Below, piece by piece: positions 1 through 62,000 of a DNA stretch of 62,000 nt; the first letter of the stretch is position 1; every line of letters begins with the position of its first letter. The stretch is from Octopus vulgaris (lineage: Eukaryota). The stretch is from the NCBI GenBank assembly GCA_951406725.2, contig OX597818.1, positions 27,858,001 to 27,920,000 of the forward strand. The letters run 5' to 3'. Below the pieces are notes generated by a model. That model did no database searches, was not told the origin of the DNA, and was given only the letters and a program-made list of their open reading frames with translations. Made by a program: the position numbers and the translations under genes.

Positions 1-185
1 TTTACGTGTCACCGGCACGGGGGCCAGGCGAGGCTGGCAATGGACACGAACGGATGGTGCTTTTACGTGCCACCGACACGGGGCCAGACAGAGCTGGCAA
101 ACGGCCACGAACGGTGGTGCTTTTACGTGTCACCGGCACGGGGCCAGGTGAGGCTGGCAACAGACACGAACGGATGGTTCACTTA
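1..185 (-). repeat. Three ~60-bp tandem units of the RTE 3'-UTR-related repeat family
   Basis: Period of about 60 nt (ggtgcttttacgtg..accggcacgggg); reverse complement of units at 17200-17660. Confidence 0.75.
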
Positions 186-204
186 ACCACTGCTTTCTGA
201 TATA

Positions 205-242
<38 letters not shown>

Positions 243-254
243 GTATATGTATAT

Positions 255-634
255 ACCTATATTTATATTTCGTTTTTGGATTTGGTTTGCAAGATATTTT
301 ATATGAGTTCGTGTGTTGAACCATATTCTGTTGTGTCTGGGGTGAGTCATTTTCTTTTTGTGCCTTATAATGTAACACACTCACCAGTAAAATTTCCACT
401 TATGTCTTATTTTTATTTTCCTAAAATTTTCGTTGGGTCTTGCAACCTTTTCAATAGTCTTGACTCTAATTTCTCAGAGATGGATGATGTTTATGTCAGT
501 GTTTCAAGGAAAGCTATTGTATAGGTTGCAAGATACAACGAAAATTTTAGGAAAATAAGATAAATGGAAATTTTTCTGGTGAATGTTCTACATTATAAGG
601 CACAAAAAGAAAATGACTCTCTCCAGTCACAACA

Positions 635-635
<1 letters not shown>
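255..635. repeat. Inverted pair of an interspersed repeat (arms ~328-458 and ~513-635) around exon A1
   Basis: Arms are near reverse complements; a third copy of the family lies at ~40950-41150. Confidence 0.8.
478..519 (+). pseudogene. Disrupted micro-exon A1: EMDDVYVSVSRK(AI), donor replaced by an inserted repeat
   Basis: ctcag acceptor intact; no GT at the homologous position; the sequence from 513 matches the end of the inverted repeat copy. Confidence 0.65.
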
Positions 636-691
<56 letters not shown>

Positions 692-1099
692 TACATACAT
701 ATATATACATATACATATATATATGTTTCTTTTACATGTTTTAGCCCTATGGCTGTGGCCATGCTGGGGTTCTTTTCTCATTTTCCATCTACCAAATACA
801 CTCACACAGCTTTCGTCGGCCCATGCTCATTGTAGGATACACATGCTGTGAGACTGATCCCAGAACAATGTGTTTCAGAAGTGGATATCTTATGACAAAT
901 ATACACCTGAAAAGCATTGAGAATGGCAAAATTTCATAACATGTACCAGCAACCTCTGGTAAACATTCCTACTCAGTTTTGATATTTTACCCTTTTATTG
1001 GTCCTTACCTTTAATAATGCAATATATAAGACAAACGCAACCAGTTTCAGCTGACTCCCTCCTAACCTAACATTGGAATATCCATATTTTTGCTACACT

Positions 1100-2095
1100 G
1101 CTTGAATCTACATCATTCGATGACCATAATGCTTATTCTTACTATGCTGCTAACCCCAGCTCTTACCTCCAGTAGGGGCCACAATCTTAACATACCTGAA
1201 TGCTTGAATGTTGTCAGGTGGAAGAGAGAACAGATGAAGCATGCTTAAGAAACAAACACCACAAGAACCCACTTCTTTTCAGGTGCTGAATAACATCCCT
1301 CCTACCCAATACTTACTACACATTCGCTTCCCAGTTTTCAGAGTTGGCACTGTCAATGTTGGCACACTGAAAGGGAGGTCTAGCGAGATTGTAGAGATGC
1401 TTGAAAGGTTGATGTATGCTGCATACAAGATGTAAGATGGAGTGGAGCTTCAGCTAGGGTCCTCACAGGCAAGGCACATAGGTATAAAGTTTTCTGGCAA
1501 GGTAACATGGATGGTGTAGGGGGTGTAGGCATAATCCACACAGAGAAATGGGTGGATAAGGTCATAGAGGTTGCTAGGGTGTGTGATAGAGTGCTTAAGC
1601 TCAGGCTAGTCCTGCAGAACAGCACAGCTACAATTATCTCTGCCCCACGTGTGGGGCTAGCAAATGATCAGAAGGACCACTTTTATGATACCCTTCTACA
1701 GGCTACCTCAAAGAGGAGTAGCAACGACCGCATCTTTGTGGTTGGAGACTTTAATGGGTATGTTGGGTGGGAATCTGGTATCTTCACTGGGGTACATGGT
1801 GGCCATGGTATTGGCACCCGAAACGATGAGGGAACCAGGCTACTGGAGTTCTGTGATGCATGTAACCTTTTAATCTGCAACACTAACTTCAGGAAGCCAG
1901 ACAGCCACCTTATAACCTATCAATCAGGGGATTCTGTTAGCCAGCTTGATTTCATTCTCATCAGACAGCAGGACACAGGGCTGCTCTTAAATACAAAGAT
2001 CCTCCCAGATGAAGAATGTGCCCCCCAGCATAGGCTAGTCATTAGTGACTTTAGGCTGGAGGCCAGAAGGATACCAAGAAACAGACCAATCTGCT
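1100..2095 (+). mobile_element. RTE-clade LINE 5' fragment (AP endonuclease)
   Basis: VGTVNVGTL, VGDFNGYVG, NDEGTRLLEFC, SQLDFILIR, QHRLV motifs. Confidence 0.85.
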
Positions 2096-2206
2096 GTATA
2101 TAAAGTAAGTCCTGAAGTTGACTTTCTATTTTCTGTGCAATATCAATATATTTAAGAACTATCTCCCCAAACAATAAAAATGCCCACTTTTATTTCACTT
2201 TTAAAG

Positions 2207-2266
2207 CTGAGAGAGAGCAAGATGCTGAAGATAATGAGCCCAAATATTTACCTATGAAACACCCAG
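2207..2266 (+). CDS. Micro-exon B1 (60 nt, phase 1-1) of tyrosine-motif tail gene: (A)EREQDAEDNEPKYLPMKHP
   Basis: ttttaaag acceptor, CAG|gtaagt donor, open frame; homologous copies at 2765, 8613 and 10577. Confidence 0.75.
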
Positions 2267-2764
2267 GTAAGTACAATCAATATTGTTAGTACATAGCATG
2301 ATCTTTAAAATGATCTTAAAGAAAAACCAACAATCATGAAATGTATATTCTCATTTAGTCTTTTAACATATTTCTACATGCATACATGTGTGTGTGAGTG
2401 TGTTGAGTATCCAAAGTTACTCCTGCTTGTGGATTACTCTAGCAAGACAGAAGCCTTAGAAAGAATCCAATTTCTATAAATGTATTTGTGAGTGGCTACA
2501 TCATCATTTTTAATTATCAGTTTAAATATTGAAGTGATGGTATGAGTATAATACTGTACTAAACATTGATGGAATAAAAATTAGTGTCAGTACATTCTGA
2601 GATCAAAACCTATTGAGGTGAGAGACTCATAGATAAAGTACTAAGCTTAAGAAAGTATATAAGATTAGTCCTGGTGTTGACTTATTACTTTCTGTGCAAT
2701 ATCAATATATTTAAAACATTATCTCCAAAAAATAAAGATGCCCATTTTTATTTCATTTTTAAAG

Positions 2765-2806
2765 CTGAAGATAGTGAACCTAGATATTTATGCATGAAAC
2801 ACTCAG
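2765..2806 (+). pseudogene. Dead micro-exon B2: AEDSEPRYLCMKHS
   Basis: 18-nt deletion relative to B1; donor reads gaaagt instead of gtaagt. Confidence 0.65.
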
Positions 2807-3050
2807 GAAAGTATTATCAATATTGTTAGTATATAGTATGATCTTCAAAATGATCTTAAAGAAAAACCAACAATCATGAAATGTATATTCTCTTTTAGTC
2901 TGTTAACATATTTCTACATACATATATGTGTGTGTGAGTGTGTTTGAGTCTATCTCATTATTGTTTATTATGGCAATATAACAACAATACTAACATGATA
3001 TAAATGTAATTTATAGCCATGTTTTAAATTCTTGCATTAATGTCTTAAAG

Positions 3051-3092
3051 ACATGGATGATGTTTTTGTCAGTGTTTCAAGGAAACCTGATG
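3051..3092 (+). CDS. Micro-exon A2 (42 nt): DMDDVFVSVSRKPD
   Basis: cttaaag acceptor, ATG|gtaaat donor; homologous to 478, 8884, 10881, 14560. Confidence 0.7.
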
Positions 3093-3289
3093 GTAAATGC
3101 ATAAGTAATCCATAAAAAAATTACATGCACTGGAGCAAGAGTTAGCAAATATCATGGTTCAGTGTTTCATTGAGTAGTATAGTCAGTTTAATGTATGCCT
3201 TTTATCATTTACTTGCCTCAGTCATTGCACTGCAGCAATGCTAATGCCTCACCTTGAAGGGTTTAGTTCAACAAATATTGGTTTCTCAT

Positions 3290-3600
3290 GCCAGACTGCT
3301 AAACTCTCTTGATATAAACAAACCAACATCCATTGTCAAGTGGTAGTGGCAGTGGACAAACACAAAGACATATATATACATACATACATACATACATACA
3401 TACATACATACATACATACATACAAATAGATAGATAGATATAGATATAGACACACACACTCGAAAGGCTTCTTACAGTTTCCATCAACATAATCTTTTCA
3501 CAAGGCTTTCATCTGCCCAGGATACAGTAAAATACTCTCATAGTGGGACTGAACCCAGATCATGTGTTTCAAAAGAAAGTTTCTTACCACATGGTCACAC
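3290..3600 (-). mobile_element. tRNA-derived SINE copy
   Basis: Matches copies at 14225-14395 and 34075-34440. Confidence 0.6.
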
Positions 3601-4469
3601 CTGCGAAATTTTTAAGAATGGAAAAAATTTCATTGGATATAAAACAAATTTCTTGCAGAAATTCATATCTAATTCTCATATTTTAGGCTTTTATTAATCC
3701 CAAATTGTGAGTTCCACCCACATGCAACAAAACTTCTCACATGCCCTACCCCAACAAACCAACCTACATCTCTACATCTCTTCTCTTTTTTTAGTATTTT
3801 TGTTGCTTTTGTAAAATCTACATCTCATTTCCTTCTTCATAAACTATGCCTAACTCTCACTCCTCAATCCTGTCCTCACGGCCCTCTTCCTCTGTATCAT
3901 GGCTATCCGGTAGCCCTCCCAACTCTATATATATACCCAGTTTTCATCAACCACTCCCTTCCTCCACACTCAATAATCCCTCTTCCTTTGCAATATCTTG
4001 CCACGTATATTATGACATTTGAACCTCTAGGTTATGGCATGGCACATGCCACCATCTATATCTCTCACTTCCTTTACGCAATCATCCCATTTATATTCTA
4101 ATCCCCATTCGTTGTGAGTATGCCTAGCATTTCACCACCATCTCTATCCTGCTGTCTTCAGTGCACCTGCTTTTCTCTTCATTTCTGATTTCTGTCTGTC
4201 TGTCTCTCTCTCTCTGGCCGGGTAAACTTGTATCTCCTCTATAACTAGACACCTTTTTCTGTCTCTCTGTAACCTTTGTAACTCATTAATCATCCATGAA
4301 CTCAAAATGGCTAATTAGGTCAAGTTTTTTATTTGTGAAAAACTGTTGTTTTGAATTTGCTGTAGAAAGTGGTCTGCATTTGTGGTGTTGTGTAAGTTTG
4401 GGGGTGCTAGGAATGTGGCTCCATCATCAAGGGGGCAGCAGCCCGAAAAAGTTTAGGAACCACTGCTCT

Positions 4470-4640
4470 AAAGCAAAGAGCAGTAATGTTTTAATATGGA
4501 GTTAAGTTTATATCCAATCATAGAGTGACCAGTGGTTTCACATCCACTAGCCCCATGGATGACTTGTCAGAATCTAAAGCCCAAGACAAATATAATTCTT
4601 CAACTCTGGGAGGCAGGAATCCATTACAGTCAGTTAGTTT
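4470..4640 (+). pseudogene. Degraded paralogue of the exon C region
   Basis: Aligns by eye with 18775-18950; the donor position reads acaaat. Confidence 0.5.
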
Positions 4641-4747
4641 AATAAGTAACCAAAAAATAAACAATCTGTGTCAGCAAGGATGGGTTATCCCCCTTACACC
4701 AGTTCATCAGCTATTGGTTCTTGGCCTGGAGATGTTCTATCTGGTGT

Positions 4748-5148
4748 CTCTTCTTCTTCTTCTTCTTCTTCTTCTTCTTCTTCTTCTTCTTCTTCTTCTT
4801 CTTCTTCTTCTTCTTCTTCTTCTTCTTCTTCTTCTTCTTCTTCTTCTTCTTCTTCTTCTTCTTCTTCTTCTTCTTCTTCTTCTTCTTCTTCTTCTTCTTC
4901 TTCTTCTTCTTCTTCTTCTTCTTCTTCTTCTTCTTCTTCTTCTTCTTCTTCTTCTTCTTCTTCTTCTTCTTCTTCTTCTTCTTCTTCTTCTTCTTCTTCT
5001 TCTTCTTCTTCTTCTTCTTCTTCTTCTTCTTCTTCTTCTTCTTCTTCTTCTTCTTCTTCTTCTTCTTCTTCTTCTTCTTCTTCTTCTTCTTCTTCTTCTT
5101 CTTCTTCTTCTTCTCCTTCTTCTTCCTCCTCCTCCTCCTCCTCCTCCC
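4748..5148. repeat. ~400-bp (TTC)n/(TCC)n tract, tail of the adjacent SINE
   Basis: Directly visible; explains the poly-L/S/F/E/K ORFs. Confidence 0.95.
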
Positions 5149-5149
5149 C

Positions 5150-5630
5150 CAATCAGGATTCATGCCATTAGCCTCAAAGAATAATCTCTAATTCGAGCCT
5201 GCTCTAAGCTACTAAGAATGCATGTGGCAACTTGAAGATCCACCCACCACACGCGATAGCTGGTGGTTGCACGGGCGCGAAAGCTACGTTGTTATCCTCA
5301 TTCTGTAAACAGTGGCTTTTAACAGGTGGAGAGCTGAACCATCCTGGGGTACAGAAGATTTACAATCTAGACTAGGGTCTGAAAGTTTACCACACCATAG
5401 TGGGTTATACCATGGTTCCTCTGCTTTGTGGCTTAAGTAGGAAGAAAGAGTGAGAGAAAGTTGTGGTGAAAGAGTACAGCGGGGTCCCCACCCCACCTCT
5501 CCGGAGCCTCGTAGAGCTTAGGTGTTTTTGCTCAATAAACACTCACAATGCTCAGTCTTGGGATTGAAACCGCGTTCTTACGATCGTGAGTCCACTGTCC
5601 TAACCACTGGGCCATTGCGCCTTCACTCTT
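5150..5630 (-). mobile_element. tRNA-derived SINE with (GAA)n tail
   Basis: Minus-strand head GGCGCAATGGCCCAGTGGTTAGG...GGTTTCAATCCC (A/B boxes). Confidence 0.7.
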
Positions 5631-7300
5631 GCTGGTGTTGCTGGAGCTGCCATCAATGTTGTTATCATCAGTGCTCTTGTGGTGATCATCTGTGGATGTG
5701 GTGTAAATACTGCTGTCACTGATGGTGATGTGGGTGCCATTGTTTGTTACACTAGGCATGGGGTTGGTAGTCTCACTGATGCTGCTTTTTGTTGGCGTGG
5801 TCATCATCTTCAGCTATAGTGCTGCTGCTGGGCTCATTGGTGCAATTGCTGGAGTTTCTTCCACTGTTGCTGCTACTGTTACTGTTGTCATTGATGTTGT
5901 TGGACATCCATTGCTGCTATTACTATGGTTGCTAAGTGTTTGAGTATTACCACAGATTCACTGATGACTCCCTTGGCCTCGCATCCCCCCCTCCCGGGGA
6001 AGTCATTGTACTCCCTGAAAGAATAACTGGCCAGGGGAACAGTACTGTACAATAAAGATTTGACATGGGTGAAGCAATTCAACCCTGAGAGCTCCTTCAA
6101 TAGGTGATGGGAACCTACAACAGCACCAATGTATGTGATCTCATTGGAATGTACATTCTGGATACCTTAGGAAAGAAGTTCTCTTTGTTCATTTTTGGTC
6201 TCTGCAGAGATGATGCTCTGGCCATCTTTAGAGGAGCCAAAGAGCACACACTTGATAGGCTTAGAAAGGACCTGATTAGCACCTTAGGCTCCATGGGACT
6301 CAAAATTACTACTGAGACTAACATCACCACCATAGACATCCTTAGATATTTCTCTAGATATACACACAGGCCCTACCACATGCCAAACGAGAGGCTTTCC
6401 TACATCTACACAGCTTCCTACCCACTCCCTATTGTGTTCAAGAACCTAGTGAAGGGTGTTAGCAAGATCTCGAAATTATCCTCAAGTCAAGAAAGTTTCG
6501 ACACTGCAGCCCCATATTACAATGAGGAACTGGCATTCAGTGAGTTTAAGGACTGCATCACCTACATACTGGACTCTAGCACCAATAAAAGAAAGTGCCA
6601 CTGGAGCATCGTTTGGTTTGCTCTACTTCCCTTATTCAATGTCAAGATTTGTGTGGGAAGAATATTCCTCAGGTTAGTAGACAAACACTTCATGCAGACA
6701 CTCAGGTATAGATGTTTGTTCAATAGGCACAACCTAAGGGTCTCCTTTAGTTGCACACCCAACATGAAAAGTATATTAGCAAATACCTATAAAATGTGGG
6801 AGGAGTTGGTTGCTCTAGCAGGGAACACAATGACTGTCCAGAGGAGGGGGACAATGTGAGGCTGAGGGAGTCATTTATGAGGCTATGGTGGTACTCAGAC
6901 CTAGCAACCATAGTAATAGCAGCAACAGCTCGTTCAAAACATTAACAGCAACAGCAGCAGCAACAGTGGAAGAAACACTAGTACCAATGCGAACGAACCC
7001 AACACCAGCACTATGGCTGGAGGTTATGACCATGCCGACACCAGCAATACCAGCGGGGCTACTGGCCCCACACTTAGTATTCTCAACATCATCATTTGCG
7101 ACAACAGCACCAATGCCATGTCCAAAGATGATCACCACAATAACAACAGCTGCTGTGATATTGCCAAACACGTGCTTTGTAATGATAACAGCACTGATGG
7201 CAGCTCCAGCAACACCAGCAGCAACAACAACATTTCCATGCCCAGAGCCAACTGAAGATGTACCAGAAATGTGAACACAACCAACGCTCATGCCTGGAAA
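5625..7300 (+). mobile_element. Penelope-like element fragment (RT/thumb, ORF 6104-6859) with 3' low-complexity region and an inverted 5' copy of it
   Basis: MGTYNSTNVCDLIG..CRDD..LKITTETN motifs; 5625-5990 is an inverted homologue of ~6850-7250; related element at 19230-20030 (-). Confidence 0.65.
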
Positions 7301-7978
7301 TTGCTATAAGAATGCAAAATTATGTAGCTTAATATGTACCAAAAACACATGTGAGCTCCATCTTTATCCTTTATGACTTCAGATCAAGTGCACAAGTGCA
7401 TTCACATAGCCAGCAGCAAATAATAGATTTAAACTGTGTCTTATATGGTTTCAGAATTAGGAAAATTTTACTGTGTAAGTTAAGGGAGTAAAAAATTAGA
7501 ATAATTTATTACCAGTGGTGCACGTGCATACTAAAAGTCATAAGACCACACATTTTCATATATAAGAGTGTATGGAAATTTATACAGAGAGAAGACCCTT
7601 GAGAGGACTTACTTATGGATTCTTTTTGTGATCCCACCGATGAACTACGAATGACAAATTAATTCATTTGCTCATTAATAGGGAAGCTTGAGTATGAGAT
7701 TAACTACTATTTTTTTTTCTTTGGTTCTATTCATTCTAGTGCCATTATCAACATGCCTTTAGAATTTTTTTTTCATGGTTTGGGCTTAACTGCCTCTTTT
7801 AGCATGTAAGAAGTCCTGTCAAGGGACTTCTCTTTGTGTATAAATCTTTATACACTCCTTTATATATATATATAATTAATCCAAAAAAATTAAGGAAAAC
7901 ACAAGAAGAGAAAAACAACAACACGGGGATGTGTTACATGTAAAGTATTAAAAGACGCTCAGGGAAGGAAAGAAAGGT

Positions 7979-8015
7979 TGTTTTAAGTTTCAAGCAAAGC
8001 TCTTCTTCAGAAACA
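7979..8015 (-). ncRNA. Minimal type I hammerhead-like motif (degenerate)
   Basis: Minus strand: UGUUU CUGAAGA A GAGC UUU GCUU GAAAC UUA AAACA; second copy at 57309-57344. Confidence 0.45.
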
Positions 8016-8261
8016 GGAGACAGAGGAAAGTCCAAGAGAAAAGGAAGACAGAAGAAACAATTTGCCAATAATTCATGCTACATGAGGTTTTGGTTGAACT
8101 GAGGCTATAGAAGAAAATGGAGTGGGACTGAACTGGAGCCATGTGGTTAGATAGCAAGATTGTTACCACACATCAAGGGCTGCATCTATGCATGTTTATA
8201 CAAAAAAATATATAATTTTTTTTTCCACTTCTTTCTATGCAATATCAAACAACGAATATGC

Positions 8262-8597
8262 CTAATTACCTCTGCCTTAGCAAAGGCAGAGGTATTGTTT
8301 TTAGTAGCATTTGTTTGCTTGTTTGTTTGTCCATGGACAAGATATCTCAAGAACTACTGGATGGATTCAGGAATGTTTGGTCTCATGACTAGCATGAACT
8401 GAGTAGATTTTGGGATTAATCTGGTACCAGACAAGGATTCTGGATTATTTTTCTGGTTTTTCTTTTACTTAATTTTTGAGAGTGGTTGGGTTCATTTTTA
8501 GCTTTCTCATTTGTGAGAGCAGTCAAGCTTATTTCAGATATTCTCATTTTAAAAATCATCTCTGACTAATTGTTGAGAGGACATTGGTGTTACCTTG
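8262..8597 (+). mobile_element. Non-autonomous Helentron/DINE-like element, 3'-truncated
   Basis: 5' hairpin acctctgccttagcaaaggcagaggt; similar 5' end at 36893; family assignment from recalled architecture. Confidence 0.45.
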
Positions 8598-8612
8598 TTT
8601 TTGATACTTTAG

Positions 8613-8666
8613 AAGAGCAACATGCTAAAGTAAGTTATCCTGAATACTTATGCATGAAAGTACCAG
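8613..8666 (+). CDS. Micro-exon B3 (54 nt): EEQHAKVSYPEYLCMKVP
   Basis: tactttag acceptor, CAG|gtaata donor, open phase 1-1 frame. Confidence 0.65.
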
Positions 8667-8883
8667 GTAATAACTGTCAATATTGTTAGTACACAGCATG
8701 ATCTTAGAAATCATCTTGAATAAAGACAGAAAGCTAACAATTATGAAATGCATCACACTGGAAATTTTGCCTATCAATGCATGTGTTTGTATGTGAGTGT
8801 GTTTATTATGGTAGTATCTGCACAATATTAACATAGTATTTATTTATAACCATGTATTTAATTCTATTTTTAATTTTTTAAAG

Positions 8884-8925
8884 ACAAGGACAGTGTTTAT
8901 GTTAATGTTTCAAGGAACTCTGGTG
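8884..8925 (+). CDS. Micro-exon A3 (42 nt): DKDSVYVNVSRNSG
   Basis: tttttaaag acceptor, GTG|gtaagt donor, open frame. Confidence 0.8.
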
Positions 8926-9168
8926 GTAAGTACAAAAGCAATCCATTAATAACATTACATTCATTAGAGCAAGAGTTAGCAAATGCCTTGGTTCATTCTT
9001 TCTTTGAGCAATAGGAAGCTTTATATATGTCTTTTATTTTTTACTTGTTTCAGTCATGGTACTTTGGCCATGCAGAAGTACTGTCTTGAAGGGTTTAGTC
9101 CATCAAATCTACTCAAGTACTTATTCTATTGGTTTCTTTTGCCTAACTGCTATGGCAGACAGACAGAC

Positions 9169-9237
<69 letters not shown>

Positions 9238-9240
<3 letters not shown>

Positions 9241-9580
9241 TCATCATCATCATTGTTTAACATCCGCTTTCCATGCTAGCATGGGTTGGATGATTTGACT
9301 GAGGACTGGCAAACCAGATGGCTGCACCAGGCTCCAATCTGATCTGGCAGAGTTTCTACAGCTGAATGCACTTCCTAACGCCAACCACTGTGAGAGTGTA
9401 GTGGGTGCTTTTATGTGCCACTGGCACAAAGGCCAGTCCAGCGGCACTGGCAATTACCTTGCTCAAATATTTTGTTCACGTGCCAGTAAGGCGACACTGG
9501 TAATGATCACACTCAAATGGTGCTTTTTACATGCCACCAGCACGGAAGCCAGTGAGCTGCTCTGGCAATGATCATGCTCA
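9238..9580 (-). repeat. RTE 3'-end-related repeat with (GAT)n tail
   Basis: Matches 17200-17660; other copies at ~18410-18770, 21140-21585, 36230-36500, 43183-43450, 45985-46392. Confidence 0.75.
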
Positions 9581-10576
9581 TCTATATGTATATATATTCT
9601 TTTTTTATTGATATATAATGGTTTTCTTTCAGCTTCTTGTCATTGGCTCAGGGCTGTAGTAAATTACACTATTACACTTGCATAAGGTGTTTCACAGTGG
9701 AAATGAACCACACAGCTACACCTGCAAAACTTTGAAAATGTTAAAATTTCATAGCATATGCAATACAATTCTTGCAGACATTCCTATTTAACTCTGATAT
9801 TTTACCTTTTTGTTAAACTTTACCCTTAATATTGCAGTTCATAAGCATATATTTTTAAACCTTTATTCATATGAATAAACCAAATAATCATGTAACTAAT
9901 ATCGAATTCTGTGGATGTTTGCCTAGACATGAAACACAAAGTATGGAAGAAATTTGCTATGGGGAATGTGATCAACTGTTGTTGTTGAGTATTCAAAGTC
10001 ACTCCTGCTTATGAATTACCCTAACAAGAAAGTAATTTAAGAAGGAATTTTTATTTCTGTGAAGGTATTTGTTAATGGTATCTCTTAATGATAACATTGT
10101 CACCTTTAAATATCAGTTGAATATTGAAGTGATGGAAATACCCTACCAAATATTGACATAATCAACTTTAGTGACAGCGCATTCTGAGATCAAATCCTAC
10201 TTTTACCTAATTAATAGCACTTTGCTTATGAAATAGAATTTTTAGTGCCATTTTACTGAGGAACCCTTTTTCTAAACTCTAACTTTGAAATGGCACATTA
10301 ACCAAAATTGCCTTAGTCCTTTTGTTCATACCAAATAAATTTCTTAGGTAATATTTATCTTTTTACAATATGTGAATGAGAGGATAAAGGACCTCTATTG
10401 TACATGAACTTCTACTGGATTTAGATAACTTCTGTTTCTAAATTCATGTTTCTATATAAAATATATATATATATATATATATACATGCTACTATCTGTGC
10501 CACTTACAAAATATTTAGAACATCCTCTCCAAATAATAAATGTACCCATATTTCATTTAATTTCTCGATGCTGTAG

Positions 10577-10630
10577 AAGAACAACATGCTGAAGTTAATG
10601 AACCAGAATATCTTTGTATGGAAGAACTGG
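10577..10630 (+). CDS. Micro-exon B4 (54 nt): EEQHAEVNEPEYLCMEEL
   Basis: ctgtag acceptor, TGG|gtaagt donor, open frame. Confidence 0.75.
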
Positions 10631-10880
10631 GTAAGTAGAATCAATATTGTTAGTACACAACATGTTCTTAGAAATAATCTTAAATAAAAACAGAAAGCTA
10701 ACAATAATGAAATGTATCACTCACTCTTTGTCTGTTAACATATGTGTATATGCATGTATGTGTGTGTAAGTGTTTTTGATTTTATCTCATTAGTGTTTAT
10801 TATGGTAGTATCAATACAACATTAACATAATATAAATGTTAGTTGTAGCTGTTTTTAATTCTTTTTTGAATTTCTTAAAG

Positions 10881-10922
10881 ACATGGATGATGCTCATGTC
10901 AGCATTTCAAAGAAACCCGGAG
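10881..10922 (+). CDS. Micro-exon A4 (42 nt): DMDDAHVSISKKPG
   Basis: ttcttaaag acceptor, GAG|gtaagt donor, open frame. Confidence 0.75.
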
Positions 10923-11789
10923 GTAAGTTTGCAAATATCTTGATTCATTCTTTCTTTGAGTATCAGTCAGTGTTAAGAAGACTAACAGGAGCTACTTTCA
11001 CATCATTGGCTTATCAGTTATCGTCCTTCCCTACCCACTCACTTATCAACACGTGTGTTGACAAGGGAGGGAGAAAAATCAAATTAAACATTGCAAAAAC
11101 AAACAGTATCTATTACTAGCTTCTGTGGAGGTAAACAAACCAACGCTGATTGTCAAGTGGTAGTGGGGAACCAAAACCAAACAGAAAATCATAACAACCA
11201 AGCACAAACCAAATTTAATTTTGAAAACTTACCTCGATTCCTAAATAACATTATATGTAAATGACATATCTAAACTAATTTTGATAAATTGATAATTTTA
11301 TCAAAGCTAACTAACCTTTTGTTTAGTGAGAAGGATGGAACTGCTATTTTAATTTTTATTGTTTTTGAAAGTTTAGGAATATCACATGCCTCTGAAGCAA
11401 CTGCTATTCTTAGTTCATTACTCTGGTTTTTGAAGGTCTGGTACATACACGATTTTTTGCATAATTCAATTTGAAAAAAAAAAAAAAGAAAACTGCTCAC
11501 ATTGATAAGTTGTCAAACATTAAGATGCAAATTTCAAAACATTTTTATGTAAAGCAAGGAATTTCTCTTGATTGATAGATTTGTAGGAGTCCAATAAGGA
11601 CAGATTATTATATTTCGATTTTGGTAAGCAAATCATTTCTAATTGTAAGGCCACTAATAATGACATCCTACAAGGACCATAATGTAACAACAATGTGACA
11701 GGACCACCAATGAGACTGATCTGTGGAGTCAATGTTGCCAACAACTACCTACTTCCTTTCTATGATCATACGCCCTCTGATCAAAATGT

Positions 11790-13950
11790 CCTTGGATATG
11801 TGTGACAGCACAGAGGGCCTCTTCAGCAGGATCAATGAATGAAACCGTGCCTACAATCTGAGGGATGCATAATAGGCAATATGGACGAAGTACCCTTATA
11901 CCAATCCATTGATGTTGATTTTGCTGTGGAGAAATGTGTGAAGGTGATCAAGGAGAGTGACATGGAGTTTTGTGATGTTCACAAAGAAGAACTGGGCCTC
12001 CTCCTGAGACTGACATGTAACAATGATTACTTACATGAACATGACCTTAATTGTTTCTGCCCCACTAGATCAGTAAGAGGTTGACTCACTACTATAACTT
12101 CTATGGCCAAGAAAACCCCAAGAGAGAGAGGTGGAACAGATGGATCAGAGCTATACAGACCCCTAAAAATGCTGATCAGATTACAAAAGATGTTCGCACA
12201 TGCAGTGAGTGCAAGTACCTAAACCACATTCAAGTTTAATGACGAGATATACACCTAAAAGGAAGTTGCAGCTATTAATGTCAGTATTGCTAGTGATGTG
12301 ACTATATATGGTATGGTGGGATATAAAACTCAAAGAGAAATTAGCGAAGAACTCCATAACACTAACTATGTACTCCCGCTATGTAGATGATATCAAGATA
12401 ATAGCCAAAGCACCCCTACAAGACTATGTTAATGATCTAGAAGCTAACACTATGGAGAGCATCCAGCAAATAGCTAACTCCATCCACCAGAGTATTAAAG
12501 TAATAATAGACTACCGTAACAAGTACCCAAACTATAGGCTACCAGTTTTGGACATGGAACTCTTGCTAAGAACAGTAAGGTCCAGATCCTTCACACCCAT
12601 TATACCAAATCCATGGCCTCTAAATGCCTGGTCCACAAGAAAGCAGCTATTTTGGACAACTCCAAGTGCAATATCCTTATAGCAGACTTCATGAGAGTGA
12701 TGAGGAATGTGTCTCATCTGTGCAACTGTATGGATTGGAAAGATACAGACAATGCTTCATCCACAGCATGCAGTTCTCTAGTTAAAACCAAAGGAACAGG
12801 ATTAGAGTACACAAAGGAGCCAGAGCTAAGTATGAAGCTATCATAGTGAGTGATGCAAAAGGACTAAATACAGGAAATGCAGGAGTAAATATTGGGAAAG
12901 CACAGAAAGGACCAGAAAGAAAGGTACATAAGGTCAACTTATGATATGACAACAAAAAATACCAGAGTATCATGTTCAATGATGCTACCTCTGGCAGTCA
13001 ACTAGCATACTCTTTTAGAAAAACATTAGATAAGGCTAAAGTTGTTAGCCATGCACTTTTTTGCCCCTAGGATGAACCCACAGGTTAACTAAGGTTAGGA
13101 ATATAGTGTATAGCTTATGATGTACTGAGGGGTGGTGCAGAAACATGACAGTTATTTGCATTGGAGAGACAACATGCAGCATAGGAGTGCATATAGGTGA
13201 ACACTGGTGGGAGTTCTCAAAGAAGAGAAAGGTTTGTCAGTTCTCTACCAACATGCTCAAGCAGAAAATAGCAGCTTCCTTAATAGCATAGTAGTTAAGG
13301 TATTATCAACACATAGTACTGACATGGTACTTAGACAGATCACAGAGGCTAGAAACATAGAAATAGACAGACTGAGACTCAACAGAAAACATGATTGGAA
13401 CAATAACACCTGCCACCACACCATACAACATGACGACTAAAGACAGAAGAAAGAAACAAAAAAGATACAAACAGTGTAATACATACACAATAAGTAAATA
13501 TCCACATACCTATGATAGGTATAAGAAATAGAGCTAGATAAAAAAAACTATAAAGGGCATGAATGCAAACAACATAGGAAGTGAGCCCATATACACACAC
13601 AAACACACAAAAATAACTTCACAAATGGCTGTAACAATATGAACAACACAGCCAACAATGACAACAGCAACAGCAGTAACAACAACAATATCTACTTCAA
13701 TTGCAGCAGCATGGACAATCACACAAATACAGAGCGATAGAGGAATGGTACCAAAAATTAGTGTCGTGGGCAGCAGCAGCAGCAGCAATGAGGGAAGAGA
13801 TGGGGCTGATGGCAGGGTCATAGTGTTACTAAGAACACTGACACACACACACTCACATACACATGTACACACACACACACACATACAGAAGCAAATGCAT
13901 GCACATATACGGATCTATATCAGAGAAGAAAAGAATGGACAAAGTGGAGC
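11790..13950 (+). mobile_element. Decayed Penelope-like element (RT plus GIY-YIG remnants, low-complexity 3' region)
   Basis: YSRYVDDI, YRLPVLDM and LRQITEA-like motifs; many stops and frameshifts. Confidence 0.65.
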
Positions 13951-14224
13951 AAGAGCATGCATGAAAATGGAAAGTATCACTGACGAGATCTCAGATGTGT
14001 GATTAAAGATATTCGGACTATGGACATGAGTTAGAATAACAGCCATAAATGAGTGAAGAACTAATATATAGTGCAGGTGTTTATTTGGCAAAACGAAAAA
14101 AGAAGTGACCTTTCCAAAATAAAACAATATTTGTTTCAACACATAGTTTCACATCAGGAATATTGCAACACAAATTCTTAAACTTGTGTGTGTATATATA
14201 TATATATATATATACATATATACA

Positions 14225-14395
14225 TGATGGGCCTCTTTCAGTTTCCATCTCCAAATGCACTCTGAAGGCTTTGGTCAGCCCGAGGCTATGAGGATATAGT
14301 AGATGACATTTGCCCAAGGTGCCATGCTGTGGGACTGAACCTAGGACTATGTGGTTGGGAAGTAAGCTTCTTACCACACAGCCAGACCTGTGCCT
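14225..14395 (-). mobile_element. tRNA-derived SINE copy
   Basis: Reverse complement of the 34075 family head. Confidence 0.6.
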
Positions 14396-14559
14396 ATTGC
14401 ATCTTTTATCTATTAATGTATGTGCGTGTATGTGCATGAGTGAATGTGTTTGAGTCTATTTCATTAGCATTTATTCTGGTAGTATCGACACACTACTAAC
14501 ATATTTTAGATATTATCTATAATTATCTTATATATTTTTCTTTTTTTAATTTTTTAAAG

Positions 14560-14601
14560 ATTTGGAGGATGTTTATGTGAATGTTCCAAAGACACCTGAT
14601 G
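14560..14601 (+). CDS. Micro-exon A5 (42 nt): DLEDVYVNVPKTPD
   Basis: Long T-tract plus aaag acceptor, ATG|gtaagt donor, open frame. Confidence 0.8.
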
Positions 14602-14959
14602 GTAAGTATATAGGCAATCCATTACTAAAATTATATTAATTTCCTAGCTCTGGGTCTGGAATCAGTCCTGGTAAAGTTAGCAAAACTTTTGGAAGTTCTA
14701 TTTATACAAATAAAGAAAATACTGATAAAACTAGTTTTGAGTTCACTAGACATGAAACACAATGTATAGAACAGTTTTGCAATGGTGAATCTTTCACACT
14801 TTGATCAGCTACTGTTTTGAGTACCCATAACCATTCCTACTTATGGACACCACTGAAAAGAAAGTAACAGAATGGCTTCTCTTAATGGTATCATGTTTAA
14901 ATATCAATATAATATCATATTTGAGTAACAGAAATAGTTGTGTACTATACTCAATACTC

Positions 14960-17660
14960 AGAGATATTAACCTGTTGAGGGACACTGACCAGATCTGTGA
15001 TGGTGCAAAGTCCCCTCTCAACCAAAAATAATGTGGTGGTGGAACAATGTTGTTGACAAGGCTATTAGAGAAAAGAAACAGGCATGGAAGGACTGGAAGA
15101 ACTGTGGCAGCAGAGAATTGTATCAGACTGCCCGAAGGGAAGCAAGGAGACAGGTTTATTTAGCCAGAGGGGAAGCAGATAGGAAAAAACTTACCAATGT
15201 TCTGTGCCGTGAGAACCAAAGACTTGAGGTATTTCGTGTTGCAAGACAGTGTATGAGAGAGAATCATGATGTTGTAGGAGAGAAATGTGTTCGCATGGAT
15301 GATGGTTCACTTGCACTAAACGAGGCTGCAAAGAGAGAGGTTTGGAGATACCACTGTGAAAGGTAGCTCAATAAAAAAAATGAATGGGAGAAAGAGAGTC
15401 TACTGAATGTCAACCCAACAGAGGAACCTGCTCTCCGAGTTGGCAGTACCTTGGTAGATAAAGCAATTAAGAGTATGAAGACAGGGAAAAGCCCCATCAG
15501 GAATCACTGTAGAAATGCTCAAAATATCTGGCAGTGTTGACTATTGCCTAGTCACCCATATAGTTAACCAGGTGATACACGAAGGAGTCACACCCAACGA
15601 CTGGTATAGCAGCGTAATAGTCAACTTCTACAAAGGTAAAGGTGATGCTTTAGATACAAATAATTACAGAGGTATCAAGTTGTTAGATCAGGTAATGAAG
15701 GTCACAGAGAAGGTCATAGCCCAACTAATTAGGGAGAGAGTCAGTTTAGATGAGATGCAGTTTGGGTTCGTGCCAGGGAAAAGCACCACTGATGCTATAT
15801 TTCTGGTTAGACAGCTGCAGGAGAAATAACTAGCCAAAGATAAACCTCTGTACCTGGCTTTCATTGACATGGAGAAAGCCTTTGACAGGGTCCCCGGATC
15901 CCTTATCTGATGGTCAATGATGAAACTAGGGATATATGAATGGTTAGTAAGAACTGTGCAAGCTATGCACAGGTTGGCAACGACTACAGTGAAAAATAAT
16001 TCTAGGTAGTGGTAGGGATCCACCAAGGTTCAGTCCTCAGCCCCCTCCTATTTATCATAGTCCTCCAGCCAATAACAGAGGAATTCAAGACAGGATGCTC
16101 CTGGGAGCTCCTCTATGCTGATGACCTTGTTCTAATTGCTGAGTCACTATCAGAACTAGAGGAGAAGTTTCAGGTGTGGAAACAAGGATTAGAATCAAAG
16201 GGCCTTAGAACCAACCTAGCTAAAACCAAAGTCCTAATAAGCAGGAAGTCAGGCAAACCACAAATCCCTTCAGGTAGTTGGCCCTGCTCGATCTGTAGAA
16301 AAGGCCTAGGTAGAAACCCCATAAGATGTACCCTGTGTAAGTTACGGACACATAAGAGGTGCAGCAATATCAAAGGAAGGCTAACTGGGAAGATAGTTTT
16401 TGTATGTGGCAGATGCTCAGGAGCAATAAACACTGAAAATGTGCGGAGAACAACTTCCACCACATTCCAGGGAGAAAAACTAGAAGTAGTTGATAGCTTC
16501 CATTATCTAGGTGACCAAGTCAGTAGCAGGGGAGGGTGCACTGAGAGTGTAGCTGCTAGAATAAGAATAGCTTGGGCAAAGTTCAGAGAGCTCTTACCTC
16601 TGCTGGTGACAAAGGGCCTCTCGCTCAGAGTAAAAGGTAGAAATTATGATGCATGTGTATGAACAGCCAAGCTACATGGCAGTGAAACATGAGCTGTGAT
16701 TGCTGAGGACATGCGTAAGCTTGCAAGGAATGAAGCCAGTATGCTCTGATGGATGTGTAATGTTAGTGTGCATATTTGACAGAGTGTAAGTACCTTGAGA
16801 GAAAAGTTGGACCTAAGAAGCATCAGATGTGGTGTGCAAGAAAGACAACTGTGCTGGTATGGCCATGTGGCAAGAATGGATGTGGATAGCTGTGTGAAAA
16901 AGTGCCACACCGTTGCGGTTGAGGGAACCTGTGGAAGCAGTAGACCCAAGAAGACCTGGGATGAGGTGGTGAAACATAACCTTCAAACATTGGACCTCAC
17001 CGAGGCAATGACTAGTGACCGGAACCTTTGAAAATATGCTGTACTTGAGAAGACATGGCAAGCCAAGTGAGACCATAACTTCATGACGTATGCCAGGGGT
17101 GTAACCAGCCCACTTATATAATGCGTACCTTTCCTTCATTAGACACTAAACTCTGCTTGCGAAGACCTGTTGAGGCAAGTGAAATCGAAATCGCAATTGA
17201 AATCAAATTCTATGACTGGTATCCGTGCTAGTGGAGTGCTAAGAGTATCATCCAAGCCAGAGCAACAAACTAGCTTCTGTGCCGGTGGCATGTAAAAAGC
17301 ACCATTCGAGCGTGATCATTACCTGCATCGCCTTACTGGCACTTGTGCTGGAGGCTTGTGAAAAATCATTCAAGTGAGGTCATTGCCAGTGCCGCTGGAC
17401 TGGCTCCTGTGCAGGTGGCACAAAAGCACCATTTGAGCATGGCCGTTGCCAGTACCATCTGAGTGGCCCTCGTACTGATGGCACATAAAAGCACCCAGTA
17501 CACTCTTGGAGTTGTTGGCATTAGGAAGGGCATCCAGCTGTAGAAACTCTGCCAGATCAGATTGGAGCCTGGTGCAGCCATCTGGTTCCCCAGACCTCTG
17601 TCAAATCGTCCAACCCATGCTAGCATGGAAAGCGGACGTTAAGTGGATGATGATGATGAT
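14960..17660 (+). mobile_element. RTE-group LINE, 5'-truncated, decayed RT with Cys-rich insert, tandem-repeat 3' UTR and (GAT)n tail
   Basis: NYRGIKLL, QFGFVPGKSTTDAIF, GIHQGSVLSPLLF, LLYADDLV, CSIC..CTLC..HKRC..CGRC, GRPKKTW-like end. Confidence 0.9.
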
Positions 17661-17829
17661 AACTCATGCACCAATTATATAAAGAAAAATCCACTGCACC
17701 GCACCCAACAAAACATGAATGGAATTCAGCTATAGCCCACTCAGTGGCTTCCAATGCTGGTCTTATTATCACTGAGGATCTTTCTTGGCAACAGCACATC
17801 CTTAGCATAGCTTGAACTGTATCCTGAAG

Positions 17830-18110
17830 ACTAGCCCCTCTCTTTAGTCTTCAATGGAGAATGATATTCTACAAGGTTCAAGAGAGAGTTACAATAAAGT
17901 ACTCCTTCCACATCTAGTACAGTGCTGTGATATGCACAATCACATCCAAAGAAGAGCCATCCAACTGACTGGTATTGAGTCACTAACAGACACTCTTCAG
18001 TTCCTGGTTCACAGACATGCTGTCTTCTCTCTTTGTCTTTTCTATCACTACCAGACACAGAGGTCATTAGGTCTCAGTACCTTTGAGCTGGTTGGTTTTG
18101 TCTTTACAAC
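17830..18110 (+). mobile_element. CR1/Jockey-type LINE C-terminal fragment
   Basis: IQRRAIQL...LVHRHAVFSLCLFY resembles the post-RT region. Confidence 0.45.
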
Positions 18111-18851
18111 AATGTGACACCCCTGTCCCACTTGCCTTTCTAACTCTTGTCATTTTTGGTGTATCCAACATCCTTAGCCCACACTAATCCTTTTTCCTGT
18201 CTTCCAGAACATCATCCTTCAGGAATCTTCTCTTTGTTATAGCATTCTCTGTAGGTATTGGCCTGCAACAGTTCAAATGGAACATTAATAGCAAAGCTCG
18301 TCAGTCTTAGAAGACTTATAAAGGTCATGGGCAATGCCTCAGCTTCCAAACTCAATAAGAAAAATACATGCACATATACATGCATGAATACATTCATGTC
18401 ATCTATTCATTTGTGTTTGGATAGTGGTTTTTACATGCCACCAGCACATGAGCCAGTTGTAGGGTACTGGCATGGGCCACATTCAGATGGTGCTTTTTAT
18501 GTACCACCAGCATAGAGGCTGGTCAAGCGTTCCTGGCATCGATCACATTTGGATAGTGCTTTTTACATGCCACCAGCATCGGAGCTAGTCATGGGGCACT
18601 GGCCACAGCTACGATTTTGATTTTACTTGATTCAACAGGTCTTCTCAAGCATATCATATCAACTGACACATCAGGGGTACTCTTAAATGGGCCGGACATG
18701 CAACACTGGCATCAGCCATGGCTGTGATCTCACTTTAGTTCTTCCCAATCACAGTATATCTCCAAAGGTCTAAAGTATAGAGCAGTAATGTATTTATATG
18801 CAGTTAAGAATTTGTCCAGACATAGAGATCAATGGTTTTGTATCCTTACAG

Positions 18852-18893
18852 AGTTTAGCTCCATGGATGACTCATCAGACTCTAAACCTGAAG
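18852..18893 (+). CDS. Candidate micro-exon C (42 nt, GC donor): EFSSMDDSSDSKPE
   Basis: ccttacag acceptor, AAG|gcatgt donor; same length and phase as the A exons; degraded paralogue near 4550. Confidence 0.5.
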
Positions 18894-19229
18894 GCATGTA
18901 GTTCTTCAATTATGGGACATAGGAATACAGCAGGTAGCATTTGAAATGCCTGCAGGGGCTGTAAATTTCTTACCATGAATTCAGTAATCCTGGTTTCAGG
19001 GAGTCTTTGAGGATCCTTTCACACTCAGCCATACAAAGTTTGTAGCATCTGCTCCTGTTAATATAGCAACCCGGCTGCTCTATGATCCTCCACTTGATAG
19101 TGTATTGGGTTCCTCTATCTTTGAGATTCCATATGTGGCTCTCCAGAGATGTGACATATTTTCTTCCCAGAATCCTGAAAGGGAACCTGTGGTTGTAGAG
19201 ATGCCACTAGAAGGCAGTCTTGGCTTGGG

Positions 19230-20030
19230 AGTTGGTTGTGTTCACATTTATGGCACATTTTCTGGGCTTGTGGGTGTTGTTGCCACTGATGTTACTGGAG
19301 CTGCTATCAGCGCTATTATTATAAGTCATGGGAATCTGACAGTATCGCTGCAGCTGTTGTTGTTGTAATGGTATCCCTGGCGTTGCTGCCGATTTTGCCG
19401 ATGGTGATGGTAATACTGCATGTGGGGCCAGAAGCCATGCTGGTGCTGCTGGTGTTGGTATGGTCGTCAACTCTGGCCATAGTGCTGTTGCTGGGTTTGT
19501 TAGCATCAGTGCTGGTGTTTCTGTCACTGTCGCTGCTGATGCTGGATGATCAGTTGCTGCTATTACTATGGTCACTAGGTATCACCAGAGCTTCATAAAT
19601 GACTCTCTCAGCCATGTATTGCACCGCCACCTCTTGAGCAGTTATTGAAATCACTGCAAGAGCAACCAACTACCTCCCACATTTTATGGATGTTGCTTGT
19701 ATACTTTTCATGCAGACACCTGTGTGTCTGCGTGAAGTGTTTGTCTACTTACCTGAGGAATAGTCTTCTCGCACAAGATTTTGTGTGAGAAGGGTGGGAC
19801 AAACCAAACGATGCTCCAGTGGTGGTGCCTCTTTTGTGGGTGCTAGGGCCTGGCATAGATAACCTGTCCTCACTGACTAGATTGTTTATTCTTTGTTTAC
19901 TTACTAACTGACCATAACAGATTCCAACCTCCCAGAGTCAAAGAACTATATGCCTTCAGCTTTAGAGTCTGACAAGTCTTCTCTGGGGCTAAGCCCTTTA
20001 TGGATGCAAATCTATTGGTCACTCTATGAC
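19230..20030 (-). mobile_element. Penelope-like element 3' fragment
   Basis: Reverse-complement homologue of ~6450-7290. Confidence 0.6.
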
Positions 20031-20214
20031 CAGACATATACTTAACTACACATAAATATATAATTTGAATATGGGAAAACGAATTTCCAAATCAATCAGG
20101 TACAACCCTTTAGCATTACAGGCATTTGCATATCGTGCAGTTGGGTTTTAATTATCATATATTTATATATATTTTTTTTAGAAATATACAAAACATATTA
20201 TATATAATAGAAAT

Positions 20215-20487
20215 TAATGATAATTCAGTTTCGGGGATTAATAGCTATGCGGGCATTCTATTTCAAATTATGCAAAAATACAACCTAACGAGTATATCTG
20301 AAGGTAAACTCGTGGTATCTGTTTAAACATCATGAAATAATACTTGAAAGGATAAAACCAGTACACCAGCAGGGTATAAAATATACATCCTTAATTATCT
20401 CCTATTTAAGTTAAAATTAAAATGATCAATTATGAAGGAACTACACATGTTTGAGTATCAGAAGATTATAATGTGTGTGTGTGTGTA

Positions 20488-20541
<54 letters not shown>

Positions 20542-21035
20542 CATCAGATTTACAATTCTAACAGTACATCTTCAGGTTATTTTTCAAAATATTGTTAATC
20601 TAATTTTACATCACCTTAAAATTAAGCGTTAAATTAAACATTAAAATTTAAAAATTAAACTTTACAAAATTAAGAATTAAAAATTATAAATTATAAATTA
20701 TACATTATAAATATGAATTAGTACACATATATCAAGCTTATAAAGTCTAATATATAATGTCAAATATAAAATATAAAATTATACATCAGAATAAAATGTC
20801 TGATTAAATGTGAAAAATATATGTAAAATACAGATACATGCTGTCTTTTGATGGAATCAGAATCTATACCCTGCTGGTGTACTGGTTTTATCCTTTAAAG
20901 TATTTTTTCATGATGTGCATATAGATACCACAAGTTTACCTTCAGATATACTTGTTAGTTTTTTTTTTTGTTGCATAATCTGAAATAGAATACCCACATA
21001 TATATTAATCCCCAAAACTGAATTATCATATATAT
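20215..21035. repeat. Foldback/MITE-like structure with ~170-bp inverted arms
   Basis: 20215-20385 is the reverse complement of ~20865-21035. Confidence 0.7.
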
Positions 21036-21582
21036 ATGTATATACATATTGAGGCGTGGCTGTGTGGTAAGACGCTATCTTTCCAGCCACATGGTTCTGT
21101 GTTCAGTCCCACAACATGGCATTTTGGAAAAGTGTCTTTGAGAGGCAATGTCTGGTAACCAAGACCTTTGGCAGTATGTTGTGCTTGAGAAGACTTGTCA
21201 AGCCAAGTGAAACTGTAGTCATGGCCAATGCAGTTGGCATGTGAAAAGCACCTTTTGAGTGTTGGGCTTCACAGAGGCAATAGCAAATGATTTAGACCTC
21301 TGGCCTTATGTCATGCTTGAGAAGAAGGCCCATCAAACCAAGTAAAATTACAGTTGTGGCAGATACTGGTGTCACACAAATGGCACCTGTGCTGGTGGCT
21401 TGTAGAAGCACACATTATACTCTTGGAGTGGCTGGCATTAAGAAAGGCGTCCAGTTGTAAAAACCATGGCAAATCAGACTGGTGTCTGGTGCAGCCTTCC
21501 AGCTTGCCAGCCCTGGTGAAACTGTCCAACCCATGCCAGAATGGACAATAGATGTTAAATGATGATGATGATGATGATGATG

Positions 21583-21617
<35 letters not shown>

Positions 21618-21887
21618 AATATTTAAATGGGTGAATGAATTAACCTTTGGAAAATTCAATAAACCGTTATCAGGGTAGCAAAATTCACGCCAGTAACACG
21701 GTTGACGTGACCTATTCAAAGGTAAAAACTCCGGGTTAATGTGCAGAAATTTGTGTATTATAAATAAATAAATAAATGGAGTTGAATGAAGAAGCTATTA
21801 AAATTCTTTTACTTTCGACATATGTTTCTATGACTGCCTAAATCGTAATTGTTATAATGTCTTGTTGTTGAGAGAGACTCTCTCTTT

Positions 21888-21969
21888 CTTTCCTGATGAG
21901 AAGATTGCATTTTACACTGTTTATTCCTTTGGAATAAAACCATGTTGTCTTCAAAACATATGTCGAAAG
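21888..21969 (+). ncRNA. Type I hammerhead motif with G12>A
   Basis: CUUUC CUGAUGA GAAGA...UCUUC AAAA CAUAUG UC GAAAG; the inverted partial copy at 21812-21828 retains GAAAC. Confidence 0.6.
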
Positions 21970-22061
21970 TAAAAGAATTTTAATAACATCTTCGTTCAAC
22001 TCCATTTATTTATTTATCTATATATATATATATACATATACACATATATATACATATATAT

Positions 22062-22452
22062 ATACCAGCAGTATCACCTGGCGTTGCTCGGGTTTGTTTC
22101 GACCTTTAGAATTGGAATTTTTGAAAAGTAAAAATTTTGCATTATGTAGCTTGTTATTCTCTTTAAGTGAACATTTTTCTGGTTGAAATACACCGAAAAA
22201 TGGTGACACAGCAGTCAAAAAATCGTAAAAAATAGGGATTATCATAGAAAAAAAAAGCACCTTTTTGATGTAAATAATTTTTGGTGTTAACATGGTCCGA
22301 TTTGGATTTATTCTTCTGCGGAAGGAAGAGCAAGCCTTCTGCTATCATACTTTCAATTTTGGTCAACTTGTGCCACAGGGTCTCGGAGGAGATAGTGTTA
22401 GTTGAAGGCTACCAAACTTGCCATACACAGACAACTTCAGCTTTATATATAG
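22062..22452 (+). mobile_element. Non-autonomous Helitron-like element (Lep1-like ends)
   Basis: 5' accagcagtatcacctggcgttgctcggg; 3' catacacagacaacttcagctttatatatag. Confidence 0.4.
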
Positions 22453-23454
22453 AGAGATTTAACTTACATGACCCTAGTAAATTGGATGAGAGAAATAAGC
22501 AAAGCTGGTGATCATAAAAGTTAAGTCCCTATGTGGAAATACAGCTAAGCATTGATTTAAATAGGATATTTCAAAATTTAGCTATGAAGTGGCTTATTTT
22601 ACTGTTTAATTTGAGTCATTAGCTGTATTATAATAGTTAACACACTATGAAATCATGAGGGAGAGATTCAATTCTTATCATTTTTTCACTTTCATATTTT
22701 TTCTCTTTTGCATTGATAATTTATAATGCACAAATAGGTTCTATATACGAATTTAGTAAAAGAGAGAGAGAGAGAGCGAGAGAGAGAGAGAGAGAGTGTG
22801 TGTGCATGTGTGGGCACGCATGTGCATGTGTTTGTATGTGAATCAGCTATCACTTGGAATGTAATAAAATATCAATTGTACCATTTTGATGGTAGGGATA
22901 TTCACCACACCACTGTTTACAGACATAGATTGAATTGAATGTTAGACATTCATATCAGTTTCAGACAATGTCATTTGTTAAACATCCGCTGTTCATTTAC
23001 TGATCATTTATTAGGATCAAGTGTTCAATTTTAATCTATGATTTTATTCAAAATATATAGAAATTGTAAATAAAATGGTACCTGAAAATATGTAACAGTC
23101 TCTCTTTCTGAGTAAAAAGCTTTATGTGCTAGCAAGTTACTAAAACTTTAGAACTTATTGCTCTAATGAGTCCATGTTTTCATTATTGTAACTTACTGAA
23201 TTTTCACATCTTTATATTTAATTTCTGGGATCATCATTAATTTTTTTTTTATGAAGCACTGTGCTTATAAGCATTAAGATAACAATTTGTGCACCACATT
23301 TTAAAATTCCAATCATTCTAGTATTTAAGCAAACATGATCTTATATTTAATTATTTTTCTGCAAAGCATGTAATTATTTTCACAAATACCAAGCGTCAAA
23401 TAATTGTTTAATAGATCAGGATCTCATGTACATTTTTATTCTTTTATTTTGTAG

Positions 23455-23465
23455 GTTACCAGTGA
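23455..23465 (+). CDS. Coding part of candidate terminal exon: (G)YQ-stop
   Basis: Strong acceptor ttttattttgtag; phase-1 reading GGT TAC CAG TGA; followed by about 800 nt of non-repetitive AT-rich sequence. Confidence 0.5.
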
Positions 23466-24263
23466 AGGTCCATGTTTTCAGATGAACAAGAAGAACCTAG
23501 AACCTTGTAATATAGTAAATAACTCCTAGAACTGAATTAAATCGTGAGGGCAACCTAAGTCAGTCTCCTTGACATCATTTCATCGACACTTCTTGCAATC
23601 ACTACAGATTTGAACTAAATGCCTGATACCACCATAACATTATTGATCTCGGTTATATTCTGTAACTACATTGTTTTTGTATTCACAGCATCATAAAATT
23701 CTTGATTTATTTTAAACTTTCATGAATGTCTATCTATAATTAAACATTTGCACCAATGAAGTAAACTCAGTTAAATTTCTGTATTTCATTCCTCTTATAC
23801 GAGTCATCATCTGTTCAACATAATATGGAGATTTAACAACATGGCTATGAATATCATTGATTTTTCAAATATATTTTGGAATAATCCCTTAAAAAATTTT
23901 AAGAATTTGAATTCATCCCAATTTTCTACAAATGAGCAGCAATTATGATTGTGTTTTTGTTCATGTTAAACATATTCTTGAAACTATTTATAACTTCATG
24001 ATCAAAGTTTCTGATATTCATTTTACAGAAGTTCTTTATATACTTTCTACTATTTTACTTCATTAGTAGACTATTTTACTTTCTAAGATACAAGAACTTC
24101 ACTACTTTACTAACTTTTTTCTAAGATACAAGAACATTCGAATCTAAATTCTAAAACACATATTTGTAAAAGAAATCAAACTTGCAGCTTGTACATAAGT
24201 AAATGCATGTGCAAATATTTATCCAGATTCAGCAGACTCTCTCTTATATCTTACTACAGAATG

Positions 24264-24269
24264 AATAAA
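24264..24269 (+). promoter_or_regulatory. Candidate polyadenylation signal for the tail gene
   Basis: AATAAA followed about 22 nt later by a T-run/GT-rich element. Confidence 0.3.
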
Positions 24270-24535
24270 TGAATTGATATTTAAATGATATTTTTTTTTT
24301 GTGCTTCAGTTGGCTGAAAGCATATACTATGGTCTGTATAGACTCTCAAAACATGTAAAATTAATGCTTGTACATCAGCTGTATTCAGCTTGTATATCGG
24401 TGTCAATATATATAGAAAGGCATGGACAAGAAAGAAATTCTAGAGTATTAATTTTCTGAGAAGGAATGACTGAAGTATTATTTGATCCAGAATAAGAAAA
24501 CCAGTCACTGGAATGCAGTTTTAGGTATACTTATA

Positions 24536-25414
24536 TATGAGGTGGTATCAAAGGGCTTCCAGATTAGTTGTTTAATAAAAAATAGTTAAACAAAGTTTTA
24601 ACATCATCTTCTTTGAAATAGTCATCTAGCACAGCATTACATCAGTCCCAGTGTTCTTGCCACTTTTGGAATTTGGCCTGAAAGTTGTTTTCCAAAAGCA
24701 AGTTAAGGACCTTCTGAAGTTCACTCTAGATCTCAACAACAGTGTTAAATCATTGACCTTTGAGCTGTATTTTCATCTTGGGGAAGAGATGGAAGTATGC
24801 AGGTGCAGAAGCAATACCATGTTGTTTTTGGTGAGAAACTCATGAGCGAGGTGAGCTCAGTGACAGGGTGCATCATTGTCATGAAGAATCCAATTCTTTG
24901 CACTCCATGGATCCGGCCACTTTTGCTGAATGTCCTCCTTCAAATGCTTCAAAATGTCACAGTAGAACTCTTGATTGATGGTCTGGCCCTGGGGGATGAA
25001 TTCTCAATACACAATACCACGTCTCTTGGGGTGACACTTGTAGCAGATCTTCCAGGGATATTCTTCCACTTTTGAAGCAAAGTACCCATATCACTCAAAA
25101 CATTGCATACAACCCATTGCCTTGTCACTGTAAAGTTGCTGAAGCATGCTCAATGTCTCTGTAGCAGACTTCCCAAGTTTAACACAAAATTTCACATTGG
25201 CTCTTTGTTCCTGTTTATGAGAAAATCACAGACTACAGCATACATGTAACCACAAAAACATGAATTTCAGAACTTGCAAAGTAAACACAGTGATGTCACT
25301 CAGCACAATGCTTCAGGGAGGTCACTGCTAACTCTTACTTCACACATAACCATATGCTACTATCTGTTGGTGCACTACAGAACTAGTCCAGGGACTTTTT
25401 GATGCCACCTTGTG
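24536..25414 (-). mobile_element. Mariner transposon, internally deleted, both TIRs present
   Basis: ~34-bp TIRs; minus-strand WILHDD.APCH remnant. Confidence 0.8.
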
Positions 25415-26079
25415 TGTAAGGATCAATGGGAAAGATCATCAATGATTGTAGGTTTAACATCTGTTGTAATTTTGAGGGTTTTAACTGTGTTGTCCAAGAC
25501 TAGAGAGGTTGAAGTGTAAGATTGTTTCTTTGACTTAGTTTTAATCAGAGAATTTACACAGAAGGATTACTTTGCATTTGGATTGGTCACGATTTAACAT
25601 TTTTGAAAAATAGCAACACTTCAAATGTGGAAATAAGTTGGACAGAAATACAAAATTACATTAATTATGCAACTAAAATGGAGTCAAGAGATGTAGCAGG
25701 GCCAGAAAATTATTCAGGACTGACCAGTTGTGTTCAAGTAAGATTACATTGGATTACTAATCTCATATCTGCTAAATATGAGATTAGTAATACATATAAC
25801 TACAATATACTACAGCTATACACATACATGTACACATGCATATATAAACACATGCACACACAGATCATCTCTCTCTCTTTCTCTCTCACACACAGATCCA
25901 CTCTCTCTCTTTCTCTCTCACACACAGATCCACTATCTCTCTTTCCCCCTCTCTCTCTCTCTTTCTCTCTCTCACATATACACACACAAACACACACACA
26001 AGTTGTGCAGGATTGACTGGATGAAATTAATGACATTTAGTCTGAAAGATTGGTTGAGTGTTTGAAACAGTAACCAATG

Positions 26080-27130
26080 CACAATGAAGTGGTAACTGTT
26101 GTTTTATATTTTTATACTTGTCGTATCTGAAGGTAAGGGTAGTGCAGGACTTCTGAAATTGGTGACTTTGATGCTGTTAAAGTTCCATTTAATATGTTGC
26201 AAGGAGGGTGTAAGCAGGAAGAATAAGGCTGGTGTTCTGAGGAAGGTCTAAGTACAGTGGTTTGTTTCAGATCGGATGGGGTGGATGTATTAAGAGTGAT
26301 TAGAGGTGAAGAGATGACTAGGTCACTGATGTCTGAATGGTGAAATTACGAGATCAGCTAGTTTTGAGTGATTGAGGATATTAATGTAGCAAAAGACAGA
26401 GAGAAGAGACACTACATTTGTGGGCCAGTGACTAGTGCCTATCTTTCAATGATTGAATGTTATTTCGTCAAGTTGATCTTTGTGAATGTCTGTGTCCATA
26501 CTAGCAACATTGTTCCAAATGAGGGAACAGTATCCAGTGTGAACTTCACGTGAGGCCTTGTTGATTGTCAGATGTTGTTGGGGTCTGAAATATTTCCTAG
26601 CTCTGAAGGGAACAACTAGTACTTGGGACTTGGTTGTAGCTTTGCTAAGGATGTGCTTTCATCAGGTAAAGCCCAGCATTTCATAGTAAAGCCCAGCATT
26701 TGAAGGTACTGAAAGGGTATGAGCAGAGAGGGAGTATGGTGCAGCAGGTTTTTCTTGATATTAGAAGTGCTGACATTTTCATTTTTTTTTTTCTATTAAA
26801 AAAGAGAAAGTTAGCAAGTCTCCTCTGAAAAATCCTCTCAATGACCCCATTTATGGAAGCAGTGCAAGTTTTGCTCTATAAAGTCATGTTTATATGTGGC
26901 TGATCCATGGTTGGAGAAAGTTAGGGAGGTTTAACAGGTTATGTTATCTGTATAAGAGTAAATTTGTTGGATGTGGGGTAAAATAGGTTTTGATGTATAC
27001 GCAGAAGAGAATTAGGTAACAAAAGTAAATCTTGGATAGCACCAGAATTGATTGAGAGTAGAGCACAAAGAGCTCCATCAACATGTGTCATGAACAGCAT
27101 CCAAGAGATGAGATGATTGAGTCCATAGAC
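26080..27130 (-). mobile_element. Highly decayed LINE endonuclease-like fragment
   Basis: Scattered minus-strand AP-endonuclease-like motifs only. Confidence 0.3.
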
Positions 27131-27229
27131 AGGATGTTTAGATAGGTAATCATATGCAAAAGGAGTAAAGGCACAGAGAATTGGTAAAGTGTTCCTTTAG
27201 AATAACACTTCTTGTACTTCTTCATTAGA

Positions 27230-27700
27230 AGCAAATAATGGTTTCGAAGCTAAGTACTGTCATGGAGGTCTTAATTGAGGAGGGATATAGCCTGTTTGAT
27301 ATCTGTAGAAGGCTACACATTGTTTACAGAGATAACACCATGGATAAGAGCAATGTACACAGATGGATGAAGAAGATTAATGAAAAGAAAACCAGCACTG
27401 AAAACCACACAGTTAGAGACCATAAACTATTACTACTGACTCAAATCACCAGTGAATAGATGAATTGATTCAGGCAAACAGATGGGTTACAATCCATAAA
27501 CTTGCTGAACAACTGGACTGTGGTGAGAGTGCACTGAAAACGATAATGGTAGACTTTAGATAACAGAAAGTATGAGCAGAATGGGTTCCTCAACAGTTTT
27601 GATATAATTTGAAGATCGATCAAAACTGCTCTACTCTGCTGGAATCATTTCAAGCATTTGAAATCAATGAAGACATGCTTTATATGAAGAAAAAGAAAAA
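27230..27700 (+). mobile_element. Mariner transposase N-terminal fragment
   Basis: ICRRLHIVYRDNTMDKSNVHRW HTH-like region. Confidence 0.65.
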
Positions 27701-27714
27701 ATTCGAGTATGCGC

Positions 27715-28130
27715 TGACTTTTCAACAGGCTTGAACAAATGTTTGATGACATACAATTACCCATTACCAAGTCTAGAAGAAATTTTTGCAAAACTCAATG
27801 GAGGAAAATTATTTTCGAAGTTGGATTTGTCTGAGGTGTATTTACAGTTACAAGTCAAGGAGAAATGTTCAAAATTATTAACAATAAACACCCATAAAGG
27901 TTTATATAAATTCAGTCGACTTCCTTTTGGGATAAAGGTAGCACCTAGTATTTTCCAACAGGTGATGGACACTATGCTTATGGATACGGATTTCACTATA
28001 GCTTACTTGGATGACATACTCATAAAAAGTGAGTCTTTAGGAACATGTTAAAAAGGTCTTTGAAAGAATAAAGAATTATGAATTTAAACATAGCAAGGAA
28101 AAATGCGAAATTTTCATGCCAGAAATAAAG
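27715..28130 (+). mobile_element. Ty3/gypsy reverse transcriptase fragment
   Basis: YPLPSLEEIF, FSKLDLS, RLPFGIKVAPSIFQ, AYLDDILI. Confidence 0.9.
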
Positions 28131-28386
28131 GAAAGTGAAGCTCAAAAAGTGGAGATGTTGGGGTGAAATCCTGACACCCCTGCGGGATAGCAAGTGAACT
28201 GTCCTAAGCCTTATAAAGGTGCATGCATACTGACAGTGTGAGGTATAGTCTGGTGTGTGCAGTTGCATTTGTGATGACAGCTGTAGAAGTCATTGAGAAG
28301 AGACATAAGTTTGCTATGTATTTGTTACTGGTTTGGTTTTTGTAGTGTTATAACAGTTACAGAGTAGTCTATATCCAAACTCAAGG

Positions 28387-28389
<3 letters not shown>

Positions 28390-28483
<94 letters not shown>
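28390..28483. repeat. (AAT)n microsatellite
   Basis: Directly visible. Confidence 0.95.
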
Positions 28484-28670
28484 CTTCTCTACTCTAGGCA
28501 CAAAGCCTGAAATTTTGGGGGAGGGGGCCAGTCGATTAGATCGACCCCAGGATGCAACTGGTACTTAATTTATCAACCCCGAACAGATGAAAGGCAAAGT
28601 CGACCTCAGCGGAATTTGAACTCAGAATGTAAAGACAGACATGCTAATTTTTCTGCCAGCTCACTGCCTT
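28484..28670 (-). mobile_element. SINE with conserved GTCGAC..CCTTTCATCC..GTCGATAAA core
   Basis: Homologous to 38200-38400 (+) and 59305-59500 (-). Confidence 0.65.
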
Positions 28671-28684
28671 AATAATAATAATAG

Positions 28685-29052
28685 TAAAAAATTTGTAACC
28701 CAAAGTAATTCTAATGTGGAATCTAAAGACAAGCAAAAGATCAGGAAATACAGGTAACTTGAATGTGAAGTTTAAAAACAGAAACATTTTCTATCATAGT
28801 AGGCACATTAGGTATGATAAAAAATATTCAGACAAATGCATAACAAATACATCAGGACTAACAAGTATATATAACATACAGAAAATAGCACTACTAGGCA
28901 CTGAGACATCCTACATAAAACACTTTCAATACAGTAAAAATAAGAGCATCACAACAAATCACAGCACATACCCAAGGCACACAGAGCTGAGCTTGGTAGT
29001 GCAGTGAAAGCACAACATAAAAATAAAACTACTGAATAATAATAATAATGAT
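28685..29052 (+). mobile_element. 3' end of a Dong/R4-type LINE with (AAT)n tail
   Basis: MWNLKT...IVGTLG...IQKIALLGT remnant; flanked by AAT repeats. Confidence 0.65.
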
Positions 29053-29309
29053 TATTTGCCGATATAATGTGGCAGTCCTGGTTAGGACAATTGTTACTGT
29101 TATTTAGCCCCAGGAAGCATCGTCTTCAGCTGGTTATATGACATACTATCTACATCCTTATATTTTCAAACAAGGTAGTTTAGTGTCCCCACTCAACACA
29201 AAGCAATGTCTGTATACCATTAGTTTCTGGGTTATTTCTCTTCATCAGCACAGAATAACCGCTTGGCTGAAGATGGCGCCACTAAATATATACTTTCCAA
29301 AGTGACACA

Positions 29310-31955
29310 TAGTCACTGATCTAATAAAAGGAAGTACTGAAGATGAAAAACCTAATGCAGAGGAAGCTGCAAAGTTCTGGAGTAATATTTGGGATAAACC
29401 AGTCAATCATAATGGAGATACAGCATGGTTAAAGAAAGTGAAGGAAGAAGTAGTGAGTGAGAAGCAACCAAATCTAAGACTGACTAGTGCATTAATGAGT
29501 GAAGTGTTATGAAAAATGCTGAATTGGAAGGGCTCAGGACCAGATTTAGTTCAAAGGTACTGGCTAAAGAAATTCAGTTGTTTACATGGAAAGCTGTGGG
29601 AACAACTTCAGGATTACCTTAATAGAGGAATAATACCAGATTGGATGACTAAAGGGAGGACAATATTCATTATGAAGGATAAGAGCAAGTGTAATACAGC
29701 TAGCAACAATAGACCAGTCACTTGTTTACCATTAGTGTGGAAGCTGTTAACAGGAATGCTTTCAGAAAGTATTTACAAGCACCTAGACCACCAGAATTTA
29801 CTGCCAGAAAGATAGAAAGGTTGCAGGAAGAAGGCTAGATGAATGCATGATCTATTACATATATACAAATCAGTTCTAAATAAAGTAAAAACTAGAGAGA
29901 AAAATCTAACAATGACATGGATAGATTATAGGAAAGCCTATGAGATGATTTCACACTCATGGATAAGTGAATGCTTAAGTATATTCAGTATAACAGACAA
30001 CATAAGAGAATTAATTAGCTTTAGAAATGGAAAGTAGATCTCTACTCAGGTGACACACTCTTTGGGAAAGTTAAGTTCAAAAGAGGAATTTTCCAAGAGG
30101 ACTTGTTATTCCCTTTAATATTTGTCTTATGTTTGATCCCCCTCCGTTTAGTATTAAGAAAGGCTAAAGTAGGATATCAGCTCAGAAATAGTAACGGAAA
30201 AATTAACCATTTGCACTACATGAATGATCAGAAACTTTTTAGTATGAATGAAAAAGAGATAGAATTCTTGATACAGACTGTAAGACTCTTCAGCAAAGAT
30301 ACAGGCATGGAATTTGGCATAGATAAGTGTGCAATATTAGTCATGAGAAGGGGGCAGATAGTCAACAACAAAGGCATCCAATTACCAGATGGCCAGACAT
30401 TAAAATCATTGAAAGGAGGAGTTATAAGTAACTAGGAGTATTAGAATTTGACAGAGTACTAATTACAGAAATGAAAATGAAAATTGAGAAGGAGTACATC
30501 AGAAGGGTGAGGAAGCTAATGAAGTCAAAACTGAATGGTCCAAGTCTAGTGAATCTATGCCAGAAACTGAATTAGCAAAGCTAGACAGAAGAACTAGGAA
30601 GGAATTCAATATGAATGGAGGATGCCACCCAAGGGCATGAGTAGCAAGATTATAACTACCTAGAAAGGAAGGTGGAAGAGGGTTAATATCAATAGAAGAT
30701 TGCATGGAGTTAGCCGCAGTAGATATAAACTCCTACGTAGGTAAAAATGAAGAAAGTTTATTAAAAGCTGCTAGAGTCACAGCAAGACAGGGAAATCAAA
30801 ACACCAAACGAAATTAAAAACCAGAAATTACCTGACTGGCAGGAAAAAGCATTGAATGATAGATTCCCAAAGACAGTTTCAGCAAGTAGTAGTAGTGTGA
30901 CATGGTTATAGCTGCAGAAAGGAAAGCCAAAGAGGGATTCAGAAAGTTTGTTAGTCACTGCATAAGATCAAGCATTAAGGACTAATTGGGTAAACGCCAA
31001 GATAGACAAAAACCAAAAGGGACAAATGAAGAAAATGGATACCAAGACCAGAAAATGTTGACAGTACATGGAGCCTTCCACCCTAAGAGTGATACTGATA
31101 GGCTGTACATGTCCAGAAGAAAGAATGGGAGAGGTTTGATCAGTTGCCAGGACTGTACTGAAGCAGAGGAAAACAGCCTAGAATGGTATATAAAAAATGC
31201 TTTGCAGCCACTGTTGGAAAATATGCAGAAGGCCAGCATCATCAAAACTGAAAATTGTATAACTAAAGAAAAATTTAAGCAAGAAAGAATAAATGAAAAT
31301 GCATGGAAGAAAAAAAAATGTACAGTCAGTTTGCAAGAGATGTGAATGCCAAGACAGATTGAGAGGACCGGTGGCTATGAAAGAGGAGGAGTGACCTGAA
31401 GATAGAGACAGAAGCATTTATATGTTCAGCTCAGGAACAAGCATTAAGGGCTAATTATATGAAGTGCAGAACTAACAACACTCCCAGTAGCGACAAATGC
31501 AGAATGTGTGGTGAGAGGAGGGAAACAGTATGACACATCATTAGCAGATGCTTGAAACTGGCACAAAGCGAATACAAATGACACTATAACAATGTAACAA
31601 GAATGATCCATTGGGAGCTCTGAGGAAATGACGGCCTACAAAGAGTGAAGATGTAGTATGAGCAAACCCCAGAAGGAGTCACTGAAAATGAGAACTACAA
31701 ACTCCTGTGGGGTGTAATGATCCAGTGCAATCACCTGACCACAAATAGGAAACTGGACATTGTTGTGGTGAATAAAAAAGAAAGAACATATATGGTTATT
31801 GACATAGCATGCCTTGGTGACAGCAGGATCAGTGTGAAAGAAGAAAAAATAAACAACTATGACAATTTAAAGTGAGGAATCCGAAGGTTGTGGTCAATGA
31901 AGAGAGTACACATGATGCCAATAGTAATTGGTGCACTTGGAAGTATCAACGTAAT
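29310..31955 (+). mobile_element. Decayed Dong/R4-clade LINE (RT, CCHC finger, restriction-like endonuclease)
   Basis: WKGSGPD, RPVTCLP, GIFQED, HLHYMND, CRMCG..HII..C, LDIVV, IDIAC, PIVIGALG. Confidence 0.85.
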
Positions 31956-33474
31956 GAGTTTTCCTGTTGTTTGATTAGCTGAACTAGTCATTCATTGAAT
32001 TATATTGTAAGTGGCTGAGTATTCCACAGATATATGTATTCTTAGTATAATCTTTAAGCAGAATCAGCACATTACTGAGAGTGAGCAGTATTACTGGTCC
32101 AGCCAATTGGATGAGGTTTCACACAGCTTCTGTCTACCCAGTTTCTCTCTCAAGGATTTGGTCAAGTTGAAACTATGGTAAAAGGCACTTGTCCAAGACT
32201 CCACAGAGTAGCATTGAATCTGGGATCTCATGATTTGGAAGGGAACTTCATAACCACTTAGCCATACCTTTTTCCATACATACACTACAAACATGCATTA
32301 ACACACACATACACACACACACACACACACACAAACATATACACGTTGACTTTATTATGACACTATAATACTCACAGTGAAATTTAATAAAAGAAGCTAT
32401 AAACTTCTGAATTTATGTTGTTTCAATTAAATTATCTTGGAAATGTAGCTGATAGTTACAAAATAGTTAATTATTTTTATTATCTTTTCTCCCCTCAAAC
32501 TTTAACTTTTAGACATTATCAAACAAAAAAAATCTAGTTTTCCTTCTTGATATGCTTTAATAGTCACAGAAGATAGATATTTGAGACTGAAATCCATATA
32601 TCCATATATGATGTATAGAATGTTAGTAATTGTAGATTATCTGAAAGCCTATCCTTTATTTTTAGTCATTATGACAATTATTAACTGAATTTGATTTTCT
32701 AAAATAAGCATAAAATAATTGTTTGAGATTACAAGTAGAATGATGTGTGTTGGTGAATTTCCCCACAGTGACCTTGACTTAAGTAGATCAATTGAAACCA
32801 TTATAAATTATATGGCTATGTGTTTTAACAATTGTTACAACAACAATGAATTTAACTTATATATGAAAGATAATTTGCTAGTTCCTGAATAAACCTCATG
32901 TTTCACTACTAAGAATATCCACAATGTACTCATTAGCTGTTTAAGTTATTTATTTATATTCATCCATTTATTTAGAATACAAATCAATGGTCAGTTACTG
33001 ACCATTCAATGTTGGAGTGATTGATATATCTGTTTGTTGTCTTGATTCGGTAATCCTATTCAACTCTAACTTCTCAGCTACCATGTCCCAATAATCTGCT
33101 GTCATTAGTTGAAACGTTAGCATTAGAAAAGATAACAGTTGCTCTAAATATTCTTCCAGATTTGTACATCTAAAATCAAATAAACTAATCTTGAAAAGAT
33201 ATCAGATTAAAAATTTTCAGAAGAAGCAAAAACAAACATATATAATCAACTTTTAAAGTATAAATCTCCATTAATTTTTTAAGGTTCATTTATATTACAT
33301 TGTTCAGGAAATAGTGTCTGGTTTTTTGAAAACATTTTTTCAAATTCGATTTAAGATGATATTTTTGTTATGTTTTAGATGAAATTTTATGTGCTTAATA
33401 ATTGCTGTGCATTCTTTAATAAATTCTTATTTATTTCTTTCAGAATATAATTTTGGAGTGTAGAAATCCTGAGG

Positions 33475-33850
33475 AAAGAAGAATGCATTTACTTTTTTCG
33501 CATGAATTCGAGCTTGGACATAATGCTTCCCAAACAACCACCAATATCAAAAGAGCATGAGGTGAAGGATCCACTAGTGATTGGAAAGTACAACAGTAGT
33601 TTGAGAGAGTCCATAGTGGGGATGAGACTCTTGAAGATCAAGAAGGTAGAGGACATTTATTCACCCTTGATGATCAGCTTTTGAAAACAATTGTCAAACA
33701 AAATACACTACAAAGTATCAGAGAAATGTCTCATATGCTTGGTGTCAGTGCTTCAACAGTATCAGATCACATCAAAAAAATTGGCAAAGTGAAAAACTTG
33801 ATAAATGGGTCCCACATGACCGCAATGAAAATTGAAGACTTCAGCATTTT
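33475..33850 (+). mobile_element. Mariner transposase N-terminal fragment
   Basis: HEFELGHNAS...SGDETLED...IREMSHMLGVSASTVSDHIKKIGKVK. Confidence 0.75.
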
Positions 33851-34074
33851 GAAGTGTATTTGGTACTCTCTCTACAAAACTCTAATGTGTGTGTATGTGT
33901 GTGTTTGTCTCCACCACCTTTTGAAAACTGGGGTCGGTTTGTTTGAGTAAAACCTTCAAGGTAGTGCCCCATCATGACTGCTGTCCAATGATTGAAACAA
34001 GCAAAAGTTAAAAGATAAGAGGTATTTACATAATACTAATGACAGTTGCTAACATAAGCACAATGTTAATTTAA

Positions 34075-34440
34075 TTAGCATGTGTGGTAAGAAGCTTGCT
34101 TCCCAACCACATAGTTCTGGACTCAGTCCCACTGCATGGTACTTTGGGCAAGTGTCTTCTACTATAGTCTCGGGCTGACCAAAGCCTTGTGAGTGGATCA
34201 GATAGACAGAAACAGAAAGAAGCCTGTCATATATATATGTATACATTTGTGTGTCTATGTTTGTCCCCCCCACTCCATTGCTTGACAACTGATGATGGTG
34301 TGTTTACATCCCTGTAATGTAGTAGTTCAGCAAAAGAGACCAATAGAATAAGAACTAGTCTTACAAAGAATAAGTCCCGGGGTTGATTTGTTAGGCTAAA
34401 GGTGGTGTTCCAACGTGGACTAAGTCAAAAGACTGAAACG
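34075..34440 (+). mobile_element. tRNA-derived SINE (CORE-like centre)
   Basis: ggtaagaagcttgcttcccaaccac...ttgggcaagtgtcttctactatag. Confidence 0.65.
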
Positions 34441-34949
34441 AATAAAAGAATGAAAGAATACCTAACTATAGAAGAAAAAGCATAGAGGAGATAGAAATCA
34501 GATCAATTATGAAGAATAGCTTAGAATATGAGGTGTTCAACCAGGAAATAGTCTGCCTTCTGGTTATATTGAGGCATACATAGATTTTAATCTATGTCTG
34601 TTGGTATTGTATGTACACTTGCATGTATCTATGCACACATGCACGTGCACATATATATATATTATATGCATATACATATATGTATATACACTTATTATCT
34701 GCTAAGTAAGTTGTTACAAAGAAGTAAATTGTTAGACTGGTGTTCTATTTTCCTGTGAACCAATTGCATAACCATCAAATTTCCTTAAGGAAAATGACAA
34801 GTTGATTATTGAGAGCATAATCAGTACCATAGAGAGATTGTAATCTTACAATATATCTCAGTGACAAGAGGGCCACTTCCTTGGGGGTCGATGTAATCAA
34901 CTTCAGAATTGTGACCCAGAATAAAGTTAGGTTCTTTATGACCTTAATA

Positions 34950-35610
34950 ATGGCATCCATGAGTTGAGAACAATTGAATGCTTCTTGTAATCTAACCAGA
35001 GCATGACCAAGTTCTTCTTATGCTACTACACATGACATCATAATTCTGTTAATCAAGAACTGTTCAACACATCCCCAAACTTCTTTTCAGCTGCTTGTTC
35101 AGCTGTGACGTTATTATAACAACCAGAGTGTCTTGGAAGAAGTTCAAACAGGCTGTATAGATTTTATACATTAAATTCTGGCATGTAATTGGTTGGTAGT
35201 TTCACAATGTGAGTGGCATCATTATGAGACATCAGTTTTGTTTCTGTCAGCACCAACCAGGTTAGTTTGTTTATAGCTCCTCCGGGAGCTTACATATAAA
35301 TGCCAATAAAATTCTTTTGCCAATGAAATTCTTTTGGTTGAATTGTAGCTATTTTGTACTAATCTTTGGTAATCAGGTTCCTTCCTGATGCTTTCCTATC
35401 CTGAAGTATTTGAACAACAGTCTCAATAGTCTCATTTCATATGCTGTATGCATTTTTAATGCTATAATTTGGAGACAATTTTTTTTCAGATTTCTCCTAG
35501 CCACTCTATGGTCTGATTAAACTCCCTTACTTGACTCCAGATTTTTTTTCCAGAATGACTCAGTACTGTCACAAAAAGGAGTCTGTTTGACATTTATTCA
35601 TTGTCCTCAC
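34950..35610 (-). mobile_element. Decayed mariner fragment
   Basis: Minus-strand remnants of the mariner N-terminal/WVP region. Confidence 0.45.
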
Positions 35611-35654
35611 ATATCCATGTAAATTGCTGGTTGGTTTTGATTAAATGTATTCAT

Positions 35655-36090
35655 CATCATCATCATTGTCATGATCATCCTTTAACGTCTGTTCTTCATG
35701 CTGGCATGGGTTAGGCAGTTTGACCAGGGATGGTAAGCAGGAGAGCTGCACCAGGTTCCAGTCTGATTTGGTTTAGTTTCTATGGTTGAATGGCCTTCCT
35801 CACATTAACCGTTTTGCAGAGTGTGCTGGATGCTTTTAATGTGGCACCTGCATGTGTGCTTTTTATGTGACACTGGCACAGGGCTCTTGCAGTCCAATCC
35901 TCTCCTTCAGGAGGAGCGGCATTAAGACTTTTGTTGTGGAGAATGGTTCTTCTTGAGTACAGCAAAATGCCAGATATTTCATTCTTTGTCATCCCCTCAG
36001 CATGGGTCAGTGTCCTGAAGTCACCCTTCAATACTTCATACCATGTCTTCTTAGGTCTCCCTCTTCCATGAGTTTCAATCTCTTTAAGTG
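35655..36090 (-). mobile_element. RTE LINE 3' end
   Basis: HGRGRPKKTW on the minus strand followed by the family 3' UTR. Confidence 0.7.
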
Positions 36091-36892
36091 AGCAGAGCTT
36101 CAAGATTGTTAATTATTATTTTCTTTTAGCTGTTTTCTTCTGATGTCAGAGTTTTTCTTATTTGCATGTCTTCCCTTTTAATCATCTCCAAGCATTGTTT
36201 GTATTTTATTTTCCCTTCTCTGCTCGATGACATCATCATCATCATTTAACGTCCATGTTCATGCTGCTATGGGTTGGACGGTTTGACTAGGGCTGGTAAG
36301 CTGAGGGGCTGCACCAGGTTCTAGTCTGATTTAGTATGGTTTCTATGGTTGGATACCCTTCTGAATGCCAACCATTCTGAAAGTGTAATGGATGCTTTTA
36401 CATACCACTGGCATGGGTGCTAGTTGTGTGACACCAGTATCTGCCATGATACTGGTGTCATACAACAAGCACCTGTGCCATTGACATGTAAAAGCACTCA
36501 TTATGTAAGTATGGTTATTTGTGTGTGCTACACAATATCCCATAACTGATAGTTCTCCAGATATCCTCCCCTAATTTCTTTAAGCAACATTAGAATTACT
36601 ACTTTTTTATTTATGTTGAGGTCTTTTCTGCAGTTGGTGTTTTAAAAATAAAGTAATCTTCTCTTGAAAGATTTCACAGAGACAACAATTCAAGAGTTTA
36701 TACTCTTCACTCGTCTAGTTCAGTATATTGTTTATCATCACTGTTATTGGGTTTTTTGGCAGCATATTGAGGACAACCAGTTTGGTTAAATGATAGTATT
36801 GGTCAGCCTGATTTTTAGGCAGCATAGTACTAGCACAGACTTGGTTTGTTAATGAATGCATGCCTGATGTAGGAGAACATTCACATGGTGTT

Positions 36893-37290
36893 ATTACCTC
36901 CACCAAGGAAGGAGATTATGTTTTCATTGGCATTGGTTTGTTTGTCTTTGTGCAAAATAACTCAAAATGTTGTTAATGGTATTTGATGAAACTTGCAGGA
37001 AAAGTTGATAATGACACAAGGAACAGATGATGAAATTTTGGTAGAGATCCGGAAATTTCTATGGATTCTTGAAGGACTTTTCATTTGTTATATTTACTTT
37101 ACTTGAAGTATTAGTTACATACTTTGATTATCTCCCTTGAAAACGCGTTCATCATTTTCAGGTAACCTATGGAGGCGTTGCTGCTTCCAAACTTTATTTT
37201 CATTTCTCTATTAGTAATTTTACTTGCATATCTATCTTAAAATGAGCTGCTTGGCGGAGATCTGTGCTCTCCAGGTGCTTTTCTAGTTTG
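36893..37290 (+). mobile_element. Non-autonomous Helentron/DINE-like element
   Basis: 5' attacctccaccaaggaagg; 3' ttggcggagatctgtgctctccaggtgcttttctagtt. Confidence 0.45.
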
Positions 37291-38199
37291 TAGTGTTTAC
37301 ATTTTGAGGATAAAAATTATACTCATCATTTTTTAGAAAAAATTACTGTAATCAAATACTTGTTAGCACTCAACAAATGTTCCTTGTAGGTGTAATTATT
37401 CTATTGAAAATTATTTAGTTTTGTATGAAGTTCATTGCCGTGTTATTTCATTGTCAAAGAGGATCTTTATTTGTCATTTTAAGTAGGTCATTATTGAGTT
37501 TATAATTCCCAGAAGAATGCATTTTACAGCTTTGTTTCATTCTGTAACCACAACTGAAAAGATTTTGCTAACATCTCTCAATGTTTTGCTTCTCCTCTGG
37601 TTAGCCTGATTTTGTCATTTCTAGCCCTGTTTTTTGTAATAGATTTCTCTATGGTAAATTACTTTTGAAATGAATCTCACAATGATTTTGAATAAAATGT
37701 TTTGTCAATGTTTATAATCAAGATAATAATGAGTCATTTAACAAGGCTGGTAATTATGGTATTAATGTTTGAGAGCGTATTCATTATATATTCAGTAAAT
37801 ACTCTGCCAGACCAAACATACGATTGCTCTCATTAAGTATCTAGTATGTGTGTGAATGTATTAATGTGTGGGGTGCATGCAACTGTATGTGTATTTATGT
37901 ACATATCTATGCATTCCTATACGTATCAACGTCTAAATTTGGCTAAATGGTAATTCTATTCAGTTCATCCGTGGAAGTGAGTTGAATTCTTACCAAAACA
38001 TCTAGATGTCTCACAAGGTAAAACATGGTAAATATTCTTTATTTTTTTTATGTGATATATTTCTCTTACTTCACAAACATAAAGCTATGTCACCAACTAC
38101 TTGTTCAGTTTTTGTACATTGTCAGTTATTAAATATGCAACTTAAATGAAATAAGACTACATTACCTAGGTTCGTGTGTATCTATTTATGATATAGCTA

Positions 38200-38400
38200 T
38201 GCACGCTAGACAAAATGCTTAGCAGTATTTCGCCTGTCGCTACATTCTGAGCTGAAATTCCACTGAGGTCGACTTTGCCTTTCATCCTTTCAGCGTCGAT
38301 AAATTAAGTACCAGTAAAACACTGGGATCGATGTAATTGACTAGTCTCCTCCCCACAAACTGCTGCCCTTGTGGCAAAATTTGAAACCGTTATTATATAA
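38200..38400 (+). mobile_element. SINE (same core as 28484-28670)
   Basis: gaggtcgactttgcctttcatcctttc..gtcgataaattaagtacc. Confidence 0.65.
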
Positions 38401-38689
38401 AGTAATTGCTTTGCTCATTTGTCTCTTCCTGGGTGATTTATATACCACCCATCTGTGACTCAACACTTGTTATATAATGCATGGGTAAATAGATTCCAGT
38501 CTCCCATTCAGTGGCAGCTGACATAGTGAACATTCAATAAAACATTTAAATTTATCTCTTTAGTAAATATTCCATATTTTGTTTATTGGTATATTTGGGT
38601 TTATTCTTTCCTGGTGTGTTGATGTACCCTCTAAGTGAGCTAAGATTGTACTGCATGCATTCATATGCATTTAATCTACTAACAGGCAA

Positions 38690-39400
38690 TAGGTAGTTGT
38701 TAACTAGATGACCTAATTAGTAGAGGAGGTGCATGTTCTGGAAGTATGGTTGCTAAAATTAGAAGCGGCTGAAGTAAGTTCTGGGAGCTATTACCTCTGT
38801 TGGTAACAAAATGTTTCCCTCTCAGATTGATACTGTGTGTGAACAGCAATGCTACATGGAAGTGAAATATGGGCCATAAATGCAGAAGACATGTAAAGGC
38901 TAGAAAGAAATGTGTTGTGTCGTACTCAACACTAAACTGTCTTGCATCATGATGACATACTTCGTTGTCTAACATGACTGGCCTGAATTGTGTCCTTGCC
39001 ATCTGACTCTGCTTTCTGTGTCTGTCCACAATTTATCAGTAGTGGAACAGTCCACTTCTCACTTGGGGGTGTCCTCCACAACAAAATGAAGTTAGCATGT
39101 TCCACTGAATGTGCAAAGTCAATACACATGTACAGCAAAATGCAAATGGATTGAGAGAAAAATTGGGCATAAGAGTCATCATATGTAGTGTACAAGAGAG
39201 AAGACTGCACTGGTATCGTAATGTGATGTACATTGATGAGACCAGCTGTATGAAGAAGTGCAGATTGCTAAATGTGGATGGAATTTATGGAAAAGGGAAA
39301 ACCCACAAAGACATGGTATATAGTAGTGAAGATTGATTTCAGTCTCATGCAAGAGATGACAAAAGCAGAGATGATGGTGACTTGCAGTGCTCAAGAAGAC
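38690..39400 (+). mobile_element. Decayed RTE RT 3' fragment
   Basis: LREKLGIR...VQERRLHWY, homologous to 16795-17031. Confidence 0.7.
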
Positions 39401-40514
39401 ATGCTTATCTCACTGAAAAATTGAGTTCTTAAAAGCATATTGTAAATGATTATAACCACACAACAAATCTATCCCAAACAAATCTTCCCAACAACACATC
39501 TTCCTAATGCCTGCCCCTTCACAACTCTTCTAATTATGGCACTATTTACTCAGCAACTGTAATTATATGAGAACAAAACTGCTCATATTTCATCTAATTT
39601 TGCTTTTGTGCTGCCACTTAATCCTCTTCTTGGAACCACTTCCCTTGCTGCCCATCTTGCATTCACAGTATCATCATTTGCCACTATATTTTGCACTGAA
39701 TGCCTCATTTTCCTGAACACCTTAGCATATCAGCCATTGTTGGGCCCTCCCCACCTTTGTTCATCATTCACCATTTTGACCTCTATGTACATCTGACTTT
39801 CTTCTCTGAACAGTACTTTCCTCTCTACTTCACTCCATACACTTCACATCATCTCCCTATTTTTCTCCATCACTGCCCCTTTATATATTACCACTTATCT
39901 CCTCATCTTCCCTGACTCATTCTTATTTTCCTTCACCTCCTTCCAAACTGAAATTCCCCATTGAATGCTTTCACTCATATTCAACATTCACTATATTCAC
40001 CTCAATCTCCATCTCTAACCATTTGTCACACTCCTTTTATTTATTTGTGAACTTACCCATCCACCCTTCTAGTCCTCTATCCCTATTCTCTCTTATATTC
40101 ACTTTCTTGTACCTTGAAGATATACCCTGACACCTCATCACCACCATTTTCATAACCTAATTGGTTAGGCGATAATAGAATGATAGTAGAAGTGAGAGCA
40201 AGAGAGAGAAATAAATAGATAAAACAATTGGTTGTCCTAAAAGTTGTTGATAAGTTATGTAAGCAAGGTAAAAACAGACTTGGCTTAGTTTTACATCCGC
40301 ATTTACACCATGTGATGTAAATGTAAGACTTGCTGTTGTTGGTAAGTAAATACAATTTAATATTCATAGAAAGCTTGAATACAAGAAAGTGTAACTTTCT
40401 TTATAATTTCAACTGTTCAATAACAAAGTTTAAATTCTGTTTAAAGCTGGATTTTTTACATCTATTTAACTGTCTGATAAAGATGCACAGTAGCTTATGT
40501 TAGCATGCAATATA

Positions 40515-40547
40515 ATATAATATAATATAATATATATATGTATATAC

Positions 40548-40632
<85 letters not shown>
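40515..40632. repeat. (TA)n microsatellite
   Basis: Directly visible. Confidence 0.95.
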
Positions 40633-40640
<8 letters not shown>

Positions 40641-42039
40641 ATACTAGCATACCCGTGTCAACAAAAATGTTGACAGTTTTATTACTGATAGAAAATAGTG
40701 CATCATCACAATGCCAGAAAACATTGATACATGTCGGCAAATCTAGTAAATGTATGTACGTATTCAGAATTGAAGCACTTGAAGAATCAGATATGGTTGT
40801 GACCTCTCAGTTGAAAATATATCCATGTAGTACATGTGTGTGTAATACATGCATAAACATGCGGGCACGCACACACACACACACACACACACACATATGT
40901 ACATGTACATACATAGAGGGACATATACATATATATAAATAAATATATTCTTCATTTTTGGATTTGGTTTGCAAGATTCTTTATGTGAGTTTGTGTGTTG
41001 AAGCATATTTTGTTGTGTCTGGGGAGAGTCATTCTCCTTTAGTGACTTATTATTTAACACACTCACCGGTAAAGTTTCCACTCATTTACTTATATATTTT
41101 TCCTAAAATTTTTGTTGCATCTTGCAACCTTTTCAAAAGTCATTGACTCTGTCTGTCATCTGAGCTGCATTCTTTTTGTTTGTTTATGCCAATGTGTGTG
41201 GGTCAGTGTATGTGTGCATACACATGTATGTATGCATATATGTATGCATGCATGTGTGTATACATGTATGTGCATGTGTGTGCGTATATATATATGTATG
41301 TGTGTACGTTTGTATGTATGTCTTCTGCATATTCATGTGTTTGTGTGTTTGCATGTGTGTGTGTGTACATGTCTGAGTGTGTCTGTGTATGGGTTTTTGT
41401 GACTAGGTACTGTGTCTGAATGTATGGATGTGTGTCTCCCTATCTGTCCTTGTGTGAAGTGAAGTGTGTGTATATGATCACGTGTTTCAGTCTTAATTTG
41501 CATATGTATGTGTGTAAGTCTGCTTCTCTATTTATATTACCTATCTATCTATCCATTTGTATGTCTATCTGTTTACATTTATATCTATTTACCTACATAC
41601 ATATACATATACATATACATACATGGGAAACAAAAAGTTAAAAAAAGAACAATTCAAACTTTTTGAGAAGTCTAAAAAGAGAGAAAATATTGATTTCTAA
41701 TAAAGATCATCATATTTATAAAAAAAAAACAGCCAGAGCAAGTAATAAGAATAGGAAAATAGTAGTTGAAAAATATCGTTATAAATATACCATAAACAAT
41801 TTTTATATAATTGTTTATGATATATTTATACCTATAACAATATTTTTCAACTACATATACTTACACACACACACATATATAATTTAGGAAACTAAAATAA
41901 GTGGAAACTTTATTGGTGAGTGTGTTAAATACTAAGGCACTAAAAGAGAATGAGTCTCCCCAGACACAAGAATATATATATATACAGTAACACAAAGGGG
42001 GAAATTTCGATTATTCCCACGTGGTGAGTTGTAATGCAA

Positions 42040-44649
42040 AAAACATGTATAAGAAATAAAAGAAGGAAACTGCACACAGTTTACATAGTTTTGATATATT
42101 TTATATTGCGTTTGTCAACCAGTTTTGCTTTTGCTAATCATGACATTGAAATTATTGTAATTTCATATTTTTTTAATAAGATTTTAGTTCATGTTGTTTG
42201 TGGAGAAATTTATGAATCAATGATTCAACAAGTAGAAAAATCTAAGGGGGGGTAGGGGGTAGGTAATTGGTGATCGTTATTATTGGGGACAGGGGAGATA
42301 ATTTGGTCGTTTTTTGGCGAGGGAAAATATACACAAAAATTCAAAAGCTAAAGTAGTGAGGAGAAATATGTACAGTGATGGGTATGTAATCATGAATTGA
42401 AATATATACTGAAATTAAAGTTGATTATGCATGCATATTTAGACATGTTCTATATATTTTGATGGACAAATTTTCTTTATTTAAACGTTCTTGTATAGAA
42501 ATTGTTTCTTTGCACTGACAGAAGGAGGAAACTGTGAAGTTTGGTTGGATATTACCTGCACATCTCTCTATGTGTTCACTCAAAGGCATTTGTCTGTATT
42601 GCAGGAACTGGATCTGCTTTTTATGTAGTGATTCTCTGTCTCAGTGTCATACTAGTCTGTCCTATATAGGTATGTCTATAAACTGAGCAAGTAATAACAT
42701 AAATTATATTCTAGGAGGCACAAGGGAAGTTGGTTTAATTGTGAACCTCTCTCCTTGTTTGAAAAGGAATTCTGAGCCTTCAAGTAGGTTGCAGCATGTT
42801 CCCCAGTTTGGGTGTCCACATTTTTCAACCATTAGTTGTGTAAAGTTTCGCATTTGTTAGAAGTCTCTTTAGCAATTTGTGTTGTTTTTTACATTTGATG
42901 AATTTATGTGTTTTCAGAATGTTGTTCATTTTTGGATCTCTGGTTAGCATAGGAAGATTTTGTACATTGTTTCTAGGGTTGTGACTTGATATATTCAGTA
43001 GCATTTTGAGATGATGTGTAGTATTATGTTTTGCTGTCTTTAGTGTTTTTATGTCTAATTTCTTAGCATGCTTAGTTCTATCATCTATAACTGAGGGTGG
43101 ATATTGTCCTTCAGTTAGTGTTGTTCTGAGGTCTTGAAGATGAAAGTCCTGAGTAGTTCAATCAAACACTATTGTGAAAATCATCATCATCATCATCATT
43201 ATCATCAGCATCGTTTAACGTCCGCTTTCCATGCTGGCATGGGTTGGATGATTTAACTGAGGACTGGCAAACCAGATGGCTGCACCAAGCTCAAATCTGA
43301 TCTGGCAGGGTTTCTACAGCTGGATGCTCTAACTAACGCCAACCACTCCAAGTGTTGTGGGTATTTTCACATGCCACTGGCACGAGGGCCAGTCAGGCAG
43401 TACTGGCAACAGCCACGCTCAAATGGTGTTTTTTACATGCTACCTGCACAGAAGCCAGTCCATCCTTTTTGCTAAATTAAATAGGATACTTACTTTGATG
43501 TGTTGGTGGCATGAGCTAAACAGGAGATATTTCTTCGAGTCTGTTGGTTTATGATAGATCTCAGTTATAATTTGGTTGTTGACTTTTTTTTATCAAAATA
43601 TCCAAAAAGGGGGCGGGGCTGTTCTTTGCTATATTCCATTGTGAATTGAATGCTAGGACTTATATTATTTAGTATTGATTTGGATTTCAAAAGTTTATCA
43701 GTGGTCTCCTTCCAAATGATAAAACAGTCTTCAAGGTATCTTCCAGTTCTCTCTTATATAATAGTGAAATGGATATCCATATTTATGCAGTGACACCTCA
43801 TATATGATGAATTCAAAATAACCCATTATTAGGTTCACAAGAACAAGGGCTGCTTTCGTTCCCATCACATTTCCACATTTTTGAAGATAGTAGGTGTCAT
43901 CAAATAAGAAATAAATGTTCTGTAGTATAAATTTTAAAAATTCAATAATAAAGACCTGATTTATGCTTTCCGGAAGTATTTCGAGGTACTTTTCAAATCA
44001 GAATTTGATTTCTTCTATTCCATAGTCATGTGGAATGTTTGTTTAAAAGTTAATAACGTCGAAGGAAACCAATAATGCCTCTTCATTGGTTGTTTTTGGT
44101 AGGTGCTCTAACATATTTAGATCACCTCTAATGAAACTTTTGATGTATTTCAGCAAAGGTTTCAGAAGGATGTGTAGAAAATTGCTTAGGTGGTGAGTTT
44201 CACAGGCTGGGCCAGCTATAATGGGTCTTCTGGTGCTTGGATATTTATGCATTTGCCTGGTGATTGTTTGCAGGCTTCATTAACTATCTTGCTCTTGTGT
44301 ATTTTAGGTAGGCCATAAAACAGACTAGGTTTACATTTAAATTCGTAATATAATCTATTTCTTTTTCTGTTAGGCCGTTTCTATGTAGCAAAAAATGACC
44401 AATTACCTCCCCTGTCCCCAATAATAACGATCACCAATTACCTTCCCTTAAATTTTTCTACTTGTTGAATCAGTCATTCGTAATTTTCTCCACACACAGC
44501 ATAGTCTAAAATCTTGTTAAGAAAATACGAAATTACAATAATTTCAATGTCATGATGAGCAAAAGTGAAACCAGTCAACAAACAATCTAAAATATATTAA
44601 AAGATGTATTAAAACTGTGTAAACTGTGTGCATTTTCCTTCTTTTATTT

Positions 44650-44655
<6 letters not shown>
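42040..44655 (-). mobile_element. Penelope-like element with inverted terminal copies (~42040-42320 and ~44390-44655), interrupted by an RTE tail at 43183-43450
   Basis: RPIIAGP..LLVSFDV RT motifs; YIGQT (GIY-YIG) near 42660; inverted flanks carry hammerhead-like motifs. Confidence 0.8.
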
Positions 44656-44681
<26 letters not shown>

Positions 44682-44685
<4 letters not shown>

Positions 44686-45870
44686 TTTCACTTTGACCGA
44701 CCAGTCCGTCAGGCGTCCATTTGACACCGCTGGTCACAGCACGCTGTCCACTCCTCTCTGGATCACACCTTTCTCATCCACGTGATCCCAATCGTCCTCT
44801 TGAAATCGTCACTCCACCATCGTGGAGGTCTTCTGGGTGGTCTTTTCCGCTCACGCGGGTACCACTCGACAACTGCGTGCGTCCACCGATTATCGGTGAG
44901 CCGGGCGACATGTCCAGCCCATCTATACTTGCTGTGAGTATACTCTGCGATGACATCTCTCACGCCGGACTTCTTTCTGATGATCTTGTTATTTATGTGC
45001 TCTCTCAACGAGATACCAAGCGTTGACCTTTCCATGGCTCTTTGAGCCGTTACCAGTCTTTGCTCTTCTCTCTTTGTGGTAGCCCATGTTTCACTACCAT
45101 ATAACATTGCAGGCAGAACTGCACTGTTAATGAGGTTGGCACGGGTGGTCCTGTCCAACCTTCCCTTGAGCACATCCCTTATGCCATTGAACGCCTTCCA
45201 TCCGGCCCTTACTCTCCGTGAGATCTCCTTTTTGATATCCCGGCGCATATTTACTTCCGGTCCCAGGTAGACATATTCTCTCACCTCCTCTATTTCATCA
45301 CTGCCGATCACTATTCGACCTGTTGGTACGTTATCTGACCGCATGAACTTTGTTTTCATGCGGTTCATCTTGAGACCTACTGCAGAACTTTTGATGTTGA
45401 GCTCCGTCAGCATGGTCTGAAGCTGATCCATGTTTTCAGCAATGAGTATGATGTCGTCAATGAAACGGAGGTGAGTGAGGAGCTTGCCATTGATGTTGAC
45501 ACCACCTTGCCATTCGATGCCTCTGATGATCTGTTTGAGACATGCAGTGAAAAGTTTTGGGGAGATTGTATCTCCTTGCTTCACTCCCTTCTCGACCTGC
45601 ACTCGTATGGGTGATGACAGTAGAGCTATGTCGGTGGTGCATCTGGAATTTGCCTCTCTGAGCAGCTGCACATATTGCGCTTCGATTCCTTGCCTCAGCT
45701 GTGAGTTCAGCACTGTGTTGGTTTCAACGCTATCGAAGGCCTTCTCATAATCTATAAACGCAATGCAAAGAGGCAGCTTGTACTCATTTGCTCGCTCAAG
45801 CAGTTGTGTTAGAGCAAATATATGGTCCATTGAGCTGTAGTTCTTCCGGAAGCCTGCTTGCTCCCTCGGT
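44682..45870 (-). mobile_element. Young 5'-truncated RTE LINE with an uninterrupted 355-aa RT ORF
   Basis: EQAGFR, AFIDYEKAFDSV, KGVKQGDTISPKLF, LRFIDDI, MLYGSETW, WAGHVAR; (AAGTG)n-like tail; embedded in (TA)n. Confidence 0.92.
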
Positions 45871-45903
45871 TATATACATACATATATATATACATATATA
45901 CAT

Positions 45904-45954
<51 letters not shown>

Positions 45955-46396
45955 CACACACAAATACATATACATATCAAATGGAAATTGCAGTTATGAT
46001 ACCTGTACGTAAAAAGCACCATCCGAATGTGGCCGAAGCTTCTGTGCTGGTGGCACATGACCTGCTGTGCTTGAGGAGACCTATTGAGTCAAGTACATCA
46101 ACATCAACATCAAAATAAATATCAAATGGAAATTGTAGTTGTGATACCTGTGCCGGTGGCACGTAAAAAGCATCATCTGAACGCGGCCAATGCCTGGCTT
46201 CTGTGCTGGTGGCACATAAAAAGCATCCACTACACTCACGGAGTGGTTGGCGTTAGGAAGGGTATCCAGCTGTAGAAACACTGCCAGATCAGACTGGAGC
46301 CTGGTGCAGCCTTCTGGCTTTCTCGGCCCCGGTCAAACCGTCCAAACCGTGCTAGCATGGAAAATGGATGTTAAACAATGATGATGATGATGTGTG

Positions 46397-46482
<86 letters not shown>

Positions 46483-46589
46483 CATATATACATATATTTA
46501 TAAATAAATAAATATATATACATATATATTCTCTTATTCCTTTATATGTTTCAGCCTTGAGGTAGTGGCTATGCTGGAGCATTGCTATT

Positions 46590-48510
46590 GTAATTACCTA
46601 TTAATTGGCCAATTCTATCTGTTTGGCTCCTGGTGACAGAAGGAGTTTGATATTGCTGCCCTCTTTTGAGTTTCTTGCCTTAATATTGGTTCATCTGGGA
46701 TCTTGGATAGTAAGAGGCCAAGTGTTTTCTTGAAAACATTTACTCCCACTCCATGGAAGTCCCTCAGATATTTTGGCAAGGAGTTAAATAGCTGTGGGCT
46801 CTTGAATCCAAAGCTATTGCAGTATATGGCCCTCACCCTAGATGAGACATCTGGGACTTTTGGAACAGTGCAGTAACATTCATTTCAAGGTCTGGTATAA
46901 CTCACAATTCCAAAGTTTGGTGCCAGCCCCTCCTGTATCTTCCATGCATATATCACTGCATACCTCTCCGATCTTCACTCCAGGGAATAGAATCATAGCT
47001 CTTTCAGTCTCTCCCAGTAGCTCAGTTGTTCCATTGATGCAGTCTTCCTCGTGTTGTATCTCTGAACCATCTCAAGTTCTGCTATTAATCCTACAGTGTA
47101 GGGTGACTATTGTTGAGAGCAGTAGTCCAGATGGCTGAGGACAAATGTCCTCCATAGGACCAGCATAGTTTCCTGTTCCCTTGTTCTGAAGGTTCTCAGA
47201 ATCCATCTGGCCATTTGCCTGCACACTGCCACCATCTTGGTGACAAGCATGTGAAATAAGGCACCGTTGCTCATATCAATCCCAAGACCATGCACCGTAT
47301 GTGATTCTAGGTTTTCTGCTCCTTTTGGTCCAAAGTATCGCTGGTGTGACTTCTGAACAACAAATAACTGGTAGCGGAGGGCTTGGAATTTGCCTGCATT
47401 AAATTACATGCTGTTGTCCTCAGCCCATTTATATATGGCATCTAGGTCTTTCTGTAGAAGCCTAGCATCAGAAGGTTTCTCGACTGCTTGTACTACTTTT
47501 GTGCCATCGGCATAGCTAGTAAGTGTGGCTATGTAACTGAAAGAGCCACCATGAACAGTAGTGGCCCCAATACAGTTCTTTGAGGCACTACACTTTCTAT
47601 TAATGTCTCTGTGAAGAGGGCTCCATTGGCTGCAACAGCCTAGCTTCTGTCTTTTAAGAAGTCATGCAGCCACTCTCCAATTTCCCCAGTTATGCTGAGT
47701 CTCTGTAGTTTGTGACATATCATCCCATGATCAACCTTATCAAAGGCCTTCCCAAAGTAAAGCTATATCACATCTACATTTGAGCGATTCATTAATTGTT
47801 TCAACATCCAGTCATAGTGTTTAAAAAGCTGTGTAAGGCAGCTTCTGTCTGAGTGAAAGCCATGCTGCATATCAGGAAGCAAATCATTATCTTCAAGAAA
47901 TGCAATTATTTTCTTCCTGACAATGTGCTCCATGACTTTGCTGATATGGTAAGTTAGAGAGACAGATCTATAATTCTTAAAGTCTGCTCTGCTACCTCCT
48001 TTAATGCCTTCCTTTAACTTTTTGGAAAGCCTCCCTGTTGTGAGGAAACTCTGAAAGAGAATCTGAAGTGGTCTAGCTAGACCCCCTTTGCATTTCTTTA
48101 GGAGGATTGTTGGGAATCCATTAGGGCTTGTTGCTGAGTTTGAGCTCATCTCATCAATGGCTGATATCACATCAGTTTCCTATACGTTGATGCTTTCAAT
48201 AATTGTCATTTTTTGTGTAGATCTGTGGAGCCAAAGAACTCATCAGGCATAGCTACTTGCAAGAGTTCCAGTGGAGTTGTGAAAGCACTCTTGTATTGTT
48301 CATTCAATATTTCACTGATCCTCTGGGGGTCTGCAGTCAGTGAGCCATTTTCTTCAAGTATTGGCCCTATTTTGTACCATACTGAAGCAGCTTCTTTTGT
48401 ATATCTATAGAAGGATTTAGGGGTTGTCTTAATATTTTTAACAGCTCTGGCCTCCTTTTCTACCCTCTCCTTTTCATGGGAGCATTTGAGTTCAATTTCG
48501 ATCTCAAACA
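46590..48510 (-). mobile_element. Decayed CR1-group LINE RT
   Basis: NYRSVSLT..SKVMEH, QHGF..RSCLTQL, KAFDKVDH, LDYCSQ motifs. Confidence 0.85.
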
Positions 48511-48539
48511 ATGTTCGTTTGCGGTAGGATTGTTTGTTA

Positions 48540-49478
48540 TCCTTTAGTGGCCTATTTAGATGATTTGAGATTTTTGCTCATCATCTCCTATCCCTGCTGT
48601 CTTGGCATTCTCTCTGGGATGATGATGGGTGCCTGTGAGGATGGTGGTGTTGAAGAGGTAGGAGCAAGTGTGGCAGCATGGGAACAAGCCAGGTTTGGAG
48701 GTGGGGTTAGGGAAGAAACTGTGGACCAGGAGGCCACACAGGTTGTGGGCTCATTTGAAAGTGGGAAGGGGTAAGTTGGGGAAGATGTGCGAAGTGGAGG
48801 GGTCAGATTGGAGTCTCCAAAAAGGCTTGGAGAATGGTACATTGGAGGGGTAGGGTGGAGGGGTAGTAAATGAGGGGAAACAGGAGATGACAATGGTGGG
48901 GCAGGTCTGTGGAGAGAGAGAGCAGAGGCACCGTCCATGGAACATGCTCTGGCATGGGTGGTGTGGATAGTGGTGAGGGGATGCCCATGAAGGATGAAGT
49001 AGTGAGCCATTAGTTGAGACTGAGTCTCAAAGTCATGATTGCCACTGCAGAGCCTGCGCAAATGGAGGAATTGGGAGTAGGTGATAGAGAGCTTGGTTCG
49101 AGTAGGGTGGGAGGAGGAGAAGATGAGGTATGAGTGTGAGTCAGTGTGTTTGTAGTGGATGGAGGTAGTGAGTGCGGAGTTGTTTATATTGACCAAAATG
49201 TCAAGAAAGGTGACGGAAGTGTTGGAAATGGTGCAGGAGAATTCAAGGACAGGGTGGAAGCACTGGACAAAAGAGAGGAAGGAGTCTAGTTGTTTGCAGA
49301 AGAGTGAGCTTGCACTGATACAATCATCAATATAATGATTGTATAGTTCAGGAATGGGATCGATGGATCTTGAAAATATTTGGGTCTCAATGTAGCCAAT
49401 GAACAGGTTCACATAGTTGGGACCCATTCTCATTCTCATGGCCACTCCTGAAGACAAATTCACTGCAGTTAGCACAGA
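48540..49478 (-). mobile_element. Penelope-like element RT fragment
   Basis: GVAM..RMGPNYVNLF, YIDDC, VTFLDI, IHYKHTDSHSYL, SQFLHLRRLCS. Confidence 0.85.
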
Positions 49479-49894
49479 GAAAAAATAGTAAAAAGTTGTA
49501 AAAATGTCCTATCTATCCATTGCTACTATCCCAGATGTGTTTCTAGCTCTTTAGCTGTTATTGATAGGAAATAGTAAAGATACTGGTGAATTTTGTATAT
49601 ATATCATGGACTCTCCCTTTGTTAGATGATGTATTAAGGTTTGGTAATTTCTTGCCGAACAACCACACAGATGATTTGTAGTGATCAAATGTTTGTGTAC
49701 ACAGAAGCTTACCCCTTCATCAAATTGACATTACCTGTACAGGTGCAGCATGTGCCACATGTCAGATGATGAAATGATCACAGAAGAACCTGAAATGAAG
49801 TGCTTTGCTCAAAAACACAATGTAATGCCCAGTCTGGGACCCAGGAACTCACAATCATGAGTGCAACAACCTAACCATTAAGCCATGTGCCTTC

Positions 49895-49937
<43 letters not shown>

Positions 49938-50399
49938 GTATGGGGTAAAAGTCTTAGGTCTTGGTTGAGTGTAAAGGTAGGTAATTTTCAAAGAAGCATT
50001 CAGCTCAAATACTGGGCTATCAACACTGTCAGATTCCAGGCCAATGTCCAAATTCCTCAGTTGTAGATAATCCTTATTTCATGACAATCACATCATAAAG
50101 TGAGTTTGGTGAAGAGTAAATTCTAATCAAAATGATAAAACAAAGAAAATTCTTTAACACATCTTTAATGATTTGTTACAATTGTTTCTGTACCAACTCT
50201 GTTTGCAATGCCTTCAGTTGGTTATCCACTTGTCATCCTCAGTTGGTTATCTTGTAAAAATTTCATGTTGTTCTCTATGTTATATGTCTCTATGTCCTCC
50301 TCCTTCTCATCAAATGCTTCAATTAGAACATCTCTAAATCTGTGACTCTGTAAAGCCCTAAAGTATAAAGTCACTAACTACTAACATATGTTGAGTTAT

Positions 50400-50990
50400 G
50401 CAATCTCAACCAGAGAAGAACTTCACATTCATTGGCATCTGCTTGCCCCTGTTTCTGGTGAGAAGTTATCTGGTTTATGAGCCCTCCAGATCAATAAGTT
50501 GCTAGCTGGTTTTCTGAAGTTAGTGTTCTTTATTTCTAGTACCAAATCCATAACAACTATGCATACCATGAAATCCATTGGAATGCTTCCCAACATATCC
50601 ATTGAAGTCATCAACCATGATTAATAAGTTCACTTTCTTTTGTTGTTGAGGTATTCTGCAAAAGGGACTCATAGAAATGGTCCTCTGTTCATTGTCAGGC
50701 CAGTGTGGGGAGTATATGCAGAGATAAATGTCACTGTCACATTATACGACTAGTCTTAGCCTAATAATGCTATAACACACTCTGAGTACATTGATCACCT
50801 TATCCATTTCCAGCCGAAAGTATACTATACTATCGAACTCATCATTACTGCTTACCCAAAAGAATTTATATCTATATTCCTTGCCCACAAGCAATCTAGC
50901 TGAGGCTCCCTTCCATCACGCCTCTTGTACACAGCACATATATACATGTCTCCACTCTATCATTTCAATAATCTCACAATAATTCCCTTT
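50400..50990 (-). mobile_element. Decayed RTE endonuclease fragment
   Basis: Homologous to 1400-2000, reverse orientation. Confidence 0.6.
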
Positions 50991-51039
50991 CACTTATAGA
51001 AGCTATAAATTTGCAAGTTGGGAAGATTCTAGTGTATTT

Positions 51040-51760
51040 TAAAGCACTGTCATTAAAAAAGTTACATTCGAAGAATAATCCATGTCCTTACTGAAGTTAA
51101 TCCAAACTGGAGAATAGAGTTCTGGGAATGATATTTGGAAAATGCTCATTTTCCTACAAAAAATGTTTGATGTGATGAGACTACATTTAATTTAAAGGGT
51201 TCAATTAATTATTACAATCGACTCTCCCAGGGATCTGTGAATTCACAAATGAGAATTCATTTTAATTTATCAGGTTTAGAGCACAATGCAGCTTATCATC
51301 AAAAGAATTGGACAATACTTTTTTGACAGTATTGTGACTGGTGTTATTTACTTGAACTTGTGATAATCTGTTTGCTAAGCAGTAAAGAGTACCTTGAAGT
51401 TGTGGAGTTTTATTTCCAGCAAGATGGGGAACATCCACATCATCATAGTAATGTAAGGACCTACCTTGATAAGATTTTGCCAAACTGGTGGATTGGATGA
51501 AGATGTTCAGCAGAATACTCTCCACATTCATCAGATCTCTCACTACTAGACCGACCTCTTTTTTGTATAGGGATACTTAAAAGATAAGAATGTCCACATA
51601 TACCAAATGAAATGCTTCTGGAGGTTTGCAATTCCATTGTACTGTGTTATCACCAGTGCTTGGACCAGAATGGTCATCTGTTGGAAGGCATGTGCTCATA
51701 AAACAATTTAATTCTCTCTGCAGATTCTATCCAATTTTGGAAATGAAATGTATTTTAATA
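51040..51760 (+). mobile_element. Decayed Tc1/mariner-superfamily transposase (FQQDG..PH..VR.YLD...WIG...SPDL type)
   Basis: FYFQQDG, VRTYLD, WWIG, SPHSSDL remnants. Confidence 0.6.
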
Positions 51761-51824
51761 AATATTGACTTTATAGTCAATGTGTGAACATTTGTTTGGT
51801 ACTTCTGTGTGTGAACAAACACAT

Positions 51825-51831
51825 ACATACA

Positions 51832-51862
<31 letters not shown>

Positions 51863-51960
51863 CATACATACATACATACATACATACATACATACATACA
51901 CACACACACATACATACATTACATACATACATACATACATACACACACATACATACATAC
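51825..51960. repeat. (TACA)n microsatellite
   Basis: Directly visible. Confidence 0.95.
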
Positions 51961-52528
51961 ATGGTGGCTGCCCCCTCGTTATTGAGTATGGCCATTGCAC
52001 GAAGCTTAATCAATGTTGTTATCATGCAATGCCTGTGCAAGAAGATTTTTTTTTAAGTGAGAAAAGGCTGTGCACTGAGTCAATCCCACTCACTAAGCAA
52101 CAGCAGCCATAATCCGAAAAGAAGAACAAGTCAACATCATCAGTAACCACTGAGCCGTAGGTTTTATGTCGGAGTTATCCCAGTTACCTGAGTTACCTTC
52201 TCCTGGAAAGATGCCCTAACAAAGGCTAGGAGTCCTTCACTCCCAATGGTTTAACCACGCGATCAGGTATTCAGTCTGATTATTTCTATGTCCGATTATT
52301 TCTATGTCCCCGCACATGATACAGCCTTAAGACATTTAATGGATGGCCGTTGACTCTCAAGAGTTCCTCCGCCCTTTGACGGGTTTTGATTTTCTTCCCG
52401 CAGGGTGTCCAATAAACACCCTCTTCACCAAGCAGGCTTAGTGGGGTTGCCGGTTTAGTTGCCGACGACCCGACCATGCAACAGGCTGTACTGGGTTACA
52501 TGTTACCAATAGCACTTGAAAGTGACAA

Positions 52529-52567
<39 letters not shown>

Positions 52568-52849
52568 TACATACATACATACATGTATATATATTTATTA
52601 ATTTGCACATTTAACTTAACTTGGATGTGATATTTTAATGATGCAATAAACTGCAGTATATAGTCCCTAGAAATTATCTTGTATAGATTATAAATGCAAA
52701 AAAGCACAAATTATATTGGCAGATGAACTTAATAAACACTTGTGTTAGGACTGCTGTATCATGTGATTTCAGCATATGTTTGTATCTTCAGTAGTAGTTA
52801 CCTAAATGCTAAATGCTAGACCAAAATTTCATCAAATATATATATGTTT

Positions 52850-53310
52850 ATACAAGGGAGAATCAAAAATTATATGCACTCTTGTGTTTTCAATGTATTT
52901 ACACAAAAGCAAGGGATAAACAAGTATGTAATTTTTCTATATAGTCTCCTTCATTTTCAATACAATTGGTGCAGAATTCCACAAGCTTGCATATTCCCTC
53001 CAAGAAGGTTTCCAGTTGATCATACAACCATTTATGCACCACTTTCTTCATATCTTCATCTATGGGAAATTGACGACCTCGCAAGCCATCTTTGAGTAGT
53101 CCAAAGATATAATAGTCAGAAGGGGCAAGATCTGAGCTATAGGTAGGGTGTTCCAGTACCTCAAAACCCAATTGGTTAATAGTTTGAATGGTCTGTGTGG
53201 GCTTGCATTGTCATGCAGCAACAATGTTTGGTGCAAGTGAACCCTGCTGCACTCTTCACCACAACTTTCTCTCACTCTTTCTTCCTGTTTCTGTCGTGCC
53301 TGTATTTCAA
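52850..53310 (-). mobile_element. Mariner transposase 3' fragment
   Basis: LHDNASPH, HPTYSSDLAPSDYYIFG. Confidence 0.8.
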
Positions 53311-53482
53311 AGAGCCAGACTTGACTCACTCTATGTCACACTGAATCTCCCCGTGAACTACGTTAAGGGTACACATGTCTGTGGAGTGCTCAGCCACACA
53401 CTTGTTAATTTCACAAGCCAGCTGTTCCATTGATCAGATCAACTGGAACCCTCGTTGTCATAACTGACAGAGTGCTACGATG

Positions 53483-53535
<53 letters not shown>

Positions 53536-53543
<8 letters not shown>

Positions 53544-53858
53544 CGTGTGTTTTTATTGGCTAAACTGACAAAATGACCATTCCGAAATATAACAATATAT
53601 ATATATATATAAATTAGAAAAAAAACACCTTTTATCAATTCAAAATGAAAAATTAAACTTATCAAAGTATATGTATATATATATATATATAGATATATAT
53701 ATTATATATATATATAATATATATATACTTTGATAAGTTTAATTTTTCCTTTTGAATTGATAAAAGGTGGTTTTTTTCTAATTTATATATATATATATTG
53801 TTATATTTCGGAATGGTCATTTTGTCAGTTTAGCCAATAAAAACACACGCACTATATA
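53536..53858. repeat. Near-perfect palindrome (~150-bp arms, TA-rich centre)
   Basis: tagtgcgtgtgtttttattggctaaactgac... mirrored as ...gtcagtttagccaataaaaacacacgcacta. Confidence 0.9.
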
Positions 53859-54178
53859 TTTGGTGTTATTTTGCTTCAGTGTTATTTATTTTTTACATTA
53901 ATCTTAATCTAATTTCCGCCAGAGTTCTTTCGTCACACTCCTGTGACCGCATCAGTGGTCCTTTGTTTTCTTCTTTCTTATTTGTGTCTCTCCTTACTAA
54001 CCGTCAGCCATTTTGTATTTCTATTGTATGTCTTCATTTGCGCATGTTTATTATTTGCGTCTATGTTTATTTAGTGTGTGTGGGGGGATGCCTGTAATAT
54101 TTGTATTCCGAAATATAACAATATCTGTTTCAACACACGACTTCACATAAAAAATCTTGCACAACAAATATATAAACG

Positions 54179-54210
<32 letters not shown>

Positions 54211-54500
54211 TCCGTAATAATGAAGGGTGAAATTAATTAATTTGGAATAATTATCAATTACACCAAGTAGTCTTCGGCATGTAAAAGCCTCATTCGAGGA
54301 AAATTTAAGTAATACTAAGCAATAAAGGGTTTAGCAACGAATTGCCTTACCACATACCGAATTTAGAAATAGCAGTCAAAGAGTTATAGCTATTTCTTCT
54401 ACTAAAAAGGGAGATCTCAGTAAAAACAGCAATTGGAAGGCAGACACAAACAGGTAAGAGAGAATGAATTGACGGCAATCTATCATACATTTTTAAGTTA

Positions 54501-54607
54501 TCTACGGACGTACGTTTCGAAATCAAGTTTTTAGGAAAGCATAAGAATTAAATATTAAATATTAAATAATTCTATCTTACCGAAACTTCTTTTCTCTTCA
54601 GCGTAGA
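54501..54607 (-). ncRNA. Type I hammerhead ribozyme, core intact
   Basis: Minus strand: UCUACG CUGAAGA G...C GAAA CGUACG UC CGUAGA; 6-bp helix I, long helix II, palindromic helix III, GUC site. Confidence 0.7.
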
Positions 54608-55799
54608 ATACTATAATCATAAATGATTATATATTGAATTTTGAGATACTAGAAGGCACCAACTCAACTCAGTATCAGAGCGAGCTAGAATCCGCAACTA
54701 GTATCACCGCAACTAGTATATATATATATAGATATATATATATATATATATAATGTGTGTGTATTTGTGTATTGTATATAAGTGGGGTGCAAAATAAGTA
54801 ACTGAGGTAAAATGAATAATTTCTGATTTCTTGATATTTTCTCCCTATCATTACATTGCAAGTATTGCCTCATTATTTTATACTGGTGCATCATCTTTAG
54901 AAGTAAAAATTCGTCAGCACAGTTGTTGTTGTTGTTGAAGTTGAGAGATTTTGGAAAATAATCAGGTGACAAGTATTTCTTTTCAAGAAATTTTTCCTCT
55001 ATTTCGACCTGTTTGTAACTGAGGTTGCTAATGAAATATCTGGGTGTCAATTTTTTAAAAAACTGATGTCTAAGATGGGATAAAATGGGCCATGATTAAT
55101 TTTAGAAATTTCTTCTCTTTAACTGCATGTTGTGTAAATATTTTGGGAAGAGAGCCACTTCAGCAGATTGTGAAGAAGCTAAAGAGTATATTTTATGTTG
55201 AGGTTTTTTGATTAATTTCATGTCTCATGCCATTTTTCCCTGATTCTCTTTCATTTGACCTAAAAGTTAAAAATTTTTGTTGCAGTTTTCATCCTTCTGA
55301 TGTCTAATGATGTATATTCATATGTATGAGTTTGTTTTCAAATGTAATTCTGAAGAATGAAAGAGGTGAATTTACATTTCCTCTTGGCTTGCTGATTTTG
55401 CCTCAGGTAAATTTATTTTTTATATGTTCAAAGAGAATGGTGATAATTTTCTGAAACAGTGTTCAGATTGTTCAAATATTTTTAATGCATTTAGAGAAGA
55501 TCATTTACTTGGCTGATACTGTTTTTGTAAGCTTGTGAAAATTTATCAAAAATATATTTCTTCTCAATGTCAAAAGTGCAGTCAAAGCTCCTCATTGTGT
55601 CCTATCATATATCCATCCATCCACACACACACACACACACACACACATAAATAAATAACAACAGATTGATAATATGTCAATCCACTACAGCTGTTTCCAA
55701 CGAATTTTTAATTGATTAATGGAAACATTACATCATTAGAAAATCCCATTTTCCTCAGGTAAATACATGAATCATAACATTCAAAAACATGCAAAAGCC

Positions 55800-56370
55800 A
55801 ACATGCAGTGGAAGCACCCTACCACACATACTCCAAAAAAGGCCAAGGTCATTTAATCAGCAAGCAGAGTGATGGTCTCAGTTTTTTGGAATGCAAAAGG
55901 CATTGTGTCTATTAACTATCTTCAAAAGAGCCACACCATCAATGACAAGTACTATGCCAACTTGCTGAGGAAATTACTAAAGGCTATCAAGACCAGATGC
56001 TCAAAGTGGTCTTGTTTTATCAGGAATATACTCCAGCACAGAAGTCCTTGGTTTCAATGGCTGCTGTGCATGAGTGTGGTTTTGAATTGGTTGATCAACC
56101 TCCCTATTCTCCTGATTTGGCCTAATCTGACTATCACCTGTTCTCTAACATAAAAAAAAACAAGGCTGGGAACTAATGTCACAATGATCATGACATATGT
56201 GTTGTTGATGACTTTTTTGACCAACATCATGAAGTAGGATCCAAGCACTGCAACCCCAATGGAAAAAATGTATGGACTGCAAAGGGGACTATGTTGAAAC
56301 ATAAACCTCATTTGATCACATTCCATGTGAGTATCTTGATCAGCCTATGAACTTTCCTGCCAGCCCTCAT
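55800..56370 (+). mobile_element. Mariner transposase 3' fragment
   Basis: MVSVFWNAKG, YYANLL, PPYSPDLA.SDYHLF. Confidence 0.8.
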
Positions 56371-56842
56371 AATATGTTTAAAGGAATTTTGTGACTTTGC
56401 TGGTGTGGAATACAACAGCAGTTGAAATTATTTTTTACATTTATTCTAGCATGAAATCCTACTTTTCTTCCAAGCCTGGGACTGATAAAACAGAGAGATA
56501 TGTTTAGTTTTTTTTCATGAATAGCCCAGTTTTTGGCAACAAATTAGAGGACAGTACCAAGCAGAGGTACCAAACTAGAAATGCAAAACTTGAATACAAT
56601 TATGGAAAATCGTCACCATCATCATCACCACCAACACCACCACCATCATATCTTATATACTTGCTCTTCATGATCTCACCATGATAATACTTGTTGTTCA
56701 GTGGGTTCCTGTTTTTGCATAGACAAGCTTCTATGATTAATGTTAAGTTATTTTCTACATTGTAGTATTTTGCATCATGGACTTCATGCTCCTTATTTGT
56801 AGAAATTGTTCCTATCAGTGTTTATTCTTTTGTTTGTAGATA

Positions 56843-56897
56843 ATGGAATTCAATCTGTTATATTTGAAATACCTGTTTATTATTCAATTTTTCTGTG
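56843..56897 (+). CDS. Signal-peptide exon (exon 56840-56897): MEFNLLYLKYLFIIQFFC, phase 1 end
   Basis: ttttgtttgtag acceptor, ATG at 56843, GTG|gtaagt donor; hydrophobic N-terminus that joins 61200 in frame. Confidence 0.7.
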
Positions 56898-57308
56898 GTA
56901 AGTAACACTATGTTTCTGATATAAACACTTTTTGACCCTGACTGTCTATATCTATTATCATAGCCAATATATAGATCCAGAGTTGTACAAAGTGTATCAG
57001 AGAATATTCACTATTAGATGAAATGTAGACATGGACATGATTCTGTGATCTAGAAGTTAAGTGCAAACATGGCTAAGAAGTTTGTGTCCCAACCATGTGG
57101 CTTTGGTTTCAGTCTCACGCCAAGGCAACGTTGGCAAGTATCTTCTACTGTAACTCCAGATTAACCAAAACCATGTGATTGGATTTGGCAGATAAAACTG
57201 AAAGATGACCATCATATATATATATAAATAAGACAAGTAAAAACAATAACGTGAAGATGTGGCACATGCAGAGTATTAATAAAATACTCAGAGAAGGAAA
57301 GAAAGGGT

Positions 57309-57344
57309 GATTTACATTTCGAGCAAAGCTCTTCTTCAGAAACA
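57309..57344 (-). ncRNA. Minimal type I hammerhead-like motif (degenerate)
   Basis: Minus strand: UGUUU CUGAAGA A GAGC UUU GCUC GAAAU GUA AAUC. Confidence 0.45.
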
Positions 57345-57607
57345 GTGCCTAGAGGAGGTAGTGCTGCCCTGCGTGAAGAAGGTGGCTGCTAGAGGGCCCT
57401 TATGTCTGACAACAGAACTCTGCACCATGCCACACAAGCATGGGAACCCAGTCATAGCTGTCACACAATTTTTGCGACTACAGTAATGCAGTATGCTTAT
57501 TTTGATTTTAATCACCTTATTTTGAAATTGTATGGATAATAGCGTACTAAATTCTGGTGCCTCAACTTAAGTACCATATTCATTTGAATCTAAATTTTTG
57601 CTGAACT

Positions 57608-57655
<48 letters not shown>

Positions 57656-59768
57656 ATAATAATAATAACGGGTAAAATTAATTAATCAATTAATAATTAT
57701 TAATTTTACCAAGTAGCTCGGTATCTTAAAAGAACCATTATGGGTAAAATTATACAAAAATTCTATAATTATGAGCAGAATTATAATTAGGGTTCGGCAG
57801 AATTTACTTCACCACATACCAAAATTTAGAAATAGCAGTTAAATACTATTCTGCTACCATAAGATATCTCCCAGACATGCTCATAATTATAGAATTTATA
57901 TATATATATATATATATATATAGTGAGAGAGAGAGAGAGTGGTATATATGTATGTGTGTATTTGTATGTTATTAATGTAAGGTGTTCAAGGATGGTGTAC
58001 GTAAGTGAGTGGAAATGAAATAATCAGAAGGCTTTTTGGGGGGTGGTTAATATAACAGATTTATTTAGAGAGAGGGCACAGTGTAACAAATAAACAAATG
58101 TAATTGTGATTTTCACTTGTGTATAATGATGTGTGCGATGATAGAAATAACTATCTGCTGGAGTGATGCTGGCAGAGAAAATAAACAGTAAAAATCCATA
58201 CATTGTGTGAAAGAGAAAATGCAATAAATTGTTTCCAAGTGAGTGTATAAGTAACTCATCAGCATGTTGTTCCATGTGACCGAGGTCACTGGACAATTGA
58301 TTATTGTTTGTTAACCTTCTTGCTTCTAGGCAGCAACTGACTTTTCTTACTTGAATTTTGGCACCAGTCATGCTGGGCAGAAGTCATCATATTCTTTTGC
58401 TGCTAGCTTTTAAAGAGCAGAGGAATGCAGCACTAGTGTGTTGCTATTCTGGAATGAAATAGTTCGACTGCACTGCTACAGATACCTTCCCCCAGACTGC
58501 AAGTCAGTCAAAGCAGCTAGGGATTGTAGGGTGTTAAGCACACATTAAAAAACAAAACAATAGCAATTTGGACATTATAATCACAAGGGCATGCAAGGAA
58601 TGGTCCAGGACCAGCAATAATTACAAAGAAAAGTTAGAAATCACAAGACATCTGATTATAGGAAAAAAAAAATGTCAAGCAAAATATCGGATATTTACAA
58701 ACATATATGCAAGGAGAAAAAGAGTCCTGTACAGCAAAAACAAATGTACACAATAGCAAAAAGGAAGCAGTAGGAAGGTCTTCATAGCTTGCTGTCCAAG
58801 AAGGTGGTCTCCATGAGATAGAGCAAGCAGAACCTGTGAAGTAGTTCAACTGCAGTGCTACAGTGGCTTTGTTGATGGCATAGTCTACTGCATAAAGCAT
58901 GACTGGGCTTCTTAATACATTGTGCAATCAGAAGAAAATACTCGTTTATATGTGTTGTTTATTTTCAGTTCTCTGCATAGACATGTCCAAGGGAGATTAT
59001 TGCCTTGCCTGGAAACAAGTGGGGGTTTGTGGCAGAGAGGTCATCCAGTCATAGAAAATTCTGACCTAAGTAAATGTTAAAATGATGATGATGATGATGA
59101 TGATGATGATAACGATGATGGTGATATATTCTGCTCAATATAGAAGTTCTAAAGAGTGAGAGTGAAGCAAAATGTTGAAAAAATGTGAAAAATATATTAA
59201 AACTCACTTATACAAAGATTTTTCAGGAAAATTAAGTTGACTGACAAATTCTTGATGTCATTAGTCTATGAAAGATCATTGCTATGACTAACTATATCAA
59301 TAATCCTTTCTACTATAGGCACAAGGCCTGGATCTTTGTGGGGAGGGGGACAGTCAATCATATTGACCCTAGTACTCAAGTGGTACTTAATTTATCGACT
59401 CCGAAAGGATGAAAGGTAAGTCGACCTTGGTGGAATTTGAATTTAGAACATAATGGCAGACAGAATGACAGACATAATGTCTCAATGCTTCTCATTGAGA
59501 CATTTATTTTACAACTATTATTCCTCCTGATTAGAAGATATAATATGTGAGTCATTGACAGCAAGGTGATGTCTTAGGCATCATCTATGATATATATTGA
59601 TGTCACTCCTACTTAGCTCTCACATTTCATTCTCTTTGAAATATCCTCTATAAGACTAATCACATTCAATTTTAAATTATATATTAAAAGGAATTTTTCC
59701 ATTAATCCTCATAGTTTTCATTTATTTTAAATTGTTGTCTTTCCATTAGAAAACTTACACATTTTAAA

Positions 59769-61024
59769 TATAGGGTTGTCTGGAAAGTTCTTGCCGATTT
59801 ATAGTAGCTTACCTTTCAACTTATTTTAGAACATGGTTGAGTCCTTAAAATAGGATTTGACTATACCTCCATTTAGAGCACAGTTTAAGCTATCTTTTCA
59901 TGGAAGAAGGTTTATGATCCTATAACCTGTGTTAATTCTGTAACCCTTTAAAATGGAAGATAAGACAGTTCATTTTCGGCACTTGATGCTTTTCTTTTTC
60001 CATAAAGGGAAAATCCTCACAAGCAACCAAAGAAATATGCGCAATTTACGATGATGTTTCTTTATCTGAAAGAACTGTACGGAAGTGGTTCACAAGGTTC
60101 TGAGCTGGAGATTGTAGCCTTATTGATAAAGAGCAATCAGGCAGGTCATCCACTACAGATGATGACCAAATCAAGTCATTAATTGAGAATAACCCACATT
60201 GCACAACCTGAGAATTAGCAGAAAGCCTCAACCTATCAAAATCTGTCATTCATGAGCACCTGGTAATGCTTGGGTACACAAATCACTATGATGTTTGGGT
60301 ACTACATGAGTTGAGTGAGAAGAACATTTTGGATTGCATTTCCATCTGTGATTCACTTTATAAATGGAATGAAAATGTGCCTTTTTTTTAAAACAAATTG
60401 TGACAGGTGATGAGAAATGGATTATCTACTGAAATGTTCAGAGAAAGCAATCCTGGAGTAAGCGACATGTGCCACCCTTAGCCACCCCAAAAGTGGGTCT
60501 TCACCCTAAAAATGTCTTGCTTTGTGTCTGGTGGGTTTGGAAAGGAACTCTGTGCTATGAGCTTCTCCCAAGTAACCAGACAATTAATTCTGAGAAATAC
60601 TGCACACAACTGGATGAGTTAAAACAGCAATACAAGAGAAACATCCAGAATTGGCCAACAGGAAGGGTGTTGTTTTCCAACATGATAATGCAAGACTGCA
60701 CATTTCTTTGGAAACAAGACAAAAATTGCTGCATATTCACCAGATATTGTTCCTTTGGATTTCCACTTATTCAGGTCTCTGCAGAATAGTCTTAATGGTA
60801 AAAATTTCAATTCCTTGGATGACATAAAAAGATACCATGATGAATTCTTTGCCATGAAACCACCTCAATTTTGGGAAGAGGGTATTTTCAAGTTAAAGGA
60901 AAGATGGAGATGCATTGTGCAACAAAATGGTTCATATTTGGTTGATTAAAAATGTAATGGCAAGTATTTATTGACCTTTTTCTTTCCTTTAAAAATCGGC
61001 ACAAACTTTCCGGACAACCCAATA
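59769..61024 (+). mobile_element. Full-length but decayed mariner in the signal-peptide/Ig intron
   Basis: ~32-bp TIRs; TGDEKW, PKVGLHP, D.ARLH, DFHLFRSLQNSL; multiple stops and frameshifts. Confidence 0.9.
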
Positions 61025-61067
61025 ACAAGGTAGCTATTAAACAATATGTTTGTATTTATATATAAAT

Positions 61068-61175
61068 GTATGTATGTATGTATGTATGTATGTATGTATG
61101 TATGTATGTATGTATGTATGTATGTATGTATGTATGTATGTATGTATGTGTATGTATGTATATGTATATATATGT
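61068..61175. repeat. (TATG)n microsatellite just upstream of the Ig exon acceptor
   Basis: Directly visible. Confidence 0.95.
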
Positions 61176-61199
61176 GACTTATATTTTCTTTTCCTTCAG

Positions 61200-61475
61200 T
61201 TTCTCTCAAAGAAATTGACATGGTAAAATTTGTCAGGAAAAAGCAACCAACAGCTCTTGAATGTCTTGCACAGCAAAAAGTTGAATACTGGCAAATCAGA
61301 ACACAGAAAATGAGTGGTCCTGGCTGGTCACCTATCAAAAATAATGAATTTGAAGCAAATGTGCTTTCTGAAAAAGCCAACATTTTAAACGTCACTCTTC
61401 TTTCAAATAGTGATTTAACATTAACTTGTCAGGGCACTGACAAAGAGATAAAATTTCAGGCAATACCACTATATA
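61200..61475 (+). CDS. Ig-like domain exon (276 nt, phase 1-1) of an IgSF cell-surface or secreted protein
   Basis: ttttccttcag acceptor, ATA|gtaagt donor; (V)SLKEIDMVKF...ALEC...EYW...LNVT...DLTLTCQG...IPLY, with two Cys separated by 54 residues, a Trp after the first Cys and an NVT sequon. Confidence 0.75.
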
Positions 61476-61792
61476 GTAAGTACCATATAGTAATCGTATT
61501 TTCATATTTTCCTGACCATGAACAAAATATATTTCTCTAAACACTAACTTTGGGTTTCAGTCAAGTCATAAAATCTGATAGTTGTAACCAACAAATATTG
61601 TCAATAATATTTTAATATCTATAAATTTCCTTCTTATATCATTCCAGTAATATTGAAATAGCAATATTATGGCTGAGATTATTTGTTTGATTTGCAGAAG
61701 AGAGATTTAGTTGCTAGTATGTGATCCATGAATTGTTCTTGGTTTGATGAAATTCACAAAATTATTAATTATTCTAAAAGGCTCAGAAATGT

Positions 61793-62000
61793 TATGTATG
61801 TATGTATGTATGTATGTATGTATGTATGTATGTATGTATGTATGTATGTATGTATGTATGTATGTATGTATGTATGTATGTATGTATGTATGTATGTATG
61901 TATGTATGTATGTATGTATGTATGTATGTGTGTGTGTGTATGTATGTATGTATGTATGTATGTATGCATGCATGCATGCATGTATGTATGTATGTATGTA
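61793..62000. repeat. (TATG)n microsatellite
   Basis: Directly visible. Confidence 0.95.

What the first reader, a model, noticed from the sequence alone, without database searches (positions are those of the whole stretch)
478..23465. Tandem micro-exon array encoding a modular, frame-safe phosphotyrosine signalling tail
Seen: nine homologous micro-exons of two types, too short for the ORF track. Type B (YxxM): 2207, 2765, 8613, 10577. Type A (YVxV): 478, 3051, 8884, 10881, 14560. Seven have canonical AG/GT ends, and all seven are phase 1-1 with lengths of 42, 54 or 60 nt. Spliced with exon C and the stop exon they read AEREQDAEDNEPKYLPMKHP-DMDDVFVSVSRKPD-EEQHAKVSYPEYLCMKVP-DKDSVYVNVSRNSG-EEQHAEVNEPEYLCMEEL-DMDDAHVSISKKPG-DLEDVYVNVPKTPD-EFSSMDDSSDSKPE-GYQ*. 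Flanking introns are also duplicated (e.g. ~905-1030, ~3600-3700, ~9720-9850). Known: pYxxM binds PI3K p85 SH2 domains; pYxN, classically YVNV in Shc and LAT, binds Grb2; acidic residues before Tyr favour kinase phosphorylation. Inference: a receptor or adaptor tail in which each SH2 docking site is a skippable cassette, so splicing or copy number could tune PI3K versus Ras output. I do not recognise this architecture from a cephalopod gene.
Basis: partly seen in the sequence, partly recalled or inferred. Interest (0 to 1): 0.88.

Follow-up and report, generated by a model that had tools for sequence, protein, structure and literature searches.

The report
Octopus receptor tail built from cassette micro-exons
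The window holds the 3' end of an uncharacterised, octopus-only immunoglobulin-type surface receptor gene whose intracellular tail is built from tandemly duplicated, frame-neutral micro-exons, each encoding one short tyrosine motif that annotated isoforms include or skip one at a time.

Summary
Seven micro-exons of 42, 54 or 60 nt have AG/GT ends, are all phase 1-1 and splice into one open frame. Two further copies are dead.

A search with the spliced peptide hit only Octopus proteins. The best hit (E = 4e-108) is XP_036359227.1, O. sinensis LOC115212116, a multi-Ig, single-pass receptor. It contains four of the window's exons at 100% identity.

The O. bimaculoides ortholog, LOC106879981, has the same cassette order and ends ...KKPD-GYQ*. 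In two paralogs, all 16 cassettes mapped are single 42- or 60-nt phase 1-1 exons. RefSeq isoforms differ by exactly one such exon.

- "Exon C" is not credible. It has a GC donor, sits in an inverted-repeat element and is absent from every family protein.
- Exon B2 appears in no gene model.
- Only two of the four spliceable A exons carry a tyrosine.

The array continues upstream of the window.

Motif readings (YxN as Grb2-type, YxxM as p85-type) fit the sequences, and family-wide conservation of Tyr and Asn supports the first. Phosphorylation, partners and "tuning" are untested.

The architecture resembles the PECAM-1 tail (exons 9-16), here amplified into a two-type array. I rate it a new variant of a known kind, of moderate interest.

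The parts
478..519 (+). A0: dead A-type copy (MDDVYVSVSRKAI, then TAG). It has an acceptor AG but no GT donor.
   Evidence: Its 3' end is replaced by a dispersed repeat that flanks it in inverted orientation (211-467 on + and 514-640 on -, with other copies at 40895-41150).
2207..2266 (+). B1: 60-nt phase 1-1 exon encoding (A)EREQDAEDNEPKYLPMKHP, with a YLPM motif.
   Evidence: AG...GTAAGT. It is 100% identical to XP_036359227.1 residues 974-993.
2765..2806 (+). B1': dead B-type copy (EDSEPRYLCMKHS). The donor is GA, and 18 nt are missing at the 5' end.
   Evidence: It lies in a local duplication, 2096-2408 matching 2655-2949 at 83%.
3051..3092 (+). A1: 42-nt phase 1-1 exon encoding DMDDVFVSVSRKPD. 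Phe stands where the family has Tyr, and Ser where it has Asn.
   Evidence: AG...GTAAAT. It is 100% identical to XP_036359227.1 residues 994-1007.
8613..8666 (+). B2: 54-nt phase 1-1 candidate exon encoding EEQHAKVSYPEYLCMKVP (YLCM). It looks intact but is in no gene model.
   Evidence: AG...GTAATA with an open frame. It is absent from XP_036359227.1, from all five isoforms of the O. bimaculoides ortholog, and from all 42 proteins retrieved.
8884..8925 (+). A2: 42-nt phase 1-1 exon encoding DKDSVYVNVSRNSG (YVNV).
   Evidence: AG...GTAAGT. It is 100% identical to XP_036359227.1 residues 1008-1021. The ortholog has DMDGVYVNVSKNSG.
10577..10630 (+). B3: 54-nt phase 1-1 exon encoding EEQHAEVNEPEYLCMEEL (YLCM).
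   Evidence: AG...GTAAGT. It is 100% identical to XP_036359227.1 residues 1022-1039. The ortholog has EEQHAEVNEPEYFCVEDL. It is 54 rather than 60 nt because the acceptor moved 6 nt, in frame.
10881..10922 (+). A3: 42-nt phase 1-1 exon encoding DMDDAHVSISKKPG. His stands in place of Tyr.
   Evidence: AG...GTAAGT. The ortholog has DMDDAHFNISRKPD at the same position in the tail. It is not in the O. sinensis model.
14560..14601 (+). A4: last cassette, a 42-nt phase 1-1 exon encoding DLEDVYVNVPKTPD (YVNV).
   Evidence: AG...GTAAGT. The ortholog has DLDDVYVNVSKKPD followed directly by GYQ* in isoform X3.
18852..18893 (+). At most it is a repeat-derived, exonised fragment.
   Evidence: The donor is GC. 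It lies in one arm of an inverted repeat (18788-18926 against 20061-19921, 77%), with a third copy at 4467-4623. Its peptide is in none of the 42 family proteins.
23455..24297 (+). Terminal exon. In phase 1 it reads (G)YQ, with the TGA at 23463-23465, followed by the 3' UTR.
   Evidence: It is homologous to the terminal exons and downstream sequence of paralogs (window 23338-23850 matches L001 66481-67015 at 80%; 23559-24297 matches L002 98403-99287). L002 reads cag|ATTACCAGTGA, giving DYQ*, exactly at the end of its CDS.
2267..2310 (+). Conserved intronic element just 3' of each B exon, GTAAGTAcAATCAATATTGTTAGTACAtAGCATGATCTT. The other copies are at 2807-2850, 8667-8710 and 10631-10674.
   Evidence: A 15-nt core is invariant among the four window copies. 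The core occurs only at these four sites (4 sites, 6 matches counting both strands, against 0.57 expected). Positions +7..+40 are as conserved as the exon (0.69) across 10 copies in two species, against 0.37-0.44 further downstream.

Best explanation
Window 1-24.3 kb is the 3' part of an Octopus-restricted immunoglobulin-superfamily type I receptor gene. In O. sinensis the region is annotated within LOC115212116. The ortholog in O. bimaculoides is LOC106879981.

The ectodomain, the transmembrane exon and at least four more cassette pairs lie upstream of the window. The cytoplasmic tail is encoded by a tandemly duplicated array of two kinds of micro-exon.
- A exons are 42 nt. The family consensus is D-M-D-G/D-x-Y-V-N-V-S-K/R-K-P-G/D.
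- B exons are 54 or 60 nt. The family consensus is E-E-Q-Y/H-A-E-V-S-x-P-x-Y-L-E/C-M/L.

Every exon begins and ends in phase 1 and is a multiple of three. Any subset can therefore be spliced together, and the last cassette joins a terminal exon that reads xYQ-stop.

Shown here: the exon anatomy, the receptor context, the conservation of this architecture in paralogs and in a second species, and annotated isoforms that differ by single cassettes.

Inferred: after ligand-driven clustering, a cytoplasmic tyrosine kinase phosphorylates the acidic-context tyrosines. The A motif (pY-x-N) then recruits a Grb2/Drk-class SH2 adaptor, and the B motif (pY-x-x-M) recruits a PI3K p85-class SH2 subunit. On this reading the tail acts as a multivalent scaffold, like LAT, LAX or CD19, and its valency and A:B ratio are set by gene-specific copy number and by cassette splicing.

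In this particular gene the likely mature tail end is ...B1-A1-A2-B3-A3-A4-GYQ*. That gives two YxxM sites and two YVNV sites, plus two tyrosine-less A spacers. B2 is optional or unused, and exon C is not part of it.
For: Exon anatomy and open frame.

Homology to receptor tails: the HMMER search of 1.84 billion representatives gave 8 hits, all Octopus, with the best at E = 4e-108. Four window exons are 100% identical to XP_036359227.1.

Receptor nature: Ig_3, I-set and C2-set_2 Pfam hits, with a hydrophobic span followed by a basic stretch before the cassettes.

Orthology:
- Window 34003-61919 is collinear with the upstream flank and first exons of O. bimaculoides LOC106874069 at about 90% identity.
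- The LOC106879981 tail shows the same cassette order (equivalents of B1, A1, A2, B3, A3, A4) and a GYQ* end.

Architecture conserved: 16 of 16 cassettes in L001 and L002 are single 42- or 60-nt AG..GT phase 1-1 exons. There are no indels in 21 aligned exon copies, against 14-32 gap runs in flanks of equal length. The move from 60 to 54 nt came from an in-frame 6-nt acceptor shift.

Skipping: isoforms X1-X8 of LOC106874069 and X5 of LOC106879981 differ by exactly one cassette.

Motif constraint: among 39 distinct A cassettes, Tyr is kept in 35 and Asn at +2 in 33, while neighbouring positions vary. Among 22 B cassettes, the second Tyr is kept in 21, and +3 is Met in 14 and Leu in 5.

Motif meanings: YxN as a Grb2 motif, YVNV as in LAT and LAX, and YxxM as a p85 motif (PMC3342071). 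A tail encoded by many short exons that carry tyrosines and are alternatively spliced is documented for PECAM-1 (PMC2132561).
Against: - No transcript reads were available. The isoforms are RefSeq computational models, and I could not inspect their RNA support.
- The O. sinensis model that contains the window's exons spans 780 kb with a nested gene and is chimeric. Its junctions are therefore weak evidence.
- Residue-level constraint is not detectable. Window and ortholog cassettes share 67 of 87 residues (77%), as expected under neutrality at about 8-10% nucleotide divergence. Paralog pN/pS is 0.88 for A exons and 0.42 for B exons.
- Two of the four spliceable A exons lack Tyr. The ortholog's B3 reads YFCV and so has lost the Met.
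- YVNV and YLxM also fit the generic YxxPhi sorting signal.
- No phosphorylation or binding data exist for these proteins, and nothing shows in which cells the genes are expressed.
Confidence: 0.6

Rival explanations
1. The receptor and the cassette architecture are the same, but the phosphotyrosines recruit other SH2 or PTB partners. These could be Src-family or Syk/Shark kinases, SHP-type phosphatases, Crk, Nck or Shc. The family would then behave as activating and inhibitory immune-type receptors rather than a PI3K/Ras scaffold.
For: In most paralogs the B cassette has two tyrosines, EEQ-Y-AE[VI]-x4-Y-L-[EC]-[ML]. This is an ITAM-like doublet in an acidic, Src- or Syk-substrate-like context, and +3 is Leu in 5 of 22. 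A paralog (P0042) has a different tail with repeated LYAKVNKP units and a C-terminal TIYADL, which is ITSM/ITIM-like. The Ig1 exon of the neighbouring gene evolves at dN/dS = 0.91, as fast-evolving immune-type receptor families do.
Against: The window's own B exons have His or Asp at the first Tyr position. The Y-to-Y spacing, with 4 residues between the motifs, is shorter than the 6-8 of a canonical ITAM. Position -2 of every cassette tyrosine is D, G, E or P rather than the S, I, V or L of an ITIM. The near-invariant Asn at +2 in A cassettes is the specific determinant of Grb2-class SH2 binding.
Confidence: 0.2
2. The tyrosine motifs act unphosphorylated, as YxxPhi sorting signals read by AP-2 or other clathrin adaptors. 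On this view the array controls endocytosis and trafficking of an uptake or scavenger-type receptor.
For: YVNV, YLPM, YLCM, YLEM and YLEL all fit Y-x-x-bulky hydrophobic.
Against: A YxxPhi signal does not need Asn at +2, yet Asn is kept in 33 of 39 A cassettes, along with the upstream acidic residues. One or two such signals are enough for sorting, so arrays of 6 to more than 20 are unexplained. The alternation of two distinct motif types is better explained by two readers.
Confidence: 0.1
3. Most of the array in this window is recently duplicated, nearly neutrally drifting sequence. Only a few cassettes are used, and the rest are decaying pseudo-exons or annotation noise without individual function.
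For: A0 and B1' are dead. B2 is in no model. A1 and A3 lack Tyr. Introns are as alignable as exons among copies (70-83%). Cassette residues diverge between species at the neutral rate. pN/pS among A copies is 0.88. The O. sinensis gene model is chimeric.
Against: Under neutrality, the chance that six exons keep all 12 splice dinucleotides and stay stop-free in both species is about 0.02-0.05. There are no indels in any of 21 exon copies, while the flanks are riddled with them, although these exons were chosen because they are intact. The acceptor shift was in frame. A3 and A4 are used in the ortholog's models. Tyr, Asn, Ser and Pro are conserved family-wide.
Confidence: 0.1

Closest known systems
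PECAM-1 (CD31) cytoplasmic domain, exons 9-16
   Same: It is an Ig-superfamily type I receptor whose tail is encoded by a series of short exons. Individual exons carry single tyrosines and are alternatively spliced, giving isoforms with different signalling and adhesion behaviour (PMC2132561).
   Different: The PECAM-1 exons are unique and not homologous to one another. Its tyrosines are ITIMs that recruit SHP-2. There is no tandem amplification of two alternating cassette types. No sequence relationship was found: the PDB search with the ortholog gave only weak generic Ig matches (ICAM-1 at 2e-6, CD22 d6-d7 at 1e-3) and no PECAM-1.
Transmembrane adaptors and co-receptors with multiple YxN and YxxM sites (LAT, NTAL/LAB, LAX, TRIM, CD19)
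   Same: These have a disordered tail carrying several Grb2-type YxN motifs, including YVNV. In LAX there is also a p85-type YxxM, so the tail acts as a multivalent scaffold after tyrosine phosphorylation (PMC3342071; PMC2212462, seen in the listing only).
   Different: The adaptors have almost no ectodomain and are not built from duplicated symmetric exons, as far as I recall. Here the tail is attached to a multi-Ig ectodomain. There is no sequence homology.
Schistosome micro-exon genes (MEGs); comparison from memory, not checked here
   Same: These have runs of very short symmetric exons, each a multiple of 3 nt, whose combinatorial skipping yields protein variants without a frameshift.
   Different: MEGs encode secreted parasite proteins. 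Here the exons encode the intracellular tail of a receptor, fall into two recurrent homologous types, and each carries a recognisable signalling motif.
Uncharacterised Octopus Ig-like receptor cluster (RefSeq LOC115212116, LOC115212119, LOC115212114, LOC115212249; LOC106879981, LOC106874069, LOC106874055, LOC106880794)
   Same: This is the family itself. The ectodomains are 59-94% identical (best local alignments, covering 28-100% of the query) and the A/B cassette tails are shared. The window's gene is a member.
   Different: Members differ in cassette number and order, from 2 to more than 20. In this gene the first Tyr of the B cassette is replaced by His or Asp. No function is assigned to any member, and no paper in the held library names them.

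Membership tests
Octopus Ig-like receptor family with A/B cassette tails (RefSeq 'uncharacterized protein' loci) | The tail cassettes are homologous to those of family members. | tested here: met
   phmmer gave E = 4e-108 to XP_036359227.1, with 7 further Octopus hits. Four exons are 100% identical.
Octopus Ig-like receptor family with A/B cassette tails (RefSeq 'uncharacterized protein' loci) | A multi-Ig ectodomain and a single TM segment lie upstream of the tail. | tested here: inconclusive
   This is met for the proteins that contain the window's exons and for the ortholog (Pfam Ig_3, I-set, C2-set_2). However, these exons lie upstream of the window, and the O. sinensis model is chimeric. 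The physical link rests on orthology with LOC106879981.
Octopus Ig-like receptor family with A/B cassette tails (RefSeq 'uncharacterized protein' loci) | Each cassette is one symmetric phase 1-1 exon of 42 or 54/60 nt, and the terminal exon reads xYQ*. | tested here: met
   Window. Paralogs: 16 of 16. Terminal exon.
Grb2/Drk-class SH2 docking site (pY-x-N) | The sequence is Y-x-N in an accessible, phosphorylatable context. | tested here: met
   A2 and A4 read YVNV. The motif is not met in A1 (FVSV), A3 (HVSI) or A0 (YVSV). Across the family, Y is kept in 35 of 39 and N in 33 of 39.
Grb2/Drk-class SH2 docking site (pY-x-N) | The tyrosine is phosphorylated and binds the SH2 domain. | not testable with these tools
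   This needs phosphoproteomics or peptide binding assays.
PI3K p85-class SH2 docking site (pY-x-x-M) | The sequence is Y-x-x-M. | tested here: met
   B1 reads YLPM. B2, B3 and B1' read YLCM. Across the family, +3 is M in 14 and L in 5 of 22. The ortholog's B3 reads YFCV.
PI3K p85-class SH2 docking site (pY-x-x-M) | Phosphorylation-dependent binding of p85. | not testable with these tools
   No data are available.
ITIM-bearing inhibitory receptors (PECAM-1, CD22/Siglec, CEACAM1 class) | The motif is [S/I/V/L]-x-Y-x-x-[I/V/L]. | tested here: not met
   Position -2 is D or S in the window's A cassettes (D, G or others family-wide) and P in the B cassettes.
ITAM-bearing activating receptors | The motif is YxxL/I, then 6-8 residues, then YxxL/I. 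| tested here: not met
   The window's B exons have His or Asp at the first position. In paralogs the doublet is Yxx[VI]-x4-Yxx[ML], so the spacing is too short.
PECAM-1 (homology, as opposed to analogy) | Detectable sequence similarity in the ectodomain or tail. | tested here: not met
   The PDB sequence search with the ortholog found only weak generic Ig hits and no PECAM-1. The tail search found Octopus proteins only.
YxxPhi clathrin-adaptor sorting signal | The motif is Y-x-x-bulky hydrophobic in a cytosolic tail. | tested here: inconclusive
   The pattern is met by YVNV and YLxM, but it is not specific. Conservation of Asn at +2 is not explained by it.

The most novel reading that the evidence does not exclude
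An octopus-specific, fast-evolving cluster of Ig receptors may use regulated cassette-exon splicing as a combinatorial 'signalling barcode'. The number and ratio of pYxN and pYxxM docking sites on one receptor would be set cell by cell through inclusion of interchangeable phase 1-1 micro-exons. The conserved palindromic element (core CAATATTG) at the start of every intron following a B exon would be the cis-regulator. Gene-to-gene copy-number change by unequal crossing-over would supply rapid evolutionary tuning. If so, this would be an invertebrate immune-type or neural recognition receptor system whose diversification sits in the signalling tail, and perhaps in the ectodomain as well.
Probability: 0.25. 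Interest if true: 0.75.

Novelty: new variant of a known kind. Interest (0 to 1): 0.52.

Why it matters
Cephalopods lack adaptive immunity and their innate recognition receptors are poorly known. Here is a lineage-restricted, tandemly clustered Ig-receptor family with near-neutral or diversifying ectodomain evolution (dN/dS about 0.9 for one Ig exon). Its tails are made of amplified phosphotyrosine-type motifs. That makes it a concrete candidate for an immune-type or cell-recognition receptor system.

The gene structure also shows clearly how short linear signalling motifs can be multiplied, lost and shuffled as symmetric exons. It offers a natural system for asking whether splicing sets the valency of a signalling scaffold.

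There is a practical point too. The repeated cassettes mislead gene prediction. One model spans 780 kb and is chimeric, so the annotation of this cluster needs long-read transcripts.

Tried and rejected
- **Exon C as a genuine exon: rejected.** It has a GC donor, lies in an inverted-repeat element with three copies in the window, and is absent from all family proteins.
- **ITIM and ITAM readings of the cassettes: rejected.** The residue at -2 and the spacing do not fit.
- **A local RNA structure around B exons and the conserved intronic element: none found.** The z-scores were -1.8, 0.0, +1.2 and +0.4.
- **Orthologous O. bimaculoides tail DNA, for an exon-versus-intron comparison: failed.** The gene range is 258 kb, so no DNA was returned. 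The neighbouring locus L002 starts about 10 kb downstream of the homologue of the stop exon.
- **The whole O. sinensis locus and the O. vulgaris adhesion-GPCR locus: failed.** Their ranges are 780 kb and 114 kb.
- **The alternative C-terminal exon of the ortholog (ATMFYTSTH*): no credible match in the window**.
- **Isoforms X1 and X2 of LOC115212119:** they differ only at the N-terminus, not by a cassette.
- **Residue-level purifying selection among paralogous exons or between species: not detected**.
- **Literature:** searches for the locus names and for octopus Ig receptors with tyrosine motifs found nothing specific.

Full report
**1. The observation**

Seven segments are preceded by AG and followed by GT:

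| Exon | Coordinates | Length |
|---|---|---|
| B1 | 2207-2266 | 60 nt |
| A1 | 3051-3092 | 42 nt |
| B2 | 8613-8666 | 54 nt |
| A2 | 8884-8925 | 42 nt |
| B3 | 10577-10630 | 54 nt |
| A3 | 10881-10922 | 42 nt |
| A4 | 14560-14601 | 42 nt |

Five of the seven donors are GTAAGT. The other two frames are full of stops.

Two copies are dead:
- A0 (478-519) has no donor and runs into a TAG.
- B1' (2765-2806) has GA in place of GT and lacks 18 nt at its 5' end.

A masked self-comparison shows that whole B-intron-A-intron units are duplicated at 66-83% identity. A six-frame motif scan finds no further copies in the remaining 47 kb.

**2. What the exons belong to**

I searched the spliced peptide, without exon C, against 1.84 billion representative proteins. 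There were eight hits, all from Octopus.

The best hit (E = 4e-108) is XP_036359227.1, 'uncharacterized protein LOC115212116' of O. sinensis. It has 1220 residues, Ig_3, I-set and C2-set_2 domains, and a single hydrophobic span. Its long tail is made of the same two cassette types.

Window exons B1, A1, A2 and B3 are 100% identical to residues 974-1039 of this protein. At least four more B-A pairs precede them (residues 837-973).

That gene model is unreliable. It spans 780 kb and contains another gene of the family inside it. Its N-terminus is shared with an O. vulgaris model that continues into a different tail. Its C-terminal third matches the tail of a separate gene in O. vulgaris and O. 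bimaculoides.

The cleaner reference is O. bimaculoides LOC106879981. Its tail reads B, A, B, A, then:
- DMDGVYVNVSKNSG (equivalent to A2)
- EEQHAEVNEPEYFCVEDL (equivalent to B3)
- DMDDAHFNISRKPD (equivalent to A3)
- DLDDVYVNVSKKPD (equivalent to A4)
- then GYQ* in isoform X3

Orthology is supported by synteny. Window 34003-61919 is collinear, at about 90% identity, with the upstream flank and first exons of O. bimaculoides LOC106874069. The 5' exons of that gene's ortholog are visible in the window at 55326-55409, 56840-56896 and about 61190-61471.

**3. Is the architecture a property of the family?**

I mapped the tail peptides of two paralogs onto their genomic loci. L001 is O. sinensis LOC115212119 and L002 is O. 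bimaculoides LOC106874069.

All 16 cassettes are single exons of 42 nt (A) or 60 nt (B). All have AG and GT ends and are phase 1-1.

In alignments of 11 A and 10 B exon copies with 120-nt flanks:
- The exons contain no indel at all.
- Flanks of equal length contain 14-32 gap runs.
- Exon identity (0.69) exceeds that of most flanking intron (0.37-0.65).

These exons were selected because they are intact, so this result is supportive rather than decisive.

The two 54-nt B exons of the window arose when the acceptor moved 6 nt downstream. CTGTGG became CTGTAG, and the old AG was lost. This shift is in frame.

The terminal exon is homologous across paralogs. In L002 it reads cag|ATTACCAGTGA, giving DYQ*, exactly at the end of the CDS. 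In L001 the same exon is entered in phase 0 and reads on.

**4. Skipping**

RefSeq isoforms X1-X8 of LOC106874069 differ by omission of:
- DVEDVYATISSEPS (14 aa),
- NMDGAYVNISKKPG (14 aa), or
- TVEEQYAEISEPKYLEMKQQ (20 aa),

combined with two alternative C-termini. Isoform X5 of LOC106879981 omits DIDDVYDSVSREPE. Each omitted piece is exactly one mapped exon.

However, these are computational models, and I could not inspect their read support.

**5.

*Exon C (18852-18893).* It has a GC donor. It lies in one arm of an inverted repeat (18788-18926 against 20061-19921), with a third copy at 4467-4623. Its peptide occurs in none of the 42 family proteins retrieved. The ortholog joins the A4 equivalent directly to GYQ*. 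I therefore reject exon C as a regular exon. Rare exonisation is not excluded.

*B2 (8613).* It looks intact but is in no model of either species.

*A1 and A3.* A1 reads VFVSV and A3 reads AHVSI, so two of the four spliceable A cassettes have no tyrosine. The His of A3 is shared with O. bimaculoides.

**6. Constraint**

Between the window and the ortholog, 67 of 87 cassette residues are identical. That is what neutral drift at 8-10% nucleotide divergence would give.

The background divergence comes from two measures: about 90% identity in the syntenic non-coding sequence, and dS = 0.09 in the neighbouring Ig1 exon. That Ig1 exon itself has dN/dS = 0.91. The whole family therefore evolves fast.

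What is kept is exon integrity and a few positions:
- Under the same neutral model, six exons would retain all 12 splice dinucleotides with probability 0.08-0.14, and would stay stop-free with probability 0.29-0.39.
- Across 39 distinct A cassettes, the pattern D..Y.N.S..P stands out. Y is kept in 35 and N in 33, while the other positions are variable.
- Across 22 B cassettes, the second Tyr is kept in 21, and +3 is Met in 14 and Leu in 5.

The patterns I used to collect cassettes limit which residues are allowed, so these counts are somewhat inflated.

**7. Mechanism**

The steps shown are the gene anatomy, the receptor context and the annotated cassette skipping. The rest is inference from established SH2 specificities:
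- pY-x-N for Grb2, with YVNV as in LAT and LAX.
- pY-x-x-M for p85 (PMC3342071).

The conserved Asn at +2 argues for a Grb2-class reader rather than a generic YxxPhi sorting signal. The B motif is less specific.

ITIM and ITAM patterns are not met.

The likely tail end of this gene is ...B1-A1-A2-B3-A3-A4-GYQ*. That gives two YxxM sites and two YVNV sites.

**8. Comparison and novelty**

The nearest known architecture is the PECAM-1 tail. Exons 9-16 encode its cytoplasmic domain, tyrosines sit in separate exons, and alternative splicing changes function (PMC2132561).

The difference here is tandem amplification of two homologous, alternating, frame-neutral cassette types. They reach more than 20 per model, in a clustered and apparently Octopus-restricted family.

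Both the tail search and the ectodomain search returned Octopus proteins only. The nearest solved structures are only generic Ig matches.

No paper in the held library names these loci.

I rate this a new variant of a known kind. It is of moderate interest and testable with existing RNA-seq data.

Noticed in passing
window 2267-2310, 2807-2850, 8667-8710, 10631-10674; also L001 and L002 introns 3' of B exons: The first 40 nt or so of the intron after every B exon is as conserved as the exon (0.69 against 0.37-0.44 further downstream). It has an invariant core, TCAATATTGTTAGTA, containing the palindrome CAATATTG. The core occurs only at these four sites in the window. It may be an intronic splicing regulator. 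No local RNA structure was detected.
   Followed up: partly
window 8607-8613 and 10571-10577: B2 and B3 are 54 nt rather than 60 nt because a new AG arose 6 nt downstream (CTGTGG to CTGTAG) and the ancestral AG was lost. The acceptor shift is in frame.
   Followed up: partly
window 211-467 (+) and 514-640 (-); other copies at 40895-41150: The dead exon A0 sits between inverted copies of a dispersed repeat. The right-hand copy replaces the exon's 3' end and donor, so repeat insertion probably killed this cassette.
   Followed up: partly
window 55326-55409, 56840-56896, about 61190-61471 (+): These are the first three coding exons of the next paralog, the ortholog of O. bimaculoides LOC106874069. 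The receptor genes therefore lie head to tail. Its Ig1 exon has dN/dS = 0.91 (dS 0.09) against O. bimaculoides, which is near-neutral or diversifying.
   Followed up: partly
XP_036359227.1 (P0001), O. sinensis CM016863.1: The RefSeq model that contains the window's exons spans 780 kb, encloses another gene and stitches together parts of at least two or three paralogs. The repeated cassettes evidently mislead gene prediction in this cluster.
   Followed up: partly
P0006 and P0016 (O. vulgaris 'adhesion G-protein coupled receptor G6-like'): Two adhesion-GPCR models carry the same B/A cassettes after the 7TM region, followed by reverse-transcriptase-like sequence. This is either exon shuffling of phase 1-1 cassettes onto another receptor class or a read-through chimera. 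The locus DNA could not be fetched.
   Followed up: no
P0042 (O. vulgaris, LOC115212114-like): A paralog has a different repetitive tail (DV[ED][ED]LYAKVNKP units) and ends in NYAELEF...TIYADLILDS. The TIYADL motif is ITSM/ITIM-like. The family may therefore include members with opposing signalling tails.
   Followed up: no
window 23455-23530 against L001 66621-66704: The terminal exon is read in two phases within the family. Phase 1 gives xYQ*. Phase 0 gives ITSEGPCSSDEQKEPRTCNIITPSRTE* in LOC115212119. In the window, two compensating 1-nt indels scramble about 10 codons of the phase-0 reading.
   Followed up: partly
window 1272-2103, 12308-12682, 15035-17228, 44763-45830 (-), 47763-49475 (-): These are fragments of non-LTR retrotransposons (endonuclease-like and reverse-transcriptase-like ORFs) inside the introns and the intergenic region. 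Several have copies in L001 and L002.
   Followed up: no
window 4749-5125; 1-178: There is a perfect (TCT)n microsatellite of about 126 units in the intron between A1 and B2. There is also a GC-rich 60-nt tandem repeat of 2.9 copies at the window start, related to sequences at 17279-17495.
   Followed up: no

What the first reader, a model, noticed from the sequence alone, without database searches (positions are those of the whole stretch)
56840..61475. Start of an unannotated divergent Ig-superfamily gene downstream of the tyrosine-tail gene: possible tandem receptor cluster
Seen: a signal-peptide exon and a 92-codon phase 1-1 exon splice to MEFNLLYLKYLFIIQFFCVSLKEIDMVKFVRKKQPTALECLAQQKVEYWQ...LNVTLLSNSDLTLTCQGTDKEIKFQAIPLY. 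Known: one-domain-per-phase-1-exon is typical of IgSF genes, and a DxxLTC F-strand without the DxGxYxC Tyr resembles C2-type domains. I do not recognise it as a conserved neural IgSF. Inference: same strand and adjacent to a gene ending in YxxM/YVNV cassettes, so the two may be paralogues of a fast-evolving Ig receptor family (immune, allorecognition or sensory). Nothing in this window proves the link.
Basis: partly seen in the sequence, partly recalled or inferred. Interest (0 to 1): 0.7.

Follow-up and report, generated by a model that had tools for sequence, protein, structure and literature searches.

The report
Start of an octopus Ig-receptor gene
The two exons are real: they begin a cell-surface immunoglobulin-type receptor gene that sits in a tandem cluster of similar genes found only in octopuses, is already predicted (but unstudied) in a sister species, and is hidden by a mis-merged gene model in the species closest to this window.

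Summary
Observation confirmed. Exons 56840-56897 and 61200-61475 have canonical splice sites, phase 1, and splice to the quoted peptide. A third exon lies upstream at 55326-55406. The peptide is 85% identical to the N-terminus of Octopus bimaculoides LOC106874069, and the flanking DNA is collinear with that locus at about 90%.

The orthologue is a type I membrane protein. It has a signal peptide, six domains of one phase 1-1 exon each, a transmembrane exon, and a tail of 14- and 20-residue tyrosine micro-exons that differ between its eight predicted isoforms.

The upstream "tyrosine-tail" gene matches LOC106879981 cassette by cassette. That gene's first domain is 56% identical to this one, so the paralogue inference holds. 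At least five related genes are placed on one strand over about 0.75 Mb in O. bimaculoides. Relatives were found only in Octopus and Argonauta.

Domain 1 matches no Pfam or PDB sequence profile. It keeps an invariant Cys-Trp-Cys triad and models as an eight-strand beta-sandwich (pLDDT 84.8) whose fold matches are mostly Ig domains. It is the most diverged domain in every paralogue pair, with dN/dS about 0.9 between species.

Function is untested. It is a new, lineage-specific family of a known kind. Interest is moderate.

The parts
55326..55406 (+). 5' exon of the gene, with an ATG at 55326 and an in-frame 27-codon ORF. The true transcript start is unknown and this exon may be largely 5'UTR.
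   Evidence: It matches residues 1-27 of LOC106874069 isoforms at 24/27. The donor is CAG|gtaaat. The homologous exon is at L001 10001-10081, 95% nt identity.
56840..56897 (+). Signal-peptide exon (IMEFNLLYLKYLFIIQFFC plus 1 nt). MEF is the conserved start in most paralogues.
   Evidence: It is 19/19 residues identical to the orthologue and 57/58 nt identical. No signal-peptide predictor was run.
56898..61199 (+). Intron of 4.3 kb. It carries a decayed mariner-type transposon at about 59770-61129 that is absent from O. bimaculoides, plus microsatellites.
   Evidence: PF01359 hit, E 3e-17, for 60469-60786. The alignment jumps from L001 17275 to 17296. Tandem repeats.
61200..61475 (+). Domain-1 exon: 92 codons, phase 1-1, predicted Ig-like beta-sandwich at the membrane-distal end.
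   Evidence: invariant C22, W31, C77; pLDDT 84.8.
2207..2266 (+). Upstream paralogue, tail cassette (A)EREQDAEDNEPKYLPMKHP, a YxxM motif, phase 1-1.
   Evidence: Identical to O. sinensis XP_036359227 residues 974-993 and 16/18 to the LOC106879981 tail.
3051..3092 (+). Upstream paralogue, tail cassette DMDDVFVSVSRKPD.
8613..8666 (+). Upstream paralogue, candidate tail cassette EEQHAKVSYPEYLCMKVP (YxxM). It is not used in the O. sinensis model.
   Evidence: AG acceptor and gtaata donor are present.
8884..8925 (+). Upstream paralogue, tail cassette DKDSVYVNVSRNSG (a YxN motif and an S-x-Y-x-x-V motif).
   Evidence: 14/14 to XP_036359227 residues 1008-1021.
10577..10630 (+). Upstream paralogue, tail cassette EEQHAEVNEPEYLCMEEL (YxxM).
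   Evidence: 18/18 to XP_036359227 and 15/18 to LOC106879981.
10881..10922 (+). Upstream paralogue, tail cassette DMDDAHVSISKKPG. The tyrosine is replaced by His.
   Evidence: It parallels DMDDAHFNISRKPD of LOC106879981.
14560..14601 (+). Upstream paralogue, last tail cassette DLEDVYVNVPKTPD (YxN).
   Evidence: It parallels DLDDVYVNVSKKPD of LOC106879981. The DNA is paralogous to the last cassette of L001.
23455..23465 (+). Upstream paralogue, terminal coding exon (G)YQ plus TGA. About 0.8 kb of sequence downstream is paralogous to the sequence just beyond the last coding exon of LOC106874069.
   Evidence: Window 23559-24297 aligns with L001 98403-99287. The family C-terminus is D/G-Y-Q.
2765..2806 (+). 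Decayed cassette copy (AEDSEPRYLCMKHS) with a broken donor (G|gaaagt).

Best explanation
The finding is the 5' end of the O. sinensis/vulgaris-type orthologue of Octopus bimaculoides LOC106874069. It comprises a 5' exon, a signal-peptide exon and the exon for the first extracellular domain.

The gene belongs to an octopod-restricted, same-strand tandem cluster of single-pass IgSF receptors. By orthology, the full protein has:

- a signal peptide;
- six beta-sandwich domains, each encoded by one phase 1-1 exon;
- one transmembrane exon;
- a 130-290-residue cytoplasmic tail assembled from phase 1-1 micro-exons of 42 and 60 nt.

Each micro-exon carries one or two tyrosine motifs: (E/D)P(R/K/E)YLxM, (D/G)xY(V/I)N(V/I), and in some cassettes QYAE(I/V). 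Because every cassette is phase 1-1, cassettes can be included or skipped freely. The eight predicted isoforms of the orthologue differ only in cassette content and in their C-terminal ending.

Proposed mechanism (inferred, not shown):

1. The membrane-distal domain 1 is the family's most diverged domain and sets ligand specificity.
2. Engagement leads to tyrosine phosphorylation of the tail.
3. pYxxM sites dock a PI3K-p85-type SH2 protein and pYxN sites dock a Grb2/Drk-type SH2 protein.
4. Cassette splicing tunes the number and mix of docking sites.

The upstream gene in the window matches LOC106879981, a true paralogue. I put identity and architecture at about 0.9 and the signalling mechanism at about 0.5. 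The biological role is open.
For: Identity and orthology:
- 85% identity, E 4e-53, to LOC106874069.
- Collinear DNA at about 90% on both sides: window 34003-41610 with L001 1428-9706, and 55046-61919 with L001 9721-18085.
- Same exon positions and phases.

Architecture:
- Orthologue sequences.
- Exon map, all exon lengths divisible by 3.
- Pfam I-set, Ig_3 and C2-set_2 on family members above their cut-offs.
- TM segment and tail motif census.
- Isoforms X1-X8 differ only by cassettes and by the ending DYQ versus GKISQNFWDDLIYV.

Domain 1:
- Invariant C22, W31, C77 with 55-residue Cys spacing.
- AF2 with a 10-sequence alignment gave pLDDT 84.8, pTM 0.73 and 8 strands. W31 lies in the third strand and C77 in the seventh. 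C22 directly follows the second strand.
- Most Foldseek top hits are Ig domains: CD4, FGFR2 C2, IgLON, Neph1, titin, TCR.

Diversification of domain 1:
- It is the lowest-identity domain in all 28 paralogue pairs, mean 0.43 against 0.59-0.66.
- dN/dS is 0.89 between species, with 22 differences spread 7/8/7 over the codon positions.

Cluster on CM046605.1, plus strand:
- LOC106869178 at 34.297-34.381 Mb.
- LOC128247863 at 34.430-34.475 Mb.
- LOC106874069 at 34.857-34.946 Mb.
- LOC128247864 at 34.992-35.021 Mb.
- A 704-aa Ig gene starting at 35.031 Mb.
- LOC106879981 is on the same chromosome record with a 258-kb range, but its position was not returned.

Precedent for tail exons: a 19-residue cytoplasmic exon carrying a tyrosine is alternatively spliced in PECAM-1 and changes its behaviour (PMC2132561, abstract seen).
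Against: - Only three exons lie in the window, so the rest of the gene is inferred from another species.
- Domain 1 evolves as if neutral between the two species. 41% of neutral simulations keep the frame open, so a recently dead copy in this species cannot be excluded.
- No protein with this domain 1 at more than 85% identity was found among O. sinensis or O. vulgaris proteins of 435-1380 aa.
- Domain 1 matches no Ig profile.
- Foldseek E-values are weak, best 1e-3, with TM-scores 0.4-0.64 normalised to the query. Some top hits are non-Ig sandwiches such as VirB9 and an S-layer protein.
- SH2 docking rests on motif consensus recalled from knowledge of vertebrate signalling. No phosphorylation, binding or expression data were available.
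- The isoforms are computational (NCBI) models.
Confidence: 0.8

Rival explanations
1. The copy in this window is a recently inactivated or decaying paralogue. The exons are relics that look intact only because too little time has passed.
For: - dN/dS is 0.89, and the differences fall evenly on codon positions 1, 2 and 3 (7/8/7).
- The exon is no better conserved (92%) than the neighbouring introns (86-93.5%).
- 41% of neutral simulations stay open.
- No separate protein for it was found in O. sinensis or O. vulgaris.
- The cluster does contain decayed cassette copies, for example 2765-2806.
Against: - There is no indel in 276 nt, whereas the flanking introns differ in length between the two species.
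- Both splice sites of all three exons are intact and conserved.
- All eight family-invariant residues of the domain are kept.
- The signal-peptide exon is 57/58 nt identical.
- The missing annotation is explained by a composite 780-kb gene model that skips the locus.
- Rapid change of domain 1 is a family-wide property, also seen between intact genes.
Confidence: 0.12
2. The exons are not a separate gene. They are internal or alternative exons of one giant transcription unit that also contains the upstream tail cassettes, as the O. sinensis model LOC115212116 implies.
For: - The O. sinensis model spans 780 kb.
- It uses the window's exons at 2207-10630 as residues 974-1039, then continues with 180 residues that have no match in the window.
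- All exons of the family are phase 1-1, so read-through splicing would stay in frame.
Against: - That model is a mosaic. Residues 1-300 best match LOC106869178, residues 350-800 and 950-1050 best match LOC106879981, and residues 1051-1220 best match a third gene (P0026). This is the pattern of a mis-merge.
- The upstream gene has its own terminal exon and stop (23455-23465), followed by sequence paralogous to that just beyond the last coding exon of LOC106874069.
- The finding starts with its own 5' exon and a hydrophobic leader. A leader in the middle of a cytoplasmic tail makes no sense.
- In O. bimaculoides the two genes are modelled separately, with 5 and 8 isoforms.
Confidence: 0.05
3. 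Domain 1 is not an immunoglobulin-type domain. It is a different or novel beta-sandwich placed in front of an Ig chain.
For: - No Ig profile hit for any of the 10 domain-1 sequences. The best was 'ig' at E 0.16 in one member, and a cytokine-receptor D2 family at 0.054 in another.
- No PDB sequence hit.
- No Tyr corner or DxGxYxC motif. The sequence reads SDLTLTC.
- Foldseek E-values are no better than 1e-3, and VirB9 and S-layer sandwiches rank among the top hits.
Against: - The invariant Cys...Trp...Cys triad has spacings of 9 and 55 residues. In the model W31 lies in the third strand, C77 in the seventh, and C22 directly after the second.
- The exon is one phase 1-1 domain exon, like the five recognised Ig exons after it.
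- Roughly 70% of the top 50 fold matches are Ig domains (my count).
- The control failed too: profile comparison did not link the family's recognised Ig domains to each other, so sequence silence is uninformative here.
- Hydractinia Alr domains are a precedent for Ig folds that lack the diagnostic motifs.
Confidence: 0.1

Closest known systems
Octopus bimaculoides LOC106874069 (XP_052824255-263, 'uncharacterized protein'; UniProt 'Ig-like domain-containing protein')
   Same: Orthologue. It is 85% identical over the 110 residues encoded here, with the same exon positions and phases and collinear flanks at about 90%.
   Different: It comes from a different species. The window adds a mariner insertion in the intron (59770-61129) and a 13-kb block of transposon sequence upstream (41610-55046). 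In O. bimaculoides domain 1 has lost the N-x-T sequon at residue 64. Neither gene has been studied.
Paralogues in the cluster: LOC106879981, LOC106869178, LOC128247863/4 and LOC106874055 (O. bimaculoides); LOC115212114/116/249 and LOC118763632 (O. sinensis and O. vulgaris); one Argonauta hians protein
   Same: Same leader (MEF..LL.LKY...C.CVSL), a homologous domain 1 at 41-62% identity, D2-D6 at about 60-80% identity, the same TM (IIGCTVG..LL..L), and cassette tails ending in D/G-Y-Q.
   Different: The number of Ig domains differs (six here, eight in LOC106879981). The number and type of cassettes also differ. Some relatives (P0031, Argonauta P0033) instead carry YAKVNKP repeats and a terminal xYA(E/D)L...TIYAD(L/I) pair.
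PECAM-1/CD31 (vertebrate)
   Same: It works alike in layout. PECAM-1 is an IgSF adhesion molecule, and a 19-residue tyrosine-bearing exon in its cytoplasmic domain is alternatively spliced and changes ligand-binding specificity (PMC2132561, abstract). That it has a chain of C2-type Ig domains, one exon each, and a tail built of several short exons is from my own knowledge.
   Different: No detectable sequence relationship. The PECAM-1 tail uses ITIMs, whereas the orthologue of this gene has no ITIM or ITSM consensus. PECAM-1 is a single gene, not a cluster.
Vertebrate clustered IgSF immunoreceptors (LILR/KIR in the leukocyte receptor complex, Siglecs/CD22, SIRP)
   Same: Tandem same-strand clusters of paralogous type I IgSF receptors, a fast-diverging membrane-distal domain, and tyrosine motifs in the tail. 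The comparison rests on my own knowledge. PMC1193534 was listed but not read.
   Different: No homology beyond generic Ig domains. The motifs here are mainly YxxM and YxN docking sites rather than ITIM or ITAM. No partner adaptor, polymorphism or immune expression is known.
Hydractinia Alr family in the allorecognition complex
   Same: An invertebrate, lineage-specific cluster of IgSF genes. Its N-terminal domains escape the diagnostic Ig sequence motifs but are predicted to fold as Ig. Tyrosine motifs occur in many tails, and alternative splicing and exon shuffling are reported (bioRxiv 10.1101/2022.03.04.482883).
   Different: Unrelated in sequence and phylum. Alr genes number 41 over at least 11.8 Mb and have a shown role in allorecognition. 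Here there are about six genes per genome, no known function, and solitary animals without tissue fusion.

Membership tests
Immunoglobulin superfamily (Ig-like domain), for domain 1 encoded at 61200-61475 | Beta-sandwich of seven to nine strands | tested here: met
   AF2 with a 10-sequence alignment gave mean pLDDT 84.8, pTM 0.73, 8 strands and no helix. The single-sequence model was poor at 45.9. This is a prediction only.
Immunoglobulin superfamily (Ig-like domain), for domain 1 encoded at 61200-61475 | Conserved Cys (strand B) and Cys (strand F) 55-75 residues apart, with Trp in strand C | tested here: met
   C22, W31 and C77 are invariant in 10 sequences, with a Cys spacing of 55. W31 lies in the modelled third strand and C77 in the seventh. 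C22 directly follows the second strand.
Immunoglobulin superfamily (Ig-like domain), for domain 1 encoded at 61200-61475 | Significant match to an Ig sequence profile (Pfam Ig clan) or to a solved Ig chain | tested here: not met
   Pfam returned nothing for the window peptide. The best hit among 10 members was 'ig' at E 0.16. PDB phmmer and profile hmmsearch returned nothing meaningful.
Immunoglobulin superfamily (Ig-like domain), for domain 1 encoded at 61200-61475 | Structural similarity to solved Ig domains | tested here: inconclusive
   Foldseek against PDB gave no hit with E at or below 0.001. The best listed was 1.0e-3, with TM-scores 0.40-0.64 normalised to the query. Most top hits are Ig domains, but VirB9 and S-layer sandwiches rank alongside them.
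Immunoglobulin superfamily (Ig-like domain), for domain 1 encoded at 61200-61475 | Tyr corner / D-x-G-x-Y-x-C before the F-strand Cys (V- and I-set hallmark) | tested here: not met
   The sequence reads N-S-D-L-T-L-T-C, and Leu occupies the Tyr position in most of the paralogues. This argues against V-set or I-set, not against the fold.
Octopod clustered IgSF receptor family (LOC106874069 and relatives) | Homologous leader and domain 1 at the N-terminus | tested here: met
   E 4e-33 to 5e-13 to eight representatives, five of them aligned from residue 1 of the query. 85% identity to the orthologue.
Octopod clustered IgSF receptor family (LOC106874069 and relatives) | Position in the cluster (synteny) | tested here: met
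   Collinear blocks with L001 on both sides of the gene start. The upstream neighbour carries the family's tail cassettes and its D/G-Y-Q stop exon.
Octopod clustered IgSF receptor family (LOC106874069 and relatives) | Further Ig exons, a TM segment and a tyrosine-cassette tail in the same gene | not testable with these tools
   The window ends 525 bp after domain 1. In the orthologue the next exon lies 4.5 kb further on. The feature is present in the orthologue. The source assembly could not be reached.
ITIM/ITSM inhibitory immunoreceptors (Siglec, PECAM-1, SIRP, LILRB type) | (S/I/V/L)xYxx(I/V/L) or TxYxx(V/I) motifs in the tail | tested here: not met
   The orthologue's tail has 9 Tyr, 2 YxxM, 2 YxN, 0 ITIM and 0 ITSM. 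The regex, which also allowed Leu at the last position, found one such motif each in the distant relatives P0031 (TIYADL) and Argonauta P0033 (TIYADI).
ITIM/ITSM inhibitory immunoreceptors (Siglec, PECAM-1, SIRP, LILRB type) | Recruitment of SHP-1/SHP-2, and immune-cell expression | not testable with these tools
   No expression or binding data were available. No paper mentions these loci.

The most novel reading that the evidence does not exclude
Incirrate octopods independently evolved a compact complex of clustered IgSF receptors. Its membrane-distal domain diversifies at a near-neutral or positively selected rate. Its cytoplasmic signalling output is set combinatorially by alternative splicing of one-motif micro-exons (PI3K-type YxxM, Grb2-type YxN, and SHP-2-type TIYADL in relatives). 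This would be a cephalopod counterpart of vertebrate leukocyte-receptor or Siglec clusters, or of cnidarian Alr genes. It might be used for immune or self/non-self recognition, for example by haemocytes or in sucker self-avoidance.
Probability: 0.2. Interest if true: 0.75.

Novelty: new member of a known kind. Interest (0 to 1): 0.42.

Why it matters
Cephalopod immune and cell-recognition receptors are poorly known, and no paper in the searched library mentions any of these loci.

If the family is functional, it offers three things:

- A tractable set of about six genes per genome. It could show how a large-brained invertebrate without antibodies builds variable surface receptors.
- A clean natural example of a signalling tail built from interchangeable single-motif exons.
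- A concrete annotation fix. The O. sinensis model LOC115212116 (780 kb) fuses at least three cluster genes and hides this one. Several O. vulgaris models have wrong N-termini.

The kind of molecule, an IgSF type I receptor with phosphotyrosine docking motifs in a tandem cluster, is familiar. The surprise is therefore moderate until expression, polymorphism or ligands are known.

Tried and rejected
- Pfam on the spliced 110-aa peptide and on all 10 domain-1 sequences gave nothing significant.
- PDB sequence search with the single sequence and with the profile gave nothing meaningful.
- Single-sequence AF2 was too poor to use, pLDDT 45.9.
- hhalign of the domain-1 profile against profiles of D2-D6 gave no signal. 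The control comparisons among the recognised Ig domains also failed, so the test is uninformative and was dropped.
- Exact-protein look-up of the window ORF 61220-61537, tried to find the source contig and the downstream sequence, was not on record.
- Look-ups for P0010 and P0025 failed because only the longest isoform is indexed.
- P0004, P0008 and P0037 returned no DNA because their gene ranges exceed 100 kb.
- I first took the O. sinensis protein P0004 as direct proof that the upstream gene has a related ectodomain. I rejected this after finding that the model is a three-gene mosaic. The O. bimaculoides protein LOC106879981, a 5-isoform model spanning 258 kb, was used instead.
- The Pfam 'MHB haemophore' hit in the P0004 tail was dismissed as an artefact of the repetitive cassettes.
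- Rfam found no RNA family in the window.
- A profile search for relatives outside octopods found none. This is limited by the word prefilter and by which cephalopod proteomes the collection holds.

Full report
**1. What is in the sequence**

The window is AT-rich animal DNA, 30-46% G+C, full of microsatellites and transposon remnants.

- 56840-56897 follows the acceptor ttgtttgtag. It contains ATG at 56843, encodes MEFNLLYLKYLFIIQFFC plus one base, and ends at G|gtaagt.
- 61200-61475 follows ttttccttcag. It is 276 nt (92 codons, phase 1-1) and ends at A|gtaagt.

An open frame of this size alone would not be remarkable in this window. There are 124 ORFs of at least 70 aa, mostly repeats. The test therefore had to come from homology.

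**2. Homology and orthology**

Pfam and PDB sequence searches of the spliced peptide found nothing.

A full HMMER scan of 1.84 billion representative proteins found eight relatives, E 4e-33 to 5e-13, 44-61% identity. Five of them align from residue 1 of the query. Seven are Octopus proteins named 'uncharacterized' or 'Ig-like domain-containing'. The eighth is an unnamed ORF from a Logan assembly.

I then ran a search restricted to the first 110 residues but allowing full-length candidates. To pass the length filter I appended the rest of a paralogue; only residues 1-110 were scored. It found O. bimaculoides LOC106874069 at 85% identity, E 4e-53.

I fetched that locus as L001 (CM046605.1:34,847,337-34,955,730). 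Window 34003-41610 aligns to L001 1428-9706, and window 55046-61919 aligns to L001 9721-18085, at about 90%. The window is therefore the orthologous locus of a sister species.

Sixty-six of 66 residues of four upstream exons are identical to O. sinensis XP_036359227. The source is therefore O. sinensis or the very close O. vulgaris.

The orthologue's models start one exon earlier, and the window has that exon too. It runs from ATG 55326 to CAG|gtaaat at 55406 and is in frame with 56840.

**3. The whole gene, by orthology**

Mapping isoform X1 onto L001 gives this exon series:

| Exon | Length |
|---|---|
| 5' exon | not sized |
| Leader exon | not sized |
| Six domain exons | 276, 312, 321, 258, 255, 309 nt |
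| Transmembrane exon | 105 nt |
| Juxtamembrane exons | not sized |
| Tail micro-exons | 42 or 60 nt |

Every junction is phase 1.

Pfam recognises I-set, Ig_3, C2-set_2 and similar domains in the family's later domains.

The tail of the orthologue has 9 tyrosines in 135 residues, including 2 YxxM and 2 YxN. Isoforms X1-X8 differ only in two ways:

- presence or absence of the cassettes DVEDVYATISSEPS, TVEEQYAEISEPKYLEMKQQ and NMDGAYVNISKKPG;
- the ending, DYQ versus GKISQNFWDDLIYV.

The next exon (D2) lies 4.5 kb beyond D1 in L001. It therefore falls outside the window, which ends 525 bp after D1.

**4. The upstream gene and the paralogue claim**

The window's first 24 kb carries phase 1-1 cassette exons, all with AG and GT sites:

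| Coordinates | Peptide |
|---|---|
| 2207-2266 | EREQDAEDNEPKYLPMKHP |
| 3051-3092 | DMDDVFVSVSRKPD |
| 8613-8666 | EEQHAKVSYPEYLCMKVP |
| 8884-8925 | DKDSVYVNVSRNSG |
| 10577-10630 | EEQHAEVNEPEYLCMEEL |
| 10881-10922 | DMDDAHVSISKKPG |
| 14560-14601 | DLEDVYVNVPKTPD |

A terminal exon at 23455-23465 reads (G)YQ-TGA. The sequence after it is paralogous to the sequence just beyond the last coding exon of LOC106874069.

Order and wording match the tail of O. bimaculoides LOC106879981...REQDAEDSEPRYLPMKHP / DIDDVYDSVSREPE / DMDGVYVNVSKNSG / EEQHAEVNEPEYFCVEDL / DMDDAHFNISRKPD / DLDDVYVNVSKKPD. That protein begins with a homologous leader and a domain 1 that is 56% identical to the finding's.

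The cassette regions of the two genes also share 70-78% DNA identity across exon and intron.

The two genes in the window are therefore paralogues. The roughly 31-kb spacer between them contains a 13-kb block of transposon sequence absent from O. bimaculoides.

**5. The cluster**

On CM046605.1, all on the plus strand:

| Gene | Position (Mb) |
|---|---|
| LOC106869178 | 34.297-34.381 |
| LOC128247863 | 34.430-34.475 |
| LOC106879981 | 258-kb range on this record, position not returned |
| LOC106874069 | 34.857-34.946 |
| LOC128247864 | 34.992-35.021 |
| 704-aa Ig gene (same length as LOC106874055) | from 35.031 |

Searches with the full protein and with a family profile returned the same 15 clusters. 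All are from O. bimaculoides, O. sinensis, O. vulgaris and Argonauta hians. No paper mentions the locus names.

**6. Why it looks unannotated**

O. sinensis LOC115212116 (P0004, 1220 aa) has a gene range of 780 kb with another Ig gene nested inside. Segment-wise identity shows it is a mosaic:

- residues 1-300 best match LOC106869178 (70-90%);
- residues 350-800 best match LOC106879981 (70-96%), and residues 950-1050 match its tail at 78-80%;
- residues 1051-1220 best match a third gene, P0026 (58-100%).

It uses the window's exons at 2207-10630 and then jumps to exons that have no match in the window. If those exons lie downstream, the finding's exons sit in an 'intron' of this mis-merged model.

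The O. vulgaris protein P0008 even starts with an out-of-frame translation of the homologous leader exon.

**7. Is domain 1 an Ig domain?**

The evidence is as follows.

- Ten domain-1 sequences share invariant C22, W31 and C77. This is the classical pin of the Ig fold, with a 55-residue Cys spacing.
- AF2 with this alignment gives pLDDT 84.8, pTM 0.73 and eight strands. W31 lies in the third strand and C77 in the seventh. C22 directly follows the second.
- Foldseek against PDB returns mostly Ig domains (CD4, FGFR2 Ig-C2, IgLON, Neph1, titin, TCR). The E-values are weak, none at or below 0.001, with TM-scores 0.4-0.64 normalised to the query. A few unrelated sandwiches rank alongside.
- Sequence profiles stay silent.
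- The Tyr corner is absent.

I conclude that the Ig-like fold is well supported as a prediction. Subtype (C2, I or other) is undecided.

**8. Rate of change**

In all 28 paralogue pairs, domain 1 is the least conserved domain, with a mean of 0.43 against 0.59-0.66 for D2-D6.

Between the window and O. bimaculoides the exon has 22 substitutions: 17 non-synonymous and 5 synonymous, dN/dS 0.89, spread 7/8/7 over codon positions. Exon identity is 92% against 86-93.5% in the adjacent introns.

Five of the 17 replacements fall in the five residues after C22 (LAQQKV to LELKNI), which the model places in the B-C loop.

This pattern fits either diversifying or relaxed selection on a recognition surface, or recent loss of constraint. 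A neutral simulation keeps the frame open 41% of the time, so the data cannot separate these.

Four observations favour a live gene:

- there are no indels;
- the splice sites are intact;
- all invariant residues are kept;
- the leader exon is almost unchanged.

**9. Mechanism**

Shown:

- the gene start;
- orthology;
- cluster membership;
- paralogy with the upstream gene;
- the exon logic.

Inferred from the orthologue: a type I membrane topology with six domains and a modular tail.

Inferred from general knowledge of SH2 specificity:

- pYxxM recruits PI3K p85;
- pYxN recruits Grb2;
- the TIYAD(L/I) motif of distant relatives resembles SHP-2-binding sites.

The closest working analogue I can name is PECAM-1, where a 19-residue tyrosine-bearing cytoplasmic exon is alternatively spliced and alters function (PMC2132561). 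The closest invertebrate analogue of the genomic arrangement is the Hydractinia Alr complex. Neither is a sequence relative.

**10. Verdict**

The object is an ordinary kind of molecule, a clustered IgSF receptor, in a lineage-specific and unstudied family. That family is already predicted in one public annotation and mis-modelled in two others. Interest is moderate. It would rise if expression, polymorphism or ligands pointed to recognition functions.

Noticed in passing
window 2207-10630, and O. sinensis XP_036359227 (P0004): The O. sinensis gene model LOC115212116 spans 780 kb and is a mosaic of at least three neighbouring cluster genes. It uses this window's upstream cassettes as residues 974-1039 and then continues with exons that have no match in the window.
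   Followed up: yes
window 56818-56898 versus O. vulgaris CAI9722592 (P0008): The N-terminus of this O. vulgaris protein model (…VVDNGIQSDTFEILVNCTMLLW) is an out-of-frame reading of the family's leader exon. It is an annotation error in a paralogue.
   Followed up: partly
window 59770-61129 and 55869-56150: Decayed mariner-type transposase remnants (PF01359) lie in the two introns of the gene start. The one at 59770-61129 is absent from the O. bimaculoides orthologous intron.
   Followed up: yes
window 41610-55046: A block of about 13.4 kb has no counterpart at the orthologous O. bimaculoides position. It contains a reverse-transcriptase ORF (44766-45830, minus strand) and other repeat ORFs, and is a lineage-specific transposon accumulation in the intergenic spacer.
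   Followed up: partly
window 478-519 and 2765-2806: Two extra cassette-like copies (DDVYVSVSRKA…, AEDSEPRYLCMKHS) have a good acceptor but no GT donor. They are decayed duplicates, which shows that the tail grows and shrinks by local tandem duplication.
   Followed up: partly
window 10881-10922: In this cassette the motif tyrosine is replaced by histidine (DMDDAHVSISKKPG). The O. bimaculoides orthologue has the same change (DMDDAHFNISRKPD), so a 'dead' docking cassette has been kept in both species.
   Followed up: no
window 4745-5140: A very long (CTT)n microsatellite of about 130 units, followed by a short (CCT)n run.
   Followed up: no
window 9207-9485, 17376-17661, 21381-21610, 35642-35873, 36231-36436, 43186-43462, 46147-46455: A high-copy dispersed repeat of about 200-300 bp in both orientations, with ten or more copies also in the O. 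bimaculoides locus L001. It is probably a SINE. Rfam found no RNA family in the window at gathering thresholds.
   Followed up: no
window 15554-15724 versus P0002 (O. bimaculoides LOC128247863) residues 374-431: The C-terminus of this paralogue's protein model is 64% identical to a retrotransposon reverse-transcriptase fragment, so the model probably runs into a transposon.
   Followed up: no
tails of P0031 (O. vulgaris) and P0033 (Argonauta hians): Distant family members carry a different tail: repeated (D/E)LYAKVNKP units and a terminal xYA(E/D)L … TIYAD(L/I) pair that resembles ITIM/ITSM sites. The family may include members with opposite signalling output.
   Followed up: partly
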